Notes under the pieces: generated by a model
What the model was told of the DNA's origin: nothing
Databases searched by the model: none
Seen by the model: only the letters and a program-made list of their open reading frames with translations
Shown: in pieces, positions 1 to 64,000 of the stretch
How the letters are laid out: the number at the start of each line of letters is the position of its first letter
How positions within the stretch are numbered: position 1 is the first letter of the stretch
Program-made: the position numbers and the translations under genes
Assembly (NCBI GenBank): GCA_964481885.1
Contig: CAYZUS010000002.1
Span: 40,837-104,836, forward strand
Source: an uncultured Actinomycetota bacterium
GTDB taxonomy: Bacteria; Actinomycetota; Humimicrobiia; Humimicrobiales; Humimicrobiaceae
Direction of reading: 5' to 3'
DNA length: 64,000 nt

Positions 1-1247
1 TTTTATTCTGTCTATAATTTCTTCAGTGTATAAAACAGAAGTTTTTGGCAGAAGCAATGCAAATTCATCCCCGCCCCATCGTGCTATAATATCATCAGAC
101 CTGCATATCTTTTTTAATATTTCAGCAGTCTCTATAAGCAACTCATCACCCTGTGCGTGCCCGAAAATATCATTTATTATCTTTAGGCCATTTAGATCAC
201 AAATTATAAAGCTTAAAGGAAGCTGTCTATCAGTATCAAGGCGCTTCAACTCTTCTTCAAAAAATCTTCGGTTATAAAGTCCCGTAAGATGGTCATGGAA
301 GCTTAAATGCAGAATTTCTTTTTCTGCCCTTTTACGATCAGTAATATCACTGATGCTGGATAAAACAAATGGCTCAGTATTAATATGAATGATTTGTGCA
401 GAGAATAAACCAATCATAATTTCATTATTCTTTTTCCTGAACTGAAACTCTCTGTCTTTCACTTCAGAACCGGCTTTTAGTTCAGCCAATACCCAGTTTC
501 GGTTTTCCATGCTTACCCACAGTTTCAAATTAATCGATGAATCGGCGTCTGCCTCTTCCCGGCTAAAACCGGTGATGGCTGTAAAAGCTGCGTTGACTTC
601 AATAAATTTTCCGTCTTTTACCCGAGTGATAGTAATGGCATAAGGCGAAGTCTGAAAAGCTTTGGAAAACTTCTCTGCGCTCTCTCTGAGTGCCTCCTCG
701 GCTCTCTTGCGGGTAATAAGAAGCCCCAGCTGTCTTGTGTACAGCTCAACATAGTTATCATTTTTAAACCTGACATCACAGGGCATTATCAGGGTAAAAT
801 TCCCAATCATTGTATTTTCCTTGACAATCTTTACAACAATTACTTCACCTGTACTAAAAGTTTTCTCTAAAAGCACAACTACCGATTTGGGAATGACTTC
901 TCCAGTTAGTTCATGCAGGGATGGAAAATGAGTTACTGTAGAATATTTTACTTTCTCAGCAAGAATTAAGTCCTGCTCCCATGACTTGCCAGGCAATATA
1001 AAACCAACCAAAGATGATACTGTTTTTAATGTTCCCTGCGGAGCTGAAAGGGCCACGGTTGTAAATTTGCTTCCGTCTTCATCATACAGGTTGAAAATAG
1101 CGTATTTTGCGCAGGAAATATTTAAAATATCGTCAGTGATTTTCTGGTAATTAAGCTCACTGCCGGCAGACTGCAGGAATTCTTCAGACGCAGCAACGAC
1201 CAGCTGCAGTATTTTATTTTCTTCTGCTTGGTTTTGAATTGTCATTT
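1..1247 (-). CDS. GAF-PAS-GGDEF diguanylate cyclase paralog (partial; the 3' end runs past the window start)
   Basis: The reverse-strand ATG at 1245-1247 translates to MTIQNQAEENKILQLVVAASEEFLQSAG..., closely similar to the N-terminus of the 11079-14168 protein. The minus-strand translation at ~60-330 gives HLSFHDHLTGLYNRRFFEEELKRLD...ARWGGDEFALLLP, an intact GGDEF domain. It is absent from the ORF track because no stop codon lies inside the window. Confidence 0.8.
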
Positions 1248-1604
1248 TTTTAGTGTTACCCTCTGAAACCGGTAAGCTGCATAACTGTCATTTTCCATTA
1301 TACTAATCGGCAAATTCCTGAAAATTCTTTAAAACAAAGCATAAATATTGAGTTTTTGGCTGATCAGTGCCGGACATGCTATGGCAGACTGGCAAATTGC
1401 AGATTGAAAAAATTTTATTTTGACAGAAAGCTTGCAGGAAGAGAATCTTATTAAATTTTACCAACAGTAAAAAAATAATTTAAACTCTGTAAAAATTATC
1501 AAAACAATTCAAGTAAGTTAATGGAAGTGATTAAAAAAACAAAAATGTTCACAGATACATGGAGCCCTTCAGTACCTGCTTATAGTTTTTCTGGATTTTT
1601 ATCT

Positions 1605-2066
1605 TTAATCTTCAAGACTTTGTTTATACTTTTTAAATTTTTCACCTATATCGGCATATTTAAGCGCCAGAATCTGTGCAGCCATTATGCCAGCATTTTT
1701 GGCACCATTTATCGCCATGGTTGCAACAGGCACCCCTGGCGGCATCTGAACTATCGACAACAGTGAATCCATGCCTCCGAGGTCATCGGTTTTAACCGGC
1801 ACTCCTATTACCGGGAGTGTTGTATAGGACGCAATAACACCGGGTAGATGCGCTGCTTTTCCGGCACCAGCAATAATAACCTCAAAACCATTCTTTTGGG
1901 CATCAACGGCAAACTGTCTTGTCTTGTTAGGCATTCTGTGAGCAGATGAAACTATAATCTCATATTCTATCCCAAAGCTCTCCAGTACTTCTGAGGCAGG
2001 CTTCATTATGGCATCATCAGACTTGCTGCCCATTAAAATTGCAACTTTTCTTTTTAAATCTTCCAT
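1605..2066 (-). CDS. purE: 5-(carboxyamino)imidazole ribonucleotide mutase PurE
   Basis: 153 aa, with the MGSKSD...SAHR...GAGKAAHLPGV PurE signature. Confidence 0.9.
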   Translation of the reverse strand: MEDLKRKVAILMGSKSDDAIMKPASEVLESFGIEYEIIVSSAHRMPNKTRQFAVDAQKNGFEVIIAGAGKAAHLPGVIASYTTLPVIGVPVKTDDLGGMDSLLSIVQMPPGVPVATMAINGAKNAGIMAAQILALKYADIGEKFKKYKQSLED

Positions 2067-3526
2067 TAAATTTCCTCCTCAACCTTAAAAGCTATGTCTT
2101 TCCTGTACTGCATACCCTCAAATTTGATGTTTGAAATAGCTGTGTAAGCTTTTTTTCTCGCATCTTTAAAAGTCTGCCCTTTTGCAACAATACTTAAAAC
2201 TCTTCCGCCATTTGTATATATGTCAGTCTCTGTCTCTGTTTCCTGGAATCTGGTTGTGGCTGGTTTTCTTTCGTTTTCGCCGGATTTTATGTCATGCCCC
2301 ACTGATTTTCCGTCAGGTTCTGCCAGTTTTGCGACTTCCGGTCCTATAACATGTGAATCTAAGTCAGCTTCTACTGATTCCATGTAAGTTCCGGCTGATT
2401 TGGTCCCGGCATGAAAAACCAAAACATCTTTATTATTTTCCAGAATGTCAAGACCACCAATAAGGTCGTCTTTTGACGAAGTCTCCGGATAACCCTTTGA
2501 CGCCAAAACCACGCATACACTTTTTAAATTGTCCCATTTTAATGTACTTGTTCCAAGTTTTCCGTCGGCGCACTTTACAAGCATCTCCAGCAGATCGCTT
2601 TCAAGCCTTGGAAGTATGGCCTGAGTTTCAGGATCGCCGAATCTGCAGTTGTATTCAAGCAAAAGGGGCTCATTATTCAATACCATAATACCGCCATAAA
2701 GTACTCCCTTGTAGGCTATGCCTTCATTAAGAAGGCCGTCATATGTGGGGTAGATAATCTGTTCGAGGATTTTTTTATAGAGCTTTTTATCTACAAAGGG
2801 AACCGGGCTGAAGCTTCCCATGCCACCGGTATTTTTGCCTTCATCTCCATCAAAAATCTTTTTGTAGTCCTGTGCCAAAGCCATGGGAAGGATATTCTTT
2901 CCGTCACACAGGCATAATACTGAAACCTCAAAACCACTGATAAACTTTTCAATAATCAGCCTGTCTCCAGCGCTTCCAAAAGCATTTTCCACAAAGCAGC
3001 GGTTAATTTCTTCGGCAGCGTTTTGCTTTGTTTGTGTGATTATTACACCTTTCCCTGCAGCAAGGCCGTCAGCTTTCAATACAATGGGGAAATCATCTTC
3101 CTTGAGGCTTTTAACATAGCTCAGAGCTTTCTGGCACTGGCTTCTTTCAAAGGTAATACTGGCGGCTGTTGGTATATTGTATTTTGCACATAGTTGTTTG
3201 GTAAAAGCTTTGCTGCCTTCAATTGCAGCAGCTTTTTTGTCGGGGCCAAAAATACGTAAACCCCTGCTGTTAAAATAATCAACTATTCCGTCTGTCAGGG
3301 GAGCTTCCGGACCCACTATCGTACATCCAACCTGTTTTTCAATGGCAAAATCAGCAATATCCTTAAAATTTTCAGGACCTGCCAATGTCATGTCTCGGCA
3401 CTGCCCCAACCGGCTTATTCCGGGGTTGCCGGGGATAGCGTATATTTTTCCGACGTCGCTTCCGGACTTTAATTTCCAGCAAATACAGTGTTCTCTTGCG
3501 CCGCTTCCGATGACAAGAACATCCAT
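2066..3526 (-). CDS. purD: phosphoribosylamine--glycine ligase PurD (with a ~50-aa C-terminal insertion)
   Basis: MDVLVIGSGAREH...ATP-grasp...FHAGTK...TNGGRVL. At 486 aa it is longer than typical PurD (~420-430 aa). It is adjacent to purE. Confidence 0.9.
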   Translation of the reverse strand: MDVLVIGSGAREHCICWKLKSGSDVGKIYAIPGNPGISRLGQCRDMTLAGPENFKDIADFAIEKQVGCTIVGPEAPLTDGIVDYFNSRGLRIFGPDKKAAAIEGSKAFTKQLCAKYNIPTAASITFERSQCQKALSYVKSLKEDDFPIVLKADGLAAGKGVIITQTKQNAAEEINRCFVENAFGSAGDRLIIEKFISGFEVSVLCLCDGKNILPMALAQDYKKIFDGDEGKNTGGMGSFSPVPFVDKKLYKKILEQIIYPTYDGLLNEGIAYKGVLYGGIMVLNNEPLLLEYNCRFGDPETQAILPRLESDLLEMLVKCADGKLGTSTLKWDNLKSVCVVLASKGYPETSSKDDLIGGLDILENNKDVLVFHAGTKSAGTYMESVEADLDSHVIGPEVAKLAEPDGKSVGHDIKSGENERKPATTRFQETETETDIYTNGGRVLSIVAKGQTFKDARKKAYTAISNIKFEGMQYRKDIAFKVEEEI

Positions 3527-3703
3527 TTTAATAATTACCTTTCAGTTTTTAATCCGGTAATAAAAAAATATTAAAATAAAAAACCGATATTTTAGACAAC
3601 TGCATCCCAACTCGTGCCAGCGGTTAAAAATCCTAAAAGATTCCTGCTTGCTGTTTTAGAAACATTTATGCCGACTCTTAATAAATAATGCTGCCGTCAA
3701 CAG

Positions 3704-5032
3704 TTATAAAACCAGCAATGGTTTTTTGGTTTTGTTTATGACATCCTTTTTAAGTTCGGTATCCCTTATTATTATCTGGCTTCTTTCAGGTCCGACACTG
3801 ATCATTGAAATAGGAACTTTCACAAGTTTTTCAATTTCAAGTACATAATTTTTTGTATTTTCAGGGAGCTCCTCAAAATTTTTAATCTTTGAAATATCCT
3901 GTTTCCAGCCCTTCATTATCTTGTATGCGGGTTGGCATTTATGCATTATCGTCTGATGCGGCGGAATATCTTCAAAAAGCTCTCCCTCATAAGTATAACC
4001 GGTACATACCTTTATTTCGTCAAGACCCGAGAGTACGTCTAGCTTGGTAAGGACTATTTTATCAATGGAATTTAACATTATGGAGTATTTTAATATCAGG
4101 ATATCGAGCCAGCCGCATCTTCTCGCCCTGCCGGTGGTGGTTCCATATTCATGGCCCTTTTCTCTTAAGTATTCTCCTGTAGAGTCCTCTATTTCTGTCG
4201 GTAATGGTCCTGATCCTACACGAGTCGTGTATGCTTTTGCGACCCCGATTATTTCAGATATTTTTTTTGGCCCAACCCCTGAACCGACACACGCTCCCCC
4301 GGCAATAGTTGAAGATGATGTTACGAAAGGATAGGTGCCATGATCGATATCCAGCAGTGTTCCCTGTGCACCTTCAAACAAAACACGTTTACTATCATCA
4401 AGATATTTATTTATTAAAAATGACGTATCAACAATATATTTGCCAATAATACCCACAAAACCCTTGTATTTGCTGAATATTTCTTCAAGATTTAAAGGTT
4501 CAAGCCCGTAAACTTTCTCTATTATTGCATTCTTCAGTTTCAGTGCTTCTTCAAGTTTTGTCCTGAATATTTTCAGGTCCAGAAGATCCTGTACCCTTAT
4601 TCCGGATCTGTATGCTTTGTCTGCATATACAGGGCCAATACCTTTGTGTGTTGTGCCGATTTTTGATTTGCCAAGATTTTGTTCCCCTGCTTTGTCAAGA
4701 ACTATATGGTAAGGCATCACAAGATGTGCATTGCCGCTAATTCGCAGGTTTTTGGTATTTATTCCTTTTCCGGCAAGCATTTCAAGTTCTTCAATTAAAG
4801 TCTCAGGATTTACGACCACACCATTTGCTATCACGCATAATGTTTCCGGATACATTATACCTGAAGGGATATGGTGCAATTTAAGCTCCTCGGTACCAAT
4901 AACAACTGTGTGGCCCGCATTATTTCCACCCTGAAAACGAACAACCATATCCATGTCGCTGGCCAGAAGGTCAGTTACTCTGCCTTTCCCTTCGTCTCCC
5001 CACTGCGTTCCCAATAATATTATCCCTGGCAT
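3704..5032 (-). CDS. purA: adenylosuccinate synthetase
   Basis: Starts with GTQWGDEGKGRVTD and carries the GIGPVY and TTGRARRCGW motifs. 442 aa. Confidence 0.95.
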   Translation of the reverse strand: MPGIILLGTQWGDEGKGRVTDLLASDMDMVVRFQGGNNAGHTVVIGTEELKLHHIPSGIMYPETLCVIANGVVVNPETLIEELEMLAGKGINTKNLRISGNAHLVMPYHIVLDKAGEQNLGKSKIGTTHKGIGPVYADKAYRSGIRVQDLLDLKIFRTKLEEALKLKNAIIEKVYGLEPLNLEEIFSKYKGFVGIIGKYIVDTSFLINKYLDDSKRVLFEGAQGTLLDIDHGTYPFVTSSSTIAGGACVGSGVGPKKISEIIGVAKAYTTRVGSGPLPTEIEDSTGEYLREKGHEYGTTTGRARRCGWLDILILKYSIMLNSIDKIVLTKLDVLSGLDEIKVCTGYTYEGELFEDIPPHQTIMHKCQPAYKIMKGWKQDISKIKNFEELPENTKNYVLEIEKLVKVPISMISVGPERSQIIIRDTELKKDVINKTKKPLLVL

Positions 5033-5067
5033 TTGATTTACCTCTCAATTTAAAATCATTTTTAGAA

Positions 5068-6465
5068 TTAATCCCCGTCAGGACTATTAGTAGCATTAAC
5101 AAATAAAGTATATTCTTTAAAAAACTTAAGTTTTATTGTTCCTGTCGGACCGTTTCTGTGTTTTGCGATATTTATCTCTGCAAGGCCGGCTTCCGAACTT
5201 GTCTCATCGTAATAGTCGTCTCTGTATAAAAGCAGAACCATGTCTGCATCCTGTTCTATTGCTCCGGATTCCCTTAAGTCCGCAAGAACCGGTCTTTTCT
5301 TGTCCCTTTTTTCAACTTCTCTTGAGAGCTGCGATAATGCAATCACCGGTATCCCCAGTTCCTTGGCAATGCCTTTTAAATTTCTTGATATTTCAGTAAT
5401 CTCCAGCACCCTGTTTTCCTTAAAGTTAATCCCTGACTGCATCAGCTGCAGATAGTCTACAATAAGTAATCTGATGCCATGGGTACTCACAAGCATTCTT
5501 GCCCTTGATCTTAAATCCATTACAGTCAAAAATGCCGCATCGTCTATATAAATTTCGCATTGAGCAAGGTTTTCAATTGCCCTTCCAAGCTTGGGCCATT
5601 CGTCGTCCCTTAAATTTCCGGAACGCAGCCTCTGGAGATCTATTCTGGCTTCAGAGCACATTAGCCTCTGTGCAATCTGCTCTTTTGACATTTCAAGTGA
5701 AAAAAAAGCTACCGGCACTTTTTCAATCATTGCAGCATTTCGCGCGATCTGCATGGCATAAGAAGTCTTGCCCATACCCGGTCTTGAGGCAATAATAATA
5801 AGGTCCGAATCCTGTAAACCGGAAGTTTTTTTATCCAAATCGATAAATCCTGTCGGTATGCCTGTCATACTGGATTTTTTTTCATAAAGGCTTGTTACCT
5901 GTGTGTATACATCGGAGAGAACATCCTTTATTGCAGAAATTTTTCCACTTTTTTTATCATTGTTTACATCCTGGTAAATGGAAAAAATAAGCTGCTGCGC
6001 TTTGTCAATTGTTAAAGAAATATTCTCTGGAACTTCATAACCCATAACAGCAATTTCAGTGGCAGCATAAATAAGTCTTCTTAATACCGCCATGTGCTTG
6101 ACTATCCTGGCATAATAAGCTGCATTTGCTGCCAGTGGCAGGTTACTGACCAGTGAATGTATATATGTATTGTCCCCTACCTCTTCAAGAATGCCTTTTT
6201 TCTTCAGATAGTCTGCAGCTGTAATAGTATCAATAGGCTCTCCTTTTACAAAAAGCTCCTTTAATGATTTAAATATTTCCTGATTTGCTCTCCTGTAAAA
6301 ATCTTCTTCAGACAGTATCTCAATTACTGCCATGACTGCTTCTCTGGAAATAAGCATGGAGCCGATAGTCGATTCTTCTGCTTCAAGATTGTACGGAGGC
6401 ACTCTGTCAAGTTTGCTGGTATCCAGAGGTTTAACCTGGTTTGATCTCTTTGTCTGGTTTTGCAT
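5068..6465 (-). CDS. dnaB: replicative DNA helicase DnaB/DnaC
   Basis: Walker A ASRPGMGKTS, the DnaB C-terminal RecA-like domain and the N-terminal DnaB domain are present. It sits downstream of rplI, as in Firmicutes. Confidence 0.95.
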   Translation of the reverse strand: MQNQTKRSNQVKPLDTSKLDRVPPYNLEAEESTIGSMLISREAVMAVIEILSEEDFYRRANQEIFKSLKELFVKGEPIDTITAADYLKKKGILEEVGDNTYIHSLVSNLPLAANAAYYARIVKHMAVLRRLIYAATEIAVMGYEVPENISLTIDKAQQLIFSIYQDVNNDKKSGKISAIKDVLSDVYTQVTSLYEKKSSMTGIPTGFIDLDKKTSGLQDSDLIIIASRPGMGKTSYAMQIARNAAMIEKVPVAFFSLEMSKEQIAQRLMCSEARIDLQRLRSGNLRDDEWPKLGRAIENLAQCEIYIDDAAFLTVMDLRSRARMLVSTHGIRLLIVDYLQLMQSGINFKENRVLEITEISRNLKGIAKELGIPVIALSQLSREVEKRDKKRPVLADLRESGAIEQDADMVLLLYRDDYYDETSSEAGLAEINIAKHRNGPTGTIKLKFFKEYTLFVNATNSPDGD

Positions 6466-6589
6466 AATTAAAGGAAAAGTCCTGATTGTATGTTTTTAAA
6501 ACTTCAAAAAAAAGACGCAGATTAGAACAGTCCTTTATATTAAATAAAAGATCATTTGATTATACTTTTTTTACTGTTGAGCCTTTTAT

Positions 6590-7159
6590 TTAAGCTTTTT
6601 CGTCAACTGCTGCGATAATGTTTTCATCAGACGCCACAACGTCTTTTGTCTCAGCTTTTTCATCAATTGCCTCAGGAATCGCTTCGTCAGCTTTTTCCTG
6701 GGCTTTTGCAAACTCATCACTTACAATCTCCAGCTGGATGGTAGCTTTTACATCCTTATAAAGTTTTATTACCACTTTATAAGAACCAACTTCTTTTATG
6801 TGTTCTTCAAGCTCAATTTTTTTTCTGTCCAGTTCAATTTTCTTTTCTTCAAGAATTTTTTCAGCTATATCTTTATTTGTAATAGAACCAAAAAGTCTTC
6901 CCTCAGGGCTTGAATTGACTTTAATTGTTATTACTGCATTGTCAATAAGCAGCAACAGTTTTTTTGCTTCAGCTATATTTCCTGCATCTTTTTTGATGAG
7001 TGACTTTTTGACAATTTCCATCTGGTTGAGATTGCCCTTGGTCAATAGCCAGACAATATTGTTTGGGATAAGATAGTTTTTTGCAAAACCATCCTTTACG
7101 TTTATAATATCGCCCGCACTTCCTAATTTTTCATAATCTTTTGCAAGTATAACTTTCAA
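6590..7159 (-). CDS. rplI: 50S ribosomal protein L9 with an acidic C-terminal extension
   Basis: Starts MKVILAKDYEKLGSAGDIINVKDGFAKNYLIP. 189 aa versus ~148 typical. Confidence 0.9.
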   Translation of the reverse strand: MKVILAKDYEKLGSAGDIINVKDGFAKNYLIPNNIVWLLTKGNLNQMEIVKKSLIKKDAGNIAEAKKLLLLIDNAVITIKVNSSPEGRLFGSITNKDIAEKILEEKKIELDRKKIELEEHIKEVGSYKVVIKLYKDVKATIQLEIVSDEFAKAQEKADEAIPEAIDEKAETKDVVASDENIIAAVDEKA

Positions 7160-7250
7160 ATCTTCCTCCTCTAAAATTAATTATTTAATTTAACCGGGTA
7201 ATCCTGATATTTTTACTTTTTTCCAGAATTTGCTTTCCCAGATTTTTGCC

Positions 7251-8252
7251 TCAAAGATTTCTGCCAAGCTTCCTGAAATTGGCCCAGATATCTATCAGCC
7301 CCACTAAAGGCAGGACCGCCCCAAAACCAAAAAATAAAAACATTACTATTATTACAATAATCCTTATTGAAACCCTTACTTTAAATTTATCAAACAGACC
7401 CCATAAAACTGCTGCGCCCAGTGCCATATACAATAAACCAAAAACTATGATAAGGTTATATCCTGCAGCATCAATGATCCCGTCATACGCCTCATCAAAC
7501 TTCGGTATTATCAAAAATATTATACCTGCAATGACTCCCCAGCAATAATTCCAACTCAGGTCCCAGTTTTTAAACTGTGGCATTTCCTCTATTTTAATAT
7601 TATTTTTTCTTAAAATTATAAAACTAAAATAGTAATTTAATACTGCTGCAATGCCAAAAAAAGCCACTGCAAAACCCGGCACAAGAGCCGGCAGGTATTT
7701 AAGCAGTGCCTGTGTCTGGACAATAACTTCACTTAATTGGGCGCTGTCAGAAAACAACAGACCCTGATAACTCTTTAGCAACGGATCCTGATTAAGGTTT
7801 TCCACAGAACCATTGTAGGCTGACAGCATTTCCTTAATCACGTTCTGCCTGAGAATTAATGAATCTATAAGCAAAAACAACAATAATGTGATTGCGAATA
7901 ATCCAAATACTGTCAGCAATGCGTAAGACAGCTTTTTGTTTCTGCTGATAATATACTTGTAATTTACGGCCACTGCGCAAATCATGGCCAGCAGCAATAT
8001 TGCAAAAACATAGTTAAAAATAAATAAAACCAGTACTCCGGCAACTGCGCATATAATGGCATCCCTGTACCTGTTTGAAAGAAAAAGCAATGTTACCGGT
8101 ACCGGCAAAAATGCAAGCCCTGCGAAACCTGTCAAAGGCACAAATATCATCGCTGCCATCGCAAGAATCGTAAAAAATATCATTAAAAACAGGTTTGCTT
8201 TTTTAGAATCCTCATTATCATTACTTAAGTTTTCAAAGGGCTTAAAAGACAT
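7251..8252 (-). CDS. YybS-like (DUF2232) polytopic membrane protein
   Basis: 333 aa with multiple hydrophobic helices. It sits between rpsR and rplI, the position YybS occupies in Firmicutes. Confidence 0.6.
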   Translation of the reverse strand: MSFKPFENLSNDNEDSKKANLFLMIFFTILAMAAMIFVPLTGFAGLAFLPVPVTLLFLSNRYRDAIICAVAGVLVLFIFNYVFAILLLAMICAVAVNYKYIISRNKKLSYALLTVFGLFAITLLLFLLIDSLILRQNVIKEMLSAYNGSVENLNQDPLLKSYQGLLFSDSAQLSEVIVQTQALLKYLPALVPGFAVAFFGIAAVLNYYFSFIILRKNNIKIEEMPQFKNWDLSWNYCWGVIAGIIFLIIPKFDEAYDGIIDAAGYNLIIVFGLLYMALGAAVLWGLFDKFKVRVSIRIIVIIVMFLFFGFGAVLPLVGLIDIWANFRKLGRNL

Positions 8253-8377
8253 TTTTTAATTCAACAATAAATATAAAAATAATTTAAAATCAACGGCACA
8301 AAAAGTGCTTACGTAAAAGTCCTGCTGACTGATTGCCCCCAAGGCTGACCTTTACTAATATACAGTAATTCTGGATA

Positions 8378-8722
8378 TTATCTCTTAAAGTAAGCCATCA
8401 AAGCTACTTCTCTTGAGCGCTTTATCGCATCCGCTATCATCTTCTGATGCTGGACACAATTTCCTGTAGACCTCTTGGGTCTGATTTTCCCTTTATCAGA
8501 AACAAATTTCTTTAATCCTGCAACGTTCTTATAATCAATGTAATCGACATTCTCCTTGCAGAAATAGCAATACCTTTTTCTTTGCCTTAAATTTAAAGCA
8601 GATGAACCAGATGCACCTGCTGCACCTTTTGAATCTTTATCTCTGCCCTGCCTTGAGCTCATGGACGATGAACCCCTCGAAGTGCTTTTTTCGACAGTAG
8701 GTCTGTTTCCTCTTTTACCCAA
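8378..8722 (-). CDS. rpsR: 30S ribosomal protein S18 with an extended Ser/Arg/Gly-rich N-terminus
   Basis: Core RKRYCYFCKENVDYIDYKNV...GNCVQHQKMIADAIKRSREVALM. 114 aa versus ~75-80 typical. Confidence 0.9.
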   Translation of the reverse strand: MGKRGNRPTVEKSTSRGSSSMSSRQGRDKDSKGAAGASGSSALNLRQRKRYCYFCKENVDYIDYKNVAGLKKFVSDKGKIRPKRSTGNCVQHQKMIADAIKRSREVALMAYFKR

Positions 8723-8833
8723 TTTATAACTCCTTTTACTAATTTAATGCTTTGTTTTAATTTAAACTTACTATTAAAGTTTAATGCCCGAATTTAATTC
8801 CCGGATATCGGGACTTTAATATATTTATTTTTT

Positions 8834-9325
8834 TTAAAAAGGTATGTCATCATTTGTAAATTCAAGATCATCTCCATTGGTGGGGGGCTTTGCATAAACA
8901 TGCCTGTCTTCACCGCTTGCATCAGCGTACTGCCCTTTTGAACCACCGACAAATTCACCTTTTTCATTTTTGTCTATTTTACAAATCGCATACTCCAGGC
9001 TGGGAGCTACGACATTTGCAATTATCTTGAAAATATCTCTTTTGATACCTTCTTTGGTCTCGTAGCTTTCTATTGAAGGTGCGCCGACGACAAGGATCCT
9101 GTCACCTTTTTTTAAACTTTCAGCACAATTCTCAGCAAGCTTATACCACGTTGTTACTTTATAAAACGATACTTCATTTGTCCATTCCCCGGTTGCTTTG
9201 TTTTGAATACCCCTGTTTACTGCAATTCCAAAACTTGCTACAGGCGTTCCGCTTGGCGTAAACCTTAGCTCCGGATCCCTGGTAAGATTTCCAACAACAG
9301 TAATATTGTTAACACCAATTGCCAT
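8834..9325 (-). CDS. ssb: single-stranded DNA-binding protein
   Basis: OB-fold N-terminus NITVVGNLTRDPELRFTPSG and the acidic C-terminal tip DDIPF. Confidence 0.9.
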   Translation of the reverse strand: MAIGVNNITVVGNLTRDPELRFTPSGTPVASFGIAVNRGIQNKATGEWTNEVSFYKVTTWYKLAENCAESLKKGDRILVVGAPSIESYETKEGIKRDIFKIIANVVAPSLEYAICKIDKNEKGEFVGGSKGQYADASGEDRHVYAKPPTNGDDLEFTNDDIPF

Positions 9326-9366
9326 AATTTTACCCTCTTTTCAGTAAAATAATAATGCCTTCACAA

Positions 9367-9666
9367 TTATTTTGATTCCTTCTCGCTAAGCTTTACAATC
9401 ATATGCCTTAGTATCTTATCATTGATCTTGTTTAGCCTGTCAAGCTCTAAAAGCACGGAGGTATCTGAGCTGAAATATAGGATAACATAGAAACCATTTT
9501 CCTGATGTTTGATAGAATAAGCGAGCCTTTTGACTCCCCAAATATCGGTCTTTGTGACAATGCCTTTCGACTTTTCGATTGTAGCGGTAATCTTTGCCAA
9601 TTCTTCAGTCACTACCCCTTCTTCAAGAGAAGCACCAAAAATCAGCACCATTTCATAGTTTTTCAC
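9367..9666 (-). CDS. rpsF: 30S ribosomal protein S6
   Basis: MKNYEMVLIFGASLEE..., 99 aa. It is the first gene of the rpsF-ssb-rpsR cluster. Confidence 0.9.
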   Translation of the reverse strand: MKNYEMVLIFGASLEEGVVTEELAKITATIEKSKGIVTKTDIWGVKRLAYSIKHQENGFYVILYFSSDTSVLLELDRLNKINDKILRHMIVKLSEKESK

Positions 9667-9977
9667 AAACTTTCCTCCTTTGGACTAAGATTTAATCTTA
9701 AATATTAGACTCTATTTAAAATAGAGCAGAAGAAAAAAATATTAAATTTTTTTATACTTAAAAACCTTCCGAAGGGATAATATAACAATTGTGTTCAATA
9801 TGCAACAGAAATTTTAACTTGCCAGGCTGAAGGCCGCCCCTTTCAAGCCAGTAATTTCCCATATTGTGCCGATTCTTTACAGGTGCCAAACTAATGATTT
9901 GCCGGCGTCAGGTGTTTTCTTTATTGCTGAAATACTGATGCTTTGTTTTGTCAGGCTTGGATATCCCGGATTTTAAT

Positions 9978-10652
9978 TTATTTTTTGTGTTTTATCTTAC
10001 TGTATACTTCTATTACTCTGTCTTCGCTGTCATCATATATCGGTTTTAAATGCCCTGTGTAATTTATGGAAGAGATATATGGAAAACCGTTGTCTATTAC
10101 AACAACATTAATTGCGGCCTGCCTTTGAATAAGTGATCTCCACCTGGCGGAAGGAATGCCCAGCCAGTTGACAATAAGCGAGAGAATTACTCCTCCGTGG
10201 CTTACAATTGCCACGCTTGAACCGTCCGGATTTTCCTGCACAATCTTTTTAACTTCTTTGTCGGCCCTAGCTATAAGATCATTAAAGCTTTCGCCGCCTG
10301 TGGGAGGATGGTTGTACGGATCTTCCAGCCAGTCCTGATAATCTTTATTATATTGCGCGTTTATTTCTTCAAATTTCAAGCCTTCCCATTTCCCGAAATC
10401 AAGCTCCCTTAAATCATCCATTGTTCTGACTTTAAGCCCTGTACCCTCAGCAATAATCTGTGCCGTATTTGCCGCCCTTTTCAATGGACTTGAATATATA
10501 TTCGAAAAACTTACTTTCGAAAGGTATTGTTTGGCAGATTTGGCCTGTAACCGGCCTTCATCAGTCATATCGATATCGAGAGATCCCACATACTGACCCT
10601 GGACATTGCCGGCTGTCTGCCCGTGCCTTATCAAAAAAAGTTTAACTCCCAT
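9978..10652 (-). CDS. histidine phosphatase family protein (phosphoglycerate mutase/CobC-like)
   Basis: LIRHGQT...N motif and a second catalytic His in ...SHGGVI. 224 aa. Confidence 0.75.
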   Translation of the reverse strand: MGVKLFLIRHGQTAGNVQGQYVGSLDIDMTDEGRLQAKSAKQYLSKVSFSNIYSSPLKRAANTAQIIAEGTGLKVRTMDDLRELDFGKWEGLKFEEINAQYNKDYQDWLEDPYNHPPTGGESFNDLIARADKEVKKIVQENPDGSSVAIVSHGGVILSLIVNWLGIPSARWRSLIQRQAAINVVVIDNGFPYISSINYTGHLKPIYDDSEDRVIEVYSKIKHKK

Positions 10653-11078
10653 GTTCCCCTGTTTTGGATAAATTTTTTATAATGATTCTTAATCAAATCC
10701 CGCGTAAGTTTAGCATTTACAGATACTATTTCAAGAGTGTCTTTTGAATTTAAAAGACTAATTGGTTTTAGCGCCATAAGAGGTATTAATATCTGAATTA
10801 TTTACATTTTTATTCAAAAATATAATCGATACATATATTTGATATTAAATTTTAAAGAGTATAATAACGAAATAATAGTTTAATATAATAAATTTATTGT
10901 CTTTTCGGCAGTAAATCACACCTTTTATATAGGGGTTACAAACATTGACTACAGAGCAAAAAGGGGCCCTGCTGTAAAAGAAATGAAATATTTAAAAATA
11001 TAAAAGATTTTTATTATTACAGCCTAAAAATGTAGTTTGATTATTGTACACGATATCTTTAGGGAGCAGTACCGCAAA

Positions 11079-14000
11079 ATGGTAATTCAAAATGAACTGG
11101 AAGAAAAGAAAATACTTCAACTGATTGTTTCTGCATCAGAAGAATTCCTGCAGTCTGCCGGTAATAAATTAAACTACCAGAAAATAACAGATAATATTTT
11201 AGATATCTCCGGCGCCAAGTATGCGGGCTTTAACTTGTATGATGAAGATGGCGACAAATTCAGAACAGTGGCTTTTTCTGCTCCGGACGGAATTGTAAAA
11301 AAAGCATCGTCTTTGGTGGGTTTCAAATTCCTTGACAAATCCTGGGAACATGACCCTGCCCGCGCCGAGAAAATAAAGTCAAAAATAATTACTCGTTTTT
11401 CTTCTTTAAGCGAACTTGAAGGAGGGTCCGTTTATAAACATATGTCTTCTCTTTTAGAGAAAACTTTCGATTTCGGTGAAGTGGTTATTGTAAAGATTTT
11501 AAAAGAAAATGTAATGCTTGGGGATTTTACTTTAATCATGCCCCGTGATGTCAATTTTAAAAATGACAGTTATGTTGAGATATATACCCGGCAGATAGGA
11601 CTGCTTATTGTCCGTAACAGAGGCGAAGCCAGAATGATTGAAAATGAAAGTCGCCTCAGAAGTGTTTTTGCTGCCGTAAGTGATCCGATTTTTCTGTTTG
11701 ACCAGAAAACAGGTGCTATTTTGGATGTAAATAACGCAGCATGCAGACTTTACGGCTATACGCGCGATGAAATGCTTAAGCTGAATGCCGGCAATATGTC
11801 CGCAGAGCCTAAAATTACAAAGGAATCAATGAATAATAGTTTTACTACTTTTGTACCAGTCAGGTACCATAAAAAGAAAGATGGAACTGTTTTTGTTGTA
11901 GAAATAACAGCCAGCCTGTTTGAACTAAATGGCCGCAATGCCATAACAGCCTCAATGCGGGATATTACCGAGCGAAAGGCTGCAGAAGATTTATTGCGGA
12001 ATGAACGGGAGAGACTTGCAAATATTATTGAAGGAACCAATGTGGGTACATGGGAGTGGAACGTCCAGACAGGAGAAACAATATATAATGAACGATGGGC
12101 CGAGATTGTCGGCCATACACTTGATGAAATACCGTCTGTTTGTCTGGAGATATGGAAAAATTTTGCACACCCCGAAGATCTTAAGAAATCAAACGAGCAG
12201 CTTAACAGAGTTTTTTCCAGGGAACTGGATTATTATGATATCGAAATGCGCATAAAACACAAAGATGGAAACTGGGTTTGGATACATGACAGGGGGAAAG
12301 TAATATCCTGGACCCCGGATGGCAAACCACTCTGGATGAGGGGTACTTATACTGAAATCACAGAGCGTAAAAAAACTGAGGAAGCGCTAAGGGAAAGTGA
12401 GTTAAAATATCGTTCTATTATCGAATCTTCAAGTGATGCAATTTTCTGCGTAGACGAAAAAGGGCAATATAAATTTACCAATCATCTGTTTTCATCAACC
12501 TTTGGAAAAACCCCGGATTATTTTATTGGAAAAACTTTTTGGGATATTTACCCCAAAGAGCACGCAGACTACCGTTATGATGCAACAAAAAAAGTGTTTC
12601 AGACCGGTGAAAGTGAGTCTTTGGAAGTCGAGGTTCCTCTGCCGGATAAAACTTTGCATTTCCTGGCTATAGCCAATCCTATAAAAGATGAAACAGGCAA
12701 AGTAATATTGGTTCTGACTCATGCAGTCGACATAACCGAACGTAAACGGACAGAGGAATTGGTGCAGAAAAGTGAGATCAAATACCGCCAGCTTTTTGAT
12801 AATATGACTACCGGTTTTGCGCTTCACGAAATGATCTATGACGAAGAAGGAAATCCTGTTAATTACCGCTTTCTTGAAGTAAATTCCGCTTTTGAAAAAC
12901 TGACAGGGCTTAAGGCTTCTGCCCTGATTGGTAAAACTGTCAAAGACGTAATTCCCAATACTGAGCAATATTGGATTGATGCTTACTCTACAGTTTCCAA
13001 AACCGGAGAATCAATTTCTTTTCAAAACTATTCAGAAGGCTTAAAAAAGTGGTATGAGTCATGGGTTTTCAGTCCAGCCAAAAATCAGTTTGCAACAATC
13101 TTTTCTGACATCACAGAGCGCAAAAAAACTGAAGAAGAAATTATCCACTTAAGCTTTCATGATCATTTAACCGGGCTTTATAACCGCAGATTTTTTGAGG
13201 AAGAATTAAAACGTCTTGATACCGAAAGACAGCTTCCCTTAAGCTTTATAATGGGAGATTTAAACGGCCTTAAGGTAATAAATGATGTTTTTGGACATGA
13301 TGAAGGCGACAGGTTGCTTAAAGAAACCGCAGAAATATTAAAAACAGTATGCCGCTCCGATGATATACTTGCGCGCTGGGGCGGAGATGAATTTGTCATT
13401 CTTCTTCCAAAAACTTCTATTTCCGAAGCAGATGAGATTACCGGCAGAATAAAAAAAGAATGCAAAAAAACAAACACTCAAAAGATAGAGCTGAGCCTTT
13501 CACTTGGATCTGCAACAAAAGAAATAGCGGGTCAGAACATACAGACAATTCTTATAGACGCTGAAAGCAACATGTACAGAAACAAACTTGGTGAAAAACA
13601 AAGCCTGGCAAGTTCTGTTATTTTTGCCCTGGATCAGGCTCTCTATGAAAAAAGCAATGAAACCAAAGAGCATACAGACAGGATACATGAGCTTGCCCTA
13701 AAACTCGGCAGGTCCATCAAACTTCCCTCCCACCAGTTAGACGAGCTTTCCCTCCTTGCATCACTCCATGATATAGGCAAGGTTGCAATACCTGAGAAAA
13801 TACTTCTTAAAAAAGGAAAGTTAACAGAAAAAGAGTGGGATATTATAAAAAGACATCCCGAAATAGGTTTTAACATTGCCCAGTCATCCCCGCAGATTGC
13901 GCATATTGCCAAAAGTATTCTCTCCTGCCATGAAAACTTCGATGGCAGCGGCTATCCGATGGGGCTGAAAGGTCAGGCAATTCCCATTATATCAAGAATA

Positions 14001-14168
14001 ATTTTTATCATTGATTCTTATGATGTCATGATAAGCGGGAGGGTATATAAACCGGCAATGAGCAAAGAAGATGCAATTAAAGAGCTTAAAAGATGCGCCG
14101 GCTCCCAGTTTGATCCTGAACTGGTAAATAATTGTTATAATGATTCTGAAAGACTGACTTTTGGTTAA
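11079..14168 (+). CDS. multidomain c-di-GMP turnover protein: GAF-like N-terminus, four PAS domains, GGDEF and HD-GYP
   Basis: The tracked ORF starts at 11037. The likelier start is the ATG at 11079, with an AGGGAG RBS 12 nt upstream; it matches the paralog's start. Four PAS-like repeats each end in ...ITERK(K/R)(A/T)EE. The GGDEF domain is intact (RWGGDEFVILLP). The HD-GYP domain shows HDIGKVAIPE...HENFDGSGYP. Confidence 0.85.
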   Translation: MVIQNELEEKKILQLIVSASEEFLQSAGNKLNYQKITDNILDISGAKYAGFNLYDEDGDKFRTVAFSAPDGIVKKASSLVGFKFLDKSWEHDPARAEKIKSKIITRFSSLSELEGGSVYKHMSSLLEKTFDFGEVVIVKILKENVMLGDFTLIMPRDVNFKNDSYVEIYTRQIGLLIVRNRGEARMIENESRLRSVFAAVSDPIFLFDQKTGAILDVNNAACRLYGYTRDEMLKLNAGNMSAEPKITKESMNNSFTTFVPVRYHKKKDGTVFVVEITASLFELNGRNAITASMRDITERKAAEDLLRNERERLANIIEGTNVGTWEWNVQTGETIYNERWAEIVGHTLDEIPSVCLEIWKNFAHPEDLKKSNEQLNRVFSRELDYYDIEMRIKHKDGNWVWIHDRGKVISWTPDGKPLWMRGTYTEITERKKTEEALRESELKYRSIIESSSDAIFCVDEKGQYKFTNHLFSSTFGKTPDYFIGKTFWDIYPKEHADYRYDATKKVFQTGESESLEVEVPLPDKTLHFLAIANPIKDETGKVILVLTHAVDITERKRTEELVQKSEIKYRQLFDNMTTGFALHEMIYDEEGNPVNYRFLEVNSAFEKLTGLKASALIGKTVKDVIPNTEQYWIDAYSTVSKTGESISFQNYSEGLKKWYESWVFSPAKNQFATIFSDITERKKTEEEIIHLSFHDHLTGLYNRRFFEEELKRLDTERQLPLSFIMGDLNGLKVINDVFGHDEGDRLLKETAEILKTVCRSDDILARWGGDEFVILLPKTSISEADEITGRIKKECKKTNTQKIELSLSLGSATKEIAGQNIQTILIDAESNMYRNKLGEKQSLASSVIFALDQALYEKSNETKEHTDRIHELALKLGRSIKLPSHQLDELSLLASLHDIGKVAIPEKILLKKGKLTEKEWDIIKRHPEIGFNIAQSSPQIAHIAKSILSCHENFDGSGYPMGLKGQAIPIISRIIFIIDSYDVMISGRVYKPAMSKEDAIKELKRCAGSQFDPELVNNCYNDSERLTFG

Positions 14169-14452
14169 ATTTAATTTCCACCTCCGGCACTAAATTTAAG
14201 CCAGATGACAGTACCGCTTCCACTATCTTTTCAGCAGAAATTAATTATTTTCAGGTTCACAATTAGTCAAATATAACTGACAGGGAAAATTTAAACCCTA
14301 ATAAATAATTTCAAGAAATTCAAGTCATTCACTGAAATTAATAAACCCTGCCTGTATTTAAAAAAAACCCAATATGAGTGATAATACGCATAAGGAAAAC
14401 CAGAGTAATGATTTTAGAAATAATTTTAAAAAGTTTAAAAGGGGATAAAATT

Positions 14453-15016
14453 ATGAGTCAGACTAAAAAAAATTCATTAATATTTTTTATGGGACCAATC
14501 ATTATACTGCTGTCATTTATTTTACTTGTTTTTAACACAGCGGGCTGTACTCCCAAGACAAATGTCAGGCTTTACTTTTCCCAATATGAAGATAACCTTG
14601 CTTATCTTGTTCCGGAAATGAGGCCGGTCGTAAATGATGGTGATTTTTATAAAAATATTGTGCAGGAAATTATCAAGGGGCCGGCAGACAAACAGACATA
14701 CCAGACAATTCCATCAACAGTAAAGGTAAATTCAGTTACTGTTTCAAGCGGGCTTGCAATTGTTGATTTTTCAAAGGAAATAATCACTAATGAGACAGAA
14801 ATACCGCATAGTTCAACAACCGAAATGCTTGCTATTTATTCAATAGTAGATACACTAACAGAGTTTAAAGAAATCCAAAAAGTCAGGATAACAGTCGAAG
14901 GTAAACAAAAAGGTTTAATCGAAGGTCTAAACATTGAAGATTTCTGGGGACAGGTTGGCATTTATGATGACTTTTCACGAAACGAACAGGTCCTGACAAA
15001 GGATACAATAGAATAA
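14453..15016 (+). CDS. GerMN-domain lipoprotein
   Basis: The tracked ORF starts at 14378. The ATG at 14453, with a GGGGATAAAATT RBS, gives a signal peptide plus lipobox (...LVFNTAGC). The GerMN-like region is NVRLYF...AYLVPE....LAIVDFSKE....ITVEGK. Confidence 0.65.
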   Translation: MSQTKKNSLIFFMGPIIILLSFILLVFNTAGCTPKTNVRLYFSQYEDNLAYLVPEMRPVVNDGDFYKNIVQEIIKGPADKQTYQTIPSTVKVNSVTVSSGLAIVDFSKEIITNETEIPHSSTTEMLAIYSIVDTLTEFKEIQKVRITVEGKQKGLIEGLNIEDFWGQVGIYDDFSRNEQVLTKDTIE

Positions 15017-15019
15017 AAA

Positions 15020-16204
15020 ATGGTTATAGAAAATAATTCTCTCCCATTTTCTCAATTTATAAAAAACGACAGTAAGAGCACTTTGCCCAAAGTGGGCTGG
15101 CTTTGTACTTATACCCCTGAAGAAATAATTATCGCAAATGGTTTCTGGCCCGTAAGGATAACCGGAAGTCAAAAAGCAAAAAAAGCTGAAGGGTATTTCC
15201 CCATAAACTTTTGCCCTTTTATAAAATCCTCGATGGAGGATCTTATGGATTTGAAGCATGAGCTGAGTGCAGTCATAGTTACAAACTCCTGTGACGGTAT
15301 GCGGCGTTTTTACGATATTGCTTCAAAATATATTCCGGAGCTTCCTTTTTTTATGCTGGATGTCCCAAGAAATCAAAACGAGCTGGCAGTTGAGTATTTT
15401 GCAAACAATATTTCAAAAATGTCTGATTTCCTTGAAGAAATAAGCGGCAGGAAAATGCTTCTGGCTGACCTGATCTCTGCACAGGAGACATGCAGTGAAA
15501 AAAGAATGCTTTTAATAAAACTCAGCAATTTTTTTAGAAATGACCAAAAAGTAATTGGGGTTAAAAATTACTTTAATATACTCATCAGCTCAATGACAGA
15601 AGAGCCGGGATATTTTAATAATGACCTTAGGTCATATTTTGAGTACGCTGAAATCCAGATCGAGCACAATAAATTAAAAACCGAGGCCGAATTAGAAGAT
15701 GCCGGCACCGAACAAACTCCTGAAGTAATGATTGTCGGAAACTTTATTGATGAAGACAGGTTATGGGAAATATTTGATGAGCTTGATTGTAAGATTTCTG
15801 CTGATGATCTTTGCAGCTCAAGCCGGTATTTCGAAAATATTATTCAGTCTGATAATTTTTCCGATATTTTTGGCAGAAAACGTGAACAACCGGATAAAGA
15901 TATATCGACCGGAATACTTGTTCGAGATATTGCTGTCAGGCAGCTTTTCAAACCACAGTGCATGAGAATGGCAAATCTTAATGATAAACTTGAAGAAATA
16001 AATAAAAATATCATAAAGAATAAGGTTAAGGGGATTATCTATATCAGTCAGAAATTTTGTGACAACACTCTCCTTTTCTATCCGCTTCTGAGGGAAAAAT
16101 TAAATATTATTAATATCCCCAGCCTTTTTATAGAAGTTGAACATAATAATTTATCGGTCGGGCAGATTAAAACCAGGATACAGGCTTTTTTGGAGATAAT
16201 TTAA
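15020..16204 (+). CDS. 2-hydroxyacyl-CoA dehydratase family subunit (HgdB/HadC-like)
   Basis: GWLCTYTPEEII...PVRI...TNSCDGMRR...LDVPR is the characteristic Cys-containing HgdB/BcrCB-family pattern. 394 aa. Confidence 0.7.
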   Translation: MVIENNSLPFSQFIKNDSKSTLPKVGWLCTYTPEEIIIANGFWPVRITGSQKAKKAEGYFPINFCPFIKSSMEDLMDLKHELSAVIVTNSCDGMRRFYDIASKYIPELPFFMLDVPRNQNELAVEYFANNISKMSDFLEEISGRKMLLADLISAQETCSEKRMLLIKLSNFFRNDQKVIGVKNYFNILISSMTEEPGYFNNDLRSYFEYAEIQIEHNKLKTEAELEDAGTEQTPEVMIVGNFIDEDRLWEIFDELDCKISADDLCSSSRYFENIIQSDNFSDIFGRKREQPDKDISTGILVRDIAVRQLFKPQCMRMANLNDKLEEINKNIIKNKVKGIIYISQKFCDNTLLFYPLLREKLNIINIPSLFIEVEHNNLSVGQIKTRIQAFLEII

Positions 16205-16227
16205 CTTTTGACACCGGAGAACTTTTT

Positions 16228-17727
16228 ATGGGCATAGCAGAGAATATAAAGCAAAATCTCAAAGTCAAGATTCAGAACAATCTTGACAGGAATTATATCA
16301 GGAAGATATTAAAAATAGTTGGCCGAAGGCCGGTGCTGGCTGCATATGGAGCAACAATATCCTCCAGATCTGATAAATATCTGAATATTGCAACCATAAA
16401 AAGTGTGAGCCACGCATACAATCCCAAAAATATTGTCGCTTATGGTTCACTTTTCCTGCCATATGAGATGTTTCACGCACTTGACCTTGTGCCCTTTTTA
16501 CCAGAGGTAATGGGAGGATTTACTGGCGGTCTGGGGATTGCAGACAGGACCTTAAAGGAAGCTTCTTCGAGATGGTACACGCCTGATCTGTGTACATTCC
16601 ACAGAAGCGCATCAGGCGCTGTAGAACTTGATATTTTTCCGGTCCCAAATTTTCTTTTATGTTCAAACCTGGCATGTGACGCGGCCCAAAAGACGTTCTA
16701 CATGGATGCCAAAAAATTTGGTCTGGGAGACAGGTACTACCTTATTGATACCCCTTACGACAAAGATGAATCATCGATAAAATATCTGGCTGCCCAACTC
16801 GAAGCAGTAAGTACCGATATTTGCAGAAAGTCAGGCAAAAAAATTGATATCGGGAAGTTTAAAAAATCAATAAATTTATCAAATGAATTCAGGCAATGGG
16901 CCATAAAAGCAAGCGACATCAGAAAAGAACTTTTAATTTATCCGAATAATTTTGATGGGCTTAGCTTTATCCTGCCTTTTCACGGTCTTGCAGGGACAAA
17001 AGATGCTGTTGAAGTCTATAAAAATATGTATTTTGAATTGAGTGAGTTTTTAAAGAAACAAAAAAGCGGCGGTTTTAAAGACACTCCCGGCAGATGGAGC
17101 GGCATACGAAGACGAATCAGCGGGAATAAGGGCATAGGCGGTACCAATAGTGACGGCGCGGGCGGCAGAGGAGTTGCTGATTTCGAAGGTGGCAGCGTGA
17201 GCGGCAGTTTCGACAGTATTGAAAGCAGCAATAACATTGATGGAGGAAATATAAGCATCGGTGGAACTGGCATTTCCGGCAGTGCCAGAATTAAAAAAAT
17301 CCTCTGGCTGCACCTGAAACCATACTATAACAATAATCTTTTCAGCCTGCTTGAGAGTAATAATTATAAGGTAGTTTTTGAAGAGATAAGCCAGGTGTAC
17401 TGGCCGGAGCTTGACCCTGAAAAACCTTTTGAGAGCCTTGCGATAAAAATGCTGTCTCATCCATTAAATGGTAGCGTGCAAAACAGGGTTAATGCAATAT
17501 TGAAAATGGTAAAGGACTTTAATGTGGACGGAGTCATCATGTTTGCCCATTGGGGATGCAGGCACAGCAACGGAGGCGCAAGGATAATAAAAGACAGCTT
17601 AAAAGAGGTCGATGTGCCGATGCTCCTGCTTGATGGTGACTGTCTCAATAAAAACAATTCGTCAGAAGGACAGATGCTGACAAGGCTGCAGGGTTTTATG
17701 GAAATTGTAGATGCAAAATTTCAATAA
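16228..17727 (+). CDS. 2-hydroxyacyl-CoA dehydratase family subunit (HgdA/HadB-like) with an ~75-aa Gly/Ser-rich insertion
   Basis: YGSLFLPYEMFHALDLVPF...DLCTFHRSASG...CSNLACD...LIDTPYD, as in the HgdA/HgdB family. A low-complexity insert spans nt ~17059-17293. The C-terminus reads ...HWGCRHSNGG. Confidence 0.7.
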   Translation: MGIAENIKQNLKVKIQNNLDRNYIRKILKIVGRRPVLAAYGATISSRSDKYLNIATIKSVSHAYNPKNIVAYGSLFLPYEMFHALDLVPFLPEVMGGFTGGLGIADRTLKEASSRWYTPDLCTFHRSASGAVELDIFPVPNFLLCSNLACDAAQKTFYMDAKKFGLGDRYYLIDTPYDKDESSIKYLAAQLEAVSTDICRKSGKKIDIGKFKKSINLSNEFRQWAIKASDIRKELLIYPNNFDGLSFILPFHGLAGTKDAVEVYKNMYFELSEFLKKQKSGGFKDTPGRWSGIRRRISGNKGIGGTNSDGAGGRGVADFEGGSVSGSFDSIESSNNIDGGNISIGGTGISGSARIKKILWLHLKPYYNNNLFSLLESNNYKVVFEEISQVYWPELDPEKPFESLAIKMLSHPLNGSVQNRVNAILKMVKDFNVDGVIMFAHWGCRHSNGGARIIKDSLKEVDVPMLLLDGDCLNKNNSSEGQMLTRLQGFMEIVDAKFQ

Positions 17728-18018
17728 TTTTTCAAAGCAGCGGCCAGCATTGCAACAGAAGCTGTTTTATGTAAATTGCAGACACAGGGTTTCAGTAATT
17801 TCTCAAAGCATCTGACAGCATCGTGACACCAGCCCTTTTATGGAAATTGCAAACGCAGGGTTTCAATAATTTCTCAAAGCATCTGACAGCATCGTGACAC
17901 CAGCCCTTTTATGGAAATTGCAAACGCAGGGTTTTGATAATATCTTAAAGAAGCGAACAGATTTGCAGTAGCATCTCTTTTATGGAAATTGCAAACGCAG
18001 GGTTTTAATGGTTTTAAG
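17692..18018. repeat. 71-bp tandem direct repeat array (~4.5 copies) seeded by the last 36 nt of the upstream CDS
   Basis: The units lie at 17765-17835, 17836-17906 and 17907-17977, with a partial unit at 17978-18018. Each begins ttttatggaaattgcaaacgcagggtttcaataatttctcaaagca. Copy 0 (17692-17764) is the 3' end of the gene at 16228-17727. Confidence 0.9.
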
Positions 18019-18067
18019 TATAAATATTTTTAAAATTATCTCCAAATAAACATCGGAAAGGATTTTT

Positions 18068-18838
18068 ATGTACACATGTGGAATAGATGTAGGCTCAGTA
18101 TCGGCAGAAGCAGTAATAATTAACAGGCAAGACGGAAAGACTGATATAGTCGCATACATAATAACGCCTACAGGCGGAGACAGCAAGGGAGCCGCTACAA
18201 ATGTTTTTAACCAGGCTCTGGAAAAAGCAGGGCTTGCAGCGGGCGATATTTCAGCTGTTGTGGCGACAGGTTATGGCAGAATAAATATCCCTTTTGCCAC
18301 AAAAAACATAACTGAGATAAGCTGCCATGCAAGAGGAGTGGCCCATTATTTCCCCGACATCAGGACCGTAATAGACATTGGCGGCCAGGACAGCAAGGTT
18401 ATTAAACTTGACAGTAAGGGTAACCCGATTGATTTTTTGATGAACGACAAGTGTGCTGCCGGAACCGGGAGATTTCTTGAAGTAATGGCAAAGGCGCTGG
18501 ACATAGATATACGGAATTTTGCTGAAATCTTTGCCACAACAAGCCAGAAAGTAGATATTTCCTCCACATGCACAGTTTTTGCCGAGTCTGAGATTGTTTC
18601 ACTTATCGGGCATGGAGTTGCCAAAAACAGCATCGTCAAAGGTCTTGTTTATTCCATTACAGGCAGGATAATATCAATGGTTGAAAGAATAGGGCTTGAA
18701 GAGCCGGTTTGTATGACAGGCGGAGTTGCAAAAAACCTTGCCGTGGTTAGCGCCCTTGAAGAAAGACTGGACTTAAAGATAAAGGTTCCGGAAGAACCCC
18801 AGATAACCGGCGCACTCGGTGCCGCACTTTTAGGTTAA
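18068..18838 (+). CDS. CoA-substrate-specific enzyme activase (BadF/BadG/BcrA/BcrD ATPase family; HgdC/HadI-like)
   Basis: MYTCGIDVGS...DIGGQDSKVI...CAAGTGRFLE. 256 aa, the typical activator length. Confidence 0.85.
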   Translation: MYTCGIDVGSVSAEAVIINRQDGKTDIVAYIITPTGGDSKGAATNVFNQALEKAGLAAGDISAVVATGYGRINIPFATKNITEISCHARGVAHYFPDIRTVIDIGGQDSKVIKLDSKGNPIDFLMNDKCAAGTGRFLEVMAKALDIDIRNFAEIFATTSQKVDISSTCTVFAESEIVSLIGHGVAKNSIVKGLVYSITGRIISMVERIGLEEPVCMTGGVAKNLAVVSALEERLDLKIKVPEEPQITGALGAALLG

Positions 18839-18909
18839 AAACAATAAGTGTTCCTTGAGCTTTCCAGCCATTCCTGCAAAGTGCAATTAATGCTTCTTGG
18901 AATGAAGTG

Positions 18910-20154
18910 CTACTGTTGCTTTTTATAAAAAGCATTCAGCTTGATATATTCATAAGTAATATCATTAGTCAGGATACGTGCAGACTGCTGGCCGCAATTA
19001 AGATTTACATTAAAACTAATATATCTTTCCTTCAGCAGATTGTTTGCATGCCCCTCATCAAAATCAACAGACATTCCCGCCTTCATGACAAAGATGTCAC
19101 CGCATGAAATATCAATTTTTGAATTATCGATATTATTATCAATTGACCCAATGGCTGCCGCAATTCTTCCCCAGTTGATGTCTTCCCCGTACATTGCAGA
19201 TTTAAAAAGTATGGAATTTGCAATTTTTTTACCTATTGCCCTGGCTTCATTTTTATCTGCGGTACCTGTAACATTTATCTCAATTACTTTGGTTGCGCCC
19301 TCCCCGTCTTCGACTACTTTCATTGAGAGATTTTCAAGGAGCATAAGCAAAGCTTTTTTGAAGACTTTATAAAGCTCCTGATTATCTTTTGTAATTTCCA
19401 GTGTGCTTGCACCATTTGCTATTATAAGTGCCATGTCATTTGTGCTCTGGCACCCGTCAGTTGAAATGCAGTTAAATGTTGAGTCCACGCACTCAAACAA
19501 CAGCTCATCCAGAAGTTCAGGCTTTATTTTTGCGCTTGTCGCCATAAACGAAAGTGTTGTGGCCATATTGGGCTCAACCATCACAGAACCTTTGGCAATG
19601 CCGCCCAGGAATACTCCCCTGCCATCAAATTCAAACAGCAGCGCGTATTCTTTGGGATGTTTGTCAATAGTCAGGATTGCTTTTGCAGTATTATGGCCGC
19701 CTTCCTGATTTAAGTGCCTGCTGCAAAAGTCCAGCCCTTTCTCAATCTTGTCAAGCGGAAGCTGCCTTCCAATCCTTCCTGTGGATGAGACCAGTATATT
19801 TTCTTCAGGGATATTTAAGTATTGCGCCGCAAGCTTTACTGTCTGTTTGGCGTTAGCTATACCGAGTTCGCCTGTACAGGCGTTAGCTATACCGCTGTTT
19901 ACGATTATTGCATTTATGTTCCTGTTTTTACTTAACTGCTGCTTGGAAACTACTACGGGAGCGGCTGCAAATTTATTTGTTGTAAAGACTCCGCTGCATG
20001 CGGTATCACCGGGTAGAAAAATTATACTGAAATCATCTTTTGATTTTCTTATTCCACAATGATGCGAAGCCGTGAGAACTCCCGGAACAGATGTTATTGT
20101 TCCATTTTCAATTATTTTGATTTCATTTCTTTTGTTGCCTGTATTATCGCTCAT
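18910..20154 (-). CDS. argJ: bifunctional glutamate N-acetyltransferase/amino-acid acetyltransferase ArgJ
   Basis: ArgJ-family architecture, 414 aa. The self-cleavage region reads PNMATTLSFMAT and there is a KGSVMVEPNMAT motif. Confidence 0.85.
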   Translation of the reverse strand: MSDNTGNKRNEIKIIENGTITSVPGVLTASHHCGIRKSKDDFSIIFLPGDTACSGVFTTNKFAAAPVVVSKQQLSKNRNINAIIVNSGIANACTGELGIANAKQTVKLAAQYLNIPEENILVSSTGRIGRQLPLDKIEKGLDFCSRHLNQEGGHNTAKAILTIDKHPKEYALLFEFDGRGVFLGGIAKGSVMVEPNMATTLSFMATSAKIKPELLDELLFECVDSTFNCISTDGCQSTNDMALIIANGASTLEITKDNQELYKVFKKALLMLLENLSMKVVEDGEGATKVIEINVTGTADKNEARAIGKKIANSILFKSAMYGEDINWGRIAAAIGSIDNNIDNSKIDISCGDIFVMKAGMSVDFDEGHANNLLKERYISFNVNLNCGQQSARILTNDITYEYIKLNAFYKKQQ

Positions 20155-20240
20155 TTTTTAGTGTTTTTCCTCTTAAAAAATTTTTTAAATAATATTTAAA
20201 ACTCAACCATGGCAAGTTTTAAAGAAGATCTGCCTATATA

Positions 20241-20302
20241 TAATTATTGCATATTATACATAATTATTAAATATTATGCAATAATTATTAAATATTATGC
20301 AA
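20241..20302. promoter_or_regulatory. three tandem ~21-bp AT-rich repeats (two perfect copies of taattattaaatattatgcaa) upstream of argJ; candidate ARG-box-like operator
   Basis: Perfect 21-bp copies lie at 20261-20281 and 20282-20302, with a degenerate copy at 20241-20260. The 21-bp spacing equals two helical turns. The region sits 90-150 bp upstream of the argJ start codon. There is an internal TGCA/TGCA dyad. Confidence 0.4.
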
Positions 20303-20306
20303 TAAT

Positions 20307-21449
20307 TTATTTTAGAAATTCCTGGTAATTGTTTCTGTCAACTATTTCAAAACTCGAATATTTATAATTATCAGAAAATCCTTTGGGAATTTTAGAGGAT
20401 TTGAATCCACGGTTTTTCCACTTGAATTCATAAGCACTTATTTCCCCTGCTGCTTCTTCGATATAATCAATTTCTCCTTCCTGGTGGGCTCTCCAGAAAT
20501 AGGAATTTACATCTGACAAATTATTTGAATTATTCTTTAGCCTCTCTGAAGTCATAAAATTTTCCCACAAAAAACCCATATCATTCCTTAAAAAAGCAGG
20601 GTTAAAATTATTAATAATTGCATTTCTTATTCCGGTGTCGTAGAAATAAATTTTCCTTAAGCTTTTTAGTTCATTTCTCAAATTACTGCTGTAAGGGTTA
20701 AGCCTGAAAATAATATAAGCCTTCTCCAGAATTGAAATATAATTTTGAACAGTTTTTTTATCTATTCCGACGATATTTGACAATTCGTTGTAGGAAACTT
20801 CGTTTCCTATCTGCAGAGCCAGTGCCTGTAAAAGCTTTTCAAGGATTTCAGGATTTCTTATACGCTGATATTGCAGAATATCTTTATAAAGGTAACTTTT
20901 TGCAATCTCCTTTAAATTTCTTTGAGCATCCGGTTCGTTTAAGACAATTTCAGGATATGACCCAAAGATTATCCTGTTCTCCAGAAGCCTGTCGATTTCC
21001 AGGGGTGAATAAATATTTTGCACCTCAGATATTGAAAAAGGGTAAAGATGATATTCATACTTTCGGCCCGTCAGGGGCTCAACTATTTCATTTGACAATT
21101 CAAAAGATGAAGAACCGGTTGCTATGACCTGGATTTCCTTATAATTATCCGCAATCAACTTTAAAGTCAAACCTATATTTTTTACTCTTTGAGCTTCATC
21201 TATCAGCACAAGCTTTTTATTACCTATCAGGCTTTTTAATTCTGTTGAAGTTTTTTCAGAAAGTGACTGCCTGATATCGGGTTCGTCGCAGTTAAGATAT
21301 ACAGATATGTCATTGAATTTATTTTGGATTTCTTTTACAACTGTGGTCTTGCCTGTTCTGCGCGCACCATAAATGATTATTACCTTATTCTTGAACAAGC
21401 TGTTTTCGATGCTCTGCTGGATATGCCTTATAACTGTCATTTTTTCCAC
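20307..21449 (-). CDS. AAA+ ATPase with a C-terminal DUF4143 (COG1373-type)
   Basis: Walker A GARRTGKT and Walker B LVLIDEAQ. 380 aa. Confidence 0.75.
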   Translation of the reverse strand: MEKMTVIRHIQQSIENSLFKNKVIIIYGARRTGKTTVVKEIQNKFNDISVYLNCDEPDIRQSLSEKTSTELKSLIGNKKLVLIDEAQRVKNIGLTLKLIADNYKEIQVIATGSSSFELSNEIVEPLTGRKYEYHLYPFSISEVQNIYSPLEIDRLLENRIIFGSYPEIVLNEPDAQRNLKEIAKSYLYKDILQYQRIRNPEILEKLLQALALQIGNEVSYNELSNIVGIDKKTVQNYISILEKAYIIFRLNPYSSNLRNELKSLRKIYFYDTGIRNAIINNFNPAFLRNDMGFLWENFMTSERLKNNSNNLSDVNSYFWRAHQEGEIDYIEEAAGEISAYEFKWKNRGFKSSKIPKGFSDNYKYSSFEIVDRNNYQEFLK

Positions 21450-21601
21450 TCTTCAGCTATTTTGATTACGGGTCATAGATAGCCAATTTTTTATCCTAAT
21501 CAACCTCAACACTCATTTTACATACCAATTTGGGGAATATAATACCTGAATTATATATAATATTGGGGATTTAGTCAATACGCCAAAGTAATTTTGAATA
21601 A

Positions 21602-24229
21602 TTACAAAGTGGAAAGTTCTTCCAGAATCTCTTCTGCAAGCTTCAGCTCTTCTTCCCTGGTGTGAATTTTACCGTCAAGTTTTGCCTGCATTATCCTGTC
21701 GAATACAATCCTGAAATCCCTGGAAGGTTTATATTTCAGGGACTTAAGGTCTTCACCTGTTATCTCCATTTTTATGTGCCTGAGCCTTGAAAAGAAGCGC
21801 GACACATTGTCATAATGATTTTTGCTGATGGCACTTATTATTATTTTTAATTCATCCGGCACACCATTTAAGTAAGTGTAAAGCATTGAGTTATTGGCCG
21901 CCCTTTTTTCAAGCTGCCTGTAAATCTCAGGATATTTTTTTACAGACTGCCTGATTATTTCCCTGTCATTATTCTTTATTTTCATTTCCTGACAGAAGTT
22001 TATAATCTGCTCATCAGTTTCTGACAACAGCATCGCAATAATAAACAGTCTCCAGATTTCAGTGCTTTTATCCCTGTATGAGCTGAATTCCTCAAACCGG
22101 TCACCGATTTTTTTAACCTGCTTTATGAAAGCTTCATCAATACTAATATTTAAGCCTATTTTTTTAAGGGCCTTAAGCTCATAAAGTCTTTTTAAAGAAA
22201 TCCAGGGGCCCGATTCCTGTAAAATAGTGATGAACTCATCTCTTACCCTTATTCCATTAAGTCTGGATACTGCATTCATGTCAATTGTAGATATGGCCAG
22301 CTTTTCAGTCTGGTGGTCCATTTTAAATCCAAGCCTTTGTTCAAATCTCACGGCTCTGAAAATCCTTGTAGGGTCCTCAATAAAGCTCATTTTGTGCAGT
22401 ACTTTTATTTTCCTTGCAGCAAGGTCTTTCCTTCCGCCAAAAAAATCCATTATTTCACCAAAGTTTTTTTTATTTAATGAAATTGCCAGTGTGTTTATGG
22501 TAAAATCCCTTCTTCCAAGGTCCTGCCTGATGCTGCCCGGTTCAACATCCGGAAGGGCCGCAGGCTTTTCATAGTATTCGACCCTGGAGGATGCCACGTC
22601 GATGTGCTGGCTGTTTTCAAGCACAAGCACCGCAGTTTTAAATTTTTCATGACTTTCGACTTTTGCAGCCAGTATCCATGAAAGTTTTTTTGCAAATAAG
22701 ATGCCGTCGCCTTCTATTACTATATCAATATCCAGATTAGGAATTCCGAGCAACAGATCTCTTACCACTCCTCCTACAAGATAAGCCCTCATTTTCATTT
22801 CCTTTGCAATGGTGGAAATTGTTTCGAGGATTTGGGTAATGCTTTCAGGAAAAAGGCTGTATAGCCTTTCTTTTAGTTGTGCAGTTGTAAAGCTGTAATT
22901 AAAATCTTTTTTATATTCTTTAGGATATTTAAAGTAATCCCTGCCGTGAAGAAAACGCAGTACATCTTTTCTCGTCACGATGCCAATAATTTCCCCTTTT
23001 GACACCACAGGAACCCGTCCTATCCCATTTTCTGTCATCATATCCTGTATGTCCCCTATTGTTGCACCGGGACCGGCAGTAACAATACCATGTGATTTAA
23101 ACCCTTTTACCGGCGCATGTGACAGCCCGTGTTTTATTGCTTTATCGATATCTTTCCTGGTTATGATTCCGGCAAGTCCCCTGTTTGAATCAACAATAGG
23201 AATCCCGCTGTGACCGTATTTTTTAAGCAGCTCACCCACGCTGGCGATACTTTCATCTTCACTTACGACCCTGACAGGATAAGACATTATGTCTTTTGCA
23301 ATCACCGGCTGTTTTATGTTTTTATCCAGGGCAGAAAGTATTTTCTGTTCTATTTCTGCAAATTCCATCCCCTTTATAACTGCAGATGAAGCCTGGGAGT
23401 GGCCCCCTCCTCCAATCACTTCAAGTATTTTTGATACATCTATTCCTGCGTCTTCACTTCGTGCCGCAACATATGTCTTGTCCTTCATCTTAACCCAGCA
23501 GAAGACAACACTTACATCTTCTACCTGTCCAAGCTTTCGAGTAAGCACGGACAGGCCTTCTACAAATCTGTCAGTTACGGCACTGGAAATAATTAATTCC
23601 CTTTGGTGAATAGTGATCTTAGTCAGGTTTGCTATCAGTTTTTCAAACAGCCTGTGCTGTTCTGCATTAAGCGAAAGATTTAGAAACCTGGAAATAACAC
23701 CGCTGTTTGCCCCATGCTTTTTTAAAAATGAAGCTGCTTCGAGGTCCTTGTCTGTAGTGCCCGGATAAGTAAATGAGCCTGTATCTTCATAAATACCCAG
23801 TGAAAAAAGAGTGGCTTCAAGCGGACTTATCTGTATTTTTCTCTTTTTTATAATATTTACAAGTATTGTAGTCGTAGCACCGCAGCATCTTGTAAAATCA
23901 TCCCCATAATCCAGGTCTTCATGTGATTTCTGGTGATGGTCAAATATTACTATTTCGGCTTTTCTGCTGTTTGCGGTATTCTTAAGGACTCCAAGTCTTG
24001 AGGGAATTTTTGTATCGACCATTATTATTCGGCTTATTGAATGCAGATCAATGTCACCAGGGTCTTTTAGCGCCGGGAGACCGTCTTCGTGCAGTGCAAT
24101 AAATCTTCTTACGTTTGAGTTTATTGAGCTTGGCATCAATATCTCAGCTTCGGGATAGATTTTTTTTGCTGCTACCATTGCTGCAAAAGAATCAAAATCA
24201 GAACTTACGTGGGTGGCAATTACATGCAT
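21602..24229 (-). CDS. multidomain DHH/DHHA1 phosphoesterase - tandem CBS - poly(A) polymerase/CCA tRNA nucleotidyltransferase fusion
   Basis: N-terminal DHH (HVSSDFDSFAAMVAAK...FDHH). Two CBS domains. A nucleotidyltransferase head (YLVGGVVRDLLLG...DIDIV). A C-terminal helical tail. 875 aa. Confidence 0.8.
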   Translation of the reverse strand: MHVIATHVSSDFDSFAAMVAAKKIYPEAEILMPSSINSNVRRFIALHEDGLPALKDPGDIDLHSISRIIMVDTKIPSRLGVLKNTANSRKAEIVIFDHHQKSHEDLDYGDDFTRCCGATTTILVNIIKKRKIQISPLEATLFSLGIYEDTGSFTYPGTTDKDLEAASFLKKHGANSGVISRFLNLSLNAEQHRLFEKLIANLTKITIHQRELIISSAVTDRFVEGLSVLTRKLGQVEDVSVVFCWVKMKDKTYVAARSEDAGIDVSKILEVIGGGGHSQASSAVIKGMEFAEIEQKILSALDKNIKQPVIAKDIMSYPVRVVSEDESIASVGELLKKYGHSGIPIVDSNRGLAGIITRKDIDKAIKHGLSHAPVKGFKSHGIVTAGPGATIGDIQDMMTENGIGRVPVVSKGEIIGIVTRKDVLRFLHGRDYFKYPKEYKKDFNYSFTTAQLKERLYSLFPESITQILETISTIAKEMKMRAYLVGGVVRDLLLGIPNLDIDIVIEGDGILFAKKLSWILAAKVESHEKFKTAVLVLENSQHIDVASSRVEYYEKPAALPDVEPGSIRQDLGRRDFTINTLAISLNKKNFGEIMDFFGGRKDLAARKIKVLHKMSFIEDPTRIFRAVRFEQRLGFKMDHQTEKLAISTIDMNAVSRLNGIRVRDEFITILQESGPWISLKRLYELKALKKIGLNISIDEAFIKQVKKIGDRFEEFSSYRDKSTEIWRLFIIAMLLSETDEQIINFCQEMKIKNNDREIIRQSVKKYPEIYRQLEKRAANNSMLYTYLNGVPDELKIIISAISKNHYDNVSRFFSRLRHIKMEITGEDLKSLKYKPSRDFRIVFDRIMQAKLDGKIHTREEELKLAEEILEELSTL

Positions 24230-24403
24230 AGTTTATTGATTATTCGTCAGGGCTTGTAAAAATAAATAAAAAAAGCACTAATTTATAATGAAAAATCAAC
24301 TTCTAAATAAATATATTTTAAAAAAACAGGGTTTAAATAACTGATTCCAGTGGGCCAGCCATGAATTTTATAAGTGCATGCAACTCCCCAGATAAATGAA
24401 AAA

Positions 24404-24943
24404 CTATTCGCAATACTTCTCATAACAGACAATTTCTGAAATGGATTTTCTTCCCCTTTTTGGAGTCTCGGCATTTGGACCGGGATAGCCAATCGGAGTC
24501 AGGGCAACGACTCTGATGTTTTCAGGAACGCCAAGAATTCCCTTTACCAGATTTTCTTTGAAAGCTCCTATCCAGCATGTACACAGGCCCATTTCAGTAG
24601 CAGCAAGCATAAGGTGTTCCAGGGCTATTGCAATGTCTATTGCAAAGCTGGTCATGTATCCGCCCATCGAGGGATATGATTCTTCTTCATTGGCGCACAC
24701 TGCAACTATAAGCGGAGCGTCAGCAATAAAAGCCTGATTATTGCATGCAATGGAAAGGTCCATTTTTTTATGCTTTTCTTTGACAATGACGAGTTTCCAG
24801 GGTTGCAGATTTTTTGCTGAAGGTGCTTTTCTGAAGGCATCCAGCAGGTACTCAATTTTTTCAGAATCCACTTCTTCGCTGCTGTATGATCTTATACTTC
24901 TTCTGTGGTTAATTATCTCCATCAGGTTATTAAATTTACGCAT
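24404..24943 (-). CDS. nitroreductase family protein
   Basis: HRRSIRSY....KAPSAKNLQPWK is the nitroreductase N-terminal signature. 179 aa. Confidence 0.8.
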   Translation of the reverse strand: MRKFNNLMEIINHRRSIRSYSSEEVDSEKIEYLLDAFRKAPSAKNLQPWKLVIVKEKHKKMDLSIACNNQAFIADAPLIVAVCANEEESYPSMGGYMTSFAIDIAIALEHLMLAATEMGLCTCWIGAFKENLVKGILGVPENIRVVALTPIGYPGPNAETPKRGRKSISEIVCYEKYCE

Positions 24944-25244
24944 TGAACTCCCTCTCTTTCAGTGAGTGAAAAAAAGTTATTTTTGAAATCTCAATATTAA
25001 AAAAAACGCTGTGCAATTAAAACATTATAAACATAATGTCGGATTAATTACAGTAATTCTTGAGCACTAGAATACAAACGCCATCCAGATTACAGTAATT
25101 ACTGAGCCATTGCTTTCATGGTACTATCTGATTGAAGCAGTTACCCGGTCCGTACTTGCACGATTCTGTTTGACTGCAGCAATTTCTAAAGCCGACCCGT
25201 CAATATTACCTGCTTAATTACAGCAATTATTGGACCTCAGCTTG

Positions 25245-26111
25245 TCAGGCTATCAAGCGGTATAATCTGTGAATTCTGGCCGTTAGGGGTCCCGGACATG
25301 TGCCTGACCCGATTTTATGGCTGTCAACCTTTTTTACTGGCATGATTTCCATTATCGAGTTTGTTAAAAATAGCTCATCTGCTTCAAGCAAATTAAAATA
25401 ATGAAGCCTTTTTTCAGAAAATCTTATTTTGTTCTTACGGCAAATCTCAATCACCAGTTGTCTTGTAATGCCAGGAAGAATGTTTTGTGTTGCCGGCGGT
25501 GTAAAAACTCTGCCATCCTTTACTGCAAACAGGTTGGAAGTGGCACCTTCAAGCACAACCTTGTCTCTTGTTGTAAAAAGTGCTTCCTGCGCCTGATTTG
25601 ACAGAGCCTCATTTTTTGCAAACACATTTTCAAAATAATTAATAAGCTTGTGTCTGTATATGTCATTGCCGACAGCATTTCTTTTTATTGAAGATGTAAA
25701 AATTTTTATACCATTTTTATAGAAGTCTTCCGGGTACTCTGTCAGCATCTTTACAAATATAACAAGAAAAGGTTTTGATTCAGGGTCAAATATTAGCTTT
25801 TGCCTGTAGGAGCTTCTTGCTACGACTATCTTTATGTACGCATCAGCGCCAAGCAGATTATTCTTTAAAAGAAGTTTAAATGCAGCAGACCTGATGTTTT
25901 CCGCCGTAAAAAAATCAGTATTGTACCTCAGTATTCGCATTGAAGAAAAAAGCCTGTCAAGATGCAGATCCAAAGCCAGAATATTGCCCCTATGGGCACG
26001 CATAGTCTCAAACAGGCCGTCGCCGAATAAAAATCCGCAGTCGCTGCTTACCGGTAATAATACCTTTTTTGAGTCTGTGTATTTGTCATTTAAAAATACG
26101 TATTCGGTCAT
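25245..26111 (-). CDS. pabC: class IV (fold-type IV PLP) aminotransferase; from its position, aminodeoxychorismate lyase PabC
   Basis: 288 aa, with the branched-chain/D-amino-acid aminotransferase family pattern (...EGATSNLF....ILPGITR...). It overlaps the pabB stop by 4 nt. Confidence 0.6.
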   Translation of the reverse strand: MTEYVFLNDKYTDSKKVLLPVSSDCGFLFGDGLFETMRAHRGNILALDLHLDRLFSSMRILRYNTDFFTAENIRSAAFKLLLKNNLLGADAYIKIVVARSSYRQKLIFDPESKPFLVIFVKMLTEYPEDFYKNGIKIFTSSIKRNAVGNDIYRHKLINYFENVFAKNEALSNQAQEALFTTRDKVVLEGATSNLFAVKDGRVFTPPATQNILPGITRQLVIEICRKNKIRFSEKRLHYFNLLEADELFLTNSIMEIMPVKKVDSHKIGSGTCPGPLTARIHRLYRLIA

Positions 26112-27961
26112 TTCACTTCCAAGTTTTCTTTTGAAAAAAATTCCAGAGTTTCTTTTAAGGCCAGGCCCTTGTCAAGGGTTTCCATGTATTCACTTTCCGG
26201 AGTGGAATCCTCAACAATTCCTCCACCTACATTATAATAGAATTTTTTATTCTTTATAACAAATGTCCTTATTGCAATATTCAGATCCATTGTCCCTTCC
26301 AGGCTTATGTAACCTATGGAGCCTGTGTATATGTTCCTTGCTGAAGGCTCAAGCGAGTCTATTATTTCCATGGCCCTTATTTTTGGCGCCCCTGTTATAG
26401 ACCCACCCGGGAAAGCTGCTTTTATAATATCCGTATGGCTGTATCCTTCCTGCATCTGGCCGGTCACTGTGGAAACCAGATGAAAAACTCTAGCATATTT
26501 TTCAACCACTGCGTGCTCTTTTACCTTTACAGAACCATATTTGCAAAAACGCCCAAGGTCATTTCTTTCAAGATCCACTATCATATTAAGTTCAGCGTGG
26601 TCCTTTAAGCTTCCCTGTAGTTCTTTAATATAGCTTTCATCCTCTTTTGGGGTCCTTCCTCTTGGCCGGGTGCCTTTTATTGGCCTTGTTTCGACCTTGC
26701 CTTCCTTTAGAAACATGAATCTTTCAGGTGAGGAGCATCCTATTTTTAGGCCCGAAAAACTTAAAAAAGCGCAAAAAGGCGCAGAATTTTTCTGCCTGAG
26801 AATATAATAAAGGTCAACGGGGTCCACATCCAGGTCACATGAAAACCTCTGAGAAATATTGGCCTGATAGATGTCCCCGTTATGGATATGTTCCTTCGTT
26901 TTTAATATTGCCTTAACGTAATCCGGTTTTGAAAAATTTGAGATCAATTCAAGATTGCCGGCTTGCCTTGCCTGATATTTTTTTGTTATAAAGTCATTGA
27001 TTTTGTGTCCATAGCCTGTTTTGCAGCGTTCTGACAGCAGAAAAATATTTTGCTTCTCCTTCGACATGTCCTTCCTGACATAATCAGAAAAACTTTTTTT
27101 GCTCCTATACCCGGTACCTGAAAAATAATTATCGGTTTCTATACTGGCAGCATCACTTTTGCTGCTGCAGCAGCTGCCATCAAAGTTACTCTTTAAATCT
27201 TTACCTGTCTCCTCCCTTTTGCTACTGGAGCAAGCACCAAAACAGGAGCTCTCAGATAAAGCCAATTCCCGGGGATAACCTCCAGCCATACTGTCTGATA
27301 TCTCGTAATTTTTTACAAAATAACACTTGCCATTATTATGGTTAAAGGCCAAAAACTTCAAATAATAACAAAAATAAAATACTGGAACTTTTACATCTTT
27401 TTTTGCTTTTGCAGGAAGATTTTCAATATAATTTTTCAGATCATAGGAAAAAAACCCAATAAATCCACCCTTAAAGTCAGGCAGATTAACTTCGCTGCAA
27501 TCAGCCCCATCTTTTTGGCAAATACCCTGTTCATTGTGTATTTCAATTTTTTGGCCGATGGGCGCACCATACCTGAAACCTGGTTGTTGACGCATCCCTG
27601 ATTTTGGGTCGATGCTTGAATAATCCAGATAAATATTTCCTGCCTTGCTTGAAATATTATTATTTAGCATTTGCTCCAGAAATTTAAGAGGATGACCGCC
27701 AACTTCCTTCTTTGTGTGGGTTCGCAAATCCATAATCTCATTTTTAATTCCGGAGCTTTTTATTACGAATTCAGGTTCCCAGGCCAGGTAAGAAAAATTG
27801 GAAAACTTGTTTGGGGTAAGACTGCTGTCAAGAAATGAAATGTATTTATTCCTGCCTGTGGCAGCCAAAGCATAAAAAATATCTTCAAAAGCACACTCTG
27901 TTTCCACAGGAGTTATTACCATTATTCTCTGTTTTTCTTTTTTTTGTTCGTTATCAGACAT
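26108..27961 (-). CDS. pabB: aminodeoxychorismate synthase component I (PabB) with an ~80-aa Cys/Ser-rich insertion
   Basis: The C-terminal chorismate-binding domain reads ...SPERF...PIKGTRPRG....NMIVDLERND...GGSITGAPKIRAMEII. 617 aa versus ~450-470 typical. The insert spans nt ~27046-27298. Confidence 0.8.
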   Translation of the reverse strand: MSDNEQKKEKQRIMVITPVETECAFEDIFYALAATGRNKYISFLDSSLTPNKFSNFSYLAWEPEFVIKSSGIKNEIMDLRTHTKKEVGGHPLKFLEQMLNNNISSKAGNIYLDYSSIDPKSGMRQQPGFRYGAPIGQKIEIHNEQGICQKDGADCSEVNLPDFKGGFIGFFSYDLKNYIENLPAKAKKDVKVPVFYFCYYLKFLAFNHNNGKCYFVKNYEISDSMAGGYPRELALSESSCFGACSSSKREETGKDLKSNFDGSCCSSKSDAASIETDNYFSGTGYRSKKSFSDYVRKDMSKEKQNIFLLSERCKTGYGHKINDFITKKYQARQAGNLELISNFSKPDYVKAILKTKEHIHNGDIYQANISQRFSCDLDVDPVDLYYILRQKNSAPFCAFLSFSGLKIGCSSPERFMFLKEGKVETRPIKGTRPRGRTPKEDESYIKELQGSLKDHAELNMIVDLERNDLGRFCKYGSVKVKEHAVVEKYARVFHLVSTVTGQMQEGYSHTDIIKAAFPGGSITGAPKIRAMEIIDSLEPSARNIYTGSIGYISLEGTMDLNIAIRTFVIKNKKFYYNVGGGIVEDSTPESEYMETLDKGLALKETLEFFSKENLEVK

Positions 27962-27966
27962 AAGTT

Positions 27967-28560
27967 TTAAGACTTTATGAAATTATTTATTATATTCAAG
28001 CCACAGTCAGTAAGAAATGACTCAGGATGAAACTGCACACCTTCAAGATTGTATTTTTTATGCCGGATACCCATGATTATCCCGTCTTTTGTCCGGGCAG
28101 AAATCTCAAAATCATCCGGAAGTGTATTATTTTCTACTACCAGTGAATGATACCTTGCTGCTTCAAAGGGGTTTTCAATCCCTTTGAATACTGTGCCGCA
28201 GTCATGATAAACCATGGATGTCTTTCCATGCACAACAAGCCCTGAGTTTATTATCCTGGCGCCAAAGACTTCTGCAATGCACTGATGCCCAAGACAAACA
28301 CCAAATATCGGAATATCCCTGTAGAAATATTCTATAATTTTTTTTGACATTCCTGCATCGTCAGGTTTTCCGGGACCTGGTGATATTACGATTTTTTCCG
28401 GCGACATTTCTTTAATCTCTTCAATGCTTATCCTGTCATTTCGCCTGACTTTTATATTTTCGCCTAAAATTCCCAGGTACTGCACCAGATTAAAGGTGAA
28501 TGAATCGTAATTATCTATCATCAGTATATCTATTTTTTTCTTTTCTGTTTTTTTAGGCAT
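27967..28560 (-). CDS. pabA: glutamine amidotransferase, aminodeoxychorismate/anthranilate synthase component II
   Basis: ILMIDNYDSFT...GVCLGHQ...HPES is a class-I GATase triad. 197 aa. Confidence 0.85.
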   Translation of the reverse strand: MPKKTEKKKIDILMIDNYDSFTFNLVQYLGILGENIKVRRNDRISIEEIKEMSPEKIVISPGPGKPDDAGMSKKIIEYFYRDIPIFGVCLGHQCIAEVFGARIINSGLVVHGKTSMVYHDCGTVFKGIENPFEAARYHSLVVENNTLPDDFEISARTKDGIIMGIRHKKYNLEGVQFHPESFLTDCGLNIINNFIKS

Positions 28561-29008
28561 AGCAAAAATTAAACTAACTAAAAATTTTAAATAGGAGAGA
28601 GCATCTATTTTACACTATACTATTTTACAGTAATAACTAATTTAATGCCTGCAAAAATTTTCTATGGACAAACACAGGAATGCGATGTTTTTTAACTCAT
28701 AACTCATTGGCGTTAAAACAATATCCTGATTATTTTGATTAATGGAGTTACCATAAAGTTAAATAATCTGTATTTTATAATAATAATATCAACTAAATTA
28801 TCATTGACTTTTTGTATAAAATAATTCATTCTTTATATCGTTAATCCAGAATACTTAGTGGTAAATGATTTAAATTCATTTTGATTCGCTTTAAAAATTG
28901 ATGTTTGTTAAATTGGTTTATAAAATATTGTAAAATAAAAATATTTTTTTTATTTAGCTTTTTTATATTATTATTTGACCGTAAACAAATAATTTTATTA
29001 TATGTAAA

Positions 29009-29920
29009 ATGATACAGGTTGAAAATCTTTCAAAAAAATTCGGCAGCATTACTGCTGTTGACAACGTCTCTTTTGAGATAAAAGACGGCTCAATTTTCGG
29101 GTTTCTGGGGCCCAATGGCGCAGGGAAAACTACTACGATAAGAATGCTTTCCACTCTGATAAAACCTACAAGCGGAACTGTTATTATTGATGGAAAAGAA
29201 TTATCAAAAAATGGAGAGTACATAAGGTCAATACTGGGAATTCTTACTGAAACACCGGGAATGTATGAGAAGATTTCCGCAATTGAAAATTTAAATTTCT
29301 TTTCAGGTTTTTACGGAATTGAAGAAAAAAAACGAAAGCAGAATATAGAGAAATTCCTTAAAATGTTTGACCTTTGGGACAGGCGCGATGCCCTTGTTAG
29401 TACATATTCCAAAGGCATGAAGCAGAAACTTGCCATCGCCCGGGCTCTGATTCACGAGCCAAAGATACTATATCTTGATGAACCAACTGCAGCTCTTGAC
29501 CCTGAAAGCGCTTTCATGGTCAGAAGCTTTATAGAAAATCAAAAAAATGAAAAAACAACCGTCTTTTTGTGCACCCACAATCTTGAAGAGGCTTCGTATC
29601 TTTCTGATGTTGTCTGCATAATTAAAAGCAGGATTATAAAAATAGCAACACTTGATGAACTCCAGAAAAATAAAAAAGGCAAGAAAATAGAAATATTGTT
29701 TAACCAGCCTTCTGAAAAGTACACCGATATTCTACGGAGTTTCTCAGAGGTGACAAATCTTGAAGCAAAAGAAGATAAAATAAACTTTTCAATGGATAAT
29801 CCCGACAAAATAAATCCGGTAATAATTAAAAAACTTGTCGATTCCGGAGCTGAAATAATCTATTTTAACGAAATAAAAGCAAGCCTTGAGGAAATATACC
29901 TTGATTTGATCAGGGGCTAA
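29009..29920 (+). CDS. ABC transporter ATP-binding protein (ABC-2 exporter type)
   Basis: Walker A GPNGAGKTT, signature YSKGMKQKL and Walker B ILYLDEPT. Confidence 0.85.
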   Translation: MIQVENLSKKFGSITAVDNVSFEIKDGSIFGFLGPNGAGKTTTIRMLSTLIKPTSGTVIIDGKELSKNGEYIRSILGILTETPGMYEKISAIENLNFFSGFYGIEEKKRKQNIEKFLKMFDLWDRRDALVSTYSKGMKQKLAIARALIHEPKILYLDEPTAALDPESAFMVRSFIENQKNEKTTVFLCTHNLEEASYLSDVVCIIKSRIIKIATLDELQKNKKGKKIEILFNQPSEKYTDILRSFSEVTNLEAKEDKINFSMDNPDKINPVIIKKLVDSGAEIIYFNEIKASLEEIYLDLIRG

Positions 29921-29946
29921 AAAACCAAAGCCGAAACCAGGTTTTT

Positions 29947-30735
29947 ATGAAAAATGCATTAAGGATTTTTAAAAAAGAAATAAGGGAAGTGCTTAAGAAC
30001 AAAAGCATATGGCTTCCGATACTTATAGTAAGCGTGATGTTTTCTGCTATATTTCCCGGAGTAATGACCTTTACCCTGGACTCTTTTATAAAGGACCCCG
30101 ATACTGCAAGTTTTGTGGCAAGAGTTTTCCAGAATACAGGCGATATCCAGGTGGCACTGATGCAGTTTATCATAAAACAATTTATGATTTTTTTATTGCT
30201 TATTCCTGCAATGCTTCCAAGCCTCATTGCGCCTGCCTCAATTGTGCTTGAAAAAGAGAGTAACACCCTCGAACCGCTGATTGCCACACCGATAAAGACA
30301 AGCGAACTTCTGCTTGGCAAAACTCTTACAAGCATGATACCCTCTTTTGCAATTACCCTTATTAATTTTGTCCTGATAACTATTGTCATAGATGTAATTG
30401 GTTACATGAAGTTTAAAATGTTCTTTTTGCCCACAGTCGATTGGTTCGTGGTTACTTTTGTATTAAGCCCTATAATCTCTTTTATAATAACCATGATAAG
30501 CATTATTATTTCTTCAAAATCTACAGACATAAGATCCGCCCAGGGTTTGGGGGCCGCTGTAATACTTCCTATATATGCCATAATCGGAGCACAGATAGGA
30601 GGGCTGTTCCTGCTAAATGTAAAATATCTTCTGCTGGGCTGTCTGGTTCTTGCTTTGGTCTGTCCACTGGTCCTGCGGATTGCAATCAGAGTATTTGACA
30701 GGGAAAATATTTTAACAAAATGGAAAATGAAATAA
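29947..30735 (+). CDS. ABC-2 family permease
   Basis: 262 aa with ~6 transmembrane helices. It lies immediately downstream of the ATPase. Confidence 0.7.
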   Translation: MKNALRIFKKEIREVLKNKSIWLPILIVSVMFSAIFPGVMTFTLDSFIKDPDTASFVARVFQNTGDIQVALMQFIIKQFMIFLLLIPAMLPSLIAPASIVLEKESNTLEPLIATPIKTSELLLGKTLTSMIPSFAITLINFVLITIVIDVIGYMKFKMFFLPTVDWFVVTFVLSPIISFIITMISIIISSKSTDIRSAQGLGAAVILPIYAIIGAQIGGLFLLNVKYLLLGCLVLALVCPLVLRIAIRVFDRENILTKWKMK

Positions 30736-30932
30736 TATTACAGGGGTATCAGTTTAACTAAGGTAACCGGTTCCTATTGTAGATTGCATAAAGCATCAGT
30801 TATTACTTTGCAATAATGCTAATCCAGGGTGCGTCTCAGGCAGACCGGTACCAACCATGCTATTTTAATTTTTACCTTGTTTGGAGATTTGGTGGGAAAA
30901 AATACATTGAACAAATAAAAGTTGAAACAACA

Positions 30933-30973
30933 GGGACCCTCTGCAAATTGCAAAGGGCCCCTTATATTTTTTA
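30933..30973. terminator. bidirectional rho-independent terminator
   Basis: GC-rich hairpin GGGACCCTCTGCAA-ATT-GCAAAGGGCCCC at 30933-30961. A T-tract (ttatattttttaa) follows on the plus strand, and a T-rich tract follows on the minus strand (ttttatttgtt). It sits between the ABC-2 operon and convergent ytxH. Confidence 0.7.
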
Positions 30974-30992
30974 ATTGAAGATTGATACTTTT

Positions 30993-31322
30993 TTAGCTTT
31001 CAAGATCTTTCTGGTCAAGAATGACTTTTTTAATGATCTCAATTTCCTTCTCAGTAAAATCCTTGGCCTTGTTGTAAGTTTCTACAACGCTGTTTATAAT
31101 TTCAGAGTATTTCTCTTTAGTCATATTTTTTACTTTATCAGCTTTCTCTTCAACCTTCTCGCTGATATCAAGAACAGCTCTCTTTATATCGGTCCTTAGT
31201 TCTTCCCCGGTTTTAGTCGTGAGAAGAAGTGCTGCAACTGCGCCGGCGGCTGCTCCTATGACGAAGCCTATTATCCCGCATTTCAAACCTGATGAGCAAC
31301 TGTTTGAAGATTCTTCACTCAT
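30993..31322 (-). CDS. YtxH-like (DUF948) membrane-anchored protein
   Basis: An N-terminal hydrophobic helix (GIIGFVIGAAAGAVAALLL) followed by a charged coiled-coil. 109 aa. Confidence 0.6.
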   Translation of the reverse strand: MSEESSNSCSSGLKCGIIGFVIGAAAGAVAALLLTTKTGEELRTDIKRAVLDISEKVEEKADKVKNMTKEKYSEIINSVVETYNKAKDFTEKEIEIIKKVILDQKDLES

Positions 31323-31676
31323 TATTTTCCTCCTGTCGTATCAATGCTATTGTTATAAAAAATTATTAATATTAAAAAACAATTTTATCAATATTTATTT
31401 CTGCTTAAAATTATTACTAATTAAAGTTTTATTAATAAGGTATTTTGTGATTTAGTATTTTGTAATTTAGAGATTTTGGTTCCAAAAATTTTTGCAACTA
31501 TAATATAAAACATATTGTAGCTTTAAAAAACAAAAAACTGTCCGTTCCTTAAGGGCATTGTCGTCCGGCAATATTTTACAATACCTTAACAAATTATAGC
31601 AGATAATAAAAAAATAAGGATGCACTTAAACTTAAAATCCAAATATTTATATAATCTGAAATCTTTAAAATCGCAC

Positions 31677-32660
31677 TTAGAATAAATTACATTTTTTTAG
31701 CCAGTCAATACTGTCTTCGATTGTCTGCCTCACCGGTCTTGGATCATACCCCAGCTGCTCCGTAGCTTTATTATGGCTGATGAAAGAATTGCTTCTTAGC
31801 GTCCTCAAAGTATAAATGGTAAACACAGGCTTATGGCCAGTTACCTTATAATATATGGGGGTGAGCATTGCCACCGGATAAGCCACCCAGACAGGCAGTT
31901 TGTACCTTGGCAGAGGAACGCCCGTTAACTCTTTCAACATCTGCATAAGTTCGCCGGTGGTTACTCTCTGGCCTGAAAGTATATAGGTTTGCCCTTTTAC
32001 TCCCTTTTGAGCTGCAAGAATATGTCCCATTGCAGCGTCTCTTGCATCTACAAAATCAAAGGCACCATCCATAATAATTTTTTGTTTTCCCGCACAATAA
32101 TCAATAAACATGGAACCAATATTTGATACCTTGAAATCATACGGCCCCATTATTCCGGTCGGGCACACTATAACTGCGTCAAGGCCCTGCTGACTGACTG
32201 CCCTGAGCACATCCAGGCTTGCTTGTGCCTTTGTCCTGTTGTACTCGCCCATCCGGTTGTAAGGATCAAAAGGCAGAGTCTCGTCAATAATAGTTCCTGC
32301 CCCGCTTTCCCTATAAGCGCCGATGGAACCTGTGTAAATCAGTCTTTTTACTTTGCATTCAAGACAGGCCTTAATAACATTGCCGGTACCGACAATATTT
32401 ATTTCTCTTAATCTCTTGTGACGTCCCGGCATTATCGATACTTCTGAAGCAAGATGATAAACATACTCTGCACCATGAAAGGCTTTTTTTAGTGATTCAA
32501 AATCAAGAACATCACCATAAACTTTCTCAACTTCGCAGTCATCAAAACAAGCTGTGTCAGAAGATTTACGAACGAGGGCCCTTACATCCCTGCCCATGTT
32601 TAAAAGCTCCCTTATAAGAGCGTTTCCCAAAAGACCTGTTGAGCCTGTAATTATATCCAT
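31677..32660 (-). CDS. NAD-dependent epimerase/dehydratase (extended SDR)
   Basis: ITGSTGLLGNALIREL Rossmann motif and the YxxxK catalytic region. 327 aa. Confidence 0.75.
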   Translation of the reverse strand: MDIITGSTGLLGNALIRELLNMGRDVRALVRKSSDTACFDDCEVEKVYGDVLDFESLKKAFHGAEYVYHLASEVSIMPGRHKRLREINIVGTGNVIKACLECKVKRLIYTGSIGAYRESGAGTIIDETLPFDPYNRMGEYNRTKAQASLDVLRAVSQQGLDAVIVCPTGIMGPYDFKVSNIGSMFIDYCAGKQKIIMDGAFDFVDARDAAMGHILAAQKGVKGQTYILSGQRVTTGELMQMLKELTGVPLPRYKLPVWVAYPVAMLTPIYYKVTGHKPVFTIYTLRTLRSNSFISHNKATEQLGYDPRPVRQTIEDSIDWLKKCNLF

Positions 32661-32857
32661 AGTTTATTATTTATCCCTTATTTTAAGCTTTACTTAATGT
32701 ACCGGTTCCCTTATACAGAGTTTAAAAGCATATGGTAAATTTTATCTCTCTTCAATATTCTTACTGTTTATATTATCGGAATTATCTTTTTTGCTTTAAA
32801 ATGCCGGATAAAACCTCTGAATCCGGCCTGGCAGAGCAATTATAAATGCGCATAACC

Positions 32858-33796
32858 CTATAAACTTATAAACTTGCTTTTCGATAAGGTTTTTAATGCA
32901 AAATAAGTTATCCACTTGCTGGGTTTATTTTTTTTCTCAATATCCACGAGCATCCTGCCATTTAATGAGGATTCCATCTTCCATTTCCAGCCGTCAAGTT
33001 TCTTATCGTTAATATATTTCAGCGCATTTTTTAAATTAGAATTCTGTTTGCTGCAGCCGGCATCAACCAGTATCTGGGTAATTTCCAGGATATCGCTCTG
33101 ACTGCCTCTGGGGAAACCAAAACTGGTCCACTGCCCGCTTTTTTCCTTCTTTCTCGGGTAATTTGCTTCGACAATGTCATGGCTCAATAAAAACTTTGTT
33201 GCTTTGCCTATTGTTTTACTGACGCTTTCATTTCTGTTTTCCAAAGGAATACTGTTTAATGCCCTGATTATTTTGGCAATTCCCCAGGGACATTTCAGTT
33301 GTTGTCTGTACTTGCACCTGAAATCGTTCCTGAAAACAATATCAGTTATAAAATCTATTAAATGCTGTGTAAATGGTGCATCAAAATAACCAAATCTTAA
33401 AAGCATTTCAAGAGTAGTACCCTGAAGACACATGAGATTACCTGAGTATCTGCCCCTGGCAGGAAAGGCACCGTTTAATGTTTGCATGTCATTTACCATC
33501 AGGCTGACACCTTTTTTAATAGCAGGATTATTTCCAGCCACACCAAAAAGTGACAAAAAATACAGCTGCCAATATGATGAACGGTAAGGGGGATTATTCG
33601 TAAAACTTTCCTCCTGCCACATGCCTGATGGATCCTGCAGACTTAAAATGGCCGATGCAGCACCTGACTGCAGAATTAAATTTTCATGATGCATAGCATC
33701 AGAAGATGTAAGTTTTTCCCCGACAATGTTTACCAGTGTATAGTATTTAACTGAAGGATTGTCATCTTGAAGAAGCCAGTTTATTGATTTTTCCAT
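32858..33796 (-). CDS. hypothetical protein, possibly alpha/alpha-toroid (prenyltransferase/squalene-oxidase-repeat-like)
   Basis: 312 aa with repeated W/Y-rich QxxxG-like segments (SGMWQEE, SYWQLYFL). Low confidence from sequence alone. Confidence 0.3.
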   Translation of the reverse strand: MEKSINWLLQDDNPSVKYYTLVNIVGEKLTSSDAMHHENLILQSGAASAILSLQDPSGMWQEESFTNNPPYRSSYWQLYFLSLFGVAGNNPAIKKGVSLMVNDMQTLNGAFPARGRYSGNLMCLQGTTLEMLLRFGYFDAPFTQHLIDFITDIVFRNDFRCKYRQQLKCPWGIAKIIRALNSIPLENRNESVSKTIGKATKFLLSHDIVEANYPRKKEKSGQWTSFGFPRGSQSDILEITQILVDAGCSKQNSNLKNALKYINDKKLDGWKWKMESSLNGRMLVDIEKKNKPSKWITYFALKTLSKSKFISL

Positions 33797-33869
33797 AAAA
33801 TATAATGATCCCGGTTAAAGAATCTCGATTTTTTTAGCAATATAAAATTCGTTTAAAGTCAGTGGCACC

Positions 33870-35348
33870 CTAGTAAAGCTTGGAAACCAGGCCATATATA
33901 TTTTTATATTTTTCATATTTTTCAAGATACCTTTGCTTTATGCTGCTGTCGGGGTCAAACCTGTCTTTTACTTTTACGAATTTGGACAGTGCCTCGTTTA
34001 AGGTAAACTTGCCTGTGCCGACGCCCGCAAGCATCATTGTTGCAAGACATCCTGCTTCAGTTATATCCATTCGAAGTATGGGGCTGTCAAGAAGCGAGGC
34101 CTTTAATTTAAGCTCATAATCCGATTTCGCTCCCCCGCCTGTTGCCCTTAGTTCTGTGAGTTTTATGCCACTTTTTTTAACAAGCTCAAGATTATAGCAA
34201 ATCTCAAATACAAGACCTTCAACCAAAGCTTTAAAGATATCCTCCCTGGTGGTACCGAGATCAAGCCCGATTAAAGAGCCTTTTGCAACTGGATCCTGGT
34301 AAGGAGTGCCTGTTGCAGAAAAATATGGCAGTGCAAAAATTCTCGACGGCTTGTAGTCAAGCCTTGAGGAAATATCCCTTATCGTCTGATTTTGCCCATC
34401 AGATATGGTATCCCTGAACCATTTAACCACACTGCCTGAAGAAAGGTTATACGCGAGTGTCACATATTTGTCAGCCACTCCATGGGCCTGGCAGCAAAAA
34501 TTATACTCAAGCATCGCATCATTGGTTTGAGCTTCCTCCATGCAGATGCTGGCACACTCTACGGTGCCCATTCCATCAGCGGCAATGCCCCCGGTAATGG
34601 CCCCTGCTCCAAGAGCAGAACAGGGCTGGTCATGGCATCCGGAAACGACCGAAACCTGTCCTTTAAATCCGAGGTCTTCAGCAATTTTCTTACTGACAAA
34701 TCCAATCTCATTTCCAGAGGCAATAGGTTTTGAAAACAGATTTATATCTATATCAAAGTCATCAAGAATACCTTTGGTCCAAATCTTTTTTCTTACATCA
34801 AAAAATAATGTTCTAGAGGCAAGAGCATAATTTATCCTCGGCTCTTCCACACCAAGTTTGTGCGCCAGAAGATCATCTGTGAGAAGAATTTTTTTGGTGT
34901 TTTTATAAATTTGTGGCCTGTTGTTTTTAATCCATAAAATCTTGTTTAGCGGGCAGATATACCCTGGAGGAAACCCTGTTATCCCGAATAGCTCCGCAAC
35001 AGTGTATTTTGAGAGAACATATTCAAGCTCCTTTGTGCTTCTGGCATCAGTTGAATAAATGGTATTAAAAATCACATTGCCTTTTTCATCTATGGGTGTA
35101 ATACCTTCTCCAAAAGTTGATACGGCCAATGCTGTTACTGGGTCCTTTAGCACAGCAGGATTATTATTTACATTTCTTAATACATCAAAAACTTTTTTCC
35201 ACTGCGCTTCAGTGTCAAACTCAACCCACCCCGGCTCAGGAAATAATAAATCATATTCTTTATAGTCTGTAGCAAGAATGCTGCCATTTTCATCAAAGAC
35301 TATTGCTTTGGTGCCGGTAGTGCCAATATCTATCCCCATCAGGCTCAT
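33870..35348 (-). CDS. FGGY-family carbohydrate kinase (xylulokinase/gluconokinase-like)
   Basis: GIDIGTTGTKAIVFD...GCHDQPCSALGAG...ATGGGAKS. 492 aa. Confidence 0.8.
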   Translation of the reverse strand: MSLMGIDIGTTGTKAIVFDENGSILATDYKEYDLLFPEPGWVEFDTEAQWKKVFDVLRNVNNNPAVLKDPVTALAVSTFGEGITPIDEKGNVIFNTIYSTDARSTKELEYVLSKYTVAELFGITGFPPGYICPLNKILWIKNNRPQIYKNTKKILLTDDLLAHKLGVEEPRINYALASRTLFFDVRKKIWTKGILDDFDIDINLFSKPIASGNEIGFVSKKIAEDLGFKGQVSVVSGCHDQPCSALGAGAITGGIAADGMGTVECASICMEEAQTNDAMLEYNFCCQAHGVADKYVTLAYNLSSGSVVKWFRDTISDGQNQTIRDISSRLDYKPSRIFALPYFSATGTPYQDPVAKGSLIGLDLGTTREDIFKALVEGLVFEICYNLELVKKSGIKLTELRATGGGAKSDYELKLKASLLDSPILRMDITEAGCLATMMLAGVGTGKFTLNEALSKFVKVKDRFDPDSSIKQRYLEKYEKYKNIYGLVSKLY

Positions 35349-35543
35349 TATTTTTTATCCTCCAATAGTATTATTCCGCTTGTGAGGATCTGTTTCTGTG
35401 TAATGTATGCTGGCTCTTTTTACCCCTCCTGCCGGGGCAGCCACCATTAGCACAGAAACAAAAACCTCATGTAATCTTTTTACAGTAAGTTCAGTATTTT
35501 TACTGTTATATATATATTTATAAATAGTAATAAAAATACAGAA

Positions 35544-36659
35544 TTACTTTCTCATGCTTTCAGTCAGTATCATCTCAATTTCTCCCCTGTTGTTTTCAGG
35601 TTCAAAATATGCATCAATAATCTTCTCTACCGGCATGGCGTTAATTCTTTCGTTCATAATATTAAGAGCAAGTGCATTAATCTCAACTGCTTTTTCGACA
35701 GGCATTCTTTCAGGATTTATATCAATACCAAAATATTCCTTAAACCCTGCCATTTTAAGAACAAAAAGCATGCTTTCGGCCTGCTGCCATTCTATTACTC
35801 CAATATTTAAATCCTGGTCGTAATTTCCAAGCGGCTGGCTGTTCCAGTGGGTATTAAAAAGTCTTCCTTCCCTTAAGCATCTTGAAATTGCATATGGTGT
35901 ATCTTCTCCGCCCATCCTTACGTGGCCAATTTCAGGCTGCATACCCATAAGCGCAATACCTTTATCAAGCAGGGCCCTGTTCTCTTTGTTCTTCATTCTG
36001 CCTTCGATATCTTTGCATGCTATAAGTCCGTCAGCAGTTGTCCTGTATATATTATTGGGGGCAGGCTCGTAAGGCTTTGGTTCAATGGCGCATATAACAC
36101 CCGGAACTTCGTCCATTGCCTCTGCAACAGCACCTTCAAATCTGTCCCACATATCATAAAAAAGGGTTCCGAGCGAATATGTGTAACCATCAATGCCGGG
36201 CCATATTCCTGCATGGTGAAGATTTTTTGCCTTTGCAAATTTAAGAGTATTTACAAGCGTTTCACACGCCTTGTCACGATATTTCTTTATAGGATTTGAA
36301 AGAGAACCAAATTCATATTCTTTGGGATAAAATATTGCAGGATAAGCTGACTGCAGCACTATCCCTGTCTCTTTTTCAAGTCTTTCATACAAGTGATAGT
36401 TCTCTTCGTTTACTTCAGTAGGATAATGCGCCTCAAGTGCCCTCACTCCGAATTTTGCCATGCCTGCGGCCATCTCTATTCTTTCGGCAATTGTCTTGCC
36501 GGGAACATAAGCTTCATGAAAACGCCCGCCGCCAGGTGCGAAATACCATATTCCCAGAGAAATCTTCAAATCAAGAGAAAAACTTTTCATATGCTTTACG
36601 AGCTCTTCCCTTGAAAGCCTTTTCTTCTGGTAGCCTGTATCTGTTATTGAATTAGCCAT
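35544..36659 (-). CDS. xylose-isomerase-family sugar isomerase (L-rhamnose-isomerase-like TIM barrel)
   Basis: AIEPKPYEP motif (compare XylA IEPKPxEP) and a metal-binding His/Asp pattern. 371 aa. Confidence 0.55.
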   Translation of the reverse strand: MANSITDTGYQKKRLSREELVKHMKSFSLDLKISLGIWYFAPGGGRFHEAYVPGKTIAERIEMAAGMAKFGVRALEAHYPTEVNEENYHLYERLEKETGIVLQSAYPAIFYPKEYEFGSLSNPIKKYRDKACETLVNTLKFAKAKNLHHAGIWPGIDGYTYSLGTLFYDMWDRFEGAVAEAMDEVPGVICAIEPKPYEPAPNNIYRTTADGLIACKDIEGRMKNKENRALLDKGIALMGMQPEIGHVRMGGEDTPYAISRCLREGRLFNTHWNSQPLGNYDQDLNIGVIEWQQAESMLFVLKMAGFKEYFGIDINPERMPVEKAVEINALALNIMNERINAMPVEKIIDAYFEPENNRGEIEMILTESMRK

Positions 36660-36763
36660 TTTTTACCTCTTTTTTAATATTAAATATTATATTGTTTAAT
36701 ATTTTTAATACTTCCAGGTCACCCTGGACTTCAAATGTAATTTTCTAAAAAAATTTCATTTTT

Positions 36764-37927
36764 CTATTTTGAAACCTCTATCTGTATTTTTATCTGCTGA
36801 CCGGGATTTGTCTTTAACAGCCTTATTGCTTCTTCAGTCTTTTCAAGAGGGTATGTCCCCGTTATAAGCGGTGCAACTTTAACGAGCCCTTCCTCTATTG
36901 AACGAATGGCGCCAGGCCATGCAAGAGGAGCGAGCCATGCAGAACGGATTTCCTTGTCCATTGTATGAAAACTTAAGGCAGGAATCTTAAAGACATCGTC
37001 CCCATTGGGAAGCCCAAAGTGTACTATAACGGCACAGTTACCGACAATTTCCACTGCCTGTTCAAAGGCTGCATTTGAGCTTGTCGGGACTATTGCCCTG
37101 TCGGCAAGCCTGCCCCTGGTGAGCTCGCTTATGGTTTTCTTTAAATCCGGGGTATAGTATTTGCTCGTTTTTTCCACAGTATTAAAAATATAATCGGCTC
37201 CCACTTTTTTACCCTGCTCAAGTCTCCAGTCATCATTGGTTGCCCCCATCAAAGCAACTTTTGCTGCCCCGAGAGATTTGATCATCTGTATCATCATCAT
37301 TCCCATTGCACCTGGGCCAAAAACTGCAACAAAATCAGCTATTTTGATACCCAGTTTTTTGACTCCGTTTAGGGCGCATGCAAGCGGTTCTGTAAATGCC
37401 CCGGCAGAATAACTCATATCGTCAGAAATTTTAAAAAGACCTGTGTACCTTGAAACGCAATACTCTGCAAAGCCCCCGTTTACGGTTACTCCCGGGACAT
37501 TTAAATTTGCACACAAATGTGTCTGGCCCTCAGCACACGCATAGCATGCATTGCAATTCTGCACAGGATTTACAACAACCCTGTCACCTGGTTTAAACAG
37601 GCCAAGCATTTCCGGGACACTTCCAACTTTTACAACTTCACCTGTAAATTCATGCCCCAGAACAATAGGGCCCTTGCCGTTTGCTGTCCCTACAGGAGAC
37701 AACCCATAGTAGTAAGAAATATCTGAACCGCAGATACCAACACTTTTAACTTTTACAAGCACATCTATTGGAGATATCTCAGGAATGGCAATATCCTCCA
37801 TTTTCATTTTTTCAGCCTCATAAAAAACCTGGGCCTTCATTGTACCTTTCAATTCAGCCTCCTTTAAGCATAATTTTGATATTAATTTTGATATTTCTAA
37901 TTCACTGATTTGACTTTTCTGGTTCAA
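36764..37927 (-). CDS. zinc-dependent alcohol/polyol dehydrogenase (MDR family; sorbitol-dehydrogenase-like)
   Basis: GICGSDISYY...GHEFTGEV...GPGAMG Rossmann motif. 387 aa. Confidence 0.8.
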   Translation of the reverse strand: MNQKSQISELEISKLISKLCLKEAELKGTMKAQVFYEAEKMKMEDIAIPEISPIDVLVKVKSVGICGSDISYYYGLSPVGTANGKGPIVLGHEFTGEVVKVGSVPEMLGLFKPGDRVVVNPVQNCNACYACAEGQTHLCANLNVPGVTVNGGFAEYCVSRYTGLFKISDDMSYSAGAFTEPLACALNGVKKLGIKIADFVAVFGPGAMGMMMIQMIKSLGAAKVALMGATNDDWRLEQGKKVGADYIFNTVEKTSKYYTPDLKKTISELTRGRLADRAIVPTSSNAAFEQAVEIVGNCAVIVHFGLPNGDDVFKIPALSFHTMDKEIRSAWLAPLAWPGAIRSIEEGLVKVAPLITGTYPLEKTEEAIRLLKTNPGQQIKIQIEVSK

Positions 37928-38007
37928 TTGTAAAAATCACTCACAATATAAATTAAATCAGGAAATCATCCAATTAGAAATTTGAATAACTGGTTTATTT
38001 ATTATGA

Positions 38008-38895
38008 CTATTGTCCATATTTTTTTATAAGATCATCCAAAATGACCTTGCATCCGGCAGTAGCCTCCAGTGCTTTCGGCCAGAAACAAAGATCTATCGC
38101 CCACCATTCATCTTTATAACCCGCATCCAGAATCGCAGGCATAATTTCGTCAAAGTCAAGCAGACCGGTGCCAAGAGGAGCGTGAGTGCTTGTCTCGTCT
38201 CCATGAAGGGTTCCGTCAGAATCAATTAAATGTATGTGGCCTATTTTCCCGGTCAGCATATGCGCAAACTGCACAACTCCTTTAGGCAAAATCTCTTTAC
38301 TGCCAAGGTGCCTGGAACCCAGCACTGCGCTCATATAGGCATGGCATGAATCAAATAATATTGAAAAATTAGGATGATCAACAATATATGCCATCCTGGT
38401 TACTTCGCTTGGCTTGTTAAATAAAAAGCCCGGTTCGAATTCCCAGATAAGCTTTACGCCTTCTTTTGCACAGACATCCGCTGCCTTGTTCCACACAGAG
38501 GCCACCTTTGAAAAACAGGTTTCATAATCCATTCCTCCCGGTACAGCAGTCGGCCCATCTACTGAATCCACACGTAATTTTGGAATTTTCATATCAACAC
38601 AGATTGCGAGATTCTCCTTTACTGCTTTAATATAGTCATCCTGGCTTGATGTTGCAGGTGATGGAAACGGTGCTGCAAGCCCTGAAATTCCAAGCTTGTA
38701 CTTGTCTAACATTTTCTTGACTTCCAGTCTTTTTTCCTTTGTGTTAGCCTCAAGATGTGGAGGAAAAGCTGCCATTTCAATGCCATCAAATCCAAGCTCG
38801 ACCAGTTTTATTAAAACTTCTTCAAGAGGAATAGGCGCTTCAGAGTATCCGCCCCAAATATATGCCCACCCGCCTATTGATGTCTTTTTTGCCAT
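38008..38895 (-). CDS. sugar phosphate isomerase/epimerase (xylose-isomerase-like TIM barrel)
   Basis: GFDGIEM....WEFEP...HLIDSDG pattern. 295 aa. Confidence 0.7.
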   Translation of the reverse strand: MAKKTSIGGWAYIWGGYSEAPIPLEEVLIKLVELGFDGIEMAAFPPHLEANTKEKRLEVKKMLDKYKLGISGLAAPFPSPATSSQDDYIKAVKENLAICVDMKIPKLRVDSVDGPTAVPGGMDYETCFSKVASVWNKAADVCAKEGVKLIWEFEPGFLFNKPSEVTRMAYIVDHPNFSILFDSCHAYMSAVLGSRHLGSKEILPKGVVQFAHMLTGKIGHIHLIDSDGTLHGDETSTHAPLGTGLLDFDEIMPAILDAGYKDEWWAIDLCFWPKALEATAGCKVILDDLIKKYGQ

Positions 38896-39132
38896 TTTAT
38901 TCTCCTTTATTGTTAAATTTATAATGCATCACCTTTAATAATATTGCTTTAACTCGAAAGCCGATTACTTACCCCGGTAATCAATTCTTCAACCTGAGTG
39001 CCTGTTCTGCTGCATCCATTGTTCCCATAACAATGTTTCTTTTTTAGGAACAATGGCTCTTCTCTTCCTGACACGCGGGAAACAGATTTTTAATTATTCT
39101 CCACTGCTCTTAAGTTAAAAAATCATTTCCCT

Positions 39133-40329
39133 TTATTTCCCATAATGCTTTATTTTTGGAGCATCCATATTAATATCCGGCCCAAAGAATTTAATGATTA
39201 CAAGATCAGCCTGGCCATCATTTTTAACTGTAATGGGTTTGACTGCTCTGTCATGAGAAACAAGAAGCTCATCAAACTCGAAGTTCTTGCCTTCTATTTT
39301 GTGGCCGTCAAAAGTTCCTTTTCCCCTCCAGACAAGGATGTTAAAAACACCTTTTTCAGTAAAAGTGAAGCTTTCGCCGGGTTTTACTCTGAGGCGCTTC
39401 CCTGAGAATTTGGTTGTATTATAATAAATCCAGTGTTCTACTCCGCCTGCCTGCTTTGACTCTTCAACCAGAACATTGGGCAGATGGTGATTTTCATAAA
39501 AATAAGGATCGCCGTTTACGGGCCAGTCGAGCTGGTCAATTATTGCTCTTTCGCCTTTATTTTCCCTGTCTTCTTTGCAGACATCCTTATAAAGCAGTTC
39601 TTTTGAGATTATTTTCCCTGCATTTAAAGCCTGAAGCATTGAAAAAACATCAGAATCTTCCTGAAGCTCTATGGTAAGAGCAGTCCCCGGAGCATGAAGC
39701 ACTCCTGAAGGAAGGAAGAAACCTTCACCCGGAACATTAAGGTAAGCTCTTGCATGCTGCAAAATAAGGTCATCCTTCCATTCAACCAGGTACGGAAGCA
39801 GTATGTCATATTTCTTTTCATCAACAATATAAGGGTGCACTCCAAAAAATGTTTCAGGGTGCGGACCCAAATCTACATCTTCAGGAAAATAGTATGCTTC
39901 ATCTTTGGAATTTGCTCCAACCAGCTTTGCATCCTTCTCTCTCTGGTGTATATGGTAAGGGATCCTGGCACCGAAATCATAAATTTTTGCAAGTCTTCCG
40001 AGCCCTGAATGCGACTTTGCATACTGGGTACCCATAACAAGTTCTCCTGCAGCTGCTACAGCATCCCGCAGGCTTAATTCCTGGTCGCCGCTGATGTTTA
40101 AATAACTTAATCCCTCATCCTCAGGACCTATTGTATTAGATGCTTTTGTTACGGAAGCCAGCCATCGTTCACAAATAAACCCCCTGTCGCCGGCATCATA
40201 TTCTTTTTCCGTAAGCCCAAGTCTTCGTCCCGGCGGAAGAAAATCCCTTGCAACAAACGCAGGTTTTAACTTAAGAACTCCGCCGCCATCTTCCAGTGCC
40301 TTTTTTACAATCTCGTGGATGTCAGTCAT
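39133..40329 (-). CDS. cupin-type sugar isomerase, class I phosphomannose-isomerase (ManA)-like
   Basis: AKIYDFGARIPYHIHQREKD resembles the ManA motif ...LSIQVHPNK. A second His-containing region (ENHHLP) follows. 398 aa. Moderate to low confidence. Confidence 0.45.
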   Translation of the reverse strand: MTDIHEIVKKALEDGGGVLKLKPAFVARDFLPPGRRLGLTEKEYDAGDRGFICERWLASVTKASNTIGPEDEGLSYLNISGDQELSLRDAVAAAGELVMGTQYAKSHSGLGRLAKIYDFGARIPYHIHQREKDAKLVGANSKDEAYYFPEDVDLGPHPETFFGVHPYIVDEKKYDILLPYLVEWKDDLILQHARAYLNVPGEGFFLPSGVLHAPGTALTIELQEDSDVFSMLQALNAGKIISKELLYKDVCKEDRENKGERAIIDQLDWPVNGDPYFYENHHLPNVLVEESKQAGGVEHWIYYNTTKFSGKRLRVKPGESFTFTEKGVFNILVWRGKGTFDGHKIEGKNFEFDELLVSHDRAVKPITVKNDGQADLVIIKFFGPDINMDAPKIKHYGK

Positions 40330-40372
40330 TTTTACCTCCTGTAATTTACAAATATTTGTAATAATAATTAAT

Positions 40373-41224
40373 TTAACTGAAAAGGCCTTTAAGGTATTTT
40401 AAACCTTTCTCGGCCAGTACAAAATCACTGGTTTCGGTCTGTCTCCAGATGGAAGCAGCTTTTGCAATCACTTTATTTTCCGGGGTAAAGGATTCCATAA
40501 CCACCCATTTGTCATAATTGATCCTTCTGAGTGCATCGGCTATTGGCTTCCAGTGAACCTGCCCGGTTCCAGCGGCTCCCCTGTCGTTTTCGCTGGCGTG
40601 AAACAAATATAATAAATCCCCGGCATCCAGGACTGCCATTGCTGAGTTCTTCTCTTCTATGGCCATATGAAAAGAGTCAAGATGAACCTTTAACATTTTA
40701 CTTCCAACGTCTTTAACCAGCTTTATGGCATCACTGCAAATATTAATAAAATCAGTTTCGAAACGGTTCAAAGGCTCTACAGCTATAAATATTCCATACT
40801 TTTCGGCCCACTCACAAGCCTTGCCCAGATTTTGTACAACCGTATCCCACTGAACTTTTCTTTCGCTTTGCTCCACCATACTGGCACGCCCAACGGAAGA
40901 GTAGACCGGACCGGCAAAAACATTGCAGTCAAGTTCACTGCAGGCTTCAAGCGCATCTTTTATATATGAGAGCCCTCCTTCAATATATTCCTTGTTAGGG
41001 CCCCTTATGTCCCTGTTTTCTCCAAAAAGTCCGCAAACTGAAGAGCATACAAGGCCATTGTCTTTAAATGTCTTAAGTGTTTTTTTGTAATCAAAATCTC
41101 CTTTACTTCCAAAGCCGATTTCAACACCGTCAAAACCCATTTCTTTGAATTTTGGCGTCAGACTTTTTACATGCTCGTCTGAGTAAGCACCTGTCCATAA
41201 TAAGGTATTTATCCCGAATTTCAT
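40373..41224 (-). CDS. sugar phosphate isomerase/epimerase (xylose-isomerase-like TIM barrel)
   Basis: GFDGVEIG...AVEPLNRFE...HLDSFHM. 283 aa. Confidence 0.75.
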   Translation of the reverse strand: MKFGINTLLWTGAYSDEHVKSLTPKFKEMGFDGVEIGFGSKGDFDYKKTLKTFKDNGLVCSSVCGLFGENRDIRGPNKEYIEGGLSYIKDALEACSELDCNVFAGPVYSSVGRASMVEQSERKVQWDTVVQNLGKACEWAEKYGIFIAVEPLNRFETDFINICSDAIKLVKDVGSKMLKVHLDSFHMAIEEKNSAMAVLDAGDLLYLFHASENDRGAAGTGQVHWKPIADALRRINYDKWVVMESFTPENKVIAKAASIWRQTETSDFVLAEKGLKYLKGLFS

Positions 41225-41268
41225 TGCCGCCTCCGATATTAATATTGTTAAATAAACACTTCTTTAAA

Positions 41269-42486
41269 TTATTCGAATATGCACAACTCCTTTTTGCCAT
41301 TTTCAGCTGATTTAAGAATTGCGTCACAGATTACTGCATTTCTGTATCCATCCTCAAACGTTGCGACGTAAGGTTCAAGGGGTGAATTGTTTACTACTGC
41401 ATTTACCATATTTAAAGCAGTATGCACAAAAGTGTTTTCCCATCCTATAATGTGACCATGCGGCCACCAGTAAGAGTAATATGGATGATGCGACTCAGAA
41501 ACATTAATACAGTGGAATCCCTGTGTTTCAATGGGCTTTTCATCCCTCCAGAAAACATTAAGATTATTTAAATTCTCAAGATCCCACCATATACTGCCTT
41601 TTTCCCCATTTATTTCAATGATATTCTGGTTCTTTCTGCCTGCTGCAAACCTTGATGCTTCAATTGTGCCGATTGCGCCATTTTCAAATTCAACGGCTGC
41701 AGCAATGGCATCATCCACATCGACTTCCTCATTTTTTTTAGTATCGGGATTAAACCTTTCCTTTATAAAGGTCTGGCTCACAGCCGAAACAGCCTTGAAT
41801 TCCCCGCATAAAAATCTTCCCAAATCTATAATATGGGCCCCCAAATCTCCAAGAGCGCCACTGCCGCATACATCTTTTTTTAATCTCCATATCATCGGAA
41901 ATGCCGGATCTATTATCCATTCCTGCAGATACCTTGCCCTGAAATGAAATATTCTTCCCAGTTTTCCTTCAGCTATAAGGTTTTTTGCCAATGCAATTGC
42001 CGGAACCATTCGGTAGTTATAATTGCAGATATTTTTGACATTGTATTTTTTGACAGCATCCCTCATGGTTTTTGCTTCGGCGGCATTTCTTGCAAGAGGT
42101 TTTTCACATACAATATTCTTTCCGGCTTTTGCTGCTGCAATGGAAGTTTCTGCATGCATGTTATTTGGCGTACAGCTGTCAACTATCGAAATCCTGTCAT
42201 CTTCAATAACTTCTTTCCAGTTTGTCGTATGCGACTCAAATCCATATCTCCTGGCTGCCTCAGCAACCTCATTTTCCGGAATCCCGCATATTTTAACAAG
42301 TTTTGGAATTGCAGCCGGGGGCCAGAAAATATAAGGCATCTGCTTCCAGCCGTTTGAATGAGCCTTGCCCATAAAAGAGTGCCCTATCATTCCAATTCCT
42401 ATTTCCGGAATATTTTCAGCTGCCATTTTTTCACTGGTCATAGCAACAAAACCTACTTTTTTTTCTTCTGCCATAATCCACCTCAC
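41269..42486 (-). CDS. Gfo/Idh/MocA family oxidoreductase
   Basis: IGIGMIGHSFMGKAH Rossmann motif and CEKPLA. 405 aa. It is a paralog of 46705-47904. Confidence 0.8.
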   Translation of the reverse strand: MRWIMAEEKKVGFVAMTSEKMAAENIPEIGIGMIGHSFMGKAHSNGWKQMPYIFWPPAAIPKLVKICGIPENEVAEAARRYGFESHTTNWKEVIEDDRISIVDSCTPNNMHAETSIAAAKAGKNIVCEKPLARNAAEAKTMRDAVKKYNVKNICNYNYRMVPAIALAKNLIAEGKLGRIFHFRARYLQEWIIDPAFPMIWRLKKDVCGSGALGDLGAHIIDLGRFLCGEFKAVSAVSQTFIKERFNPDTKKNEEVDVDDAIAAAVEFENGAIGTIEASRFAAGRKNQNIIEINGEKGSIWWDLENLNNLNVFWRDEKPIETQGFHCINVSESHHPYYSYWWPHGHIIGWENTFVHTALNMVNAVVNNSPLEPYVATFEDGYRNAVICDAILKSAENGKKELCIFE

Positions 42487-42548
42487 CTCTGATTCTGGTT
42501 TTTAATAATTAAATATAAAAATATTTTTCGATTCCTTCTTTAAATGTT

Positions 42549-43802
42549 TTATTCCTTTTCCTGTTCGACATATTCCGGTTCGCTTCTTATTGCTTCATTG
42601 TTTGAGCTGCTTCTGCCTACTCTGTCAAACAGAAATATAACCGCCAGTATTATTATAGCAACAATCGCCATCAATATTGATGAAAATGATATTGACAACT
42701 GCATGCTGATTTTTGATGAGAACTTTGTTATTACCGGTGCCAAAGCAAGCCCAAGGTTGGAAGCCAGAAATAGAAATGTGGAAAGAATGCCCCTGCCTTT
42801 TTCATAAAGAGTGCTGCCGGTGGAAATAAGCATTGGAAACAATGCAGAATATCCAAGGCCGGCAATTGAAATTAAAATATAAACAAGATATTTATTATAA
42901 AAAAATGAAAATACAAGCATTGATATTACTGCCAAAATCGAAATAACCAGCATTATTTTTGTGGATTTTATTCTCCCGGCTATAACAAGGACAATTAACC
43001 TTCCAATTACTACAAACAGCCAGAATAAATTTAGGGCAAGACTGGCAGGCTGGACCAAAAAATTCCTTGCCAGTCCTAAAAATGTAGGGGTCCACGTTGC
43101 AACTATGGTTTCAGAGCTGCAATAAAAACCAACTGCCAAAAACACCAGGATAAAAATCATGTTTTTTGTTTTATCTGCAAAAACTTCCTTCAGCGGCAAC
43201 CTTGCTTCATTTTGGACTGCAGCGCTTTCGTGTTTTCTTCCCAAAATACTGATATACAGGATAATATTTAAAGATATCAAAAATATTATTGTGTAATAAA
43301 TAAATCTCCAGTTAAAACCCGCACTTATTATTAAAGAAGAAATAAAGGGAGCGATAAAAGCGCCTACAGGGTAAAATGTTAAAAATATTGTAATTATTCT
43401 GTCTTTGTTTCTCACTTTGCTTGCCAGTATATATTGGTTTGCCTGCATCCATATAACCCCAAATATATAACCGGAAAGAAGGTATAATATCCAGAATAAA
43501 ATCAGGTTGGTACTGAAACCAATGATTACAGCAATCGGAATAAGCATAAGATATCCCGCTATAATCACCTGTATTTTTTTAAATTTTCTGTTATAAACAA
43601 CAGATGTAAGCTGGCCAAGAGCGGCGCCTATTGTAAAAGATGTAAATATAAAACCCAGGTTTGCCACCAAAATGCCGGTCGTTTTGCTAATCTCTATTAA
43701 AATCGGACTTGCGATATTAAAGAAGATTGAAAAAATAAATACCGATAAAAAGTTTGGTATTTCTGCCACATAATTGGCAAACCTGTCTTTTTCATCAACC
43801 AT
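42549..43802 (-). CDS. MFS transporter
   Basis: 417 aa with ~12 transmembrane helices. Confidence 0.8.
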   Translation of the reverse strand: MVDEKDRFANYVAEIPNFLSVFIFSIFFNIASPILIEISKTTGILVANLGFIFTSFTIGAALGQLTSVVYNRKFKKIQVIIAGYLMLIPIAVIIGFSTNLILFWILYLLSGYIFGVIWMQANQYILASKVRNKDRIITIFLTFYPVGAFIAPFISSLIISAGFNWRFIYYTIIFLISLNIILYISILGRKHESAAVQNEARLPLKEVFADKTKNMIFILVFLAVGFYCSSETIVATWTPTFLGLARNFLVQPASLALNLFWLFVVIGRLIVLVIAGRIKSTKIMLVISILAVISMLVFSFFYNKYLVYILISIAGLGYSALFPMLISTGSTLYEKGRGILSTFLFLASNLGLALAPVITKFSSKISMQLSISFSSILMAIVAIIILAVIFLFDRVGRSSSNNEAIRSEPEYVEQEKE

Positions 43803-43980
43803 TTATTTTTATCCCGTTCCCAATCATTTTATTTCCCTTTTCTTTAAAAATTATTATCTTTTACTGTCATTTATTATTGCTGCAATTTCTTTACTATTAA
43901 AAAAGACTTGTAACTGATTATTGTTTATCTGTAAAAATATCCTCTTGCCGGTTATGGGTTCCATTGTTTTTTATTAAAGA

Positions 43981-45078
43981 TTATCTGCACCCTATTTCCT
44001 TTAGGGCCATATCAGCCATAATCATATTGCCGGTTGGAGTCATTCTGGGAACCTCGCACCCTGCTGCTATAAAGGTGTTGCTGTTTCCTTCATTAACACA
44101 GGAAAACACTGCCCTTCTTATATCTTCAGCATCTCCCTGAAGCATCACGCTGACAGGATCAAAATTGCCGCATGCACTGCATTTCCCTTTGAACACTGCA
44201 TTTGCTTCTTTAAAATCAACCATCCAGTCAATATCAACAATATCTGCGCCTGTGAGTGGTAAATAATTTAAAATTGAAGAAATATTGCCGCAAATATGAA
44301 GTTTCGCTTTGGCACCCTTATCATGTATTGCCTTTACAATTCTTTGCTCGCATGGAAGTACAAAATTTCTGTAAGCAGTGGGGCTTATCAGGGAAGCTAC
44401 GGCATCGCCTATGCCTATAAAATCAGCGCCTGCATCTATTTGCTCTTCAGAAAACAGGATGGCCTGCCTTGTGCATATTTCAAGCAAATCTTTTATAAAA
44501 TCGGGCCTGTCAAAAATATCAATCATTATTTTGCTTACTCCCATAAGATCAGCTGATTCTGCAAAAGCTCCCTCCACCCAGCCAAGAATAGGATATTTTT
44601 GTCCGACTTCTTTCCTGAACAATTTAATTGCCTCAATCCTGTCATTTGCTCTTTCAGAATTTATTGCATGTTTTATTTTTAGTTTATCGATGTCAGAATA
44701 ATCTTTTATAAAGAAATCACTGCATTTTGGCACATCATCATCCGGAAAGATTATTCTGGATCCAAAACCCTGCGCCTCCCTGTATGGATCAGATATTGCG
44801 CTAACCATATCAATGCCAAATTGCTCACAACAGGCAATATTTCCTTCAACAAGATACCTGTAGTCAGTAACATACTTTTTATAAGGGACTTTTATCAAAT
44901 TTGCAGCAAATGTCATAACTATATTTAAGTTCGGTATTTTATCTACCTCTTCACCTTTAAGTCTTTTAAAAACACGTTCTTTAGGAGTCATTTCTTTGCT
45001 GCTGCCTCTGTTTTCTTTCCTGTTGCCGCTGTTGTAAGGGCTGTTGTTTTTTTCGCTGCCGATGATGCTGTTTTTCAT
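43981..45078 (-). CDS. uroporphyrinogen decarboxylase (URO-D)/MtaA-like family protein
   Basis: N-terminus TPKERVFKRLKGEEVDKIP (compare MtaA/UroD N-termini). 365 aa. Confidence 0.7.
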   Translation of the reverse strand: MKNSIIGSEKNNSPYNSGNRKENRGSSKEMTPKERVFKRLKGEEVDKIPNLNIVMTFAANLIKVPYKKYVTDYRYLVEGNIACCEQFGIDMVSAISDPYREAQGFGSRIIFPDDDVPKCSDFFIKDYSDIDKLKIKHAINSERANDRIEAIKLFRKEVGQKYPILGWVEGAFAESADLMGVSKIMIDIFDRPDFIKDLLEICTRQAILFSEEQIDAGADFIGIGDAVASLISPTAYRNFVLPCEQRIVKAIHDKGAKAKLHICGNISSILNYLPLTGADIVDIDWMVDFKEANAVFKGKCSACGNFDPVSVMLQGDAEDIRRAVFSCVNEGNSNTFIAAGCEVPRMTPTGNMIMADMALKEIGCR

Positions 45079-45154
45079 AATTTTTTATGTATAATTTTTT
45101 ATAAATATTTTATTGCTCCCGGCAAAATAGTTATCAGATAGTTCTCTGTCAGAT

Positions 45155-46462
45155 TCACGAGACTCTTTCCGATTCCTCCCTTGCAATTTTTGTCCATCTG
45201 ATTACATTATCAGGATTATTTCCTATCGTATGATTATCCTTCATGATAATTTCAATAATGCATCCCTTTGCGGCATCCAGAATATTTCTTATCCTCTTTC
45301 GAGCAACTTCTTCATCCATGACAGGCGCAGCAAGGTCGGTAGGCTTTATTTTTAATGAGTACACATAATTATCCTGAAGGTTTTCCCTCATTTGCTCAAA
45401 ATTTGCCCAGCTTGAAACTGAGACCCTTCTTAAATTTGGAATCTTTTTTACCATGTTCCATCTTTTTTCAACCGGTTCACAGCACCCATAGCAATTTAGC
45501 CCAAACAGTTTTAAAACGGGCAGCTGATACTGGAAAATAAATTCTTCAAACATTGCCGGTGATATACCGGTTGTTTCCTGGCTTTCTGAAAACCCCCACA
45601 TATCAGCAGTTTTAACCTCACTGGCAGAAAATCCATCCTGTGGCAGATCTTCTGTAAATCCAAATCCTCCAGATCCTACATAGCTGTCATTATTTAAAGA
45701 AAGCAGCCTGCTTTCTTCCAGAAATTTTAATTCTGCAAGAGTTCCTTCCATCAGAAACTTCATTATTCTGTGAATTAACTCTGGTTTATCCATCATGTCC
45801 ACCATCAGGTTCTGAAGACCCCGAAGGAAAGCAAGGCTTGTTGTGAGCCCAAGGCTCCACCACCAGACACCCTTTAGACGGACTTCAAGAATTCCGTCAA
45901 ATATCTCATTTGCAAGCTCAACTGTTTCATTTGTTGTCTTATAATCAATTTCAATTTTTGGAAATCTCAGCTTGTCGGCATCGGCTTCACTTTTTAAAGG
46001 AGCATCCCAGATATAGGAACCTCCGCCACCGCCATGAAAGCTTGTTTGTAATCCCCATCCGCTGTCAGAATACGTATATCCTATGTTAAAGTAAGGGAGC
46101 ATAACTTTATCGTCAAGCATTCTGGTTCCCCAGAATATTTCCTTTTTTAATATAACTTCCCACTTTTTGGCAAGGCTGCCCTCGCACTCTATAAGATTGC
46201 CGGATATTATTTCATTCCATCCATTTTCAGGGTCACAAAATATTAAAGGCTCTTTTAATTTGAGGTCATTATGAAGAATCCATTTGCGCTTTTTTTCTTT
46301 CTCAATATCGCGGTCGGACAGGTCCCTTACTTCCAGCGCCAGTTTTTTCAAAATACTTTTATCTTTTTCTGAAATAAAAATCTCATGCTTCCTGCCCGCT
46401 GCAAAAGCAGGAGTACTCCCGTAGTCTGACACATCCCATAAGCCTGTTGCATTGTTAACCAT
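45155..46462 (-). CDS. hypothetical protein, possibly a divergent URO-D-like fold
   Basis: 435 aa. The C-terminal pattern ...GCIIEI...N...PDNV...ARE resembles URO-D family C-termini. Weak evidence. Confidence 0.3.
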   Translation of the reverse strand: MVNNATGLWDVSDYGSTPAFAAGRKHEIFISEKDKSILKKLALEVRDLSDRDIEKEKKRKWILHNDLKLKEPLIFCDPENGWNEIISGNLIECEGSLAKKWEVILKKEIFWGTRMLDDKVMLPYFNIGYTYSDSGWGLQTSFHGGGGGSYIWDAPLKSEADADKLRFPKIEIDYKTTNETVELANEIFDGILEVRLKGVWWWSLGLTTSLAFLRGLQNLMVDMMDKPELIHRIMKFLMEGTLAELKFLEESRLLSLNNDSYVGSGGFGFTEDLPQDGFSASEVKTADMWGFSESQETTGISPAMFEEFIFQYQLPVLKLFGLNCYGCCEPVEKRWNMVKKIPNLRRVSVSSWANFEQMRENLQDNYVYSLKIKPTDLAAPVMDEEVARKRIRNILDAAKGCIIEIIMKDNHTIGNNPDNVIRWTKIAREESERVS

Positions 46463-46704
46463 AAATCCTCAACGTAAAAACAGATCACAAAATATTATTT
46501 ATAATTAATTATTTCCTGCTGGCTAACTATACTAAAAAGCTGAATTAATAAAATTCAAGCATAATTTCAGCTAAAATAAATAGAAACTAAACTATTAACC
46601 AGTGCTAAATCAGTCTATTAAATTTTTATAAAAGCTATTTTTAAGCCTTAAGCATATGGACGCTTCTTAACTCTTAAGTATATTGCCACTTAAAAAAGCA
46701 CTTT

Positions 46705-47904
46705 TTATATTTCAGGTTTTACCTCAAGCTTTACTCCGCTTTCTGAAGACTCCCTGATTTTATCCATAATCAGCTGGATAACATAACCGTCATAAAAAGT
46801 GGCGCCATAAGGCTCTACACTTTTATTATTTACTATACAATCCAATAAATGCGCGATCTCATTTACATGAGCATTCTCCCACCCTATATTGTGTCCCGGC
46901 GGCCACAGCAGGGACGCAAACGGATCTTTGGGGTCCGTAACGGAAACTTTTGTAAATCCTGAAATATCGGCTGAGGGAGAGTCTTTTAACCAGACATAAA
47001 GATGATTTAAGTCCTCCAGGTCCCAATATATGCTGCCCTTGGAGCCATTTATTTCCCAGGTGTGCTGATTTAATCTTCCTGCTGAAATCCCTGATGATTC
47101 GATTGAACCTACTGCTCCATTTTCAAATTCCACAAGACTGAAATTGGTTTCATCGGCGCTTATGATTTCGGTACTGTTATTTCTGTTTAATCTCGTAGTA
47201 TTAAAGGTTTTTTGAATTCCTGATACGGTCTTTATTTCTGAAACAAGAAATCTTGCAAGATCGATTATGTGGCATCCGATTCCCAGATTGACTCCTGATT
47301 TTGTTCCTGATGCATACCAGACATCTTCAATTGGATTTCCGGGATTGGCTCCTACAGACTGCAGGTATCTTCCCCTGAACTCATATATTTCCCCCAAAAC
47401 ACCATTTTTAATCATTTCTTTTGCCCGCCTTACTGCAGGGATAAATCTGTAGTTGTGCCCGAGCATATGTTTGACCTTTGCTTTTTTTGCGGCCGTATAC
47501 ATCCTTTTAGCGTCATCAACAGTCATTGCAAGAGGTTTTTCACACAATACATTTTTGCCTGCTTCGACAGCCGCAATGCAAGGCTCACAGTGCATGTCAT
47601 CAGGAGTGCAATTATCTATCAGCAGAATCCTTGGATCCTTAACCAGAAGATTCCAATCGTTGTAATAGCCCTGATAACCGTACCTGTACGCCGCCTCCTG
47701 CGTCTGGGACTCATTTTCCAAAAGCCCACAGACGGCCACAAGCTCCGGTATTGCAACAGGGGGCCAGGAAAAGTAGCTTAGTTTTTTATAGGCATTGGTA
47801 TGCGCCTTTCCCATAAATCCATACCCTATCAGTCCTATTCCGATTTTGGGAAAATTATATTTTTCTGTGTCTGTTTCTTTAAAACCCTGCATATTTATAG
47901 CCAT
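46705..47904 (-). CDS. Gfo/Idh/MocA family oxidoreductase
   Basis: IGIGLIGYGFMGKAH and CEKPLA. 399 aa. Confidence 0.8.
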   Translation of the reverse strand: MAINMQGFKETDTEKYNFPKIGIGLIGYGFMGKAHTNAYKKLSYFSWPPVAIPELVAVCGLLENESQTQEAAYRYGYQGYYNDWNLLVKDPRILLIDNCTPDDMHCEPCIAAVEAGKNVLCEKPLAMTVDDAKRMYTAAKKAKVKHMLGHNYRFIPAVRRAKEMIKNGVLGEIYEFRGRYLQSVGANPGNPIEDVWYASGTKSGVNLGIGCHIIDLARFLVSEIKTVSGIQKTFNTTRLNRNNSTEIISADETNFSLVEFENGAVGSIESSGISAGRLNQHTWEINGSKGSIYWDLEDLNHLYVWLKDSPSADISGFTKVSVTDPKDPFASLLWPPGHNIGWENAHVNEIAHLLDCIVNNKSVEPYGATFYDGYVIQLIMDKIRESSESGVKLEVKPEI

Positions 47905-48064
47905 TCCTTTCGAGGCACGAAATAATAATGAAAAGAGTTTCTTTTTAAGACCTGTGCCTCTTCAAAAAAGAATGAAAAGACAGCCCCGCAAAAGAATAAA
48001 AAGAGTTGCTTTTTCAAACTTCTTCCTCTCCACAAAAAAGCTAAAAGGCATCCTCACAAAAGAT

Positions 48065-48916
48065 TTATTTTCTTAAAAGATTAAGAAAATCTATACTTTC
48101 AGCCACTGCCTTATCTACTTCTCCTTTATATTTCGGGTGAAGATTATCAATTTCAACAGCCAGAAATCCATTATATCCTGCTATTTCAAGTTCTGCAGTA
48201 ATGGCTTCAATATTAATTATCCCCTGCCCTACCGGGGTGCAGGAGAAAAACATCCAGTCCTTGGGATCCCATCCATAAATTGCCTCTACATCTTTAAGAT
48301 GAGTAGCAAATATATGTTTGGAAAGCAGCTTTGCAGATTTTACCGGATCATCTCCATTTCTCAGGCAATTTCCTGTGTCAAAAGTAAGCCCAAAATACGG
48401 AGAGTCGACATTTGTAATTATTGTCAATATCTCATCAGTCGTAAAATCAAAATGGTTTTCTATTGCAATTCTTATTCCGCTGTCCTGGGCAATACTGACT
48501 GCTTCTTTCATCATTTTTGTAATTCGATTAATTTGTGGAAGGTGAGGCTCATTTCTAAATGAAAGGCTGGAACCAACCATTCTCAGAAGATCAGTTCCCA
48601 GTAATTTGCATGTTTTAAACTGCTCGTACATTTCTTTCAGCGCCGCTACATTATTTCCGCCTTCAAGCCCGTTAGGATGGCCCCATGCAACAACTACTTT
48701 AAAGTTGTTTTTATCTATTATCTCCCTTATTTTCTTTAAATAGCTCTCGTCAAAGGAGGGGATAAAACATGTTTCAAGGGACACACCGTCGACTTTCAGT
48801 TCAGCGGCACGGCTTAAAAAATCCTCAAGGCTCATTTTTACTTTTGGTGCCTCTTCTGTCGGATATACTTCCCCGAAATATTTATGGTAGCAATAACTGT
48901 CAATGCCAATTTTCAT
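48065..48916 (-). CDS. sugar phosphate isomerase/epimerase (xylose-isomerase-like TIM barrel)
   Basis: VDGVSLE...AIENHFDF...FDTGN...HLKD. 283 aa. Confidence 0.75.
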   Translation of the reverse strand: MKIGIDSYCYHKYFGEVYPTEEAPKVKMSLEDFLSRAAELKVDGVSLETCFIPSFDESYLKKIREIIDKNNFKVVVAWGHPNGLEGGNNVAALKEMYEQFKTCKLLGTDLLRMVGSSLSFRNEPHLPQINRITKMMKEAVSIAQDSGIRIAIENHFDFTTDEILTIITNVDSPYFGLTFDTGNCLRNGDDPVKSAKLLSKHIFATHLKDVEAIYGWDPKDWMFFSCTPVGQGIINIEAITAELEIAGYNGFLAVEIDNLHPKYKGEVDKAVAESIDFLNLLRK

Positions 48917-49175
48917 GTTATCCCCCCCTTTTTTTTAAAAAAAATAACTTATTGTTTTTGCTTAAAAAAAATCTTCACAAAACAGTTATTTGCAATGTTC
49001 TCTGTCAGGTTGCTTATTAATATTTAAATATATCCAGTTCGTATAAAACCACCGGAATTTTACAGAAATTGCAAACAAATCAATCATGAAACTTTCTAAT
49101 TGAAGCCTCACCTGATTGGCCGTCCGCCTAAACTGCTGCTCATATTTTTAAACAATTTACTTCTTTTCAGGTAAC

Positions 49176-50018
49176 CTAAATACCGCAGGATTTCAGGAAC
49201 TGAACACTTTTCTTAAGTATTTCAGGATCACCGACAATTTCCAATGTTGAAGCTTCAATATTTGTACCTTTAAGAGCATCACAAATACCTTTGATATCAA
49301 TAATACCGTCTCCCATTGCTATTGTTGAAAACCCTGCACCAAATTGTTTGGTTCTCTTTGGCAGCCAGTCTTCACCCAAATCTTTCCAATGAACATGATG
49401 AATTTTGTCTTTAAAAGTTTTAGCCATTTCAACAGGGTCAGCACCGCCCAGCCAGCTGTTTCCAGTGTCAAGATTTAAACCAATGGCTGGATTGTTATCA
49501 AGAAGATCAAACACTTTTTTCAGTCCGTCGATTGTATCTGTAATTGGCCCATGATTTTCCAGAAGAATTCTTACTCCATAGTCTGAAGCCATTTTTACCG
49601 GTTCACAAAGCTTTTCAGCAATCGTAAAGGTTCTTTGTTCAATTGTAGTTTTACGACCCCATTCCGTAGTGGCTTCACCTTCTGTTGTGATAACTTCTTT
49701 TACTCCAATGGCAGCTGCCATTTTAATTGCTTTCATAATTTCTGCAGTTCCGAATCTGCTGGGTTTGGATGGATCAAGAAGGTTTGCATGGGCACATATT
49801 GTTGAAATTTTTATACCATATTTATCAAATAGTCTCTTAACATCAAAAGGGTTGTCGTCAAGGCTTACTGTCGGGCTGAAACCTGCTGTTCCAAGCATGC
49901 TTCCACCTGCATTTGTATCAGTAACGTCAGCATATAAAAATCCCATTTCCTTTGCAGTTTTTAATTGCTCTTCAACACTTGCAAAAGGCTTGATTAAAAG
50001 AAATAATCCTATGTTCAT
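49176..50018 (-). CDS. sugar phosphate isomerase/epimerase (xylose-isomerase-like TIM barrel)
   Basis: LLENHGP...LNLDTGN...HVHWKD. 280 aa. Confidence 0.75.
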   Translation of the reverse strand: MNIGLFLLIKPFASVEEQLKTAKEMGFLYADVTDTNAGGSMLGTAGFSPTVSLDDNPFDVKRLFDKYGIKISTICAHANLLDPSKPSRFGTAEIMKAIKMAAAIGVKEVITTEGEATTEWGRKTTIEQRTFTIAEKLCEPVKMASDYGVRILLENHGPITDTIDGLKKVFDLLDNNPAIGLNLDTGNSWLGGADPVEMAKTFKDKIHHVHWKDLGEDWLPKRTKQFGAGFSTIAMGDGIIDIKGICDALKGTNIEASTLEIVGDPEILKKSVQFLKSCGI

Positions 50019-50335
50019 CTTTCCCTCCTGAAATTTTTTTTATTTTAATTTTTAATCTTATTATTAAAAAAGCTTTATCAGCTGAATAGTCAATCTCACT
50101 GGAAACCTTTGGTCCTAAAAAAAATCTGGTACTATGGCAATATGGTAATCTGGTAATTTATCGATTATTTTGAAAATTAAAATTTATATTTTTCTTTTTC
50201 TTTTGGTTCTTTTGAATATATAGCCTGCAGAAATATCCTGCAGGCTATATAAGCTCGTATAACTTTCTGACCTAAAATTAATAACTTTTTTGATTTCGTT
50301 CCCTGCTAGTAGAACGACTGAATATCAATTTATGG

Positions 50336-51523
50336 TTATTTTGCCAGATAAGCAGTTAGTTTCTCATCAAATGATTTGAAGAGATCAGCATTTTCTGTGT
50401 AGCTTGTTTCGTAGAATGCAAGATCCCACTGGAATTTATTTTCAGCTCGTGCCTTCAAATAATCCTCGATTACCCAAGGAATAGCCTGATCCAAATTTTC
50501 TTTGGTCATTGCTGCCCAAGGTTTGATCTGCAGATAAGTGAGAGCTTCTTCGCCTCTAAGATAACGGGAGATCTGCTGAATACAAAGATCAGCATTTAAT
50601 GATGGAGGATTTGGAGATGTAGCTGACATCTTGCCATCTTTAATTAACTGCCAACCTTCTTCTTTACCATTGCAGGAAACCATTATCTTGCCTGTTACGT
50701 TTTGTTCTTCAAATACCTGCTGAACACCGAAAGCTGTTTCTTCATTGCAAGCAAAAATTACATCAAATTCCCTGCCTGATGAAATAAGATCCTGTGTTAT
50801 AGGTATTGCAAGAGTTCTCTGCCATTCTGAGCTTTTGGTTAAAAATGCTGGTTCCAGGCCTGCTTCTTCAAGAGCCATATCAAAACCAACGATTTCGCCT
50901 TCAGCTGGGCCCTGTCCAAGAAATCCGGGGATATTTACACTCTTGGCATTAGGAACATTTTCTGCAACCCATTTGCCAACCTGATAACCCATGATTACAA
51001 AGTTATCAGTTACGTGTCCCTGAAGTTCAGTTCCTGCTGTAAGCTCAGGTTTTCCAGCGATAAAGAATATTGGCACCTTTGCATCGTTAGCAGCCTTGAT
51101 TGTAGTAGCGCTTCCTGCTGCACCTGCAGTTATAACTGCAATTGCGTCTACGCCCTTAGCGATAAGATCCTGAACGTTTGCAAGTTCTTTTTCAGGTTTG
51201 TAGTCAGAGTTAAGCTCTGTAACTATCATACCCTGTGATTCTGCCAAAGCCTTAAATGCTTTTCCAAATGCTGCATAATAATCATCAGGACCTGCATTTA
51301 CAAAGCCAAGTTGTTTTCCTGTAAGATCCATCTGAGCGGCTTCTGTTTCAACAGCAGCAGCAGTAGTTTCAGCAGCAGCAGCTGTGGTTTCAGCAGCAGC
51401 AGTTGTAGCAGCAGCTGTAGTAGCAGCAGCTGTAGTTTCAGCAACAGTTGCAGTTTTACAACCAATGCCTATTGATCCTAAAATAGCTATACAGATTACG
51501 ACTATAAGTAGCTTTTTTAACAT
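50336..51523 (-). CDS. sugar ABC transporter substrate-binding lipoprotein (periplasmic-binding-protein type I fold)
   Basis: Signal peptide plus Cys, then a Thr/Ala-rich linker (TAAETTAAATTAAA...), then a ribose/xylose-type PBP domain. Confidence 0.75.
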   Translation of the reverse strand: MLKKLLIVVICIAILGSIGIGCKTATVAETTAAATTAAATTAAAETTAAAAETTAAAVETEAAQMDLTGKQLGFVNAGPDDYYAAFGKAFKALAESQGMIVTELNSDYKPEKELANVQDLIAKGVDAIAVITAGAAGSATTIKAANDAKVPIFFIAGKPELTAGTELQGHVTDNFVIMGYQVGKWVAENVPNAKSVNIPGFLGQGPAEGEIVGFDMALEEAGLEPAFLTKSSEWQRTLAIPITQDLISSGREFDVIFACNEETAFGVQQVFEEQNVTGKIMVSCNGKEEGWQLIKDGKMSATSPNPPSLNADLCIQQISRYLRGEEALTYLQIKPWAAMTKENLDQAIPWVIEDYLKARAENKFQWDLAFYETSYTENADLFKSFDEKLTAYLAK

Positions 51524-51600
51524 CTTTTCCTCCTTTTATCTTTCCTTCTTTTGTATTTACGCTAGCAGAACATTTGCGCATCAAAATTATGATGCAATTT

Positions 51601-52650
51601 TTATTTTACAGATCTTTCTTCATCAGCTGTCAGCATGACAGAAGAGGACCTGGTACTACTTATGTAAGTAAGAGACACAGCAAACACTATCAGTAACCCT
51701 CTGGTTACATATTGCCAATGGGGATTGACGCCGATAATATTAAGTGCATTTGAAATAATGCCCAGCATCAGCACTCCGATAAACGTACCCCAGGCGTTCC
51801 CTTTACCACCGACAAGTGCGGTTCCACCGACAACAACAGCTGCAATGACTTCTATCTCCTTTCCTTCACCCATCAGCGGGTTTCCTGTGCCAAGCCTTGA
51901 GAGCTGCGCCATGGTTGCTATTGCAACGAAAATTCCGTTGATGCCGTACAGCATGAGCTTAAAGTTTTTTACATTAATACCTGCAAGATATGCTGCACTT
52001 TCATTGCCACCCACAGCATATACTCTGCGTCCAAACTTGGTATATTTCAAAATAAACCATACTATTACTGTAAGAATAATGAATAATATTACAGGAAATG
52101 CTATTTTCAAAACCGGCTGATTTAGAGGGATATTAAGATAAGTCTTGCCGAGGAAAGTAAATTTCCCCTCGATTGTTATCTCTCTGCCGTTTGTTATAAG
52201 ATATGTAAAACCCTTGTATATGCTTAAAAACCCCAGGGAAACTATAAAAGCTTCAAGTTTTGTTCGCGAGATTATAAGTCCCATTACAAGCTGCAACGCT
52301 ACCGCAACTACAAGCCCGAGCCCGGCGGCTCCCCATTCATTCCATCCCAGTGTTTTAATCAGAAAAGCCATGCCTGTGCCTATAAAACACATCATCTGCC
52401 CTACTGAAAGGTCTATGCCTCCTGAGATCATAATAAGTGTCATACTTAATGCAAGCATGCCTGTTATTGATACCTGCAAAAAGACATTTGCAATATTCAT
52501 GGGTTTAATGAACGCAACTTTGGAAATATCCATGCTGCGCACTGCAAAAAACTCCACAATAATGACGATTGCAATAATGAAAAGCAGCACTAAAAAAATG
52601 GATAGATTTTCGTTCTTTGAAAATCTTTTTAACGGATTCTTAGACCTCAT
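51601..52650 (-). CDS. sugar ABC transporter permease (RbsC/XylH-like)
   Basis: 349 aa polytopic membrane protein. Its stop overlaps the ATPase gene by 4 nt. Confidence 0.8.
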   Translation of the reverse strand: MRSKNPLKRFSKNENLSIFLVLLFIIAIVIIVEFFAVRSMDISKVAFIKPMNIANVFLQVSITGMLALSMTLIMISGGIDLSVGQMMCFIGTGMAFLIKTLGWNEWGAAGLGLVVAVALQLVMGLIISRTKLEAFIVSLGFLSIYKGFTYLITNGREITIEGKFTFLGKTYLNIPLNQPVLKIAFPVILFIILTVIVWFILKYTKFGRRVYAVGGNESAAYLAGINVKNFKLMLYGINGIFVAIATMAQLSRLGTGNPLMGEGKEIEVIAAVVVGGTALVGGKGNAWGTFIGVLMLGIISNALNIIGVNPHWQYVTRGLLIVFAVSLTYISSTRSSSVMLTADEERSVK

Positions 52651-54137
52651 CTCATGCTCCCTCCAATCGAGTATTTAAGTATATTTTCTTCATTGATCTC
52701 ATCTTTACTTAATTGTGCCGCCATGTTTCCGTCCCGCATAACCATTACTTTGTCACTCATGGCAACGAGTTCCGGCATGTCAGAGGAAATCATAATTATG
52801 GCTTTTTTAGCCTGCAGAAGCTCCACCATGATTTTATAGATTTCTTCCTTTGCCCCAACATCTATTCCACGCGTCGGCTCATCAAAAATAAATATTTCCG
52901 CATTTGTAGCAAACCATTTCCCTAAAACAACTTTTTGCTGATTTCCGCCTGAAAGAAACATAGCCTTCTGGGACACGCTTGGTGTTGCAATTTCCAAAAG
53001 ATCAACATATTTTTTAGTTATTGCTACATCTTCGGATGGCATTGCAAAAGGCATCTTTGTCTGCGAATAACTTGCAATGGGGATATTTTTGTCAAGGGCA
53101 TGCTTGAGAAATAATCCGGTCTCCTGCCTGTTCTCAGTAATAAAGCACATTTTGTTTGAAATCGCTGAAAAAGGTGTCCTTATATCAACATGTTCCCCTT
53201 TTATTATAATCTCACCAAAAACAGCTTTTTTTGCTCCAAATAAAAGCTCTGCCAGCTCTGTTCTTCCCGAACCTACCATACCGGCAATACCCAGCAATTC
53301 ACCGCTTCTTACTGAAAACGAAATATCTTTAACTCCGTTGCCGCTTAAATTTTTCGCTTCAAACATAACATCCCCGATATCAGCTTTTTGACGCTGATAA
53401 AATAATGAAACGTCACGGCCAACCATGTCTATTATAAGCTGCTGCTCTGTCAGATCTTTAATATCATATGTATTAATTTTCTGCCCATCCCGGATAACTG
53501 TGACCCTGTCAGCGACTTTAAATACCTCTTCAAGGTGGTGAGAAATGTAAACAATGCTTATTCCGCTTTTTGCCAGCTTCCTTAGAATATCGAGCAAGTG
53601 GCTGATTTCGGTCTGTGTAAATGATGAAGTTGGCTCATCAAGGATTATAACCTTGGAATCATGCAGCAAACCTCTGGCTATTTCAACTGTTTTTTGTCCT
53701 CCACTCCCCAACTGCCCGACAATATCATATGGAGATATGTCAGAATGAAGAAATTCCAAAATTTCTTTGGCTTTGGCGACCATCTTTGTTTTATTAAGAA
53801 TGACCCCGTTTGCAATCTCATTGCCTGTAAAAAGATTTTCAAAAACGCTCAGCAGCGGAAATAATGTGTGCTCCTGGTATATTGTCTGGATACCCATTAT
53901 CATTGCTGCGCGGGGATTTGCTATATTGGCTTTTTCCCCATTAAAATATATGTCTCCCTTGTCCGGCGTATAGGCTCCTGAGAGCATCTTGATAAGTGTT
54001 GATTTGCCGGCACCATTCTCACCGCATATGCAGTGAATCTCTCCCCTTCTCAGATCAAACTCAAAGCCTTCAAAAACTTTGACACCCGGAAAGGATTTAT
54101 AAATACTTTTCATCTCAAGAATCAAGTCTTGGGGCAT
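52647..54137 (-). CDS. sugar ABC transporter ATP-binding protein with duplicated ATPase domains (RbsA/XylG-like)
   Basis: Two Walker A sites (GENGAGKST and GMVGSGRTE) and two LSGGxQQK signatures. 496 aa. Confidence 0.9.
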   Translation of the reverse strand: MPQDLILEMKSIYKSFPGVKVFEGFEFDLRRGEIHCICGENGAGKSTLIKMLSGAYTPDKGDIYFNGEKANIANPRAAMIMGIQTIYQEHTLFPLLSVFENLFTGNEIANGVILNKTKMVAKAKEILEFLHSDISPYDIVGQLGSGGQKTVEIARGLLHDSKVIILDEPTSSFTQTEISHLLDILRKLAKSGISIVYISHHLEEVFKVADRVTVIRDGQKINTYDIKDLTEQQLIIDMVGRDVSLFYQRQKADIGDVMFEAKNLSGNGVKDISFSVRSGELLGIAGMVGSGRTELAELLFGAKKAVFGEIIIKGEHVDIRTPFSAISNKMCFITENRQETGLFLKHALDKNIPIASYSQTKMPFAMPSEDVAITKKYVDLLEIATPSVSQKAMFLSGGNQQKVVLGKWFATNAEIFIFDEPTRGIDVGAKEEIYKIMVELLQAKKAIIMISSDMPELVAMSDKVMVMRDGNMAAQLSKDEINEENILKYSIGGSMR

Positions 54138-54254
54138 AAAATTCCCTCCTGTCCCATCATCTTTCTATCGCATTCGTTTATATTTAATCTTTTTATCATT
54201 TATTTTGCAAATAATTAAATTATACCATTTATGGCTTATGCTTCAGCGCATCAA

Positions 54255-55286
54255 TTATGGCGCAGATTGCCTTATAACTATACTCGGTTCAAGAGTAATT
54301 TTCTTTTTTATATTCTCTTCTTTTCTTATCACTTTAAAAAGAGTGTCTGTTCCCTGGATGCACATCGTCATTATGGGCTGGTTTATGGTTGTCAGGCTTG
54401 GAGATATAACGCTTGAGAACGGAACATTGTCATACCCTATAACAGCTATATCCTGAGGAACCCTGATTTTTAATTCATTAAGTCTTTTAATTACACCAAA
54501 AGCCATTTGATCTGTTGAAGCAAATATCCCTTCGGGCCTGCCTTTTGACAGTATCTCTTTGGTTGCGATGTAACCAAGCTCGATTTTTTCATACTCATTG
54601 TCTTCTTTTGCTATGTAAACCATTTCACTTTTTATCGGCAGGCCAAACTCTTTCATTGCTCTTTTGAAACCTTCGTATCTGTCACGCAATGACATATTAT
54701 ACAAAGGTTCGCTGCAGTAAGCTATGTTTTTAATACCCAGCGAAATGAAATGCTGCACTACAAGAAAACTTCCTTTTATGTTGTTTAAAAGCACGCAGGG
54801 TGCCTCTCCCTCATCTTCAGTTACTTCATCGTCAATCGCTACAAAAGGTATGTTATGCTTATAGAGTTTTTTATAACACTCCCTGTTTGTCAGACCATAA
54901 CATATTATTACACCTGCGACTTTTTGCTGTATCAGGGAAATTATATACCAGTCCTCTATGACGGCGTCGTGCATTGTATTGCATATAAAAGTAAAATAAT
55001 CAAGTTCCCGGGTTATTTTTTCGTTATACTTTATCATTTCATTGTAATAACTGTTCATAACATCCGGTACTACAATACCAATTGTATTGGTCGTGCTTTT
55101 TTTTAGGTTCCTGGCAACAAGATTTGGTATATATCCAAGCCGGTCTGCAGTATCAAGAACTCTTTTTTTTACTGTTTCAGATATATCTTCGGAGTCATTT
55201 ATGGCATACGAAACAGTAGCCTGTGTTACTCCGGTAAGACGGGCTATGTCTTTCATTGTTGGATTTTTAAGCGCTTTTTTCAACAT
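54255..55286 (-). CDS. LacI family transcriptional regulator
   Basis: N-terminal HTH (TMKDIARLTGVTQATVSYAIN) and a PBP-type effector domain. 343 aa. Confidence 0.9.
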   Translation of the reverse strand: MLKKALKNPTMKDIARLTGVTQATVSYAINDSEDISETVKKRVLDTADRLGYIPNLVARNLKKSTTNTIGIVVPDVMNSYYNEMIKYNEKITRELDYFTFICNTMHDAVIEDWYIISLIQQKVAGVIICYGLTNRECYKKLYKHNIPFVAIDDEVTEDEGEAPCVLLNNIKGSFLVVQHFISLGIKNIAYCSEPLYNMSLRDRYEGFKRAMKEFGLPIKSEMVYIAKEDNEYEKIELGYIATKEILSKGRPEGIFASTDQMAFGVIKRLNELKIRVPQDIAVIGYDNVPFSSVISPSLTTINQPIMTMCIQGTDTLFKVIRKEENIKKKITLEPSIVIRQSAP

Positions 55287-55618
55287 AATGCCAAGTGCAA
55301 AATTTTTAAATTTTTATTACTCTCAGTATTAAATAGATTACTACTTATACGTTTAAATCTATTTGCCGAAATTATCCCACATTATTTTACTGATTTCAAT
55401 ACCAAATTCAAGTATTGTTTTATAATTTTATTATACTTTTATTACTTGTCATAAGACTGGCTGTACACAGGCAGATCTTACATACTATAGAAATTTTAGA
55501 ATACTTATTTAAAATTATTTTAAAAAATACCGGCTCGGTCAACTTAAATGCTGGATCAACCCTTCTATTTGCTGACTTGTTTTTATAGTTATAAATAAAT
55601 ATTACACAAAATCAAATT

Positions 55619-55653
55619 GAGAGAAACGGCTCTTGATTTGAACCGTTTCTCTC
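55619..55653 (-). terminator. rho-independent terminator after the TIM-barrel gene at 55663-56502
   Basis: Perfect 11-bp stem GAGAGAAACGG/CCGTTTCTCTC with a 13-nt loop. On the minus strand a U-rich tract follows (revcomp of atcaaattga...aca = UGUGUAAUAUUUAUUUAU...AUUUGAUUUUGU). Confidence 0.6.
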
Positions 55654-55662
55654 AACAAAAAT

Positions 55663-56502
55663 CTATATAATTGCTCTCAGGAAATCCACGCTGGCGCCTA
55701 TTTTTTCATCCAGCCCTGAACATTCTATTGAAATATCGCCATCCCAATTTGTTTCTTTCAGGAATTGGATACATTTCTTTATGTTGTCAGCATTTACGCC
55801 TTCTCCTATAGCTACTTCGCTGCATGCAATACCTGTATCTTCTCCACGAAGTGCGGCTGCGAGCCCGGCACTGACATCCTTGATGTGCGCATGCGTTACA
55901 TATTTTCTCATGGCTTTAAGAAACTCCAGTGGGTCGTTGCCCTGAATAAATGTATTTCCTGTGTCCATGTTAAACCTTAAATACTCAGATTCAAAATGTG
56001 AAAGAAGTTTCTGCATGAAGTCAATATCACCCGTATAAGGTCCATGAGGTTCAACATTAATTATGATCTTATAATCCTCGGCCCACTTAATGCATTCCTG
56101 GTAATTGCGGATAGTCTGCTTTAAGACTTCTTCCTTAGACATATCATAAACCCTGCCGCTGTCTGTGGTGTCAACTTTGGGACAACCCAAATCTCGGGCA
56201 AAACGTATTGACTGCTGAACGTACTGCACGCCATATACCGCACCGTCAAATCCCATCATCGGATAAGAACCATCAATCTGGGAAACTTTCAAACCTCTTG
56301 CATCACAAAGCCTTCTGATTTCCAGAGGATTCTGCCTTAGTGCAAGACTCGGCTCATAGCCCATTGCCTGAATAAAGTACTGCCCGTCGATCATTCCAAA
56401 CTCCATATGATCGAGTTTGTACTTAGCTGCTGAATCAAGAGCTGCCATGTAGCCGCCACTCAGAGTCCTCCAGTTATCAGCATGCATACCAAGTCTAATC
56501 AT
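55663..56502 (-). CDS. sugar phosphate isomerase/epimerase (xylose-isomerase-like TIM barrel)
   Basis: NVEPHGP...FNMDTGN...HAHIKD. 279 aa. Confidence 0.75.
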   Translation of the reverse strand: MIRLGMHADNWRTLSGGYMAALDSAAKYKLDHMEFGMIDGQYFIQAMGYEPSLALRQNPLEIRRLCDARGLKVSQIDGSYPMMGFDGAVYGVQYVQQSIRFARDLGCPKVDTTDSGRVYDMSKEEVLKQTIRNYQECIKWAEDYKIIINVEPHGPYTGDIDFMQKLLSHFESEYLRFNMDTGNTFIQGNDPLEFLKAMRKYVTHAHIKDVSAGLAAALRGEDTGIACSEVAIGEGVNADNIKKCIQFLKETNWDGDISIECSGLDEKIGASVDFLRAII

Positions 56503-56915
56503 GTTTGTTCTCCTTCTTATTTGATTATAAGTTCTCGCGAATGCGAAAAATTGAGTCAGATTTTTAGATGCCGATCCTCATGCCACTTTTTAAAATGTTT
56601 AAAATCGTTTGTTTATGAAGCCTGCTTATTCAGGTATGTGTTTCCAGCTTATACGTTTAATTTATGCAATATAACATATTTATTTCGCCAAATCAATAAC
56701 AGTTGGCAAAACAGTTGGTAAAAAAATGACACAATAAATTGTATATATTTTGTTTGCTTAATACACATTATCCCTTATGATATATTGTAAAATTCAGGAG
56801 GGTAATTATAATAATAAAATTTTATATTGAATTAATCGCAAGAGCAATTTTCTGGCTGTTCGGTTTCTGGTTTTTATAGAAAATTCCGTATTGCAGCAAA
56901 AGCAGTAAAAACAGT

Positions 56916-57995
56916 TTGAGAGAAATCGAAAAACTTAACAGTGATAATCATTTGGGCAAGACTTACCCCTTTAAAGTCTCGATAATAATTCCGGCAAGAA
57001 ATGAAGAAAAAACACTGCCATTTCTGTTAAGTTCAATTCAGTCCCAAACCGTAAGGCCGCACGAAATAATACTCGTAAACGATCAGTCGGAAGACCGCAC
57101 AGAGGAAATAGGAAAACAATTTGGAGTAAGTATTATCAATATCGAATCTTTGCCGGAAGGCTGGCGTGGGAAAAACTGGGCATGCTACAAAGGTGCCGAG
57201 AATGCTTCGGGGGATTTGTTTCTTTTCCTTGATGCAGACACTGCTTTTGATCCTGGTGGGCTTGAAAGACTGCTTGAGTGCCACCTTCAGTGCAAAGGAG
57301 TAGTTTCGGTTGAACCATACCATAAAATTAAAAAGTTTTATGAGAATTTTGCAGCATATTTCAACATAATACTTATGGGCTCAATGAATGTTTTTACGCC
57401 TTTGCAGTTTAAACTCAAACCAATTGGCGCATTCGGGCCATGCCTTCTTTGCGACAGAGAGACTTACTTTTCAATAGATGGTCACAGAAGTACAAAAGAC
57501 AAGATTATGGAAGATCTGGAACTTGGCAAGATCCTGTTATCCCGAGGCATATACGTATACTGCTTTGGTGGGAAAGGCACTATCTCTTTTAGGATGTACC
57601 CTTATGGAATCGGGAGCATTGTAAAAGGGTTCTCAAGAGGATTTGCAGTCGGCGCCAAATCAACATCAGTGATTACTTTTATTCTGGAAATACTGTGGAT
57701 ATCAGGCTCATTTTTCCCCCTTACAATACTTATTCAAAGCATGGTAAATTATAATTTAACGGGGATAATAACAGGTATTATATTTTATGTTGCTTATGTG
57801 GCCCAGGTTTTATGGATGGCAAGAAGAATCGGTAATTTCAGCCCGGCAGTCGCAATTTTTTTTCCAGTTTTTTTAATGTTTTTTATCTCCGTATTTTTCT
57901 GGTCGGTGCTGCAAAATGTATTAAAACTCAATATCAGATGGAAGGGCAGAATCATAAATCCAAAAACTGACAGAAAAAAGAGCCAAAAAAAATAA
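56916..57995 (+). CDS. family 2 glycosyltransferase with C-terminal transmembrane segments
   Basis: VSIIIPARNEE...FLDADT (DxD) GT-A fold motifs. Three to four C-terminal transmembrane helices. 359 aa. Confidence 0.8.
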   Translation: MREIEKLNSDNHLGKTYPFKVSIIIPARNEEKTLPFLLSSIQSQTVRPHEIILVNDQSEDRTEEIGKQFGVSIINIESLPEGWRGKNWACYKGAENASGDLFLFLDADTAFDPGGLERLLECHLQCKGVVSVEPYHKIKKFYENFAAYFNIILMGSMNVFTPLQFKLKPIGAFGPCLLCDRETYFSIDGHRSTKDKIMEDLELGKILLSRGIYVYCFGGKGTISFRMYPYGIGSIVKGFSRGFAVGAKSTSVITFILEILWISGSFFPLTILIQSMVNYNLTGIITGIIFYVAYVAQVLWMARRIGNFSPAVAIFFPVFLMFFISVFFWSVLQNVLKLNIRWKGRIINPKTDRKKSQKK

Positions 57996-58009
57996 AGGCA
58001 GGGCAATAT

Positions 58010-58405
58010 ATGGTATTTCAGCTTTCACATTTCTGGATAATATTCCTGGATATAAGCGTTTGGGCAGTTATTCATCTTGGTGTTTCATATTTATGTTCAA
58101 TGATCCCCTTAAATAAGTTCAATCCTGATAGCTGGTGGTACAGTATAAAAAATGCTGAGAATAATGGAAATATTTATGCCGTCTTTTTTAAAGTAAAAAA
58201 ATGGAAACAGTTTGTTCCAGATGGAGCAAAACTCTTTAAGGGTGGTTTTCCAAAAAAGAAACTACAATCCTCCGGCTCCAAATATTTAAATACTTTTATG
58301 CTGGAAACATGCAGAGGTGAACTTACACACTGGCTGCAAATATTACCGGCAGCAGTATTTTTTCTTTGGAACATCTGGTGGGCAGGAGTGATAATGATAG
58401 CTTAG
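58010..58405 (+). CDS. small integral membrane protein; a possible glycolipid acyltransferase partner of the GT2 (CrtO-like?)
   Basis: 131 aa, hydrophobic at both ends with a central KKWKQF region. The assignment is speculative. Confidence 0.3.
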   Translation: MVFQLSHFWIIFLDISVWAVIHLGVSYLCSMIPLNKFNPDSWWYSIKNAENNGNIYAVFFKVKKWKQFVPDGAKLFKGGFPKKKLQSSGSKYLNTFMLETCRGELTHWLQILPAAVFFLWNIWWAGVIMIA

Positions 58406-58501
58406 GCTTTGTGCGCGAACATTCCTTGCATAATGCTTCAAAGATATAACAGGGCAAGGCTCCAGAGAGTCCTTGGAAAAATGAAATAAAAAAGTTGCCT
58501 G

Positions 58502-58996
58502 CTAGATGCTTATTATTTCGAATTTCTTATCCTCTGTGTTAAAAATCCCGAAAGTCGGGCTGCTGTCTTTTTTAAAATAGCTGTGCGCGGACCCTGGGCT
58601 TAAAAGAAGGGTGTTCCCGAATACCGACTGCTCAGACTTGTGAAAATGGCCGCTCAAAACCACATCGTAGCTCCCGCTTTTTGCCAGAGCCTCTGAGATT
58701 TCCCGGTACTCTCCATGATACAAAGCAAAACTTAAGCCGTCCCAGACAACCCTGCCAAAATCTCCCAGAATCGTTGCGCCTATTTCAGAAAAAGCCTGAA
58801 TGAGCCCGTATTTATAGCCGTCGTTATTTCCAAATATACCGGTAAGCTGAAAATCTTTGAAAAGCCTCACCATTGGCGGAGCCACATAATCCCCCAGATG
58901 GATGACATTTTCAATATTTTCTTTTTTAAAAATTCGCACAATCTTTTTTACATTTCCTTCATCATCATGCGTATCAGAAACTATTCCAATTCTCAT
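58502..58996 (-). CDS. metallophosphoesterase (YfcE/MJ0936 family)
   Basis: MRIGIVSDTHDD...HLGDYV...GNND...GHFH motifs. 164 aa. Confidence 0.85.
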   Translation of the reverse strand: MRIGIVSDTHDDEGNVKKIVRIFKKENIENVIHLGDYVAPPMVRLFKDFQLTGIFGNNDGYKYGLIQAFSEIGATILGDFGRVVWDGLSFALYHGEYREISEALAKSGSYDVVLSGHFHKSEQSVFGNTLLLSPGSAHSYFKKDSSPTFGIFNTEDKKFEIISI

Positions 58997-59126
58997 AAAA
59001 GCTCCCAGATTATAATAATTTAAATAACTTTTGCTTAATTATAATAAGGCTTTTTTTAATTTACAATTTCCATTAAAAATATATAATTAGCTGATTCTAT
59101 TTATCTTATAAGGTTTTCACGAAAAA

Positions 59127-60365
59127 ATGAAAATTTTCAGAGAATTTTTAGCCCTTCCAAGAACAGTGTATGTTCTTTTTTTTGCCAGGATAATAAACAG
59201 TATCGGCAGTTTTGTATATCCGCTCCTTGCAATCCTGCTGACACAGAAACTTGGTTACGATGAAAGGGCAGCAGGTATCATAACTACAGTATGCATCGCG
59301 GTCGGCGGCCTGGGAATGCTTATCGGTGGGAAACTTGCCGACAAAGTAGGCAGAAAAAAGTTATTTATAATATCGAGCCTGGCCGGTGCTGCTGCATTTA
59401 TTATTTGCGGCTTCCTTGGTAGTTCAAAAATTATTATATATTTTATACTTGCAGGAAATTTTTTAAGCATTGCCCAATGGCCGACCATAGACGCAATGGT
59501 TGCGGACGCTACAAACAAGGGCAACAGGCAAAATGCATTTTCGCTTCTTTATCTCGGATCAAATATGGGCGTTGCGATCGGCCCATTGATTGCAGGCTTT
59601 TTAATTACAAATCACCTGAAGTGGTTCTTCCTTGGGGACGGCATTACTACTTTGCTTTCTTTAATACCGGTATTTTTACTCGTTAAAGATACAAGTCCGA
59701 CAAGACAGGAGATTGAAGCTGTGCCTGACAGTGATACTGAAAGGGCTGAGAAAGGAAATGTCTTTAAAGCGCTCGCACAGAGACCGGTACTTCTGATATT
59801 TACCTTTATTGCAATATTTATTTCGCTTGTTTATGCTCAGTACACTTTCGGTCTGCCGCTGTTTGTCAACAGCATTTTTGGTGTTTCAGGGCCAAAAATA
59901 TTCGGTTCCCTGATGTCAATTAATGCCGGAATGGTAGTACTGCTTACACTTTTTATGATTTCTTTTACAAAAAGATTTAAGCCGCTCCAAAGCATAGTGG
60001 CAGGTATTCTTTTGTATGCTGCAGGTTTTGGAATTCTTTATTTTGCCGCTAATATTTATCTTCTTGTCATTTCAACAATTTTGTGGACAGCCGGTGAGAT
60101 AATTATCGTCGTAAATGTAGAGGTCTTTATTGCAAACAATTCCCCCATTACCCACAGAGGAAGATTTTTTGCAACAATAGCTTTCGTACAGGAATCAGGT
60201 TTTGCAGTTTCACCAATGCTGGCCGGCTTTTTTATCGCAAGTTTTGGAATAAGAAAAATATGGCCCGTTGTCTCACTTTTTGCTATCGCAGCTGCTTTGA
60301 TGATGACTGGACTATACTTCCTGCAAAAATTAAAAAAAATACAGCAGCTAAGTGCAAAAAAATAA
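59127..60365 (+). CDS. MFS transporter
   Basis: 412 aa with 12 predicted transmembrane helices, and GGKLADKVGRKK between TM2 and TM3. Confidence 0.8.
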   Translation: MKIFREFLALPRTVYVLFFARIINSIGSFVYPLLAILLTQKLGYDERAAGIITTVCIAVGGLGMLIGGKLADKVGRKKLFIISSLAGAAAFIICGFLGSSKIIIYFILAGNFLSIAQWPTIDAMVADATNKGNRQNAFSLLYLGSNMGVAIGPLIAGFLITNHLKWFFLGDGITTLLSLIPVFLLVKDTSPTRQEIEAVPDSDTERAEKGNVFKALAQRPVLLIFTFIAIFISLVYAQYTFGLPLFVNSIFGVSGPKIFGSLMSINAGMVVLLTLFMISFTKRFKPLQSIVAGILLYAAGFGILYFAANIYLLVISTILWTAGEIIIVVNVEVFIANNSPITHRGRFFATIAFVQESGFAVSPMLAGFFIASFGIRKIWPVVSLFAIAAALMMTGLYFLQKLKKIQQLSAKK

Positions 60366-60567
60366 AATTTGAGTCAGACAGCTTTTATCAAGGGAAACAC
60401 TTGCCTGGCGATGTTTCTAATGAAGCCGTGAAATTTCAGGCAATCTGTGCCCCAAACCTGGGTTGCCATGGAGCCGAAACACCAATCTTCTTTTTCAATA
60501 CATACTAATCAGTTTCTAATTAACAACCTGCCGGGCATGGTGGATTGAGAGAAATTTAAGATTTTTT

Positions 60568-61446
60568 TTAGCTTTCGTTTTTAAAGATGACTATTTCATC
60601 AACTTTATGTTTATTCTTAAGCATAGTTGCTATGACATTGCATTTAATCTTCAACAGAAAAAAAATGTTTTTTTTCTCGTCAATTAAAGCTTCAAGGTTG
60701 CCCTGCCCCTTTGAAATTACAAGATCCGCTTCCCTGAAGCACCGGTTAAATTCTTCAGAACATGCGGGAAGATGTGCAGCAGGCATATCGGCACCGGTAG
60801 TAATAATTTTTGCGGCTTTATCAATTCCGACCATTATTGCATCATCCATTGTCGAGTCATTTAAAGTATGCCCGCCCCTGACAGAATAAGTAATCAATCC
60901 ATCTTTGGCAAAATGCCTGTTTAAAAATTCGATAAAAAGCCTGTCAAATACTATTTCACCGGCGTTGTCGCCAATTACAAGTATTTTTTTTGCTCCTGAT
61001 ATTTCTTTTTTTAACCTGCTAATACTTTTCGCATCGAGTGGCTGGCAAAGAGCGGTTTCAATAGATTTTTTAAGATATTCTCTGGACATCTTTTTGCCCT
61101 GCATTACATCAACGCTGTTTCCGGCAAGACACAGCCTTAAAGCCATCTCAAACTGTTCGGCTGATTTTTCTATTCTTTCTTCGTATGCTCGGCTTAAGCT
61201 CAAACAGATCCTGTTAAACTCTCTTTTAAAATCAAAATACGGGTCAATGTCGGGAATTATAGTCTTTATTTCTTTCTGAATATCATGAAAAAGTTCAAAA
61301 AGGTTTTCATAGGATCCAAAGTCGGAAGCTTTAATCAAAGCTTTTTTTACTGCATCGGACCTTAATTTTTCGTCGTCTGTCATAAGCATCACCGATGTAA
61401 CCGCCGATCTTATGTGGCACGCAATACATTCATGGTATATCTTCAT
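60568..61446 (-). CDS. DUF89 (ARMT1-like) metal-dependent phosphatase
   Basis: N-terminal CIACH motif and the DUF89 core. 292 aa. It overlaps the upstream TIM-barrel gene by 4 nt. Confidence 0.65.
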   Translation of the reverse strand: MKIYHECIACHIRSAVTSVMLMTDDEKLRSDAVKKALIKASDFGSYENLFELFHDIQKEIKTIIPDIDPYFDFKREFNRICLSLSRAYEERIEKSAEQFEMALRLCLAGNSVDVMQGKKMSREYLKKSIETALCQPLDAKSISRLKKEISGAKKILVIGDNAGEIVFDRLFIEFLNRHFAKDGLITYSVRGGHTLNDSTMDDAIMVGIDKAAKIITTGADMPAAHLPACSEEFNRCFREADLVISKGQGNLEALIDEKKNIFFLLKIKCNVIATMLKNKHKVDEIVIFKNES

Positions 61447-62267
61447 AATTTGTCTAAAAACTCCCTTGCTTTTATCAGGATTTTACCTATATTTTTTTCA
61501 CTGCTATGGCTGGCATTAAGTTCAAGCACAAGCACATTGTCATAACCGCTCTTATGTATTTTATTAAAAACATTTTCCCAGTCTATTTTGCCCAAACCGG
61601 GAATATTATGCAGGTCGTCCTCTGCTTTTAATCTGCTTCCACCCATATACCCCTCATTATCATGTATGTGCATTGTGATTATATCTTTGCCGAATTCCGT
61701 AATGAATTCAGGCAGTATATTGCTCAAATTTGCATGTCCTGTGTCAAGGCAGACGCCAATACTGTCTCTGCAGCTGATATTATCCCTTACTCCGCCAAGA
61801 ATACTCTGCATGTCTTCAATATTGTCGCACATAAATTCCGGAGGCAGGTTTTCGATTGCAATCTTAATGTCATTTCGGCTTGCAAATTCAGTAATCTCCG
61901 TGCAGCTTCTGATGACAGTGCTTATTTTAAAATCAAGAATGCTTTTGTCGATGCTCCAGCCCCCCGGATGCACAACAATAACATCAGCTCCCAGTCTTTT
62001 AGCAGTAAGAATGTTGCCTTTCAGGACCTGAATGCTGTGGGATCGTAAAACCTCATCCGAACTTGATATGTCTGTCTGAAGAAAATTGGAATGAGTCGAG
62101 CAGATCTTCATCCCGCGAGCATTTATGTAATCAAGAACTTCAGAAGAAACGCAATGAAATGAAGATATCTCAATAAAATCGAATCCTGAATTTTTTATAC
62201 AGTCTACTTCTCTTTTTGAAATATTAACGATGTCTGAAAATATTAATGTACTGACACTAAAAAACAT
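61443..62267 (-). CDS. sugar phosphate isomerase/epimerase (xylose-isomerase-like TIM barrel)
   Basis: AIENLPPE...LDTGHAN...HIHDNEG. 274 aa. Confidence 0.75.
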   Translation of the reverse strand: MFFSVSTLIFSDIVNISKREVDCIKNSGFDFIEISSFHCVSSEVLDYINARGMKICSTHSNFLQTDISSSDEVLRSHSIQVLKGNILTAKRLGADVIVVHPGGWSIDKSILDFKISTVIRSCTEITEFASRNDIKIAIENLPPEFMCDNIEDMQSILGGVRDNISCRDSIGVCLDTGHANLSNILPEFITEFGKDIITMHIHDNEGYMGGSRLKAEDDLHNIPGLGKIDWENVFNKIHKSGYDNVLVLELNASHSSEKNIGKILIKAREFLDKL

Positions 62268-62338
62268 GAATGGTATTGTACCAAAAAACAGAAATATTTA
62301 AATTAAAAATATTTTAAAAATAAAATTATAGAAAATGC

Positions 62339-62395
62339 TTGACAAGGAATCAGAAATAAACAATAATGAATGAATCGGTTCACTGAATCGGTTCA
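62339..62395 (+). promoter_or_regulatory. sigma-70-like promoter (TTGACA-17-AATAAT) followed by tandem palindromic TGAATCGGTTCA operator half-sites (LacI-family/cre-like TGAAnCGnTTCA)
   Basis: TTGACA at 62339-62344 and AATAAT at 62362-62367. TGAATCGGTTCA lies at 62371-62382 and again at 62384-62395. The region is directly upstream of the LacI gene at 62422 and divergent from the TIM/DUF89 operon. Confidence 0.5.
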
Positions 62396-62421
62396 TTAAC
62401 ATAAAAATATTATAAAACAGG

Positions 62422-63435
62422 ATGACCAATATAAAAGAAGTAGCAAAAAGAGCCGGAGTATCTGTAGGGACAGTATCGAATGTTCTCAACAGTCTTTCCA
62501 CTGTTTCGCAGGAAAATATCGGGAAAGTGCGTGGGGCCATAAAAGAACTGGATTTTAAGCCCAGCAGAATTGCTGCCAGCCTTTCAAGCCGAAAGACTGC
62601 CAATATTGGACTTGTTATTCCTGATATCGCAAGCCCTTATTATGCCGACCTCATTAAAGGCATATCAGATTCAGTGGAATCTGGCGGATATAATATTTTT
62701 CTTTGCGGATCAAATGACAGTCTTGAAAAAGAAACCAAAATCATCAATGACCTTTTATCACTTTGGATAGACGGAATAATAATAGTGCCGGTTTATGAAA
62801 GATCAAGAGAGATTGATCTTATTAATAATATAAAAATCCCAACTGTTCTGGTTAACAGGGAGATACAGGGACTTAGCAGGGATCTTTGCATGTTTAACAA
62901 TTTCAAGGGAGCTTATGATGGAACAAAATACTTAATTGATAATAATCATAAGAAGATAATAACCCTTGCAGGACCCCAGCACTCAAGGTCTTTTGAAGAC
63001 AGGCTTCTGGGTTGGAAAGAAGCTGTACAGGAATACGGGCTTTATCGAAATGAGCACATATTTATAAGCGATTACTCTGTGGAATCGGGTTATGAATCAA
63101 TGGAGAAAGCCTTAAACCAGCTAAAAGAAATTGACGCCGTTTTTGCATCAAGTGATTTGATTGCGCTCGGAGCAATGAATGCAATCAAGAATAATCATTT
63201 GAGCATTCCGGAGGATATCTCAATTATGGGGTTTGGGGATATTTATCTCAGCAAATATCTGGAGCCTGCCCTGACAACAATCAAAAGGCCTTTTTATAAT
63301 ATAGGTAAAACTGCCGTATCAATGCTGATGGAAAAGATTTCAGGAAATCATGAAAGTTCTGAAATTGACAAGCCCGGAAAAATAATAATTGAAGGGCTCC
63401 TTGAAATAAGGAAATCAGTCGCGGTAAAAAATTAA
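62422..63435 (+). CDS. LacI family transcriptional regulator
   Basis: HTH IKEVAKRAGVSVGTVSNVLN plus a PBP effector domain. 337 aa. Confidence 0.9.
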   Translation: MTNIKEVAKRAGVSVGTVSNVLNSLSTVSQENIGKVRGAIKELDFKPSRIAASLSSRKTANIGLVIPDIASPYYADLIKGISDSVESGGYNIFLCGSNDSLEKETKIINDLLSLWIDGIIIVPVYERSREIDLINNIKIPTVLVNREIQGLSRDLCMFNNFKGAYDGTKYLIDNNHKKIITLAGPQHSRSFEDRLLGWKEAVQEYGLYRNEHIFISDYSVESGYESMEKALNQLKEIDAVFASSDLIALGAMNAIKNNHLSIPEDISIMGFGDIYLSKYLEPALTTIKRPFYNIGKTAVSMLMEKISGNHESSEIDKPGKIIIEGLLEIRKSVAVKN

Positions 63436-63455
63436 TTAATAAAGGGGGTGTTAAT

Positions 63456-63578
63456 ATGGAAACTACAATGAAAGAAAAAGTAAAAAAGACAGCTTTCTAT
63501 CTGATAGCTAATTTCTGGCTCATTCCTTTCACAGGAATAATAATACTGATATCTTATCTGTCTAAATTAAATTCATAG
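63456..63578 (+). CDS. small hydrophobic peptide (40 aa) with a strong Shine-Dalgarno sequence
   Basis: AAAGGGGGTG lies 6-8 nt upstream of the ATG at 63456. The product is METTMKEKVKKTAFYLIANFWLIPFTGIIILISYLSKLNS, a single transmembrane helix. It is absent from the ORF track because of its size. Confidence 0.45.
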   Translation: METTMKEKVKKTAFYLIANFWLIPFTGIIILISYLSKLNS

Positions 63579-63658
63579 GATTAAAAAGATGCAGAATATG
63601 ATGAAGGCACAGGTTTTATAGGTTTTAAATTAACCAAAAAGGCCTGTGCCTCTTTGAA

Positions 63659-64000
63659 TCAATAGAGAACTGCATTAAGGAATTCTTTTGTTCGCGGTTG
63701 CTGCGGGTTTTCAAATATATCTGAAGCAACACCCTCCTCAATAATTAATCCTTCGTCCATAAAAATAACATGCGTGCCGACTTCTTTTGCAAAACCCATC
63801 TCGTGTGTTACAACAAGCATGGTCATCCCGCTCTTTGCCAAATCCTTCATTACATCAAGAACTTCCTTAACAAGCTCCGGATCAAGCGCAGATGTCACCT
63901 CATCAAAAAGAATAGCTTCCGGGTTCATCGCCAATGCCCTGGCAATGGCCACTCTTTGTTTCTGCCCTCCGGAAAGCTGGCCGGGGAAACTGTTTATTTT
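63659..64000 (-). CDS. ABC transporter ATP-binding protein (polar amino acid type, GlnQ-like); C-terminal part only, the gene continues past the window end
   Basis: The minus-strand translation gives ...[36 protein letters not shown]... Confidence 0.85.

Follow-up and report, generated by a model that had tools for sequence, protein, structure and literature searches.

Organisation of the locus

The window, by which we mean the whole 64-kb stretch of DNA analysed, contains four plus-strand genes that encode, in order, a GerMN-domain lipoprotein, a β-like HGD-D subunit, an α-like HGD-D subunit and an ATPase activase of the HadI/HgdC type. The first gene (14453..15016) specifies a single-domain GerMN (Germane) lipoprotein of 187 residues (PF10646, E = 6e-24), the second (15020..16204) a 394-residue HGD-D protein of the BzdN/DCCP/HadC type (PF06050, E = 3.5e-63), the third (16228..17727) a 499-residue HGD-D protein of the HadB/BzdO type (PF06050, E = 3e-56) and the fourth (18068..18838) an ATP-dependent activase, or 'archerase', of 256 residues (PF01869, E = 1.9e-59; TIGR00241). 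All four open reading frames lie where an earlier, sequence-only reading had placed them, and the Pfam matches bear out its identification of GerMN, HgdB-like, HgdA-like and activase products. The subunit labels hold as well, with the second protein scoring highest against HadC-type models and the third against HadB-type models.

The same reading described the genes as tightly linked. This is accurate for the GerMN–β and β–α junctions, which measure 3 and 23 nt, but not for the α–activase junction, where 340 nt carrying a 71-nt repeat intervene. We infer that the four genes form one operon and are co-transcribed. Scans for promoters and terminators returned site counts at the level of shuffled sequence and are therefore uninformative, and an Rfam E-value scan of positions 13900–19100 gave zero matches to a riboswitch or RNA leader.

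The tandem repeat (17694..18009, plus strand; 4.5 copies of the 71-nt unit, TRF score 352, 82% matches) begins within the final 34 nt of the α gene and fills the spacer up to the activase. No further copy of the unit is present in the 64-kb window, the repeat has no stable fold (z +1.33), and it is absent from the relatives L002 and L003, in which a 23-nt α–activase spacer carries the same ribosome-binding site, GGAAAGGATTTTTATG. We therefore reject it as a structured or dispersed element and attribute it to tandem duplication, specific to this genome, of the 3' end of the α gene.

The β-like subunit

Counting the conserved cysteine ligands in both subunits, a check proposed with the sequence-only reading, gives six in β and three in α. 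Those of β are Cys29, Cys65, Cys91, Cys265, Cys314 and Cys347. They align one-to-one with Cys36, Cys73, Cys100, Cys263, Cys293 and Cys327 of BzdN, the ligands of its double-cubane cluster (PMC11971306), and with the ligands of DCCP, and they are invariant in orthologues down to 41% identity. In HadC the positions of Cys29 and Cys265 are occupied by Pro and Ala, so that two of the six cysteines are missing, and MbdN lacks three. The description of this subunit as HgdB-like stands as to the HGD-D family and needs refining as to the cysteine set, which is the six-Cys double-cubane set of BzdN and DCCP, not the three-Cys site of HadC and HgdB.

The structure model of β (pTM 0.84) has BzdN as its top fold match (TM 0.82); BzdN is also the top single-sequence match in the PDB, and DCCP is the top profile match, at 174 bits. 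Scores against models of characterised enzymes lie below their cut-offs: 129 versus 700 for the HadC model NF052456, 98 versus 454 for TIGR03190 and 145 versus 350 for NF040772. The position of the seventh cysteine of DCCP is occupied by Thr48, which varies among Thr, Leu, Phe and Met in orthologues, and the N-terminal extension of DCCP, of roughly 45 residues, is absent. Six conserved cysteines are necessary, not sufficient, for a double-cubane; the alignment suggests that β holds an [8Fe–9S] cluster of this kind on its six.

The α-like subunit

The PF06050 match of α is in two stretches parted by an insert. Cys122, Cys150 and Cys444 are invariant in 139 family representatives and align with Cys95, Cys128–129 and Cys380 of BzdO, which points to a putative three-Cys [4Fe–4S] cluster with an open site. 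In this alignment, which leaves out Trp46 and Glu65 of BzdO, BzdO His131 falls on the invariant Ala152/Ala153 of α. The α model (pTM 0.82) has HadB as its top fold match (TM 0.84), and HadB also gives the top score with the α-family profile (196 bits), at a sequence identity of 16–17%; the scores against the HadB model NF052455 and TIGR03191 are 75 versus a cut-off of 750 and 33.5 versus 449. [quoted passage not shown]

Cys472 of α was considered as a fourth cluster ligand and rejected. Every member of the clade has it, but no more than 61 of the 139 members of the wider family do, and at the aligned position HadB has Gln and BzdO Met.

The Gly/Ser-rich insert noted earlier in α is present at residues 286–351 (17083..17280, plus strand), where it forms a low-complexity interdomain linker. 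Most α orthologues are gapped here. The region aligned with residues 273–362 of the window protein spans 18–28 residues in most orthologues, 43–79 in near relatives and 90 in the window, and the linker is the sole segment of the α model with pLDDT below 50. No DNA tandem repeat was found within it. Hypervariable in length and sequence and predicted to be disordered, the insert was set aside as a functional module; we conclude from the model and the alignments that it is a non-conserved interdomain linker carrying no functional signal.

The activase

The activase scores 258 bits against TIGR00241, 'acyl-CoA dehydratase activase' (cut-off 125). Its top solved relatives are HadI (4EHT, 243 bits), MbdQ (227), HgdC (215) and DCCP-R (173). 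Cys129 and Cys168 lie in conserved NDKCAAGTG and SSTCTVFAE motifs common to HadI, and we take them, by comparison with HgdC, to be the ligand positions of an inter-subunit [4Fe–4S] cluster. There is a single activase gene per block, in the window and at all 37 orthologous loci with an adjacent activase.

The GerMN lipoprotein

The product of the first gene scores 85 bits against Germane PF10646 (cut-off 23), and among solved structures it lies closest to GerM (6GZB) and the lipoprotein 5J7R. We use the start at 14453, which has the ribosome-binding site AAAGGGG upstream; the public gene model P0391 starts at 14408 and encodes 202 residues. By inspection, the N-terminus is rich in KK and continues through a hydrophobic stretch to a lipobox, T-A-G-C (14537..14548, plus strand), which ends the signal peptide at Cys32. 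The same arrangement, with the lipobox generalised to [LI][STA][SAG]C, was seen by inspection in every orthologue whose N-terminus is on the contig. From signal and lipobox, the protein is predicted to be a lipoprotein exported to the cell envelope. An envelope or carbohydrate-binding role has been proposed for the GerMN domain (PMC2732212).

Bacillus subtilis GerM and actinobacterial LpqB likewise combine a GerMN domain with a lipoprotein signal. GerM has a second GerMN domain, whereas the protein here, of about 180 residues, has one, and the GMAD1 propeller of LpqB is absent. The gene is not beside mtrAB; it is co-oriented with the FeS enzyme instead.

Conservation of the operon

Orthologous loci were compared in 53 species-level Actinomycetota genomes of the Humimicrobiales type, with a neighbourhood of 6 kb. 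The order GerMN–β–α–activase is kept across them, with the β and α paralogues adjacent at 47 of the 53. Median gaps are 21 nt between β and α (n = 47) and 23 nt between α and the activase (n = 37). At five loci no activase gene is adjacent, and the composition of the unit is therefore not strictly constant. The operon keeps a conserved position among housekeeping genes. Its upstream flank varies (HisPhos, NAPRTase with isochorismatase, or GGDEF), as does its downstream flank (ArgJ, aminotransferase with M20, a CCA-like enzyme, PIN, trehalose genes or Cas genes).

Examination of these neighbourhoods agrees with the sequence-only reading that the usual partners of 2-hydroxyacyl-CoA dehydratases are missing. 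No CoA-transferase, ligase or acyl-CoA dehydrogenase gene occurs within 6 kb at the 53 loci, and no CoA-transferase, AMP-ligase or acyl-CoA dehydrogenase was found in the 64-kb window among open reading frames of at least 120 residues, scanned or homology-labelled. Nor are ferredoxin or dienoyl-CoA pathway genes present nearby.

GerMN itself is present at 52 of the 53 loci and is kept down to 34% β identity. The outcome named beforehand as refuting the sequence-only reading, orthologous operons with CoA-pathway neighbours and a GerMN gene that is not retained, is thus not what the loci show. Its junction with β stays tiny or overlapping, the GerMN stop lying 49–246 nt ahead of the β Cys29 codon (n = 44 loci). 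Median identity is 54% for GerMN (49 orthologues) versus 44% for β, and GerMN is the more conserved and more strongly constrained of the two.

The explanation that competes most closely for these observations, with a little under an even chance in our estimate, is that GerMN is a passenger, sharing a transcript or a position with the enzyme through inherited synteny while serving an independent envelope role. The association is limited to a single clade, where synteny extends to the surrounding region as well, one species (L050) has β–α without GerMN, and homologous enzymes of other phyla, among them those of anammox Planctomycetota and Atribacteria, have no GerMN neighbour. Moreover, direct contact is impossible between a lipoprotein outside the cytoplasm and an oxygen-sensitive FeS enzyme within it. 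Against this stand the close GerMN–β junction, maintained though both outer flanks have been repeatedly rearranged, the stronger constraint on GerMN, and its near-universal retention. These latter features mark GerMN as a stable member of the unit, which may or may not act together with the enzyme. We think it rather unlikely, though worth stating, that the two share one housekeeping pathway of the lineage, in which, for example, a non-CoA envelope precursor would be reduced or dehydrated at low potential and then bound, sensed or placed with the help of GerMN. Were this so, a double-cubane enzyme would for the first time have a physiological role beyond aromatic degradation, and a GerMN protein its first partner among cytoplasmic enzymes.

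Comparison with known enzymes

HGD-D folds, the activase cysteine pair and the three-Cys site are all present, and on these sequence features the enzyme is assigned to the BCR-I/HAD family. In gene content it resembles HadBC with HadI from Clostridioides difficile (PDB 3O3M, 4EHT), in which two HGD-D paralogues are likewise served by one homodimer-type activator, and HadB, with its three-Cys [4Fe–4S] site, is the nearest fold to α. Identity to HadBC is low, at about 17% for α and 22% for β. Had genes sit with genes for a CoA-transferase and a dehydrogenase, and these partners are absent around the operon in the 64-kb window. HadC carries a single [4Fe–4S]–SH cluster (PMC7317905).

An ordinary 2-hydroxyacyl-CoA dehydratase of the Had, Hgd or Fld kind with its activator, acting in amino-acid fermentation with its CoA-transferase and dehydrogenase encoded elsewhere and GerMN irrelevant, would account for the closeness of α to HadB and of the activase to HadI, for the single activator gene and for the public annotation as '2-hydroxyacyl-CoA dehydratase family protein'. 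We nevertheless judge this improbable. β retains the full six-Cys set that HadC has lost, which marks a hybrid enzyme and not a plain 2-hydroxyacyl-CoA dehydratase. In addition, both subunits score far below the HadB and HadC cut-offs, identity between α and HadB is marginal, no pathway partner lies within 6 kb of the operon in any of the 53 genomes or elsewhere in the 64-kb window, and its place among housekeeping genes is conserved.

The closest parallel in cluster ligands is BzdNO (PDB 8S02), which pairs a six-Cys [8Fe–9S] subunit with a three-Cys [4Fe–4S]–OH2 subunit (PMC11971306). All nine ligand positions align with β and α; the correspondence is one of sequence-level ligands. BzdNO is driven by BzdPQ, the product of two genes, whereas there is one activase gene here. 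That the enzyme is itself a class I benzoyl-CoA reductase of the Bzd type, as this shared cysteine pattern and the top fold and sequence matches of β to BzdN might suggest, is very doubtful given its one ATPase gene where Bzd, Bcr and Mbd use two different ATPase subunits, its low TIGR03190 and TIGR03191 scores, the absence of BzdO His131 and a setting that offers no aromatic-pathway context and no ligase, ferredoxin or dienoyl-CoA genes.

The sequence-only reading had likened the operon to YjiL/YjiM. DCCP/DCCP-R of Carboxydothermus hydrogenoformans (PDB 6ENO, 7YYL) and YjiM/YjiL of Escherichia coli have the six double-cubane ligands in common with β, and both DCCP and YjiM have a single-gene activase partner and an orphan context, as here. 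Beyond that the likeness is loose. Each of DCCP and YjiM is encoded by one gene and carries a motif of seven cysteines, Cys94 in addition to the six ligands, and solved DCCP is a homodimer with the double-cubane as its active site (PMC7317905). The operon has two paralogues, the seventh cysteine is absent, and β is joined by α, a subunit of HadB type whose [4Fe–4S] site is open. The joint presence of a six-Cys β, a three-Cys HadB-like α and one activase gene thus sets the enzyme apart from classical dehydratases, from benzoyl-CoA reductases and from the YjiM/DCCP homodimer alike.

Proposed mechanism and significance

Overall, we consider it probable that the locus is a conserved four-gene operon for an ATP-driven, low-potential BCR-I/HAD enzyme favouring net reduction, with GerMN as a stable member. 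A homodimeric HadI-like activase would hold a [4Fe–4S] cluster between its Cys129/Cys168 pairs, and ATP hydrolysis would push an electron into the β-like subunit. There, an [8Fe–9S] double-cubane on the six cysteines would pass on or store electrons. In α, the three-Cys [4Fe–4S] cluster, with one open iron, would bind a carbonyl- or thioester-type substrate, which would be reduced through a ketyl-type radical. The probable electron path runs from activase to β to α, and the GerMN lipoprotein would belong stably to the unit and share its transcript. BzdNO is the sole characterised heterodimer of this type, and its double-cubane acts as an electron store, which favours net reduction over redox-neutral dehydration. 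By analogy with this single characterised case, we favour reductase rather than dehydratase chemistry.

The operon adds a branch to an enzyme family already known and does not represent a new type of system: family, chemistry and parts are all known, and nothing is overturned. The combination of a six-Cys β, a HadB-like α and a single HadI-like activase has not previously been characterised. The [8Fe–9S] double-cubane has so far been solved in two systems, DCCP and BzdNO, the latter in aromatic ring reduction, and the operon offers a compact, widely conserved third setting for its ligand set. It looks like the intermediate implied by the scheme of the BzdNO authors, leading from DCCP to BCR to HAD. 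At three genes, the enzyme is small enough for heterologous study, and its conserved GerMN partner is a testable hint toward envelope biology. The lineage comprises uncultured, low-GC Actinomycetota of the subsurface and sediments, and about 50 related species have kept the set. In the parts of the Humimicrobiia literature consulted, apparently no paper concerns this operon; an OPB41 paper mentions a HAD-like pair, from a different class, the Coriobacteriia.

The neighbourhoods of distant relatives, considered as a functional clue, were set aside because they have no theme in common. One such locus has an acyl-CoA dehydrogenase and a radical SAM enzyme and another has ThiC/ThiD, and the relatives in Atribacteria have a Liv-type ABC transporter nearby. 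No paper was found that ties anammox to 2-hydroxyglutaryl-CoA dehydratase. In anammox bacteria the activase and β are fused, and a small membrane protein is encoded ahead of the fusion.

Assignment of the four genes

Four plus-strand genes, lying together at 14453–18838, encode a putative two-subunit iron–sulphur enzyme, its activase and a lipoprotein. From 5′ to 3′ these are a 187-aa Germane/GerMN protein (14453–15016; E 6e-24), a 394-aa β-like HGD-D subunit (15020–16204; E 3.5e-63), a 499-aa α-like HGD-D subunit (16228–17727; E 3e-56, the match falling in two stretches) and a 256-aa activase of the BcrAD_BadFG family (18068–18838; E 1.9e-59). The sequence-only reading had placed four ORFs here and named their domains; the ORFs are present where it put them, the GerMN, both HGD-D and the BcrAD_BadFG matches were all obtained by profile search, and its interpretation as a whole is supported, with refinements. 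Against NCBIfam, the activase scores 258 bits with TIGR00241 ('acyl-CoA dehydratase activase'), above the cut-off of 125. The best scores for the β subunit are with β/N-type models and that for the α subunit is with the HadB α model, in each case far below the equivalog cut-offs.

The GerMN protein begins with MSQTKKNSLIFF..., followed by a hydrophobic stretch, and the signal closes with TAGC (Cys32). A ribosome-binding site, AAAGGGG, lies upstream of the start at 14453; the public gene model, P0391, starts 15 codons further upstream. By inspection, the lysine-rich start, the hydrophobic stretch and an [LI][STA][SAG]C motif are kept in all GerMN orthologs whose N-terminus lies on the contig, and we therefore regard the lipoprotein call as sound.

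Conservation of the operon

Homologs of the β, α and GerMN proteins come almost only from metagenome-assembled Actinomycetota and carry generic public names ('2-hydroxyacyl-CoA dehydratase family protein', 'GerMN domain-containing protein'). A species-level scan with one genome per species gave 80 loci, 53 of them from Actinomycetota (β identity 82–34%), with titles that include Humimicrobiales, Humimicrobiaceae, Hydromicrobium and Calidifonticultor. Mapping of these 53 loci by our own ORF calling and jackhmmer revealed that the order GerMN-β-α-activase on a single strand is kept throughout. Compared with the window proteins, the orthologs have median identities of 54% (GerMN), 44% (β), 57% (α) and 71% (activase). 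GerMN was found in all loci except one, L050, two of the 52 instances being recovered via tblastn. The distance from the GerMN stop to the codon of β Cys29 is 49–246 nt across loci, so that the two genes are separated by a very short gap or none. The activase gene is not adjacent in five loci. At L015 (8176–9627), a protein of 483 aa with neither a Pfam match nor a homolog in any other locus follows GerMN-β in place of α and activase. At L016 (6950–9259), a 769-aa ORF joins β, cut at about residue 318 with loss of the C347 ligand, to an α sequence that starts from residue 15, which reflects either gene decay or a misassembly.

The genes had been described as tightly linked, which is true of the first two gaps in the window (GerMN-β, 3 nt; β-α, 23 nt) but not of the third, the 340 nt between α and activase. 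The corresponding medians across loci are 21 nt for β-α and 23 nt for α-activase (37 relatives), and the 340-nt gap is the largest of all. It is filled by a 71-nt tandem repeat in 4.5 copies (17694–18009) that starts inside the α gene, the duplicated unit consisting of the last 34 nt of the α gene and 37 nt downstream. The repeat has no further copy within the 64-kb window and is unstructured in folding analysis. Two 82%-identical relatives, L002 and L003, lack it; their spacers measure 23 nt and contain the same ribosome-binding site.

Both outer flanks vary among the 53 loci. Upstream lie HisPhos directly, or NAPRTase with isochorismatase, MscS, SIMPL or a GGDEF protein; in the window the neighbour is a plus-strand PAS-GGDEF-HD-GYP gene. 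The downstream neighbour is a convergent ArgJ gene in the window, and elsewhere ArgJ, an aminotransferase with M20, a DHH-CBS-PolyA_pol enzyme, PIN, MGMT, trehalose-6-P genes, a B12-radical SAM protein or Cas3/Cas5/Csd1. No CoA-transferase, ligase or acyl-CoA dehydrogenase is present among the ORFs of at least 120 aa scanned or labelled by homology across the full 64-kb window, or among 45 clusters of flanking ORFs so far as annotation or homology names them, the unscanned rest being small clusters or singletons. The orphan context proposed from sequence is thus borne out, and the neighbourhoods of the orthologs combine a conserved GerMN partner with flanks free, within 6 kb, of CoA-transferase and dehydrogenase genes.

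Beyond this clade, β identity is about 31% or less, and GerMN occurs in none of the loci examined. In anammox Planctomycetota (Brocadia, Kuenenia, Jettenia, Scalindua and Anammoxibacter; within L053–L082), activase and β are fused into a protein of about 640 aa, as at L080 (5731–9402). The α gene directly follows the fusion in 14 of 20 loci; it is absent from five that have room for it and from one that reaches a contig end. Several, not all, of these loci have a 129-aa ORF upstream, and the L080 copy, the one scanned, gave a sub-threshold COX1-like membrane match. A literature search on the activase-β fusion gave nothing. In Atribacteria, β-α-activase genes lie downstream of a Liv-type ABC transporter, and one out-of-clade locus adjoins an acyl-CoA dehydrogenase.

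GerMN is a well-supported, stable member of the operon. That it also serves the same pathway as the enzyme seems to us unlikely. The GerMN-β junction is constant and tiny in 52 species with both flanks rearranged, and the constraint on GerMN exceeds that on β, which would suit such a functional tie; however, the association is confined to one clade in which the wider region is also syntenic, GerMN has been lost naturally at L050, relatives in other phyla do without it, and the compartments differ, an exported lipoprotein being set against a cytoplasmic FeS enzyme.

Predicted cluster ligands and subunit structure

Conserved Cys residues occupy predicted ligand positions in both HGD-D subunits, six in β and three in α. 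The β subunit has eight Cys residues; six of these, C29, C65, C91, C265, C314 and C347, do not vary even in orthologs of 41% identity. In alignments, these six pair one-to-one with the DCCP ligands and with BzdN Cys36/73/100/263/293/327, the [8Fe-9S] ligands in the BzdNO structure (PMC11971306). At the positions of C29 and C265, HadC carries Pro and Ala, respectively, and MbdN lacks three of the six. The DCCP motif includes a seventh, non-ligand Cys (PMC7317905); its position is Thr48 in the window β subunit and is variable among orthologs. The structure model of β is confident (pTM 0.84), with BzdN and HadC as the closest folds (TM 0.82), followed by DCCP.

In the α subunit, C122, C150 and C444 occur in all 139 family representatives and align with Cys95, Cys128/129 and Cys380, the [4Fe-4S] ligands of BzdO (PMC11971306). 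Cys472 belongs to a DGDC motif that follows the last strand. It does not vary within the actinobacterial clade but is present in only 61 of 139 members of the wider family; HadB, BzdO and DCCP have no Cys at this position. The α model is also confident (pTM 0.82), its closest fold being HadB (TM 0.84), then MbdO, BzdO and DCCP. The α family is small, with 186 representatives at E < 1e-30 among 1.84 billion proteins. In the activase, C129 and C168 sit in motifs common to HadI.

The Gly/Ser-rich insert noted earlier in α is present at residues 286–351, and can now be described as a hypervariable interdomain linker. It is the sole α segment with pLDDT < 50, and most orthologs are gapped at these positions. 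The segment aligned to window residues 273–362 spans 18–28 aa in most orthologs, 43–79 in near relatives and 90 in the window, and the linkers of different genomes are unrelated in sequence.

Placement among characterised systems and proposed mechanism

[quoted passage not shown] From HAD it differs in β cluster type, equivalog scores and genomic context. It is without the two ATPase subunits and the His131 of Bzd-type BCR, from which equivalog scores and genomic context also separate it. As for DCCP/YjiM, it is not a single-gene homodimer and its equivalog score falls short; the suggested likeness to the YjiL/YjiM orphan systems extends to the six DCCP-type ligands, but not to the seventh Cys or to the gene number, since two paralogs are present. 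BzdNO is nearest in cofactor layout, and HadBC/HadI in subunit count, α fold and activator. What is new is this hybrid combination of cofactors and subunits, together with the conserved lipoprotein gene; the superfamily itself is known. The operon is unsurprising in kind, and should be useful to work on archerase-driven FeS enzymes and double-cubane clusters.

The activase has kept all the ligand positions for a bridging cluster, as have the two large subunits for a six-Cys site (β) and an open three-Cys site (α). The mechanism that we propose is modelled on HadI/HgdC, DCCP:DCCP-R and BzdNO. The homodimeric activase would couple ATP hydrolysis to delivery of a low-potential electron into the β cluster, which would relay or store electrons; substrate would bind at the free iron of the α cluster, where a ketyl-type radical could form. 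The BzdNO authors argue that two electrons accumulate on the double-cubane cluster, which has been lost in HAD enzymes (PMC11971306), and for this reason we lean towards net reduction rather than dehydration, a preference one analogy deep. We argue against a catabolic CoA-ester pathway because of the housekeeping location and the lack of CoA-pathway neighbours, although partner genes could be encoded elsewhere.

Other features of the window and related loci

The PAS-GGDEF-HD-GYP gene (11037–14168) encodes a 1043-aa protein with three PAS domains and lies between HisPhos and GerMN in this genome only, being absent from that position in all 53 related loci. An AAA_14/DUF4143 ATPase gene (20307–21449) between ArgJ and DHH-CBS-PolyA_pol is an insertion relative to L001 and L002. 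A long minus-strand region (31677–56502) of sugar/inositol-like catabolic character encodes seven TIM-barrel proteins resembling xylose isomerase, of which six pass the Pfam cut-off, as well as two GFO/IDH/MocA oxidoreductases, a Zn-ADH, an FGGY kinase, an MFS transporter, a URO-D-like protein, a sugar ABC transporter and a LacI regulator.

The β-α spacer of L004 holds a short tandem repeat different from the 71-nt one, with GGATATCATAAT-like units (7816–7989); tandem repeats between genes may be habitual in these genomes. In the window, a 21-nt unit in 3.3 copies (20240–20307) abuts the AAA_14/DUF4143 gene, and a CAG-rich tandem repeat of 15–21 nt (51345–51447) lies within a periplasmic-binding-protein gene (50336–51523).

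Follow-up and report, generated by a model that had tools for sequence, protein, structure and literature searches.

A 71-bp tandem repeat copied from the 3' end of a dehydratase gene, most likely a tolerated lineage-specific minisatellite, in an uncultured actinobacterium

Introduction

How does the end of a protein-coding gene come to be repeated, unit after unit, in the spacer that separates it from the next gene of its operon, and does such a repeat affect the genes on either side? This question is raised by a locus of an uncultured actinobacterium in which head-to-tail copies of a 71-bp unit start inside a dehydratase gene and run toward the gene for the corresponding activase. An original prediction, made from the letters of the DNA, held that the array might alter coupling or expression between the dehydratase subunits and the activase or be a slippage-prone variable locus. 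We followed it up by computational analysis of the window (the whole stretch of 64,000 nucleotides that contains the locus) and of orthologous loci in related genomes. The array is a real repeat that we found in this lineage alone, and it is most likely a local minisatellite, a by-product of duplication that has been tolerated, rather than a new type of element.

Results

The gene complement around the array is that of a 2-hydroxyacyl-CoA dehydratase/benzoyl-CoA reductase-type set, with PF06050 found twice and PF01869 once (Table 1), and the genes flanking the array encode dehydratase, activase, and ArgJ. The gene whose 3' end is copied had been called HgdA-like, a name that stands at the level of the PF06050 family but not of the subunit: its best NCBIfam match, the alpha subunit HadB, scores 75 bits where the cutoff is 750, and the subunit equivalogs (HadB/HadC, double-cubane) all score far under their cutoffs, making the assignment a family-level one.

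TABLE 1 Coordinates of the operon genes, the repeat units, and the activase leader in the window
Feature	Position	Strand	Characteristics
First HGD-D gene of operon	15020..16204	+	PF06050 3.5e-63; beta-like/double-cubane-like
HGD-D gene whose end is copied	16228..17727	+	499 aa; PF06050 3e-56; alpha-subunit-like, 2-hydroxyacyl-CoA dehydratase/benzoyl-CoA reductase family
U0	17694-17764	+	True gene end TTTTATGGAAATTGTAGATGCAAAATTTCAATAA, stop 17725-17727, then 37 nt of spacer (X0); 70-76% identical to U1-U3
U1	17765-17835	+	Mini-frame lost (ATG TAA); 94% identical to U2
U2	17836-17906	+	Sole copy reading MEIANAGFQ, then stop (TAA)
U3	17907-17977	+	Reads MEIANAGF, then stop (TGA); second half 44% diverged from that of U1/U2
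U4, partial	17978 to ~18009	+	Core only; MEIANAGF, then stop (TAA 18006-18008); ancestral position relative to downstream leader
Exact 68-nt pair	17796-17863 = 17867-17934	+	Identity checked; offset 71 nt; register shifted ~31 nt
Unique AT-rich leader R	18009..18067	+	59 nt, 20% GC; activase Shine-Dalgarno (SD) site GGAAAGGA at 18055-18062
Acyl-CoA dehydratase activase (BcrAD_BadFG ATPase)	18068..18838	+	PF01869 1.9e-59; TIGR00241 258 bits, cutoff 125

TRF places a tandem repeat at 17694-18009 with a period of 71, 4.5 copies, 82% matches, 0% indels, and a score of 352, by far the strongest tandem repeat of the window, and a repeat search gave start-to-start spacings of 71, 71, and 71. Each unit consists of a gene-derived half (E), which begins with a 28-nt core, and an adjoining half (X). 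The core has 4 matches at ≤3 mismatches compared to 0.00 expected from 100 shuffles; within the 64-kb window the core and X motifs are confined to the array, and the unit occurs nowhere else there. The predicted array of about 4.5 head-to-tail 71-bp copies is thereby borne out, as is its starting point in the gene end plus spacer: copy 0 comprises the last nine codons, the stop, and 37 nt of spacer, and the last 34 nt of the gene form the first half of U0. Pairwise identity among full units ranges from 69 to 94%, so that the expectation of units at least 70% identical agrees with the TRF matches but is borderline for the most distant pairs (69%). Two other details had to be corrected. The mini-frame MEIANAGFQ-stop, said to be kept in every downstream copy, is intact only in U2 and thus wrongly assigned to three of four, and part of the spacer is left free, contrary to what had been claimed, because the unique 59-nt leader separates the array from the activase ATG. 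The protein itself ends in GFMEIVDAKFQ before its stop, and relatives keep MEIVDAR[YFH]Q at this place.

The X halves are mutually homologous, with 20 to 25 of 36 positions identical compared to about 9 expected (p<=5e-5), and copies X1 and X2 are identical. They are diverged copies of one sequence, not unrelated spacers, and the 3' end of the gene has indeed been duplicated head to tail together with the proximal spacer. Within the array, the exact 68-nt pair marks the footprint of the latest one-unit duplication, a very recent event in a shifted register.

These features bear on membership in a repeat class already known (CRISPR, REP/BIME, MIRU-type mobile units, or a diversity-generating retroelement [DGR] whose TR/VR pair acts on the C terminus of the gene), which we consider extremely unlikely. 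A conserved core of ~30 nt alternating with ~40 variable nt gives a superficial likeness to CRISPR, but the variable halves share homology, two of them are identical, and no Rfam CRISPR-DR match was found at E<=5. REP/BIME elements are rejected as well: the units hold no inverted repeat or palindrome and no stable fold or hairpin, folds being mostly less stable than those of shuffles. On both points the original prediction, which had set CRISPR and REP aside, was right. A copied gene 3' end followed by further copies downstream does resemble VR and TR; the differences between E0, the E copy of U0, and the downstream core are T/C, G/A, T/C, and AAA/GGG, not adenine-specific, and none of the seven ORFs with an annotation from 11037 to 21449 encodes a reverse transcriptase. 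The MIRU comparison is taken up in the Discussion.

The search for a transcribed structure was likewise negative. Stable RNA structure in each unit, a matter raised by the original prediction, was not found: unit folds on both strands gave z of -0.4 to +1.6, none significantly stable, and the fold of the whole spacer (z = +1.26) is no more stable than that of shuffles. Rfam returned no real match, only a single chance match of 15.8 bits, and no terminator was found within the array. Rho loading (C>G) was considered and rejected: the array contains 56 C and 57 G, and only X1 and X2 look C-rich by eye, too short a stretch.

At 12 orthologous loci the DNA could be read (L001, L002, L012-L016, L137-L140), and the array is missing from every one. 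These come from assemblies of Actinomycetota/Humimicrobiales, all of them MAGs, at ~80% amino acid and 88% nucleotide identity. The corresponding spacers in orthologous loci with readable DNA measure 23, 49, 57, 86, 143, and 153 nt, and those of three further relatives, for which gene coordinates were available, measure 56, 150, and 152 nt; overall, spacer length varies 15-fold among relatives. The 59-nt leader is collinear with the entire stop-to-ATG spacer of L140 (46/57 matches), the alignment of U4 plus leader extends this to the whole L140 spacer, and blastn against L012 gave 89% from 18022 onward. Judged from these alignments, the leader is orthologous to the spacers of the relatives, and its SD-to-ATG region is conserved in all relatives compared. 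Since the activase has its own conserved SD site and the spacers of relatives vary from 23 to 153 nt, tight translational coupling is no conserved feature here.

Within the protein collection, the genome that bears the array stands alone, the next relative being 81% identical, and exact-product look-ups of both flanking proteins and of P0001 yielded no contig on record. A metagenome scan with the core as a degenerate pattern gave 0 matches. The gapped pattern TTTATGGAAAT-N45-75-TTTATGGAAAT gave at least 120 unspecific metagenome matches, and none of the fetched loci was homologous to the operon by blastn or tblastn. A viral scan and blastn against plasmids and phages found nothing like the array.

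A single, environmentally assembled source raises the suspicion of an assembly artifact, with a repeat mis-threaded or strain variants placed in tandem on a metagenome-assembled contig, and the fact that all relatives are MAGs and that the protein, encoded on a 145-kb NCBI contig, is a singleton adds to it. The copies, however, are diverged (69 to 94% identity), whereas graph loops yield exact copies; the longest exact repeat of 68 nt is under usual read and maximum k-mer lengths; and the X-to-E junctions require at least one real tandem duplication. As a rule, assemblers also shorten tandem repeats and do not lengthen them, an argument made for M. tuberculosis repeats as well (PMC12817950). 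An artifact is therefore highly improbable. The structure, with its exact 68-nt block and its absence from readable orthologous loci, fits the earlier suggestion of a slippage-prone locus.

Could the mini-frames be of use to the cell? The mini-ORFs (MEIANAGF/Q) would then be translated, to make a peptide or to help ribosomes cross the long spacer, in the latter case with protection from polarity and coupling to the activase as the result. U2 to U4 each keep an ATG, 8 to 9 sense codons, and a stop, and MIRUs offer an analogy, their ORFs being coupled to the genes on either side (PMC3184786; PMC12548453). Yet no SD site precedes any mini-ORF ATG, the gaps from a stop to the next ATG amount to ~40 to 66 nt, 59 nt separate the last stop from the activase ATG, no stop overlaps a start, and nothing but ATG TAA is left in U1. 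Because 71 = 3x23+2, the frame shifts by +2 per unit, so that no two successive mini-ORFs share one. Moreover, identity of the cores extends to every nucleotide, synonymous sites included, which argues for homogenization of DNA and not for selection on a peptide, and of the 6 differences that set E0 apart from the downstream core, at least 5 are nonsynonymous. A translated function of either kind thus seems very unlikely.

A more serious contender is a functional cis-regulatory module, in which the E core (28 to 31 nt) would be a weak promoter or a binding site, present several times over, that tunes transcription of the activase relative to the dehydratase. The core is identical in U2 to U4 and the period exactly kept, while X has diverged by 31 to 44%, and U0, U2, and U3 carry TGGAAA-N18-(A/G)ATAAT, which agrees with 9 of 12 sigma-70 consensus positions and is oriented toward the activase. 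There is also a precedent in M. tuberculosis, where 54-58-bp promoter tandem repeats just 5' of genes vary in copy number and a change of expression has been proposed (PMC12817950). However, promoter-like matches in this AT-rich region are not above chance (19, compared to 14.0 +/- 3.3 in shuffles) and are a trivial consequence of the coding sequence ATGGAAAT...CAATAAT. The part without changes would cover the putative -35 element and the spacer, whereas the -10 hexamer sits where copies differ and is destroyed in U4, the copy closest to the activase. No relative has or needs the array, and no regulator gene adjoining the operon is evident from domain annotation. On balance we find this explanation unlikely.

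What simple models do not capture is the contrast between the two halves of the unit. U2 and U3 show 0/28 differences in their first 28 nt and 18/43 in the rest (Fisher p=3.5e-5), and U1 and U3 show 3/28 and 19/43 (p=0.004). The X-X divergence (JC 0.39 to 0.67) is as large as the dS of 0.56 to 0.75 from the nearest relatives, so the array is old, and despite this divergence it has kept an exact 71-nt period, zero indels, and an invariant core, which is not what simple neutral decay would lead one to expect. The homogeneity of the core, unlike X, calls for either short-patch gene conversion or selection. Under selection, an old and maintained module would have its 28-nt core bound by a factor or serving as a weak promoter, with fixed 71-nt phasing and the number of units tuning activase against dehydratase; we think this quite unlikely.

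The X half is unusual in composition, with 39 to 53% GC compared to 17 to 36% in the other spacers of the genome, and searches for its source were not significant or gave only short words. The upstream coding sequence, compared in register and at +/-6 offsets, gave a joint p=0.47. The activase leader/RBS region, under a microhomology model with TTTTATG at both ends, gave p 0.06-0.95; the spacers of L001, L002, and L015 were not significant; and elsewhere in the window, searched on both strands, 12-nt words were the best match. The one marginal comparison was that of X3 with the proximal spacer of L012 (p about 0.05).

Discussion

The best reading, and a probable one, is that of a lineage-specific intercistronic minisatellite that arose by tandem duplication and persists in a length-tolerant spacer. 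A 71-bp segment, consisting of the last nine codons of the dehydratase gene and its stop (E, ~31 to 35 nt) and ~36 to 40 nt of adjoining sequence (X), would have been tandemly duplicated by replication slippage or unequal recombination, and later one-unit events would have expanded it to the structure E(XE)4. The protein would be unchanged because the first E is still joined to the coding sequence. The last E would likewise still be joined to the ancestral activase leader, and the downstream E copies may be regarded as noncoding relics, not translated as the C terminus of the gene. On this account the array persists because the spacer tolerates changes of length, and it tolerates them because the activase has its own conserved SD site, independent of coupling to the upstream stop. 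The untranslated gap would have grown from ~60 to 340 nt. Any effect of the array on coupling or expression is a matter of inference, and the net effect would be at most that expression of the activase is mildly uncoupled from that of the dehydratase subunits; a literature search on the stoichiometry of the activase yielded nothing of use. The uniformity of the 28-nt E core may come from recent duplication together with short-patch gene conversion among the most alike copies; conversion among the E cores is our proposal.

As a single-genome structural quirk in a length-variable spacer, the array is mostly without importance. It is nevertheless a clean natural case of a stop-codon-spanning tandem duplication that leaves the protein intact, with the first and last copies anchored in their ancestral upstream and downstream contexts. 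Its invariant 28-nt core next to 31 to 44% divergence in the rest of the unit makes it a small test case for conversion versus selection in bacterial minisatellites, and it is a potential strain marker, as well as an assembly trap, for the Humimicrobiales-like lineage. If the core were functional, the idea of promoter tandem repeats, described of late for mycobacteria, would extend to a distant actinobacterial class, and a module under selection would mean that, in this uncultured lineage of actinobacteria, the 3' end of a coding sequence has given rise to a promoter/operator tandem repeat.

How does the array compare with known systems? In 1997, Supply et al. reportedly described MIRU elements with translationally coupled ORFs. 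Like the array, MIRUs are intercistronic and oriented with the operon, have a short ORF per unit, and are of similar size, since MIRU units of 40 to 100 bp, with ORFs overlapping the flanking stop and start codons (PMC3184786; PMC12548453), include the 71 bp found here. The ORFs of the array differ in having no -4 overlap with the flanking stop or start and no SD site, in shifting frame by unit, and in including one ATG TAA. MIRUs are dispersed at tens of loci, whereas the array is a single locus in 64 kb without sign of mobility or dispersion in the window, and its unit stems from the local gene end; it is therefore no MIRU.

Bacterial VNTRs, such as the ETR/MIRU-VNTR loci and PTRs of M. tuberculosis, are closer. 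The array resembles a VNTR-type minisatellite in that its copies are homologous with a constant period, its unit comes from flanking single-copy sequence, and the orthologous sites with readable DNA are without it. Both have units of tens of base pairs in head-to-tail, imperfect copies, both lie between co-oriented operon genes or just 5' of a gene, and both grow by whole units, for which the 68-nt block stands here. The array differs by its single locus, by a unit taken from the stop-codon region of the adjacent gene and no dispersed family, and by its host, an uncultured deep-branching Actinomycetota (Humimicrobiales-like) and not Mycobacterium.

A further parallel lies within the same clade, where L002 has a 41-bp tandem repeat of 2.6 copies, taken from the first HGD-D gene at its 5' end. 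Like the array, it is local, spans a start or stop codon, leaves the frame of the functional copy intact, and sits in the same gene cluster; unlike the array, it lies at the other end of the operon, with a different unit, fewer copies, and an independent origin. Tandem duplication across gene boundaries thus recurs in this clade.

Structure of the array and its operon

The end of the second HGD-D gene and the spacer between it and the activase gene hold a tandem array (17694 to 18009; period 71, 4.5 copies, 82% matches, and 0 indels by TRF) with the top tandem-repeat score in the 64-kb window (352). An independent repeat search gave unit spacings of 71/71/71, and none of the four periods departs from 71 nt, bearing out the original prediction of about 4.5 head-to-tail copies of a 71-bp unit. 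Its account of the first copy as the 3' end of the gene plus adjoining spacer holds as well, U0 being the genuine ORF end (...GFMEIVDAKFQ*; stop at 17725 to 17727). Each unit comprises a gene-end half (E), containing a 28-nt core, and another half (X) of ~36 to 40 nt. The core, TTTTATGGAAATTGCAAACGCAGGGTTT, has four matches at ≤3 mismatches against 0.00 expected, with no copy in the rest of the 64-kb window.

Coordinates of the array units (U0 to U4) and of annotated genes in the window
Feature	Coordinates	Strand	Description
Germane-domain protein	14378-15016		Annotated gene of operon context
HGD-D subunit, first	15020-16204		PF06050
HGD-D subunit, second	16228-17727		PF06050; 499 aa
U0	17694-17764	+	End of ORF 16228-17727 plus 37 nt of spacer
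U1	17765-17835	+	Mini-frame ATG TAA
U2	17836-17906	+	Mini-frame MEIANAGFQ*
U3	17907-17977	+	Mini-frame MEIANAGF*
U4, partial	From 17978; array end ~18009	+	Mini-frame MEIANAGF*
BcrAD_BadFG activase	18068-18838		Passes TIGR00241 cutoff
ArgJ			Convergent to operon; gene annotation
AAA_14/DUF4143 ATPase	20307-21449	-

The peptide frame ending in GFQ*, claimed earlier for every downstream copy, occurs in U2 only. The mini-frames rotate through three frames, since 71 = 3×23+2; no SD precedes their ATGs (preceding sequences ...AGCTGTTTT, ...CAGCCCTTTT, and ...CATCTCTTTT), and translation of these mini-ORFs is considered very unlikely. Nor does the array fill the whole spacer, as had been stated: it is followed by 59 nt of unique sequence (18009 to 18067; 20% GC) containing the activase SD GGAAAGGA. 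The X halves have 39 to 53% GC versus 17 to 36% in other spacers of the genome.

The label "HgdA-like" is valid at the family level only, because the NCBIfam subunit-level models (HadB/HadC, double-cubane, and Bcr/Bzd) all score far under their cutoffs for the HGD-D subunits. A G/S/N-rich low-complexity insert (17080 to 17290; aa ~285 to 355 of the second subunit) splits the HGD-D domain, which Pfam matches in two stretches; the insert varies in both length and sequence among relatives (proteins of 453 to 499 aa), and more distant ~427-aa homologues mostly lack it.

Distribution and duplication history

A genome scan with the 499-aa HGD-D protein found 11 loci, all in Actinomycetota MAGs (Ca. 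Humimicrobiales and Ca. Hydromicrobium), the best match being 80% identical; in a 5.8-billion-protein collection this protein is a singleton, with next relatives 78 to 81% identical. The orthologous junction was read in 12 loci (L001, L002, L012 to L016, and L137 to L140), and three more were compared by called-gene spacer length only. Synteny is kept, the stop-to-ATG spacer measures 23, 49, 56, 57, 86, 143, 150, 152, or 153 nt, and neither the array nor any tandem repeat lies at the orthologous spacer in the 12 loci read. The activase SD-ATG region is conserved in all relatives' loci compared. The intercistronic gap between the two HGD-D genes is likewise variable in length across the clade: it measures 184 nt in L137 (1317 to 1500) and 23 nt in the window.

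Downstream of U4, the leader aligns collinearly with the whole L140 spacer (46/57 matches) and with the distal L012 spacer (89%). The array thus has the form E(XE)4: its first E keeps the upstream, coding context of the ancestral sequence, and its last E keeps the downstream one. An exact 68-nt block (17796 to 17863 = 17867 to 17934) indicates that the latest event was a one-unit duplication in a register shifted by ~31 nt. X0, X1, and X3 differ pairwise at 11 to 16 of 36 sites (JC 0.39 to 0.67), comparable to the dS of 0.56 to 0.75 that separates the window from its nearest relatives in conserved flanking coding parts; hence the first duplication is old, of roughly the same age as the divergence from the sequenced relatives. 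X has no detectable similarity to the upstream coding sequence, the activase leader, or anything else in the window; X3 alone among the X halves shows a weak likeness to the proximal L012 spacer (19/22 with 3 gaps, p ~0.05).

We regard the array as probably an intercistronic minisatellite specific to this lineage that arose and expanded through local tandem duplication; that it is an assembly artefact seems very improbable. It would be tolerated in a spacer whose length varies 15-fold among relatives because the activase would be translated from its own SD, and a longer untranslated gap is probably its sole consequence.

Homogeneity of the core

U2, U3, and U4 share one and the same core sequence, from which U1 departs at 3 of 28 positions. 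Outside the core, U2 and U3 differ at 18 of 43 positions (Fisher p = 3.5e-5 versus the core) and U1 and U3 at 19 of 43 (p = 0.004). The U2-U3 core identity is due to the recent 68-nt duplication, which leaves the U3-U4 identity and the U1-U3 contrast unaccounted for. Either gene conversion in short patches between the segments most alike or purifying selection acting on the core could explain this pattern. Such selection might act on the core as a peptide, but the identity extends to every nucleotide, and the U1 mini-ORF is knocked out. The core might also be a promoter, TGGAAA-N18-AATAAT being present in U0, U2, and U3; however, such matches are not enriched (19 versus 14.0 ± 3.3 expected), the invariant part is the -35 and spacer rather than the -10, and the -10 is lost in U4, the copy nearest the activase gene.

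Other repeats

In L002, a relative ~70% identical in aa, the dehydratase operon is repeat rich. A 41-bp × 2.6 repeat (2551 to 2658) places copies of the 5' end (ATGCTTT...ACAGAAAAT) of its first HGD-D gene, which starts at 2635, in the spacer upstream, a counterpart to the window array, which sits at the opposite end of this operon; a 14-bp × 4.8 repeat (TGGATATCATAATA; 3851 to 3917) lies between the two HGD-D genes, and a 21-bp × 4.1 repeat (4897 to 4983) lies in a low-complexity insert within the second.

In the window, a further minisatellite with a unit of comparable length (68 bp × 2.0, 75% matches; 47927 to 48063), which shows no obvious sequence resemblance to the 71-bp unit, occupies a 160-nt spacer between minus-strand genes (48065 to 48916 and 46705 to 47904) and abuts the stop of the upstream gene. 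The spacer that separates ArgJ from the ATPase gene has 17% GC and contains a 21-bp × 3.3 AT-rich repeat (ATAATTATTAAATATTATGCA; 20240 to 20307); the ATPase gene looks like an insertion in the window's lineage, being absent from the otherwise syntenic L001, L013, and L014. A CAG/CAGCAG-rich imperfect block (51345 to 51456; periods 3, 15, 18, and 21) is presumably coding low-complexity sequence. The G+C content of the window, ~38%, is unusually low for Actinomycetota and typical of the Humimicrobiales-like relatives found; positions 1 to 64000 contain no tRNA genes and no Rfam families at the gathering threshold.

Comparison with known repeats and regulatory elements

Metagenome and viral contig collections contain no match to the exact or degenerate core, blastn of the array spacer against plasmids and phages gave no match, and among the matches listed by a looser gapped-pattern scan all are chance hits unrelated to the dehydratase-activase operon. 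Folding of each unit, as the original prediction had proposed, gave no stable structure (z -0.4 to +1.6, both strands); in a comparison with 100 shuffles, 90 folded better than the 401-nt region (z = +1.26), and the array contains no Rfam match or intrinsic-terminator-like site. A regulatory role, for which the promoter tandem repeats of M. tuberculosis would offer a parallel (PMC12817950), is conceivable but unlikely.

The earlier view that the array is neither a CRISPR array nor a REP element agrees with our results: the "spacers" are homologous (20 to 25 of 36 identical, p ≤ 5e-5), with X1 = X2 exactly, and no palindrome was found. A DGR TR/VR pair was rejected, as mismatches are not adenine specific and no reverse transcriptase is among the genes annotated around the array. 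MIRUs are dispersed and their ORFs overlap flanking stop/start codons (PMC3184786, PMC12548453), whereas the array is not dispersed in the 64-kb window and its ORFs overlap neither. That it represents a known repeat class of this sort is exceedingly improbable. Most likely, the array belongs with the bacterial VNTRs/minisatellites, an already known kind.

Follow-up and report, generated by a model that had tools for sequence, protein, structure and literature searches.

Gene Content and Extent of the Locus

The window, a 64-kb stretch of DNA (64,000 nucleotides), comes from the chromosome of an uncultured, sediment-type actinobacterium of the class Humimicrobiia. Between 31677 and 56502 it contains exactly 20 consecutive open reading frames, all on the minus strand, as an earlier note on this DNA had counted, although the genes listed there sum to 21. 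Pfam and NCBIfam agree with its calls of a LacI regulator, an ABC importer (CUT2-type; substrate-binding protein, permease and double ATPase), an MFS transporter, two Gfo/Idh/MocA dehydrogenases, a Zn-dependent alcohol dehydrogenase (Zn-ADH), an FGGY kinase and an SDR epimerase-type protein, and they recognize one clear URO-D protein. Six TIM barrels beside a xylose-isomerase-family protein had been proposed; the latter is present as a xylose isomerase (XI)-like protein of 371 aa, but it is itself the sixth TIM-barrel-type member, since clear PF01261 barrels number only five (at 38008, 40373, 48065, 49176 and 55663). The DUF89 protein, further TIM barrel and second LacI regulator reported at 60.5–63.4 kb are also there. 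None of the enzymes of the locus gave a substrate-specific equivalog match, and we agree that the substrate is not deducible from sequence.

The description of the region as one 25-kb, 20-gene ‘supercluster’ is not supported, in view of strong hairpins, nine spacers of more than 150 bp within the stretch and end genes without homologues. The region is a composite of modules on the chromosome, not a single operon: a seven-gene hard core, an importer unit and a variable insert.

The Hard Core

The hard core is recognized as a module because synteny shows it, and it comprises:
41269–42486, minus strand, Gfo41269, LgdA-like Gfo/Idh/MocA dehydrogenase, first gene of the core (NF052479)
40373–41224, minus strand, TIM40373, TIM barrel of the ketose 3-epimerase family, 283 aa
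39133–40329, minus strand, hyp398, 398-aa protein of an unnamed, highly conserved family, anchor of the core
38008–38895, minus strand, TIM38008, TIM barrel, 295 aa (PF01261, 115.5 bits)
36764–37927, minus strand, Zn-dependent alcohol/polyol dehydrogenase (ADH_N and ADH_zinc_N)
35544–36659, minus strand, XI371, distant xylose-isomerase-family protein, 371 aa
33870–35348, minus strand, FGGY carbohydrate kinase, 492 aa, last gene of the core (FGGY_N and FGGY_C)

Synteny was compared across 26 related loci, as the earlier note had suggested. The order of the seven genes is kept at 69–96% identity in L001, L081–L085, L099, L100, L105, L108 and L109, and the core recurs in Humimicrobiia-type MAGs together with importer genes and one or two more TIM barrels, but the whole 20-gene set is not conserved.

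Gfo41269 scores 395 bits on the LgdA model NF052479 (cut-off 650) and matches 4h3v (331 bits) and the levoglucosan dehydrogenase structure LGDH 6a3f (321 bits) in the PDB. Its orthologues in the related core loci are 74–96% identical, the L082 copy being frameshifted. TIM40373, separated from either neighbour by 43–44 bp, scores 170 bits on NF051856 (D-psicose 3-epimerase, cut-off 300) and aligns over its full length, at about 117 bits, with D-tagatose, D-allulose and L-ribulose 3-epimerases in the PDB. Classification of the TIM barrels yielded a family for this one, but no orthologue of IolE (at most 48 bits, cut-off 290) or LgdB1 (at most 24% identity).

For hyp398 neither Pfam nor NCBIfam gave a match. 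It has 3504 homologues, of which the best 120 are all at least 69% identical. The earlier reading of it as a phosphomannose isomerase (PMI)-like cupin is weakly supported: profile matches to type-I PMI have an E-value of about 0.2 and hhalign to E. coli ManA gives E=0.006, although this alignment places the invariant H126, H128, E144 and H212 at the four ManA metal-ligand positions. The AlphaFold model is poor (pLDDT 57.8). We consider hyp398 a candidate PMI-type metal-dependent isomerase, a statistically weak assignment. TIM38008 always lies directly 3' of hyp398; its orthologues (46–91%) come next after hyp398 in most related loci reaching beyond that gene, the GH4-type loci L087 and L096 among them.

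The Zn-ADH has IolM, scyllo-inosose 3-dehydrogenase, as its best NCBIfam match (185 bits, cut-off 450) and orthologues of 49–94% identity; its relatives are 354–362 aa long, and its true start is probably near 37843. XI371 reaches 26 bits on PF01261, under the cut-off of 31.1, with 52 bits on xylA_Arthro and 44 bits on RhaI in NCBIfam and 40–54 bits to xylose isomerases in the PDB; its orthologues are 81–91% identical. The FGGY kinase scores 292 bits on XylB TIGR01312 (cut-off 380) and has orthologues of 69–89%, the L100 copy being inverted and 59% identical.

In L082, L083 and L085 the core stops at the FGGY gene(s), and the unrelated genes that follow differ from the two found here:
32858–33796, minus strand, hyp312, adjacent to the FGGY side on the same strand
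31677–32660, minus strand, SDR, HpnA/SdmB-like, under both cut-offs

Neither has a homologue in any of the 26 related loci. hyp312, earlier called toroid-like, shows only QxxxGxW-like motifs and has no Pfam or PDB match. Membership of hyp312 and SDR in the locus is not supported, and we treat them as unrelated end genes.

The Importer Unit and Its Boundaries

The second module is the LacI–ABC importer unit with two TIM barrels:
56648–56660, minus strand, 13-mer TTAAACGTATAAG, copy 1, upstream of TIM55663
55663–56502, minus strand, TIM55663, xylose-isomerase-like TIM barrel, 279 aa (PF01261, 105 bits)
55616–55656, minus strand, intrinsic-terminator-type hairpin directly 3' of TIM55663, 17-bp stem followed by a T-run
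55344–55356, minus strand, 13-mer TTAAACGTATAAG, copy 2, upstream of the LacI–ABC unit
54255–55286, minus strand, LacI-family regulator, 343 aa (PF00356 and Peripla_BP_3)
50336–54137, minus strand, CUT2 sugar ABC importer (Pfam ABC_tran twice, BPD_transp_2, Peripla_BP_4)
52647–54137, minus strand, double ATPase of the importer
51601–52650, minus strand, permease of the importer
50336–51523, minus strand, substrate-binding protein (SBP) of the importer, lipoprotein-type
50217–50251, minus strand, hairpin with a 16-bp perfect stem, about 85 nt 3' of the SBP stop codon
49176–50018, minus strand, TIM49176, TIM barrel, 280 aa (PF01261, 108.7 bits)

The hairpin after TIM55663 folds at -30.9 kcal/mol (z = -5.5) and none of 200 shuffles folds as well; TIM55663 is probably its own transcription unit. 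The hairpin after the SBP gene (-36.4 kcal/mol, z = -5.4, matched by none of 200 shuffles) likely marks the end of the LacI–ABC unit; since its U-tract is weak, it is a putative terminator. With up to two mismatches allowed, TTAAACGTATAAG has two matches in the whole window, both exact and intergenic, and promoter-like hexamers lie near copy 2 at 55371–55542. It is the sole operator-motif candidate, is found upstream of TIM55663 and LacI–ABC only, and may be the LacI operator.

The regulator is RbsR-like (239 bits, NCBIfam cut-off 382), with an 81% orthologue in the same position in L083. The SBP resembles ribose-binding proteins in the PDB (75–90 bits), and importer orthologues are 71–84% identical in L082, L083 and L107. 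TIM49176 accompanies importer and core across related loci (orthologues of 69–84% in L082, L083, L085, L097, L107 and L108), and of the proteins in the window it is the closest, weakly, to true LgdB1 (23% identity, 54 bits). TIM55663 reached no NCBIfam equivalog; in L099, L100 and L108 its orthologues (70–89%) immediately precede the core, and a 61% homologue in L003 adjoins hyp435 and an orthologous ABC importer.

The Variable Insert and the URO-D-Fold Proteins

The third module consists of:
48065–48916, minus strand, TIM48065, TIM barrel, 283 aa (PF01261, 120.9 bits)
46705–47904, minus strand, Gfo46705, LgdA-like Gfo/Idh/MocA dehydrogenase, 399 aa
45155–46462, minus strand, hyp435, distant URO-D/MetE-fold protein, 435 aa
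43981–45078, minus strand, UROD, accessory MtaA/CmuA-like URO-D family protein (PF01208, 208 bits)
42549–43802, minus strand, MFS transporter, 417 aa (PF07690, 100 bits)

Among close relatives TIM48065 occurs in L001 and L082 only, and the MFS gene is present in L001, L081, L082, L098 and L099 and absent from L083. In other phyla hyp435 travels with Gfo46705 and TIM48065: a Planctomycetaceae MAG (L073) has homologues of TIM48065 (56%) and Gfo46705 (56%) contiguous with hyp435, in L008 a Gfo46705 homologue (67%) adjoins hyp435, and in L038 a TIM48065 homologue (60%) lies near it. Gfo46705 scores 305 bits on the LgdA model and is 46% identical to Gfo41269.

Two URO-D-like proteins had been claimed. 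UROD is clear from Pfam. Called at 365 aa though probably some 336 aa long, it scores 167.7 bits on TIGR01463 (cut-off 235.4). It aligns over its full length with MtaA (4ay7), with LHICGN conserved and AAGCEV opposite APGCGI, and thus retains the His-x-Cys and Cys motifs of MtaA. For hyp435 the claim fails by Pfam (best E=0.013, not significant) but is borne out by structure prediction: a confident AlphaFold2 model (pLDDT 90.9, pTM 0.91) finds HemE, MtaA and MetE in Foldseek at probability 1.0, yet at 12–15% identity, and hhalign to UROD (81% probability) aligns the conserved C401 with the Cys of AAGCEV. hyp435 is thus predicted, confidently but distantly, to have the URO-D fold. Its family has no Pfam model, comprises 519 representative clusters at E<=1e-30, has DPENGWNE, W200–W202 and YGCCE among its invariant residues, and has members in the sugar-uptake loci of a wide range of anaerobic phyla.

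URO-D enzymes of the HemE type decarboxylate their substrates, and methyl transfer is therefore not proven by the fold alone. Both proteins could be decarboxylases like HemE that work on a sugar intermediate of the keto-acid type, converting for instance a 3-keto-aldonate to a pentulose, which would pass on through epimerase, polyol dehydrogenase and xylulokinase-like kinase. The structures closest to that of hyp435 are indeed HemE decarboxylases, and the downstream L-ribulose 3-epimerase-like TIM barrel, Zn-ADH and XylB-like kinase resemble steps of the glucuronate–xylulose route, which runs through L-xylulose, xylitol and D-xylulose. We nevertheless consider a decarboxylase role very unlikely, since UROD retains the MtaA motifs, which to our knowledge HemE lacks, and since URO-D proteins in relatives of the core occur together with corrinoid proteins, Pterin_bind proteins and RACo, for which a decarboxylase has no need.

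One such relative is L097. It encodes the orthologous importer (BLASTP: SBP 72%, permease 78%), TIM49176 (69%) and hyp398 (72%), and immediately after these come genes for a corrinoid protein, a URO-D protein, a Pterin_bind protein and RACo; importer and core are here joined to a complete corrinoid methyltransferase set. In L087 and L088 hyp398, TIM and ZnADH genes share the locus with genes for a corrinoid and a URO-D protein, and corrinoid proteins adjoin hyp435 in L052 and L078. In L087 and L097 the URO-D proteins are from other subfamilies, without a BLAST match to those of the window at 1e-5. No corrinoid protein, Pterin_bind methyltransferase or RACo was found within the window or within 10 kb in L082–L085. 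The earlier note rightly called URO-D-like proteins unusual for keto-sugar pathways, but it missed what they imply: in related loci the core is joined to complete corrinoid methyltransferase systems. Among 11 related loci spanning the position, UROD occurs in six and hyp435 in four; both are missing from about half of the related loci, and therefore the core works without them.

The region could also be an accretion of independent operons for different substrates, a ‘sugar island’ whose shared strand is chance and whose URO-D-fold genes are unrelated to their neighbours. The strong hairpins after TIM55663 and the SBP gene, the nine long spacers, an operator candidate at two promoters only, the coming and going of modules between relatives and a UROD homologue without sugar context in L094 would all fit. 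Against this, the core order is kept across many MAGs, variable genes always enter at one site, between the importer/TIM genes and Gfo41269, and in at least five phyla URO-D-fold genes recur beside sugar importers and beside Gfo and TIM genes (in a Ruminiclostridium MAG, UROD adjoins a Gfo protein and a TIM barrel). Such an accretion seems unlikely to us.

Proposed Function

We put the chances at about even that the locus serves modular catabolism of a keto- or rare sugar, with a monosaccharide-sized substrate and optional methyl-removal modules. Judged from the protein families, a monosaccharide-sized carbohydrate would be imported and a ring hydroxyl oxidized by the NAD-dependent LgdA-like dehydrogenase to a keto-sugar, perhaps at C3 by analogy. 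The TIM-barrel enzymes may then perform enolate chemistry on the keto-sugar (elimination, hydration or epimerization), followed by re-reduction by Zn-ADH or the second Gfo protein. The PMI-like protein, XI-like isomerase and ketose 3-epimerase-like enzyme would lead to a ketose, which the FGGY kinase would phosphorylate for entry into central metabolism. UROD and hyp435 are predicted accessory enzymes of the zinc methyl/alkyl-transferase type, which most likely demethylate a methylated form of the substrate; this is the least certain step.

Comparison With Known Systems

At the level of sequence the locus matches no characterized pathway, as the earlier note had anticipated: tests of membership in lgd, iol, Thermotoga-type iol, Dgp and ycjQRS systems all failed at the orthologue level, leaving family-level similarity only. 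Its keto-sugar analogy is reasonable, since both Gfo proteins fall in the LgdA-like (levoglucosan dehydrogenase) subfamily; LgdA was the best model in the oxidoreductase classification.

The lgd clusters of Bacillus smithii and Paenarthrobacter (PMC7676230, PMC10066097) have in common with the window a sugar ABC importer and regulator, dehydrogenases from one Gfo/Idh/MocA subfamily and TIM barrels resembling xylose isomerase, and likely share the logic of oxidation, enolate chemistry and reduction. A cluster for levoglucosan or another anhydrosugar would accord with LgdA being the top NCBIfam model for both Gfo proteins and with the layout of importer, regulator, Gfo and TIM genes on an Arthrobacter plasmid. 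However, the pathway is LgdA-LgdB1-LgdB2-LgdC, and identities in the window are too low for orthologues of LgdA (43–45% for Gfo41269 and 39% for Gfo46705, versus 68–88% among true LgdA proteins), LgdB1 or LgdC (28% at most), while lgdB1 adjoins 253 of 265 lgdA genes (PMC10066097). This assignment is largely refuted and we regard it as extremely unlikely. The window has, in addition, the PMI-like protein, XI-like isomerase, ketose 3-epimerase, Zn-ADH, FGGY kinase and URO-D-fold proteins.

The ycjQRS system of E. coli (D-guloside/3-keto-glycoside) has the same triad of Gfo/Idh/MocA protein, TIM-barrel epimerase and Zn-ADH, with an ABC importer and LacI regulator nearby, but identities are only 26–31%, the window lacks phosphorylases and beta-phosphoglucomutase, and its importer is CUT2, not CUT1. 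Enzymes of rare-sugar interconversion are represented by TIM40373, which is related to ketose 3-epimerases over its full length, along with two proteins of isomerase type, a polyol-type Zn-ADH and a kinase of the ketose type. No window enzyme reaches an equivalog threshold, however, and the window adds LgdA-like dehydrogenases and four TIM barrels without assigned function.

With Thermotoga- and Bacillus-type iol systems the window shares a Gfo/Idh/MocA dehydrogenase, an IolM-like Zn-ADH, IolE/IolO-like TIM barrels and a CUT2 importer. The substrate could be a cyclitol, either inositol itself or pinitol or another methyl-inositol, broken down along a route akin to the Thermotoga type (IolG, IolM, IolN, IolO), and the URO-D proteins would then serve as O-demethylases working anaerobically. 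The IolM match of the Zn-ADH, the IolO match of TIM40373 (108 bits), the similarity of the Gfo proteins to scyllo-inositol dehydrogenase 5ya8 (184 bits), weak IolE matches of several TIM barrels and the ROK regulator in L085 speak for such a cyclitol route, as does the aerobic catabolism of methyl-inosamine (rhizopine moc genes), which combines MocA with an oxygenase demethylase. Yet it is quite unlikely: every iol model is far under its cut-off (IolG 121 of 355, IolO 108 of 300, IolM and IolE as given above), IolD, IolB, IolC, IolJ and IolA are absent from the window, and the XI-like isomerase, PMI-like protein and XylB-like kinase suit open-chain sugars better.

Lastly, corrinoid O-demethylase systems consist of MT-I, a corrinoid protein, MT-II and an activator. 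The window lacks the last three and hyp435 falls outside every described subfamily, but UROD can be aligned with MtaA, an enzyme of such systems, along its whole length, and the sugar core carries the other components in L097. The substrates of corrinoid methyltransferases known to us are methanol, methylamines, methylthiols and the methyl ethers of aromatic compounds; sugars are not among them. The URO-D-fold proteins of this locus hint that anaerobes may also remove the methyl groups of methylated sugars or cyclitols.

Gene Content and Extent of the Locus

The locus at 31677-56502 consists of exactly 20 ORFs in a row, all on the minus strand, and most family calls of the earlier note were upheld by Pfam and NCBIfam. 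These databases assigned a LacI regulator, a CUT2-type ABC importer (double ATPase, permease and a Peripla_BP_4 binding protein, SBP) and two Gfo/Idh/MocA oxidoreductases (Gfo41269 and Gfo46705, named like other genes here by family and left coordinate), together with one MFS transporter, one Zn-dependent alcohol dehydrogenase (ZnADH), one FGGY kinase and one SDR protein. They further recognised one clear URO-D protein (UROD, 43981-45078) and a set of xylose-isomerase-like TIM barrels. PF01261 has five clear members, which start at 38008, 40373, 48065, 49176 and 55663; a xylose isomerase-like protein of 371 aa (XI371) is the sixth and scores only 26 bits on this model. The earlier tally of TIM barrels was thus right in the families and off by one in the number, its items adding up to 21 for 20 genes. 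Three proteins of 312, 398 and 435 aa (hyp312, hyp398 and hyp435) had no match in Pfam or NCBIfam, and concatenated as a single query they gave no PDB sequence match. Compared with relatives, the ORF starts as called seem 25-30 codons too far upstream for ZnADH (TTG start) and UROD, and just about four for Gfo41269 (GTG start); the relatives measure 354-362 aa, 336-346 aa and 401 aa, respectively.

The DUF89/ARMT1 gene, the extra TIM barrel and the second LacI that had been placed at 60.5-63.4 kb are present, separated from the locus by unrelated genes for a GT2 glycosyltransferase, a CrtO-like acyltransferase, a metallophosphoesterase and an MFS transporter. At 60568-63435 the DUF89/ARMT1-like and TIM-barrel genes share a 4-nt overlap and are divergent from the second LacI gene; this pair looks like a separate small sugar-phosphate unit. 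The remainder of the window contains chromosomal housekeeping genes (such as purE, purD, purA, dnaB, rplI, ssb and argJ) and lacks mobile-element, corrinoid and C1 genes; the GC content is level throughout the window. Among these other regions, 15020-18838 encodes a 2-hydroxyacyl-CoA dehydratase-type system of two HGD-D family subunits plus a BcrAD/BadFG-type activator, and 11037-14168 encodes a 1043-aa signalling protein that carries multiple PAS domains together with one GGDEF and one HD(-GYP)-type domain.

At one flank of the locus (31677-33796) lie an HpnA/SdmB-like SDR and hyp312, which has QxxxGxW-like motifs; at the opposite flank (56916-58405) lie the GT2 glycosyltransferase and the CrtO-like acyltransferase. 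The genes of both flanks may be terpenoid or glycolipid genes. Neither hyp312 nor the SDR has a homologue in any of 26 related loci, and both should therefore be dropped from the locus.

The earlier view of a single 20-gene unit did not hold, since hairpins, long spacers and a motif with two sites speak against it. Two hairpins were found, each with a fold energy that none of 200 shuffled sequences equalled:

55616-55656, hairpin directly 3' of the TIM-barrel gene TIM55663, 17-bp stem followed by a T-run, z = -5.5
50217-50251, hairpin about 85 nt past the SBP gene, 16-bp perfect stem, z = -5.4

Nine intergenic spacers exceed 150 bp. The sole repeated spacer motif is the 13-mer TTAAACGTATAAG, which occurs exactly twice in the 64 kb, 5' of TIM55663 and 5' of the LacI-ABC genes. 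Because it is found at those two sites alone, the local LacI probably controls just TIM55663 and the LacI-ABC part. Searching the spacers for palindromes and repeats revealed no operator common to all units, and promoter and terminator consensus counts were at the level of shuffled sequence, with the exception of one strong terminator. Rfam and tRNA scans of the window returned nothing, hence there is no riboswitch to hint at a ligand or at B12. The spacer between TIM48065 and Gfo46705 is filled by a 68-bp unit repeated 2.0 times with 75% match (47927-48063), and by fold energy it is no more stable than shuffled sequence (z = -0.9).

A Conserved Core in Related Loci

The comparison set comprised the 26 related loci, which come from genomes, metagenomes and sequencing-run assemblies. 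The exact sequence of Gfo41269 had no match in the collection queried for it, which thus does not include this genome. The nearest public relative is a Candidatus Humimicrobiales MAG (L001, JBBQDW010000042) with 79-93% amino acid identity over eleven syntenic genes, and homologues of hyp398 that carry names come mainly from Candidatus Humimicrobiaceae or unclassified Actinomycetota MAGs, the class Humimicrobiia being part of the Actinomycetota. Seven genes form a hard core, in the order Gfo41269, TIM40373, hyp398, TIM38008, ZnADH, XI371 and FGGY, which is kept wherever the contig extends far enough; identity of the core among related loci is 69-96%. In L082, L083/L084 and L085 the cluster stops with FGGY, in one or more copies, beyond which the genes are unrelated. 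Many syntenic genes on the long contigs of L082 and L084, e.g., those for Gfo, LacI and ATPase, are fragmented, most likely through long-read assembly frameshift errors and not as true pseudogenes.

Around this core the architecture is modular. On its 5' side the relatives encode a transporter, which is the orthologous CUT2 ABC importer, another ABC system or an MFS protein, and also TIM49176 and/or TIM55663. The variable stretch consists of TIM48065, Gfo46705, hyp435, UROD and MFS. UROD is present in the window, L001, L081, L082, L083/84 and L107 and absent from L085, L099, L100, L108 and the P0005 contig, and among the close relatives compared hyp435 is confined to the window, L001, L081 and the P0005 contig. 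A Logan contig of 4276 bp from a public sequencing-run assembly (P0241) encodes a UROD protein with 99% identity to that of the window, so that the source organism or a near-identical strain could be recovered.

Comparison with Characterised Pathways

The earlier note had found no characterised pathway to match and had asked for classification against LgdA-, IolG-, IolE- and Dgp-type models. This classification gave no pathway orthologue, and orthology to lgd, iol, Dgp and ycj failed in every case. The closest approach was to levoglucosan dehydrogenase LgdA: its model NF052479 was the top model for both Gfo proteins (395 and 305 bits; cut-off 650), and Gfo41269 aligned end to end with the solved enzyme 6a3f (321 bits). 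As the bar for orthology we used at least 650 bits on NF052479 and the roughly 68-88% identity to 6a3f seen among true orthologues. Reference lgd clusters were taken from plasmids of Arthrobacter agilis and Metabacillus dongyingensis; identity to their true LgdA was 43-45% for Gfo41269 and 39% for Gfo46705. The Arthrobacter protein at the LgdB1 position was at most 24% identical to the TIM barrels here (best score 54 bits), and the protein at the LgdC position was 28% identical to the Gfo proteins. Given these low identities, and since lgdB1 lies in the neighbourhood of 253 of 265 lgdA genes (PMC10066097), a levoglucosan cluster is ruled out, with orthologues of LgdA, LgdB1 and LgdC all missing. 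LgdA is no more than the closest model for these dehydrogenases, and the genes should not be annotated as lgd.

Inositol catabolism of the Bacillus type is rejected as well: the Gfo proteins reached 121.6 and 114.3 bits on the IolG model TIGR04380 (cut-off 355) and no protein exceeded 47.6 bits on the IolE model TIGR04379 (cut-off 290). This pathway also requires IolD, IolB, IolC, IolJ and IolA, and none of the 20 genes matched the ThDP-enzyme, IolB, PfkB or aldolase families. For the Thermotoga type, scores were 185.2 bits on the IolM model NF041097 (cut-off 450) and 108.2 bits on the IolO model NF041099 (cut-off 300). C-glycoside deglycosylation was discarded, as solved DgpA structures matched at 65-80 bits only; the PDB matches of four TIM barrels (E ≤ 1e-3) included no DgpB/C chains. 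Lastly, identities to E. coli YcjQ, YcjR and YcjS were 31%, 29% and 26-27%, with partial coverage of YcjQ. The locus therefore defines a conserved catabolic core that lies outside all pathway models and characterised systems compared here.

Enzymes of the Core and the Importer

TIM40373 is full-length kin of D-tagatose, D-allulose and L-ribulose 3-epimerases in the PDB (about 117 bits) and scores 170 bits on the D-psicose 3-epimerase equivalog NF051856 (cut-off 300); we assign it by homology to the ketose 3-epimerase family. XI371 is classified on similarity as a distant xylose isomerase. The nearest model of the FGGY kinase is xylulokinase (292 bits, cut-off 380), and ZnADH is of the polyol/IolM/Tdh type.

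The family of hyp398 has no name, at least 3504 members and a mean column identity of 79%. Its profile matched type-I mannose-6-phosphate isomerases exclusively in the PDB, a weak match with E of about 0.2. With hhalign, hyp398 and E. coli ManA were collinear over 252 columns (E = 0.006, probability 6%), and the invariant residues H126, H128, E144 and H212 fell on ManA Q97, H99, E134 and H255, which we take to be the four metal ligands of ManA. Since the alignment contained only sequences at least 69% identical, AlphaFold gave a poor model (pLDDT 57.8). We consider hyp398 a candidate type-I PMI-like protein that sequence models do not recognise.

The binding protein SBP has generic ribose-binding-protein-like similarity, which suggests a monosaccharide-sized ligand and nothing narrower. 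Imperfect CAG/GCA-rich repeats inside its gene (51338-51456) probably encode a low-complexity N-terminal linker, which would suit a lipoprotein-type binding protein.

URO-D-Fold Proteins and Their Neighbours

UROD scores 208 bits on PF01208 and matches the methylcobalamin:CoM methyltransferase MtaA (4ay7) along its entire length. The LHICGN motif of MtaA is kept in UROD, and AAGCEV of UROD aligns with APGCGI of MtaA; we take these sites (His-x-Cys...Cys) to be the zinc-ligand positions of MtaA-type enzymes. The alignment and the two motifs at these positions place UROD, as far as sequence can, with the methyl/alkyl-transferase type and not with the HemE decarboxylases. Its relatives carry the JGI label 'MtaA/CmuA family methyltransferase', UROD itself is below the threshold of the subfamily model TIGR01463 (167.7 vs 235.4 bits), and no B12-binding protein homologue was detected within the 64-kb window.

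For hyp435 a confident AlphaFold model was obtained (pLDDT 90.9, pTM 0.91), whose top structural neighbours in Foldseek were HemE, MtaA and MetE (probability 1.0, 12-15% identity, TM-scores 0.4-0.58). The hyp435 family aligned with UROD at 81% probability in hhalign; the almost invariant C401 aligns with the cysteine of AAGCEV, and the invariant C327-C328-E329 lies near the His-x-Cys position. The predicted structure shows a URO-D (beta/alpha)8 fold. Of the two URO-D-like proteins named earlier, UROD was confirmed by Pfam and hyp435 by its modelled fold, while the latter misses the Pfam sequence model (15 vs 23.9 bits). The hyp435 family is large and carries essentially no annotation: more than 5000 of the 8000 candidates scored pass E ≤ 1e-5, and at the stricter E ≤ 1e-30 it still comprises 519 representative clusters at the 50% identity level.

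The neighbourhoods of hyp435 were sampled in 80 genome loci, from Actinomycetota, Atribacterota, Spirochaetota, Chloroflexota, Planctomycetota, Bacteroidota and others. CUT2 sugar ABC components were the commonest neighbours, followed by a 390-aa PF01208 URO-D protein (18 of 80 loci, often adjacent), and most of these URO-D partners retain a His-x-Cys-Gly motif and a conserved His. PfkB kinases, ROK and LacI regulators, sugar MFS transporters and a GH2 glycosidase also recur, and a B12-binding corrinoid protein is near hyp435 in three loci and adjacent in two. In L012, a CUT2 importer is encoded before hyp435, and the genes after it are those of a FucI-like isomerase, an aldo-keto reductase, a 38% identical relative of hyp398, a TIM barrel, an FGGY kinase and a class II aldolase. 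It is contiguous with orthologues of TIM48065 and Gfo46705 (54-56%) in a Planctomycetaceae MAG. In L008 it adjoins a Gfo46705 orthologue (67%), in L003 a TIM55663 homologue together with the orthologous importer, and in an Atribacterota MAG its neighbour is UROD. Three contexts of UROD relatives were sampled: one relative lies between FGGY and PfkB kinases beside a CUT2 importer (L093), another directly follows a Gfo/Idh/MocA gene and a TIM barrel (Ruminiclostridium MAG), and the third has no sugar genes around it (L094).

The link to corrinoid systems is most complete in L097, which encodes orthologues of the window's permease (78%), SBP (72%), TIM49176 (69%) and hyp398 (72%), as well as proteins 55% and 46% identical to ZnADH and TIM38008. 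Directly 3' of hyp398 come the genes for a corrinoid protein, for a URO-D protein of 409 aa whose motifs are WHICGKN and IPGCQ, and for a 227-aa protein, a Pterin_bind (methyl-tetrahydrofolate-type) methyltransferase and the reductive activator RACo; together these supply every component of a bacterial corrinoid O-demethylase. In L087 and L088, hyp398, TIM and ZnADH genes are joined to a GH4 glycosidase and a CUT1 importer, and a corrinoid protein and a 414-aa URO-D protein are also encoded. The window has no corrinoid protein, Pterin_bind or RACo gene. URO-D-fold genes thus recur beside genes for sugar importers and for Gfo and TIM enzymes, and in some loci beside corrinoid systems.

Proposed Pathway and Relation to Known Systems

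We propose that an imported monosaccharide-sized carbohydrate would be oxidised by the core to a keto-sugar, which would be reshaped by TIM-barrel enolate chemistry and then reduced and isomerised, and that the resulting ketose would be phosphorylated. A rare hexose or hexitol, a cyclitol, or methyl ethers of these are compatible as substrate. The URO-D-fold proteins would form an optional front end that takes a methyl group off a methylated form of the substrate. Their presence in about half of the loci fits such an optional funnel role and implies that the core is independent of them.

More specifically, UROD, hyp435 and their corrinoid-adjacent relatives might catalyse an undescribed anaerobic, corrinoid-linked demethylation of methylated sugars or cyclitols, a tentative idea that we consider rather unlikely at present. 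The methyl group would pass to the corrinoid and on to tetrahydrofolate, and the demethylated sugar would then enter the keto-sugar and isomerase core. The literature searched held nothing relevant on URO-D/corrinoid enzymes acting on methylated sugars or on URO-D proteins in sugar clusters. To our knowledge, the sole known route of sugar demethylation is oxygenase-dependent. If the idea were true, corrinoid methyltransferases would gain methylated carbohydrates as a new substrate class, and sediment carbon cycling would gain a new enzyme family in hyp435, whose representative clusters, at least 519 in number, are spread over many anaerobic phyla. Sediments and the subsurface are rich in Humimicrobiia, Atribacterota, Anaerolineae and other uncultured anaerobes of this kind, whose diet is largely inferred. 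The putative URO-D-fold zinc enzymes beside sugar importers and keto-sugar enzymes, and in some genomes beside complete corrinoid methyltransferase sets, offer a lead on the anaerobic use of methylated sugars and cyclitols.

Compared with a corrinoid O-demethylase, which combines MT-I, corrinoid protein, MT-II and activator, the window has the MT-like URO-D-fold proteins alone, whereas the full set is found in L097 and a partial one in L087. Clusters that combine Gfo/Idh/MocA and TIM-barrel proteins are already known as a type. On the Metabacillus dongyingensis plasmid pBY2G20 (L091), genes for four to five TIM barrels, two Zn-ADHs and two binding proteins lie ahead of true lgdA, and this expanded lgd-type locus resembles the architecture of the window at the family level. 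What is new here is the distinct conserved core, the two large and highly conserved families without functional annotation (hyp398 and hyp435), and the putative URO-D-fold zinc enzymes.

Follow-up and report, generated by a model that had tools for sequence, protein, structure and literature searches.

Two neighbouring genes in a sugar-catabolic cluster encode proteins that, judged by their sequences, resemble the URO-D superfamily's methyl-transfer branch, here in an unusual context, and not decarboxylases. They may demethylate a methylated sugar or cyclitol independently of oxygen, the cobamide carrier being encoded elsewhere; we give this reading a probability of roughly 35%. The analysis covered a window of 64 kb, which is the whole stretch of DNA presented above. 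A preliminary description had placed in it one clear and one divergent URO-D-fold protein (P1 and P2 hereafter), lying between an MFS transporter and a Gfo/Idh/MocA dehydrogenase of a sugar operon, and had proposed that they decarboxylate or isomerise a sugar intermediate. Taken as a whole, that interpretation is partly supported: the two open reading frames, their fold and their setting were all recovered, the proposed chemistry was not. The cluster reads as follows from its upstream end.

55663-56502, minus strand: xylose-isomerase-like TIM-barrel protein, upstream of the repressor (synteny kept in relatives L086 and L008)
54255-55286, minus strand: LacI/RbsR-like repressor, head of the cluster
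50336-54137, minus strand: ribose-type (CUT2) sugar ABC transporter of three genes, namely
52647-54137, minus strand: ABC ATPase
51601-52650, minus strand: ABC permease
50336-51523, minus strand: ABC binding protein
48065-50018, minus strand: two xylose-isomerase-like TIM-barrel proteins (48065-48916 and 49176-50018)
46705-47904, minus strand: GfoA, Gfo/Idh/MocA oxidoreductase, 305 bits to the levoglucosan dehydrogenase model, below its cut-off of 650 bits
45155-46462, minus strand: P2, 435 aa, divergent URO-D-fold protein of a family without a model
43981-45078, minus strand: P1, 365 aa, MtaA-like member of the URO-D family, with the zinc-ligand motifs LHICGN and AAGCEVP
42549-43802, minus strand: MFS transporter (MFS_1; TsgA-like, weak)
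41269-42486, minus strand: GfoB, Gfo/Idh/MocA oxidoreductase, 395 bits to the levoglucosan dehydrogenase model
33870-41224, minus strand: block of downstream catabolic genes, namely
40373-41224, minus strand: TIM barrel, psicose-epimerase-like
39133-40329, minus strand: conserved protein of no assigned function
38008-38895, minus strand: TIM barrel
36764-37927, minus strand: Zn-ADH, IolM-like
35544-36659, minus strand: xylose/rhamnose-isomerase-like protein
33870-35348, minus strand: xylulokinase-like FGGY kinase

The top PDB matches of GfoB by sequence were 4h3v and 6a3f, the latter of which we take to be levoglucosan dehydrogenase. For the conserved protein at 39133-40329, an AF2 model made from 17 close homologues reached a pLDDT of 51; the sole lead is a pair of JGI names, "mannose-6-phosphate isomerase class I". 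No carboxylate-forming enzyme (lactonase, uronate enzyme, aldehyde dehydrogenase) was identified in the cluster, and haem-pathway genes were absent from the 64-kb window.

P1, P2 and the sugar genes share one strand, and P1 and P2 appear to be co-transcribed with the latter. The pair is bounded by AT-rich gaps of 242 nt and 178 nt, and no terminator-like site was found on the coding strand of the intergenic gaps around it. Promoter and terminator counts around P1 and P2 equalled the shuffled expectation, and thus support neither the presence nor the absence of internal promoters. In relatives L002 and L082 GfoA runs with its stop into the P2 start, and in L086 the GfoA, P1 and MFS genes overlap, which suggests translational coupling.

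The assignment of P1 is clear. It matched PF01208 (URO-D) over residues 31-352 with 208.1 bits (E 2.4e-61), the gathering threshold being 23.9 bits. Its true start is probably M30, at coordinate 44991, because the first 29 residues are missing from most orthologues. Methanosarcina mazei MtaA aligned with P1 at 28% identity over 317 positions (E 2e-27), and in this PDB sequence comparison P1 was much nearer to the methylcobamide-dependent MtaA than to any MetE. The His-Cys-Cys zinc ligands of MtaA, singled out for checking in the preliminary description, have counterparts in P1: H261 and C263 (LHICGN) and C341 (AAGCEVP) align with LHICGN and APGC of MtaA, and all three are invariant in the 14 orthologues aligned. 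P1 thus appears to carry an MtaA-type ligand set, forming a putative metal site. Its scores stayed below the cut-offs of the narrower models, with 167.7 bits against 235.4 for the MtaA/CmuA family (TIGR01463), and 131.5 and 148.1 bits for the MtaA and MtbA equivalogs, whose cut-offs are 400 and 600.

P1 also failed the HemE equivalog TIGR01464 (81.9 bits, cut-off 302.95). The substrate-binding residues of URO-D, another suggested check, gave a divided answer. At the site of the PVWxMRQAGR motif, which presumably holds the N-terminal substrate-binding arginines of HemE, P1 reads PNLNIVMTFAAN, and the orthologue alignment reads PNLNI(V/I)MTFAA, without arginine. Alignments of P1 to URO-D structures in the PDB begin no earlier than residue 75-134. 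The aspartate, on the other hand, is kept, D97 (in SDP) being aligned with the FSD aspartate of URO-D. HemE itself is metal-free, whereas P1 has the zinc-ligand cysteines.

P2 is far more divergent. The PF01208 search proposed for both proteins succeeded for P1; P2 gave 15 bits (E 0.013), under the threshold of 23.9. In an alignment of 25 P2-like proteins and four of a third URO-D subfamily, U400 (alignment A3), 11 of the 29 members matched PF01208 at E <= 0.1. P2 matched neither TIGR01464, TIGR01463 nor the MtaA and MtbA equivalogs, its sequence returned only noise from the PDB, and neither protein matched the Pfam models MtaB or Meth_synt. P2 is nevertheless a URO-D/MtaA-type (beta/alpha)8 barrel, clearly apart from generic TIM barrels. 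It belongs to a well-defined family, present in at least 587 species genomes from more than ten phyla, with clear conserved motifs but no Pfam or NCBIfam model. These motifs are CDPENGWNE (76-84), WWW (200-202), SQE (294-296), YGCCE (325-329) and KDNHT (408-412), and invariant Trp, Asp and Glu residues abound in the protein.

YGCCE stands in P2 in place of the His-Cys-Cys ligands. Among 25 diverse representatives of the family C327 and C328 were invariant, and residue 329 was Glu in 23 and Asp in two. The zinc sites of MetE and MtaB use ligands of this Cys/Cys/Glu type, and a metal site of P2 would lie at C327, C328 and E329. Neither of these two enzymes is matched at the sequence level, and the order and spacing of the ligands differ. 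For a third ligand, hhalign suggests C401, and strand geometry D409 or H411.

Is the sugar context a peculiarity of this cluster? Co-occurrence in other genomes, which the preliminary description had proposed to examine, showed that it is not a one-off. Association of P1 or P2 with sugar genes also occurs in Actinomycetota, Atribacterota, Spirochaetota, Chloroflexota, Bacteroidales and others. Eighty P2 loci were taken from GTDB species genomes; in 39 of them a sugar transporter lay within three genes of P2, and in 47 a recognised sugar gene. A URO-D-superfamily paralogue was found directly beside P2 in 17 of 81 loci. Ribose-type ABC transporters were the commonest neighbours of P2, and minimal modules made of an ABC transporter and P2 were common. 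In Bacteroidales P2 has a GH2 enzyme on one side and a sugar MFS transporter on the other, surrounded by GH3, GH88, polysaccharide lyase, alpha-galactosidase and sulfatase genes. For P1 orthologues the repeated neighbours were xylose-isomerase-like genes together with FGGY or PfkB kinase genes, a gene content that fits the release of an ordinary aldose.

The two proteins do not always travel together. Among close relatives of the cluster, L086, L097, L101 and L104 have P1 without P2, and L082 has P2 without P1. They are therefore no obligate pair, which weakens a split of the two into methyltransferases MT1 and MT2. Some lone homologues of P2 or P1 (L001, L089) have no sugar genes around them.

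The window contains no corrinoid partner, as had been reported. None of its ORFs of at least 150 aa matched PF02310 or PF02607, and a six-frame scan with an HMM built from three corrinoid proteins gave nothing at E <= 10. No RamA-type activase, H4folate methyltransferase or classical methyltransferase I gene was identified in the 64 kb, and an Rfam scan of the window revealed no cobalamin or other riboswitch. The same three-protein HMM did pick up a distant aminomutase B12 domain at another locus.

A few relatives do have such a protein. A corrinoid protein was present within 10 kb of P2 in three of 80 loci, clearly linked in only two, and near a P1 orthologue in five of 78 loci. In L073 and L049 it carries PF02310, PF02607 and the DxHxxG motif and adjoins P2 inside a sugar operon, in the order ABC, URO-D (420 aa), TIM, Zn-ADH, TIM, SDR, Gfo, corrinoid protein, P2. 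The P1 loci with a nearby corrinoid protein include L126, L138, L142 and L149, their P1 being of the same orthogroup as that of the window; in L126 the order is P1, ABC, XylA-like, FGGY, corrinoid protein, URO-D, GH31. Two further matches were discounted as unrelated systems, one in L012, 8 kb off and next to an MttB gene, and one in L048, an aminomutase B12 domain. The corrinoid proteins neighbouring P1 or P2 share just 42-59% identity with each other, which resembles their identity to the MttB-linked protein of L012, so a dedicated corrinoid subfamily was not concluded.

Characterised systems resemble the pair in part. MtaA and MtbA are the methylcobamide:coenzyme M methyltransferases of methanogens (PDB 4ay7). 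P1 falls below their family cut-off (168 versus 235 bits) and far below both equivalog cut-offs; it has no MtaC or MtaB partner nearby, belongs to a bacterium without known coenzyme M synthesis, nearest to the Humimicrobiales (Actinomycetota), and is set in sugar catabolism and not in methylotrophy. Bacterial three-component O-demethylases consist of a URO-D-family methyltransferase I (OdmB/VdmB), a corrinoid protein, a methyltransferase II and an activase. Like P1 and P2, these enzymes and those of the MtaA-like Mlp clusters (PMC10418091) belong to the URO-D superfamily; they are bacterial methyltransferases, often with several paralogues per locus, and the succession of URO-D paralogue, corrinoid protein and URO-D paralogue recurs in L073, L049, L126 and L149. 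In contrast, the corrinoid protein and activase, usually adjacent in characterised corrinoid methyltransferase systems (PMC10418091), are missing both in the window and in about 95% of the related loci, and the neighbours of P1 and P2 are sugar transporters and sugar enzymes. A type 1 mlp cluster contains two or more Mlps, along with a corrinoid protein and an activase (Ram/RACE), co-directional and within 2 kb (Kountz & Balskus, PMC10418091), whereas in the window P1 is the one Mlp-like protein, a corrinoid protein is absent and an activase was not identified.

From the fold, the ligand motifs and the recurrent operon context we infer a methyl transfer dependent on a corrinoid, with labour divided between P1 and P2 and a methylated sugar as substrate. 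P1 and P2 would be paralogues from the zinc-type branch of the URO-D superfamily (MtaA, MtsA, MetE and the bacterial O-demethylases), recruited into sugar catabolism. A methylated monosaccharide or cyclitol would be taken up via the ABC or MFS transporter of the cluster, most likely an O-methyl sugar or O-methyl inositol, possibly an S-methyl sugar. The metal site of P1 or P2 would polarise the methyl-heteroatom bond, and a Co(I) cobamide would receive the methyl group. For this first transfer P2 is the likelier enzyme, since it is more widespread, more often alone and most often beside transporters; the MtaA-like P1 would pass the methyl onward to a zinc-activated thiol acceptor. The unmasked sugar would then be handed to the Gfo/Idh/MocA dehydrogenases, TIM-barrel enzymes, isomerases and FGGY kinase. 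The cobamide carrier may come from a gene outside the window, or free cobamide may serve. As methyl donors, aliphatic methyl ethers are inferior to aryl ones. No precedent for corrinoid-dependent sugar demethylation was found in the literature, and the papers found on Humimicrobia were only surveys. In principle, oxidation and beta-elimination by the levoglucosan-dehydrogenase-like and TIM-barrel enzymes could take off some substituents without a methyltransferase.

Direct, MetE-like transfer is an unlikely variant, in which P2 or P1, or the two together, would shift the methyl from the sugar onto a zinc-bound thiol (homocysteine, sulfide or a low-molecular-weight thiol) without cobamide. P1 is far nearer to MtaA (E 2e-27) than to any MetE, and a corrinoid protein sits exactly between URO-D paralogues in a small number of sugar operons. 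We know of no precedent for direct methyl transfer from an unactivated methyl ether.

It is equally improbable that P1 and P2 work without a cofactor on a sugar acid or keto-sugar supplied by the Gfo/Idh/MocA dehydrogenases, catalysing its decarboxylation, isomerisation or hydration. A C6 keto-acid, for example, could yield a pentulose for the xylulokinase-like kinase, which stands with a xylose-isomerase-like protein at the end of the cluster. The lack of a corrinoid partner in the window, the match of P1 D97 (SDP) to the URO-D aspartate, and the invariant Trp, Asp and Glu residues of P2, frequent in sugar-binding sites, agree with such a role. The preliminary description had moved from the missing corrinoid gene to this chemistry, a step that finds no positive support, since P1 lacks the arginine motif (82 bits, HemE cut-off 303) and keeps a putative metal site of the methyltransferase type. 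Invariant MtaA zinc ligands have no evident use in a decarboxylase, and the invariant vicinal cysteines of P2 are atypical of sugar isomerases or decarboxylases. The cluster, moreover, has no identified carboxylate-forming enzyme, and close relatives of P1 and P2 stand beside corrinoid proteins in sugar operons (L073, L049, L126, L142).

Still less probable is an S-methyl sugar as substrate, 5-methylthioribose or a derivative, demethylated at its thioether in the manner of MtsA before catabolism of the skeleton. This chemistry suits a zinc-thiolate product, and ribose-type ABC transporters are the commonest P2 neighbours. Methylthiol methyltransferases are found among the MtaA-family enzymes, and action on methyl-sulfur or methyl-selenium compounds has been proposed for related Mlp clusters (PMC10418091). 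In L008 and L014, a RuBisCO-like protein is encoded directly downstream of P2. Some RuBisCO-like proteins have a role in methylthio-sugar metabolism. However, the glycoside hydrolases, lyases and sulfatases of the Bacteroidales context and the GH31 enzyme of L126 indicate glycan-derived sugars, and no MtnK-, MtnA- or MtnP-type gene was present in the window or the loci examined. Levoglucosan-dehydrogenase-like enzymes such as those of the cluster presumably work on the C3-OH of a pyranose.

That P1 and P2 are mere passengers at a permissive GfoA-MFS site, serving some unrelated metabolism of methyl groups or thiols, or acting in regulation or sensing, is just as unlikely: close relatives do carry P2 only, P1 only or both at this position, long AT-rich gaps (242 and 178 nt) flank the pair, and lone homologues exist without sugar genes (L001, L089), but the link to sugar transporters and enzymes repeats over many phyla in varied architectures, the gene overlaps seen in relatives suggest translational coupling to GfoA and the MFS gene, and the gaps have no terminator-like site on the coding strand.

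Beyond this cluster, and more tentatively than the demethylation reading itself, P2 may represent a new and very widespread enzyme family that, with P1 and U400, demethylates methylated sugars and cyclitols from plant, algal and microbial glycans without oxygen, mostly with no corrinoid protein of its own and with free cobamide or no cobamide at all. Candidate substrates would be 2-O-methyl-xylose, 3-O- or 6-O-methyl-hexoses, 4-O-methyl-glucuronate and pinitol. Should P1, P2 and U400 act otherwise on sugars, theirs would be the first function of the URO-D fold outside both methyl transfer and haem. P2, a small soluble enzyme in a defined operon with a binding protein, offers an experimental handle.

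Methylated sugars and methyl-inositols are plentiful in plant, moss and algal biomass. No description of their demethylation by anaerobes was found in the literature, and the sugar demethylases known to us are oxygen-dependent P450s. If the demethylation reading is true, P1 and P2 would be an anaerobic counterpart of these P450s, and methylated sugars an unrecognised methyl source in anoxic sediments, peat and guts. A methyltransferase family that mostly has no corrinoid carrier of its own would be new in its mechanism. Many genes annotated as "hypothetical" or "uroporphyrinogen decarboxylase family" in sugar and polysaccharide-utilisation loci would gain a function, and glycan degradation would be tied, in anoxic habitats, to the cycling of C1, methanethiol and methane.

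From about 31.6 to 56.5 kb, every gene of the window lies on the minus strand. The sugar cluster found here is listed below in transcription order, with P1 being an MtaA-like URO-D family protein and P2 a divergent URO-D-fold protein.

Genes of the sugar cluster; neighbours of P1 and P2 were identified by Pfam and NCBIfam scans
55663-56502, minus: TIM barrel
next, minus: LacI/RbsR-like repressor
50336-54137, minus: ribose-type ABC transporter (ATPase, permease, binding protein)
between transporter and GfoA, minus: two xylose-isomerase-like TIM barrels
46705-47904, minus: GfoA, Gfo/Idh/MocA dehydrogenase
45155-46462, minus: P2, 435 aa
43981-45078, minus: P1, 365 aa
between P1 and GfoB, minus: MFS transporter
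41269-42486, minus: GfoB, second Gfo/Idh/MocA enzyme
next, minus: psicose-epimerase-like TIM barrel
39133-40329, minus: conserved unknown protein, 398 aa
next, minus: further TIM barrel
next, minus: IolM-like Zn-ADH, then xylose/rhamnose-isomerase-like protein
next, minus: xylulokinase-like FGGY kinase

Both reading frames were recovered exactly where the preliminary description had placed them, and on the coding strand the gaps flanking the pair are free of terminator-like sites. GfoB scored 395 bits against the levoglucosan dehydrogenase model, with 4h3v and 6a3f as top PDB sequence matches. The 398-aa protein had no match in Pfam, NCBIfam or PDB; it is 69–89% identical to homologues in Actinomycetota and Spirochaetales MAGs, two JGI records name homologues “mannose-6-phosphate isomerase class I”, and an AF2 model built from 17 homologues had a pLDDT of 51. 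At the 3' end of the cluster (31677-33796, minus strand), a NAD-dependent epimerase/dehydratase fell below the cut-offs of both the HpnA model (269 bits) and the model for the sterol demethylase SdmB (256 bits), and the neighbouring 312-aa protein had no family or PDB match. The nearest relatives of the cluster, at 82–85% identity, are in Humimicrobiales and other Actinomycetota MAGs.

Outside the sugar cluster, the window (GC about 38%) carries chromosomal housekeeping DNA, with purine, arginine and folate genes alongside DnaB, L9 and SSB. Another small sugar-related unit (60568-63435) encodes an ARMT1-like damage-control phosphatase, a divergent LacI regulator and a xylose-isomerase-like TIM barrel whose CbiR-like score is weak (37 bits, under the cut-off). 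Elsewhere are a protein of 875 aa in which DHH/DHHA1 phosphoesterase, CBS and poly(A) polymerase/CCA-adding head domains are fused (21602-24229, minus) and, at 11037-18838 (plus), a 1043-aa PAS-rich GGDEF and HD-domain signalling protein. After the latter come genes for a Germane-domain protein and for two 2-hydroxyacyl-CoA dehydratase-like subunits (HGD-D) with their BcrAD-type activator.

As judged by its score of 208 bits against PF01208, P1 is unambiguously a member of the URO-D family. It is not HemE by the corresponding model, since it reached 82 bits for a cut-off of 303; against the curated MtaA/CmuA model it scored 168 bits, below the cut-off of 235. Its best solved relative is Methanosarcina mazei MtaA (4ay7; E 1.9e-27), to which it is 28% identical across 317 positions. 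In MtaA the zinc ligands are supplied by the motifs LHICGN and GC, which align with LHICGN (H261, C263) and AAGCEVP (C341) of P1, and all three residues are invariant among 14 orthologues 57–78% identical to P1, which include Actinomycetota, one Ruminiclostridium and one Halanaerobiales MAG. In P1, D97 aligns with the aspartate of the URO-D motif FSD, and PNLNIVMTFAAN occupies the place of the arginine-rich N-terminal motif of URO-D. The first 29 codons of the P1 reading frame are probably untranslated, because orthologues mostly begin at the equivalent of M30 (44991, MTPKERV); no obvious ribosome-binding site was seen at the upstream ATG.

P2 passed no threshold against Pfam, NCBIfam or PDB sequences, its top Pfam match being PF01208 at 15 bits. 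It is a URO-D/MetE-like superfamily protein outside every modelled family, and is not HemE; the proposed contrast of one clear and one divergent member is borne out, the latter at the level of the fold. The gene is real and strongly conserved. More than 5000 homologues were found in a 90%-clustered database; at 50% clustering there were 2796 representatives with E ≤ 1e-3 (771 with E ≤ 1e-30), and at least 587 matches among GTDB species genomes. They occur, among others, in Actinomycetota, Atribacterota, Spirochaetota, Chloroflexota, Planctomycetota, Verrucomicrobiota, Bacteroidales, Clostridia, Halanaerobiales, Acidobacteriota and Armatimonadota. Among 25 diverse representatives, E102, D118, W289, Q295, C327 and C328 are invariant, followed by Y325 and G326 (24 each), E329 (23, Asp in the other two), K371 (23), D409 (22) and C401 (21). 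The YGCCE motif would be part of a putative Cys/Glu-type metal site as in MetE and MtaB. The remaining ligand may be C401, which hhalign pairs with C341 of P1, or D409 or H411, favoured by their position at a strand end.

No B12-binding domain was present in window reading frames of 150 aa or more, no cobalamin riboswitch was found with Rfam, and a six-frame scan with an HMM built from three corrinoid proteins gave no match. This HMM had the sensitivity to pick up an aminomutase B12 domain elsewhere. As P1 scores strongly, P2 is a member at the level of the fold and no standard corrinoid system lies nearby, the observation of a URO-D pair without corrinoid partner stands.

Relatives were surveyed as the best 80 loci per query, with flanks up to 10 kb, simple ORF calling and many short contigs (L numbers denote these loci). 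For P2, loci came from species genomes, with ORFs called and products clustered; the P1 survey gave 78 non-redundant orthologue loci, all metagenomic. The sugar context is meaningful, and it recurs: at a distance of up to three genes from P2, 47/80 best loci have a recognised sugar gene and 39/80 a sugar transporter. The commonest direct neighbour of P2 is another URO-D-superfamily gene (17/81 loci), and in many loci a CUT2 ABC transporter and P2 are the entire module. In Bacteroidales, P2 has a GH2 enzyme on one side and a sugar MFS transporter on the other, amid GH3, GH88, a heparinase II/III-like lyase, alpha-galactosidase, aldose epimerase, sulfatase, and GH123-like and GH38-like proteins. 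Around P1, xylose-isomerase-like, FGGY, PfkB and ABC genes appear repeatedly; another URO-D paralogue lies within three genes in 18/78 loci, and of the 63 loci in which the gene just upstream of P1 could be seen, 8 have P2 there.

One Humimicrobiales MAG (L002) shares the complete cluster in synteny, and its GfoA stop overlaps the P2 start. P1 and P2 are both tied to the sugar pathway and are not an obligate pair, because cluster variants carry either alone: GfoA-P1-MFS with overlapping genes (L086) and TIM-P1-GfoB (L097, L101, L104) occur without P2, and L082 has P2, frameshifted, without P1. In this closest species-genome relative (85% identity; L082:6851-8100), a frameshift or deletion removing residues 263-286 splits P2, perhaps because the gene is a pseudogene or the assembly is faulty. 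L086 (ERZ25039600 contig_21891, a long-read sample) has many fragmented genes resembling frameshift errors. Another large contig of that sample, from the same or a different genome (contig_30555, L001), is similar in GC content (39% vs 37%) and carries a lone P2 homologue near dnaA.

A corrinoid protein lies within 10 kb of P1 in 5/78 loci. It directly adjoins P1 in L142; the order is P1, sugar ABC, XylA-like, FGGY, corrinoid protein, URO-D(373), GH31 in L126, and corrinoid protein, URO-D(456), CobW, P1 in L149. In a neighbour-joining tree these P1s belong to the orthogroup of the window P1, in sister subclades. Two Chloroflexota loci (L073, L049) encode a 224–228 aa protein (PF02607 and PF02310, DLHDIG motif) directly adjoining P2, in the order ABC, U420, TIM, Zn-ADH, TIM, SDR, Gfo, corrinoid protein, P2. 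Matches in L012, adjoining an MttB gene, and L048, an aminomutase, belong to unrelated systems.

A third URO-D subfamily, U400, often accompanies P1/P2 homologues in sugar loci (L073:2834-4096; L049:8585-9850 and 847-2004; L050:7490-8749; L130:4972-6144 and 11978-13270), with no member in the window. Its proteins (385–430 aa, 51–95 bits against PF01208, 27–59% identical to one another across phyla) mostly carry an H-S/T-C motif. In L130, U390, P2, P1 and U430 are accompanied by a kinase and two ABC transporters.

In their conserved features, as read from alignments, P1 and P2 match the methyl-transfer branch of the superfamily. The model with the fewest assumptions, to which we give a probability of about 0.35, is that a methylated sugar or cyclitol is imported and demethylated by P1 and P2; the methyl group would travel through a cobamide to a thiol, and the product would be taken up by the route of dehydrogenases, TIM-barrel enzymes, isomerase and kinase. 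In our view demethylation would account for the conserved metal ligands, for loci with several paralogues, for the corrinoid proteins embedded in some of them, for the minimal modules of transporter and P2, and for the settings of glycan degradation. What weakens the model most is that some 95% of loci have no corrinoid protein within 10 kb, whereas known systems keep carrier and activase adjacent (PMC10418091). It is also weakened by loci in which P1 or P2 occurs without the other, and by a literature search that found no precedent. Under this reading P1 would work like MtaA and Mlp (the MtaA-like protein of bacterial clusters), yet it falls outside both by curated score and cluster criteria. 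A MetE-like, corrinoid-independent methyl transfer by P1 and P2 appears unlikely. A role other than methyl transfer is improbable too, the decarboxylation or isomerisation suggested earlier having gained no positive support. S-methyl sugars such as methylthioribose are a very doubtful substrate, a reading prompted by two Actinomycetota/Humimicrobiaceae loci (L008:9701-10987, L014:1276-2562) with a RuBisCO-like protein (PF00016, about 428 aa) directly downstream of P2, which could point to a phospho-sugar or methylthio-sugar branch. That P1 and P2 are passenger genes is highly unlikely.

The superfamily is known, and so is the chemistry that P1 and P2 would probably perform. Their sugar-catabolism context, mostly without a carrier protein, is so far uncharacterised, and the widespread P2 subfamily has no family model.
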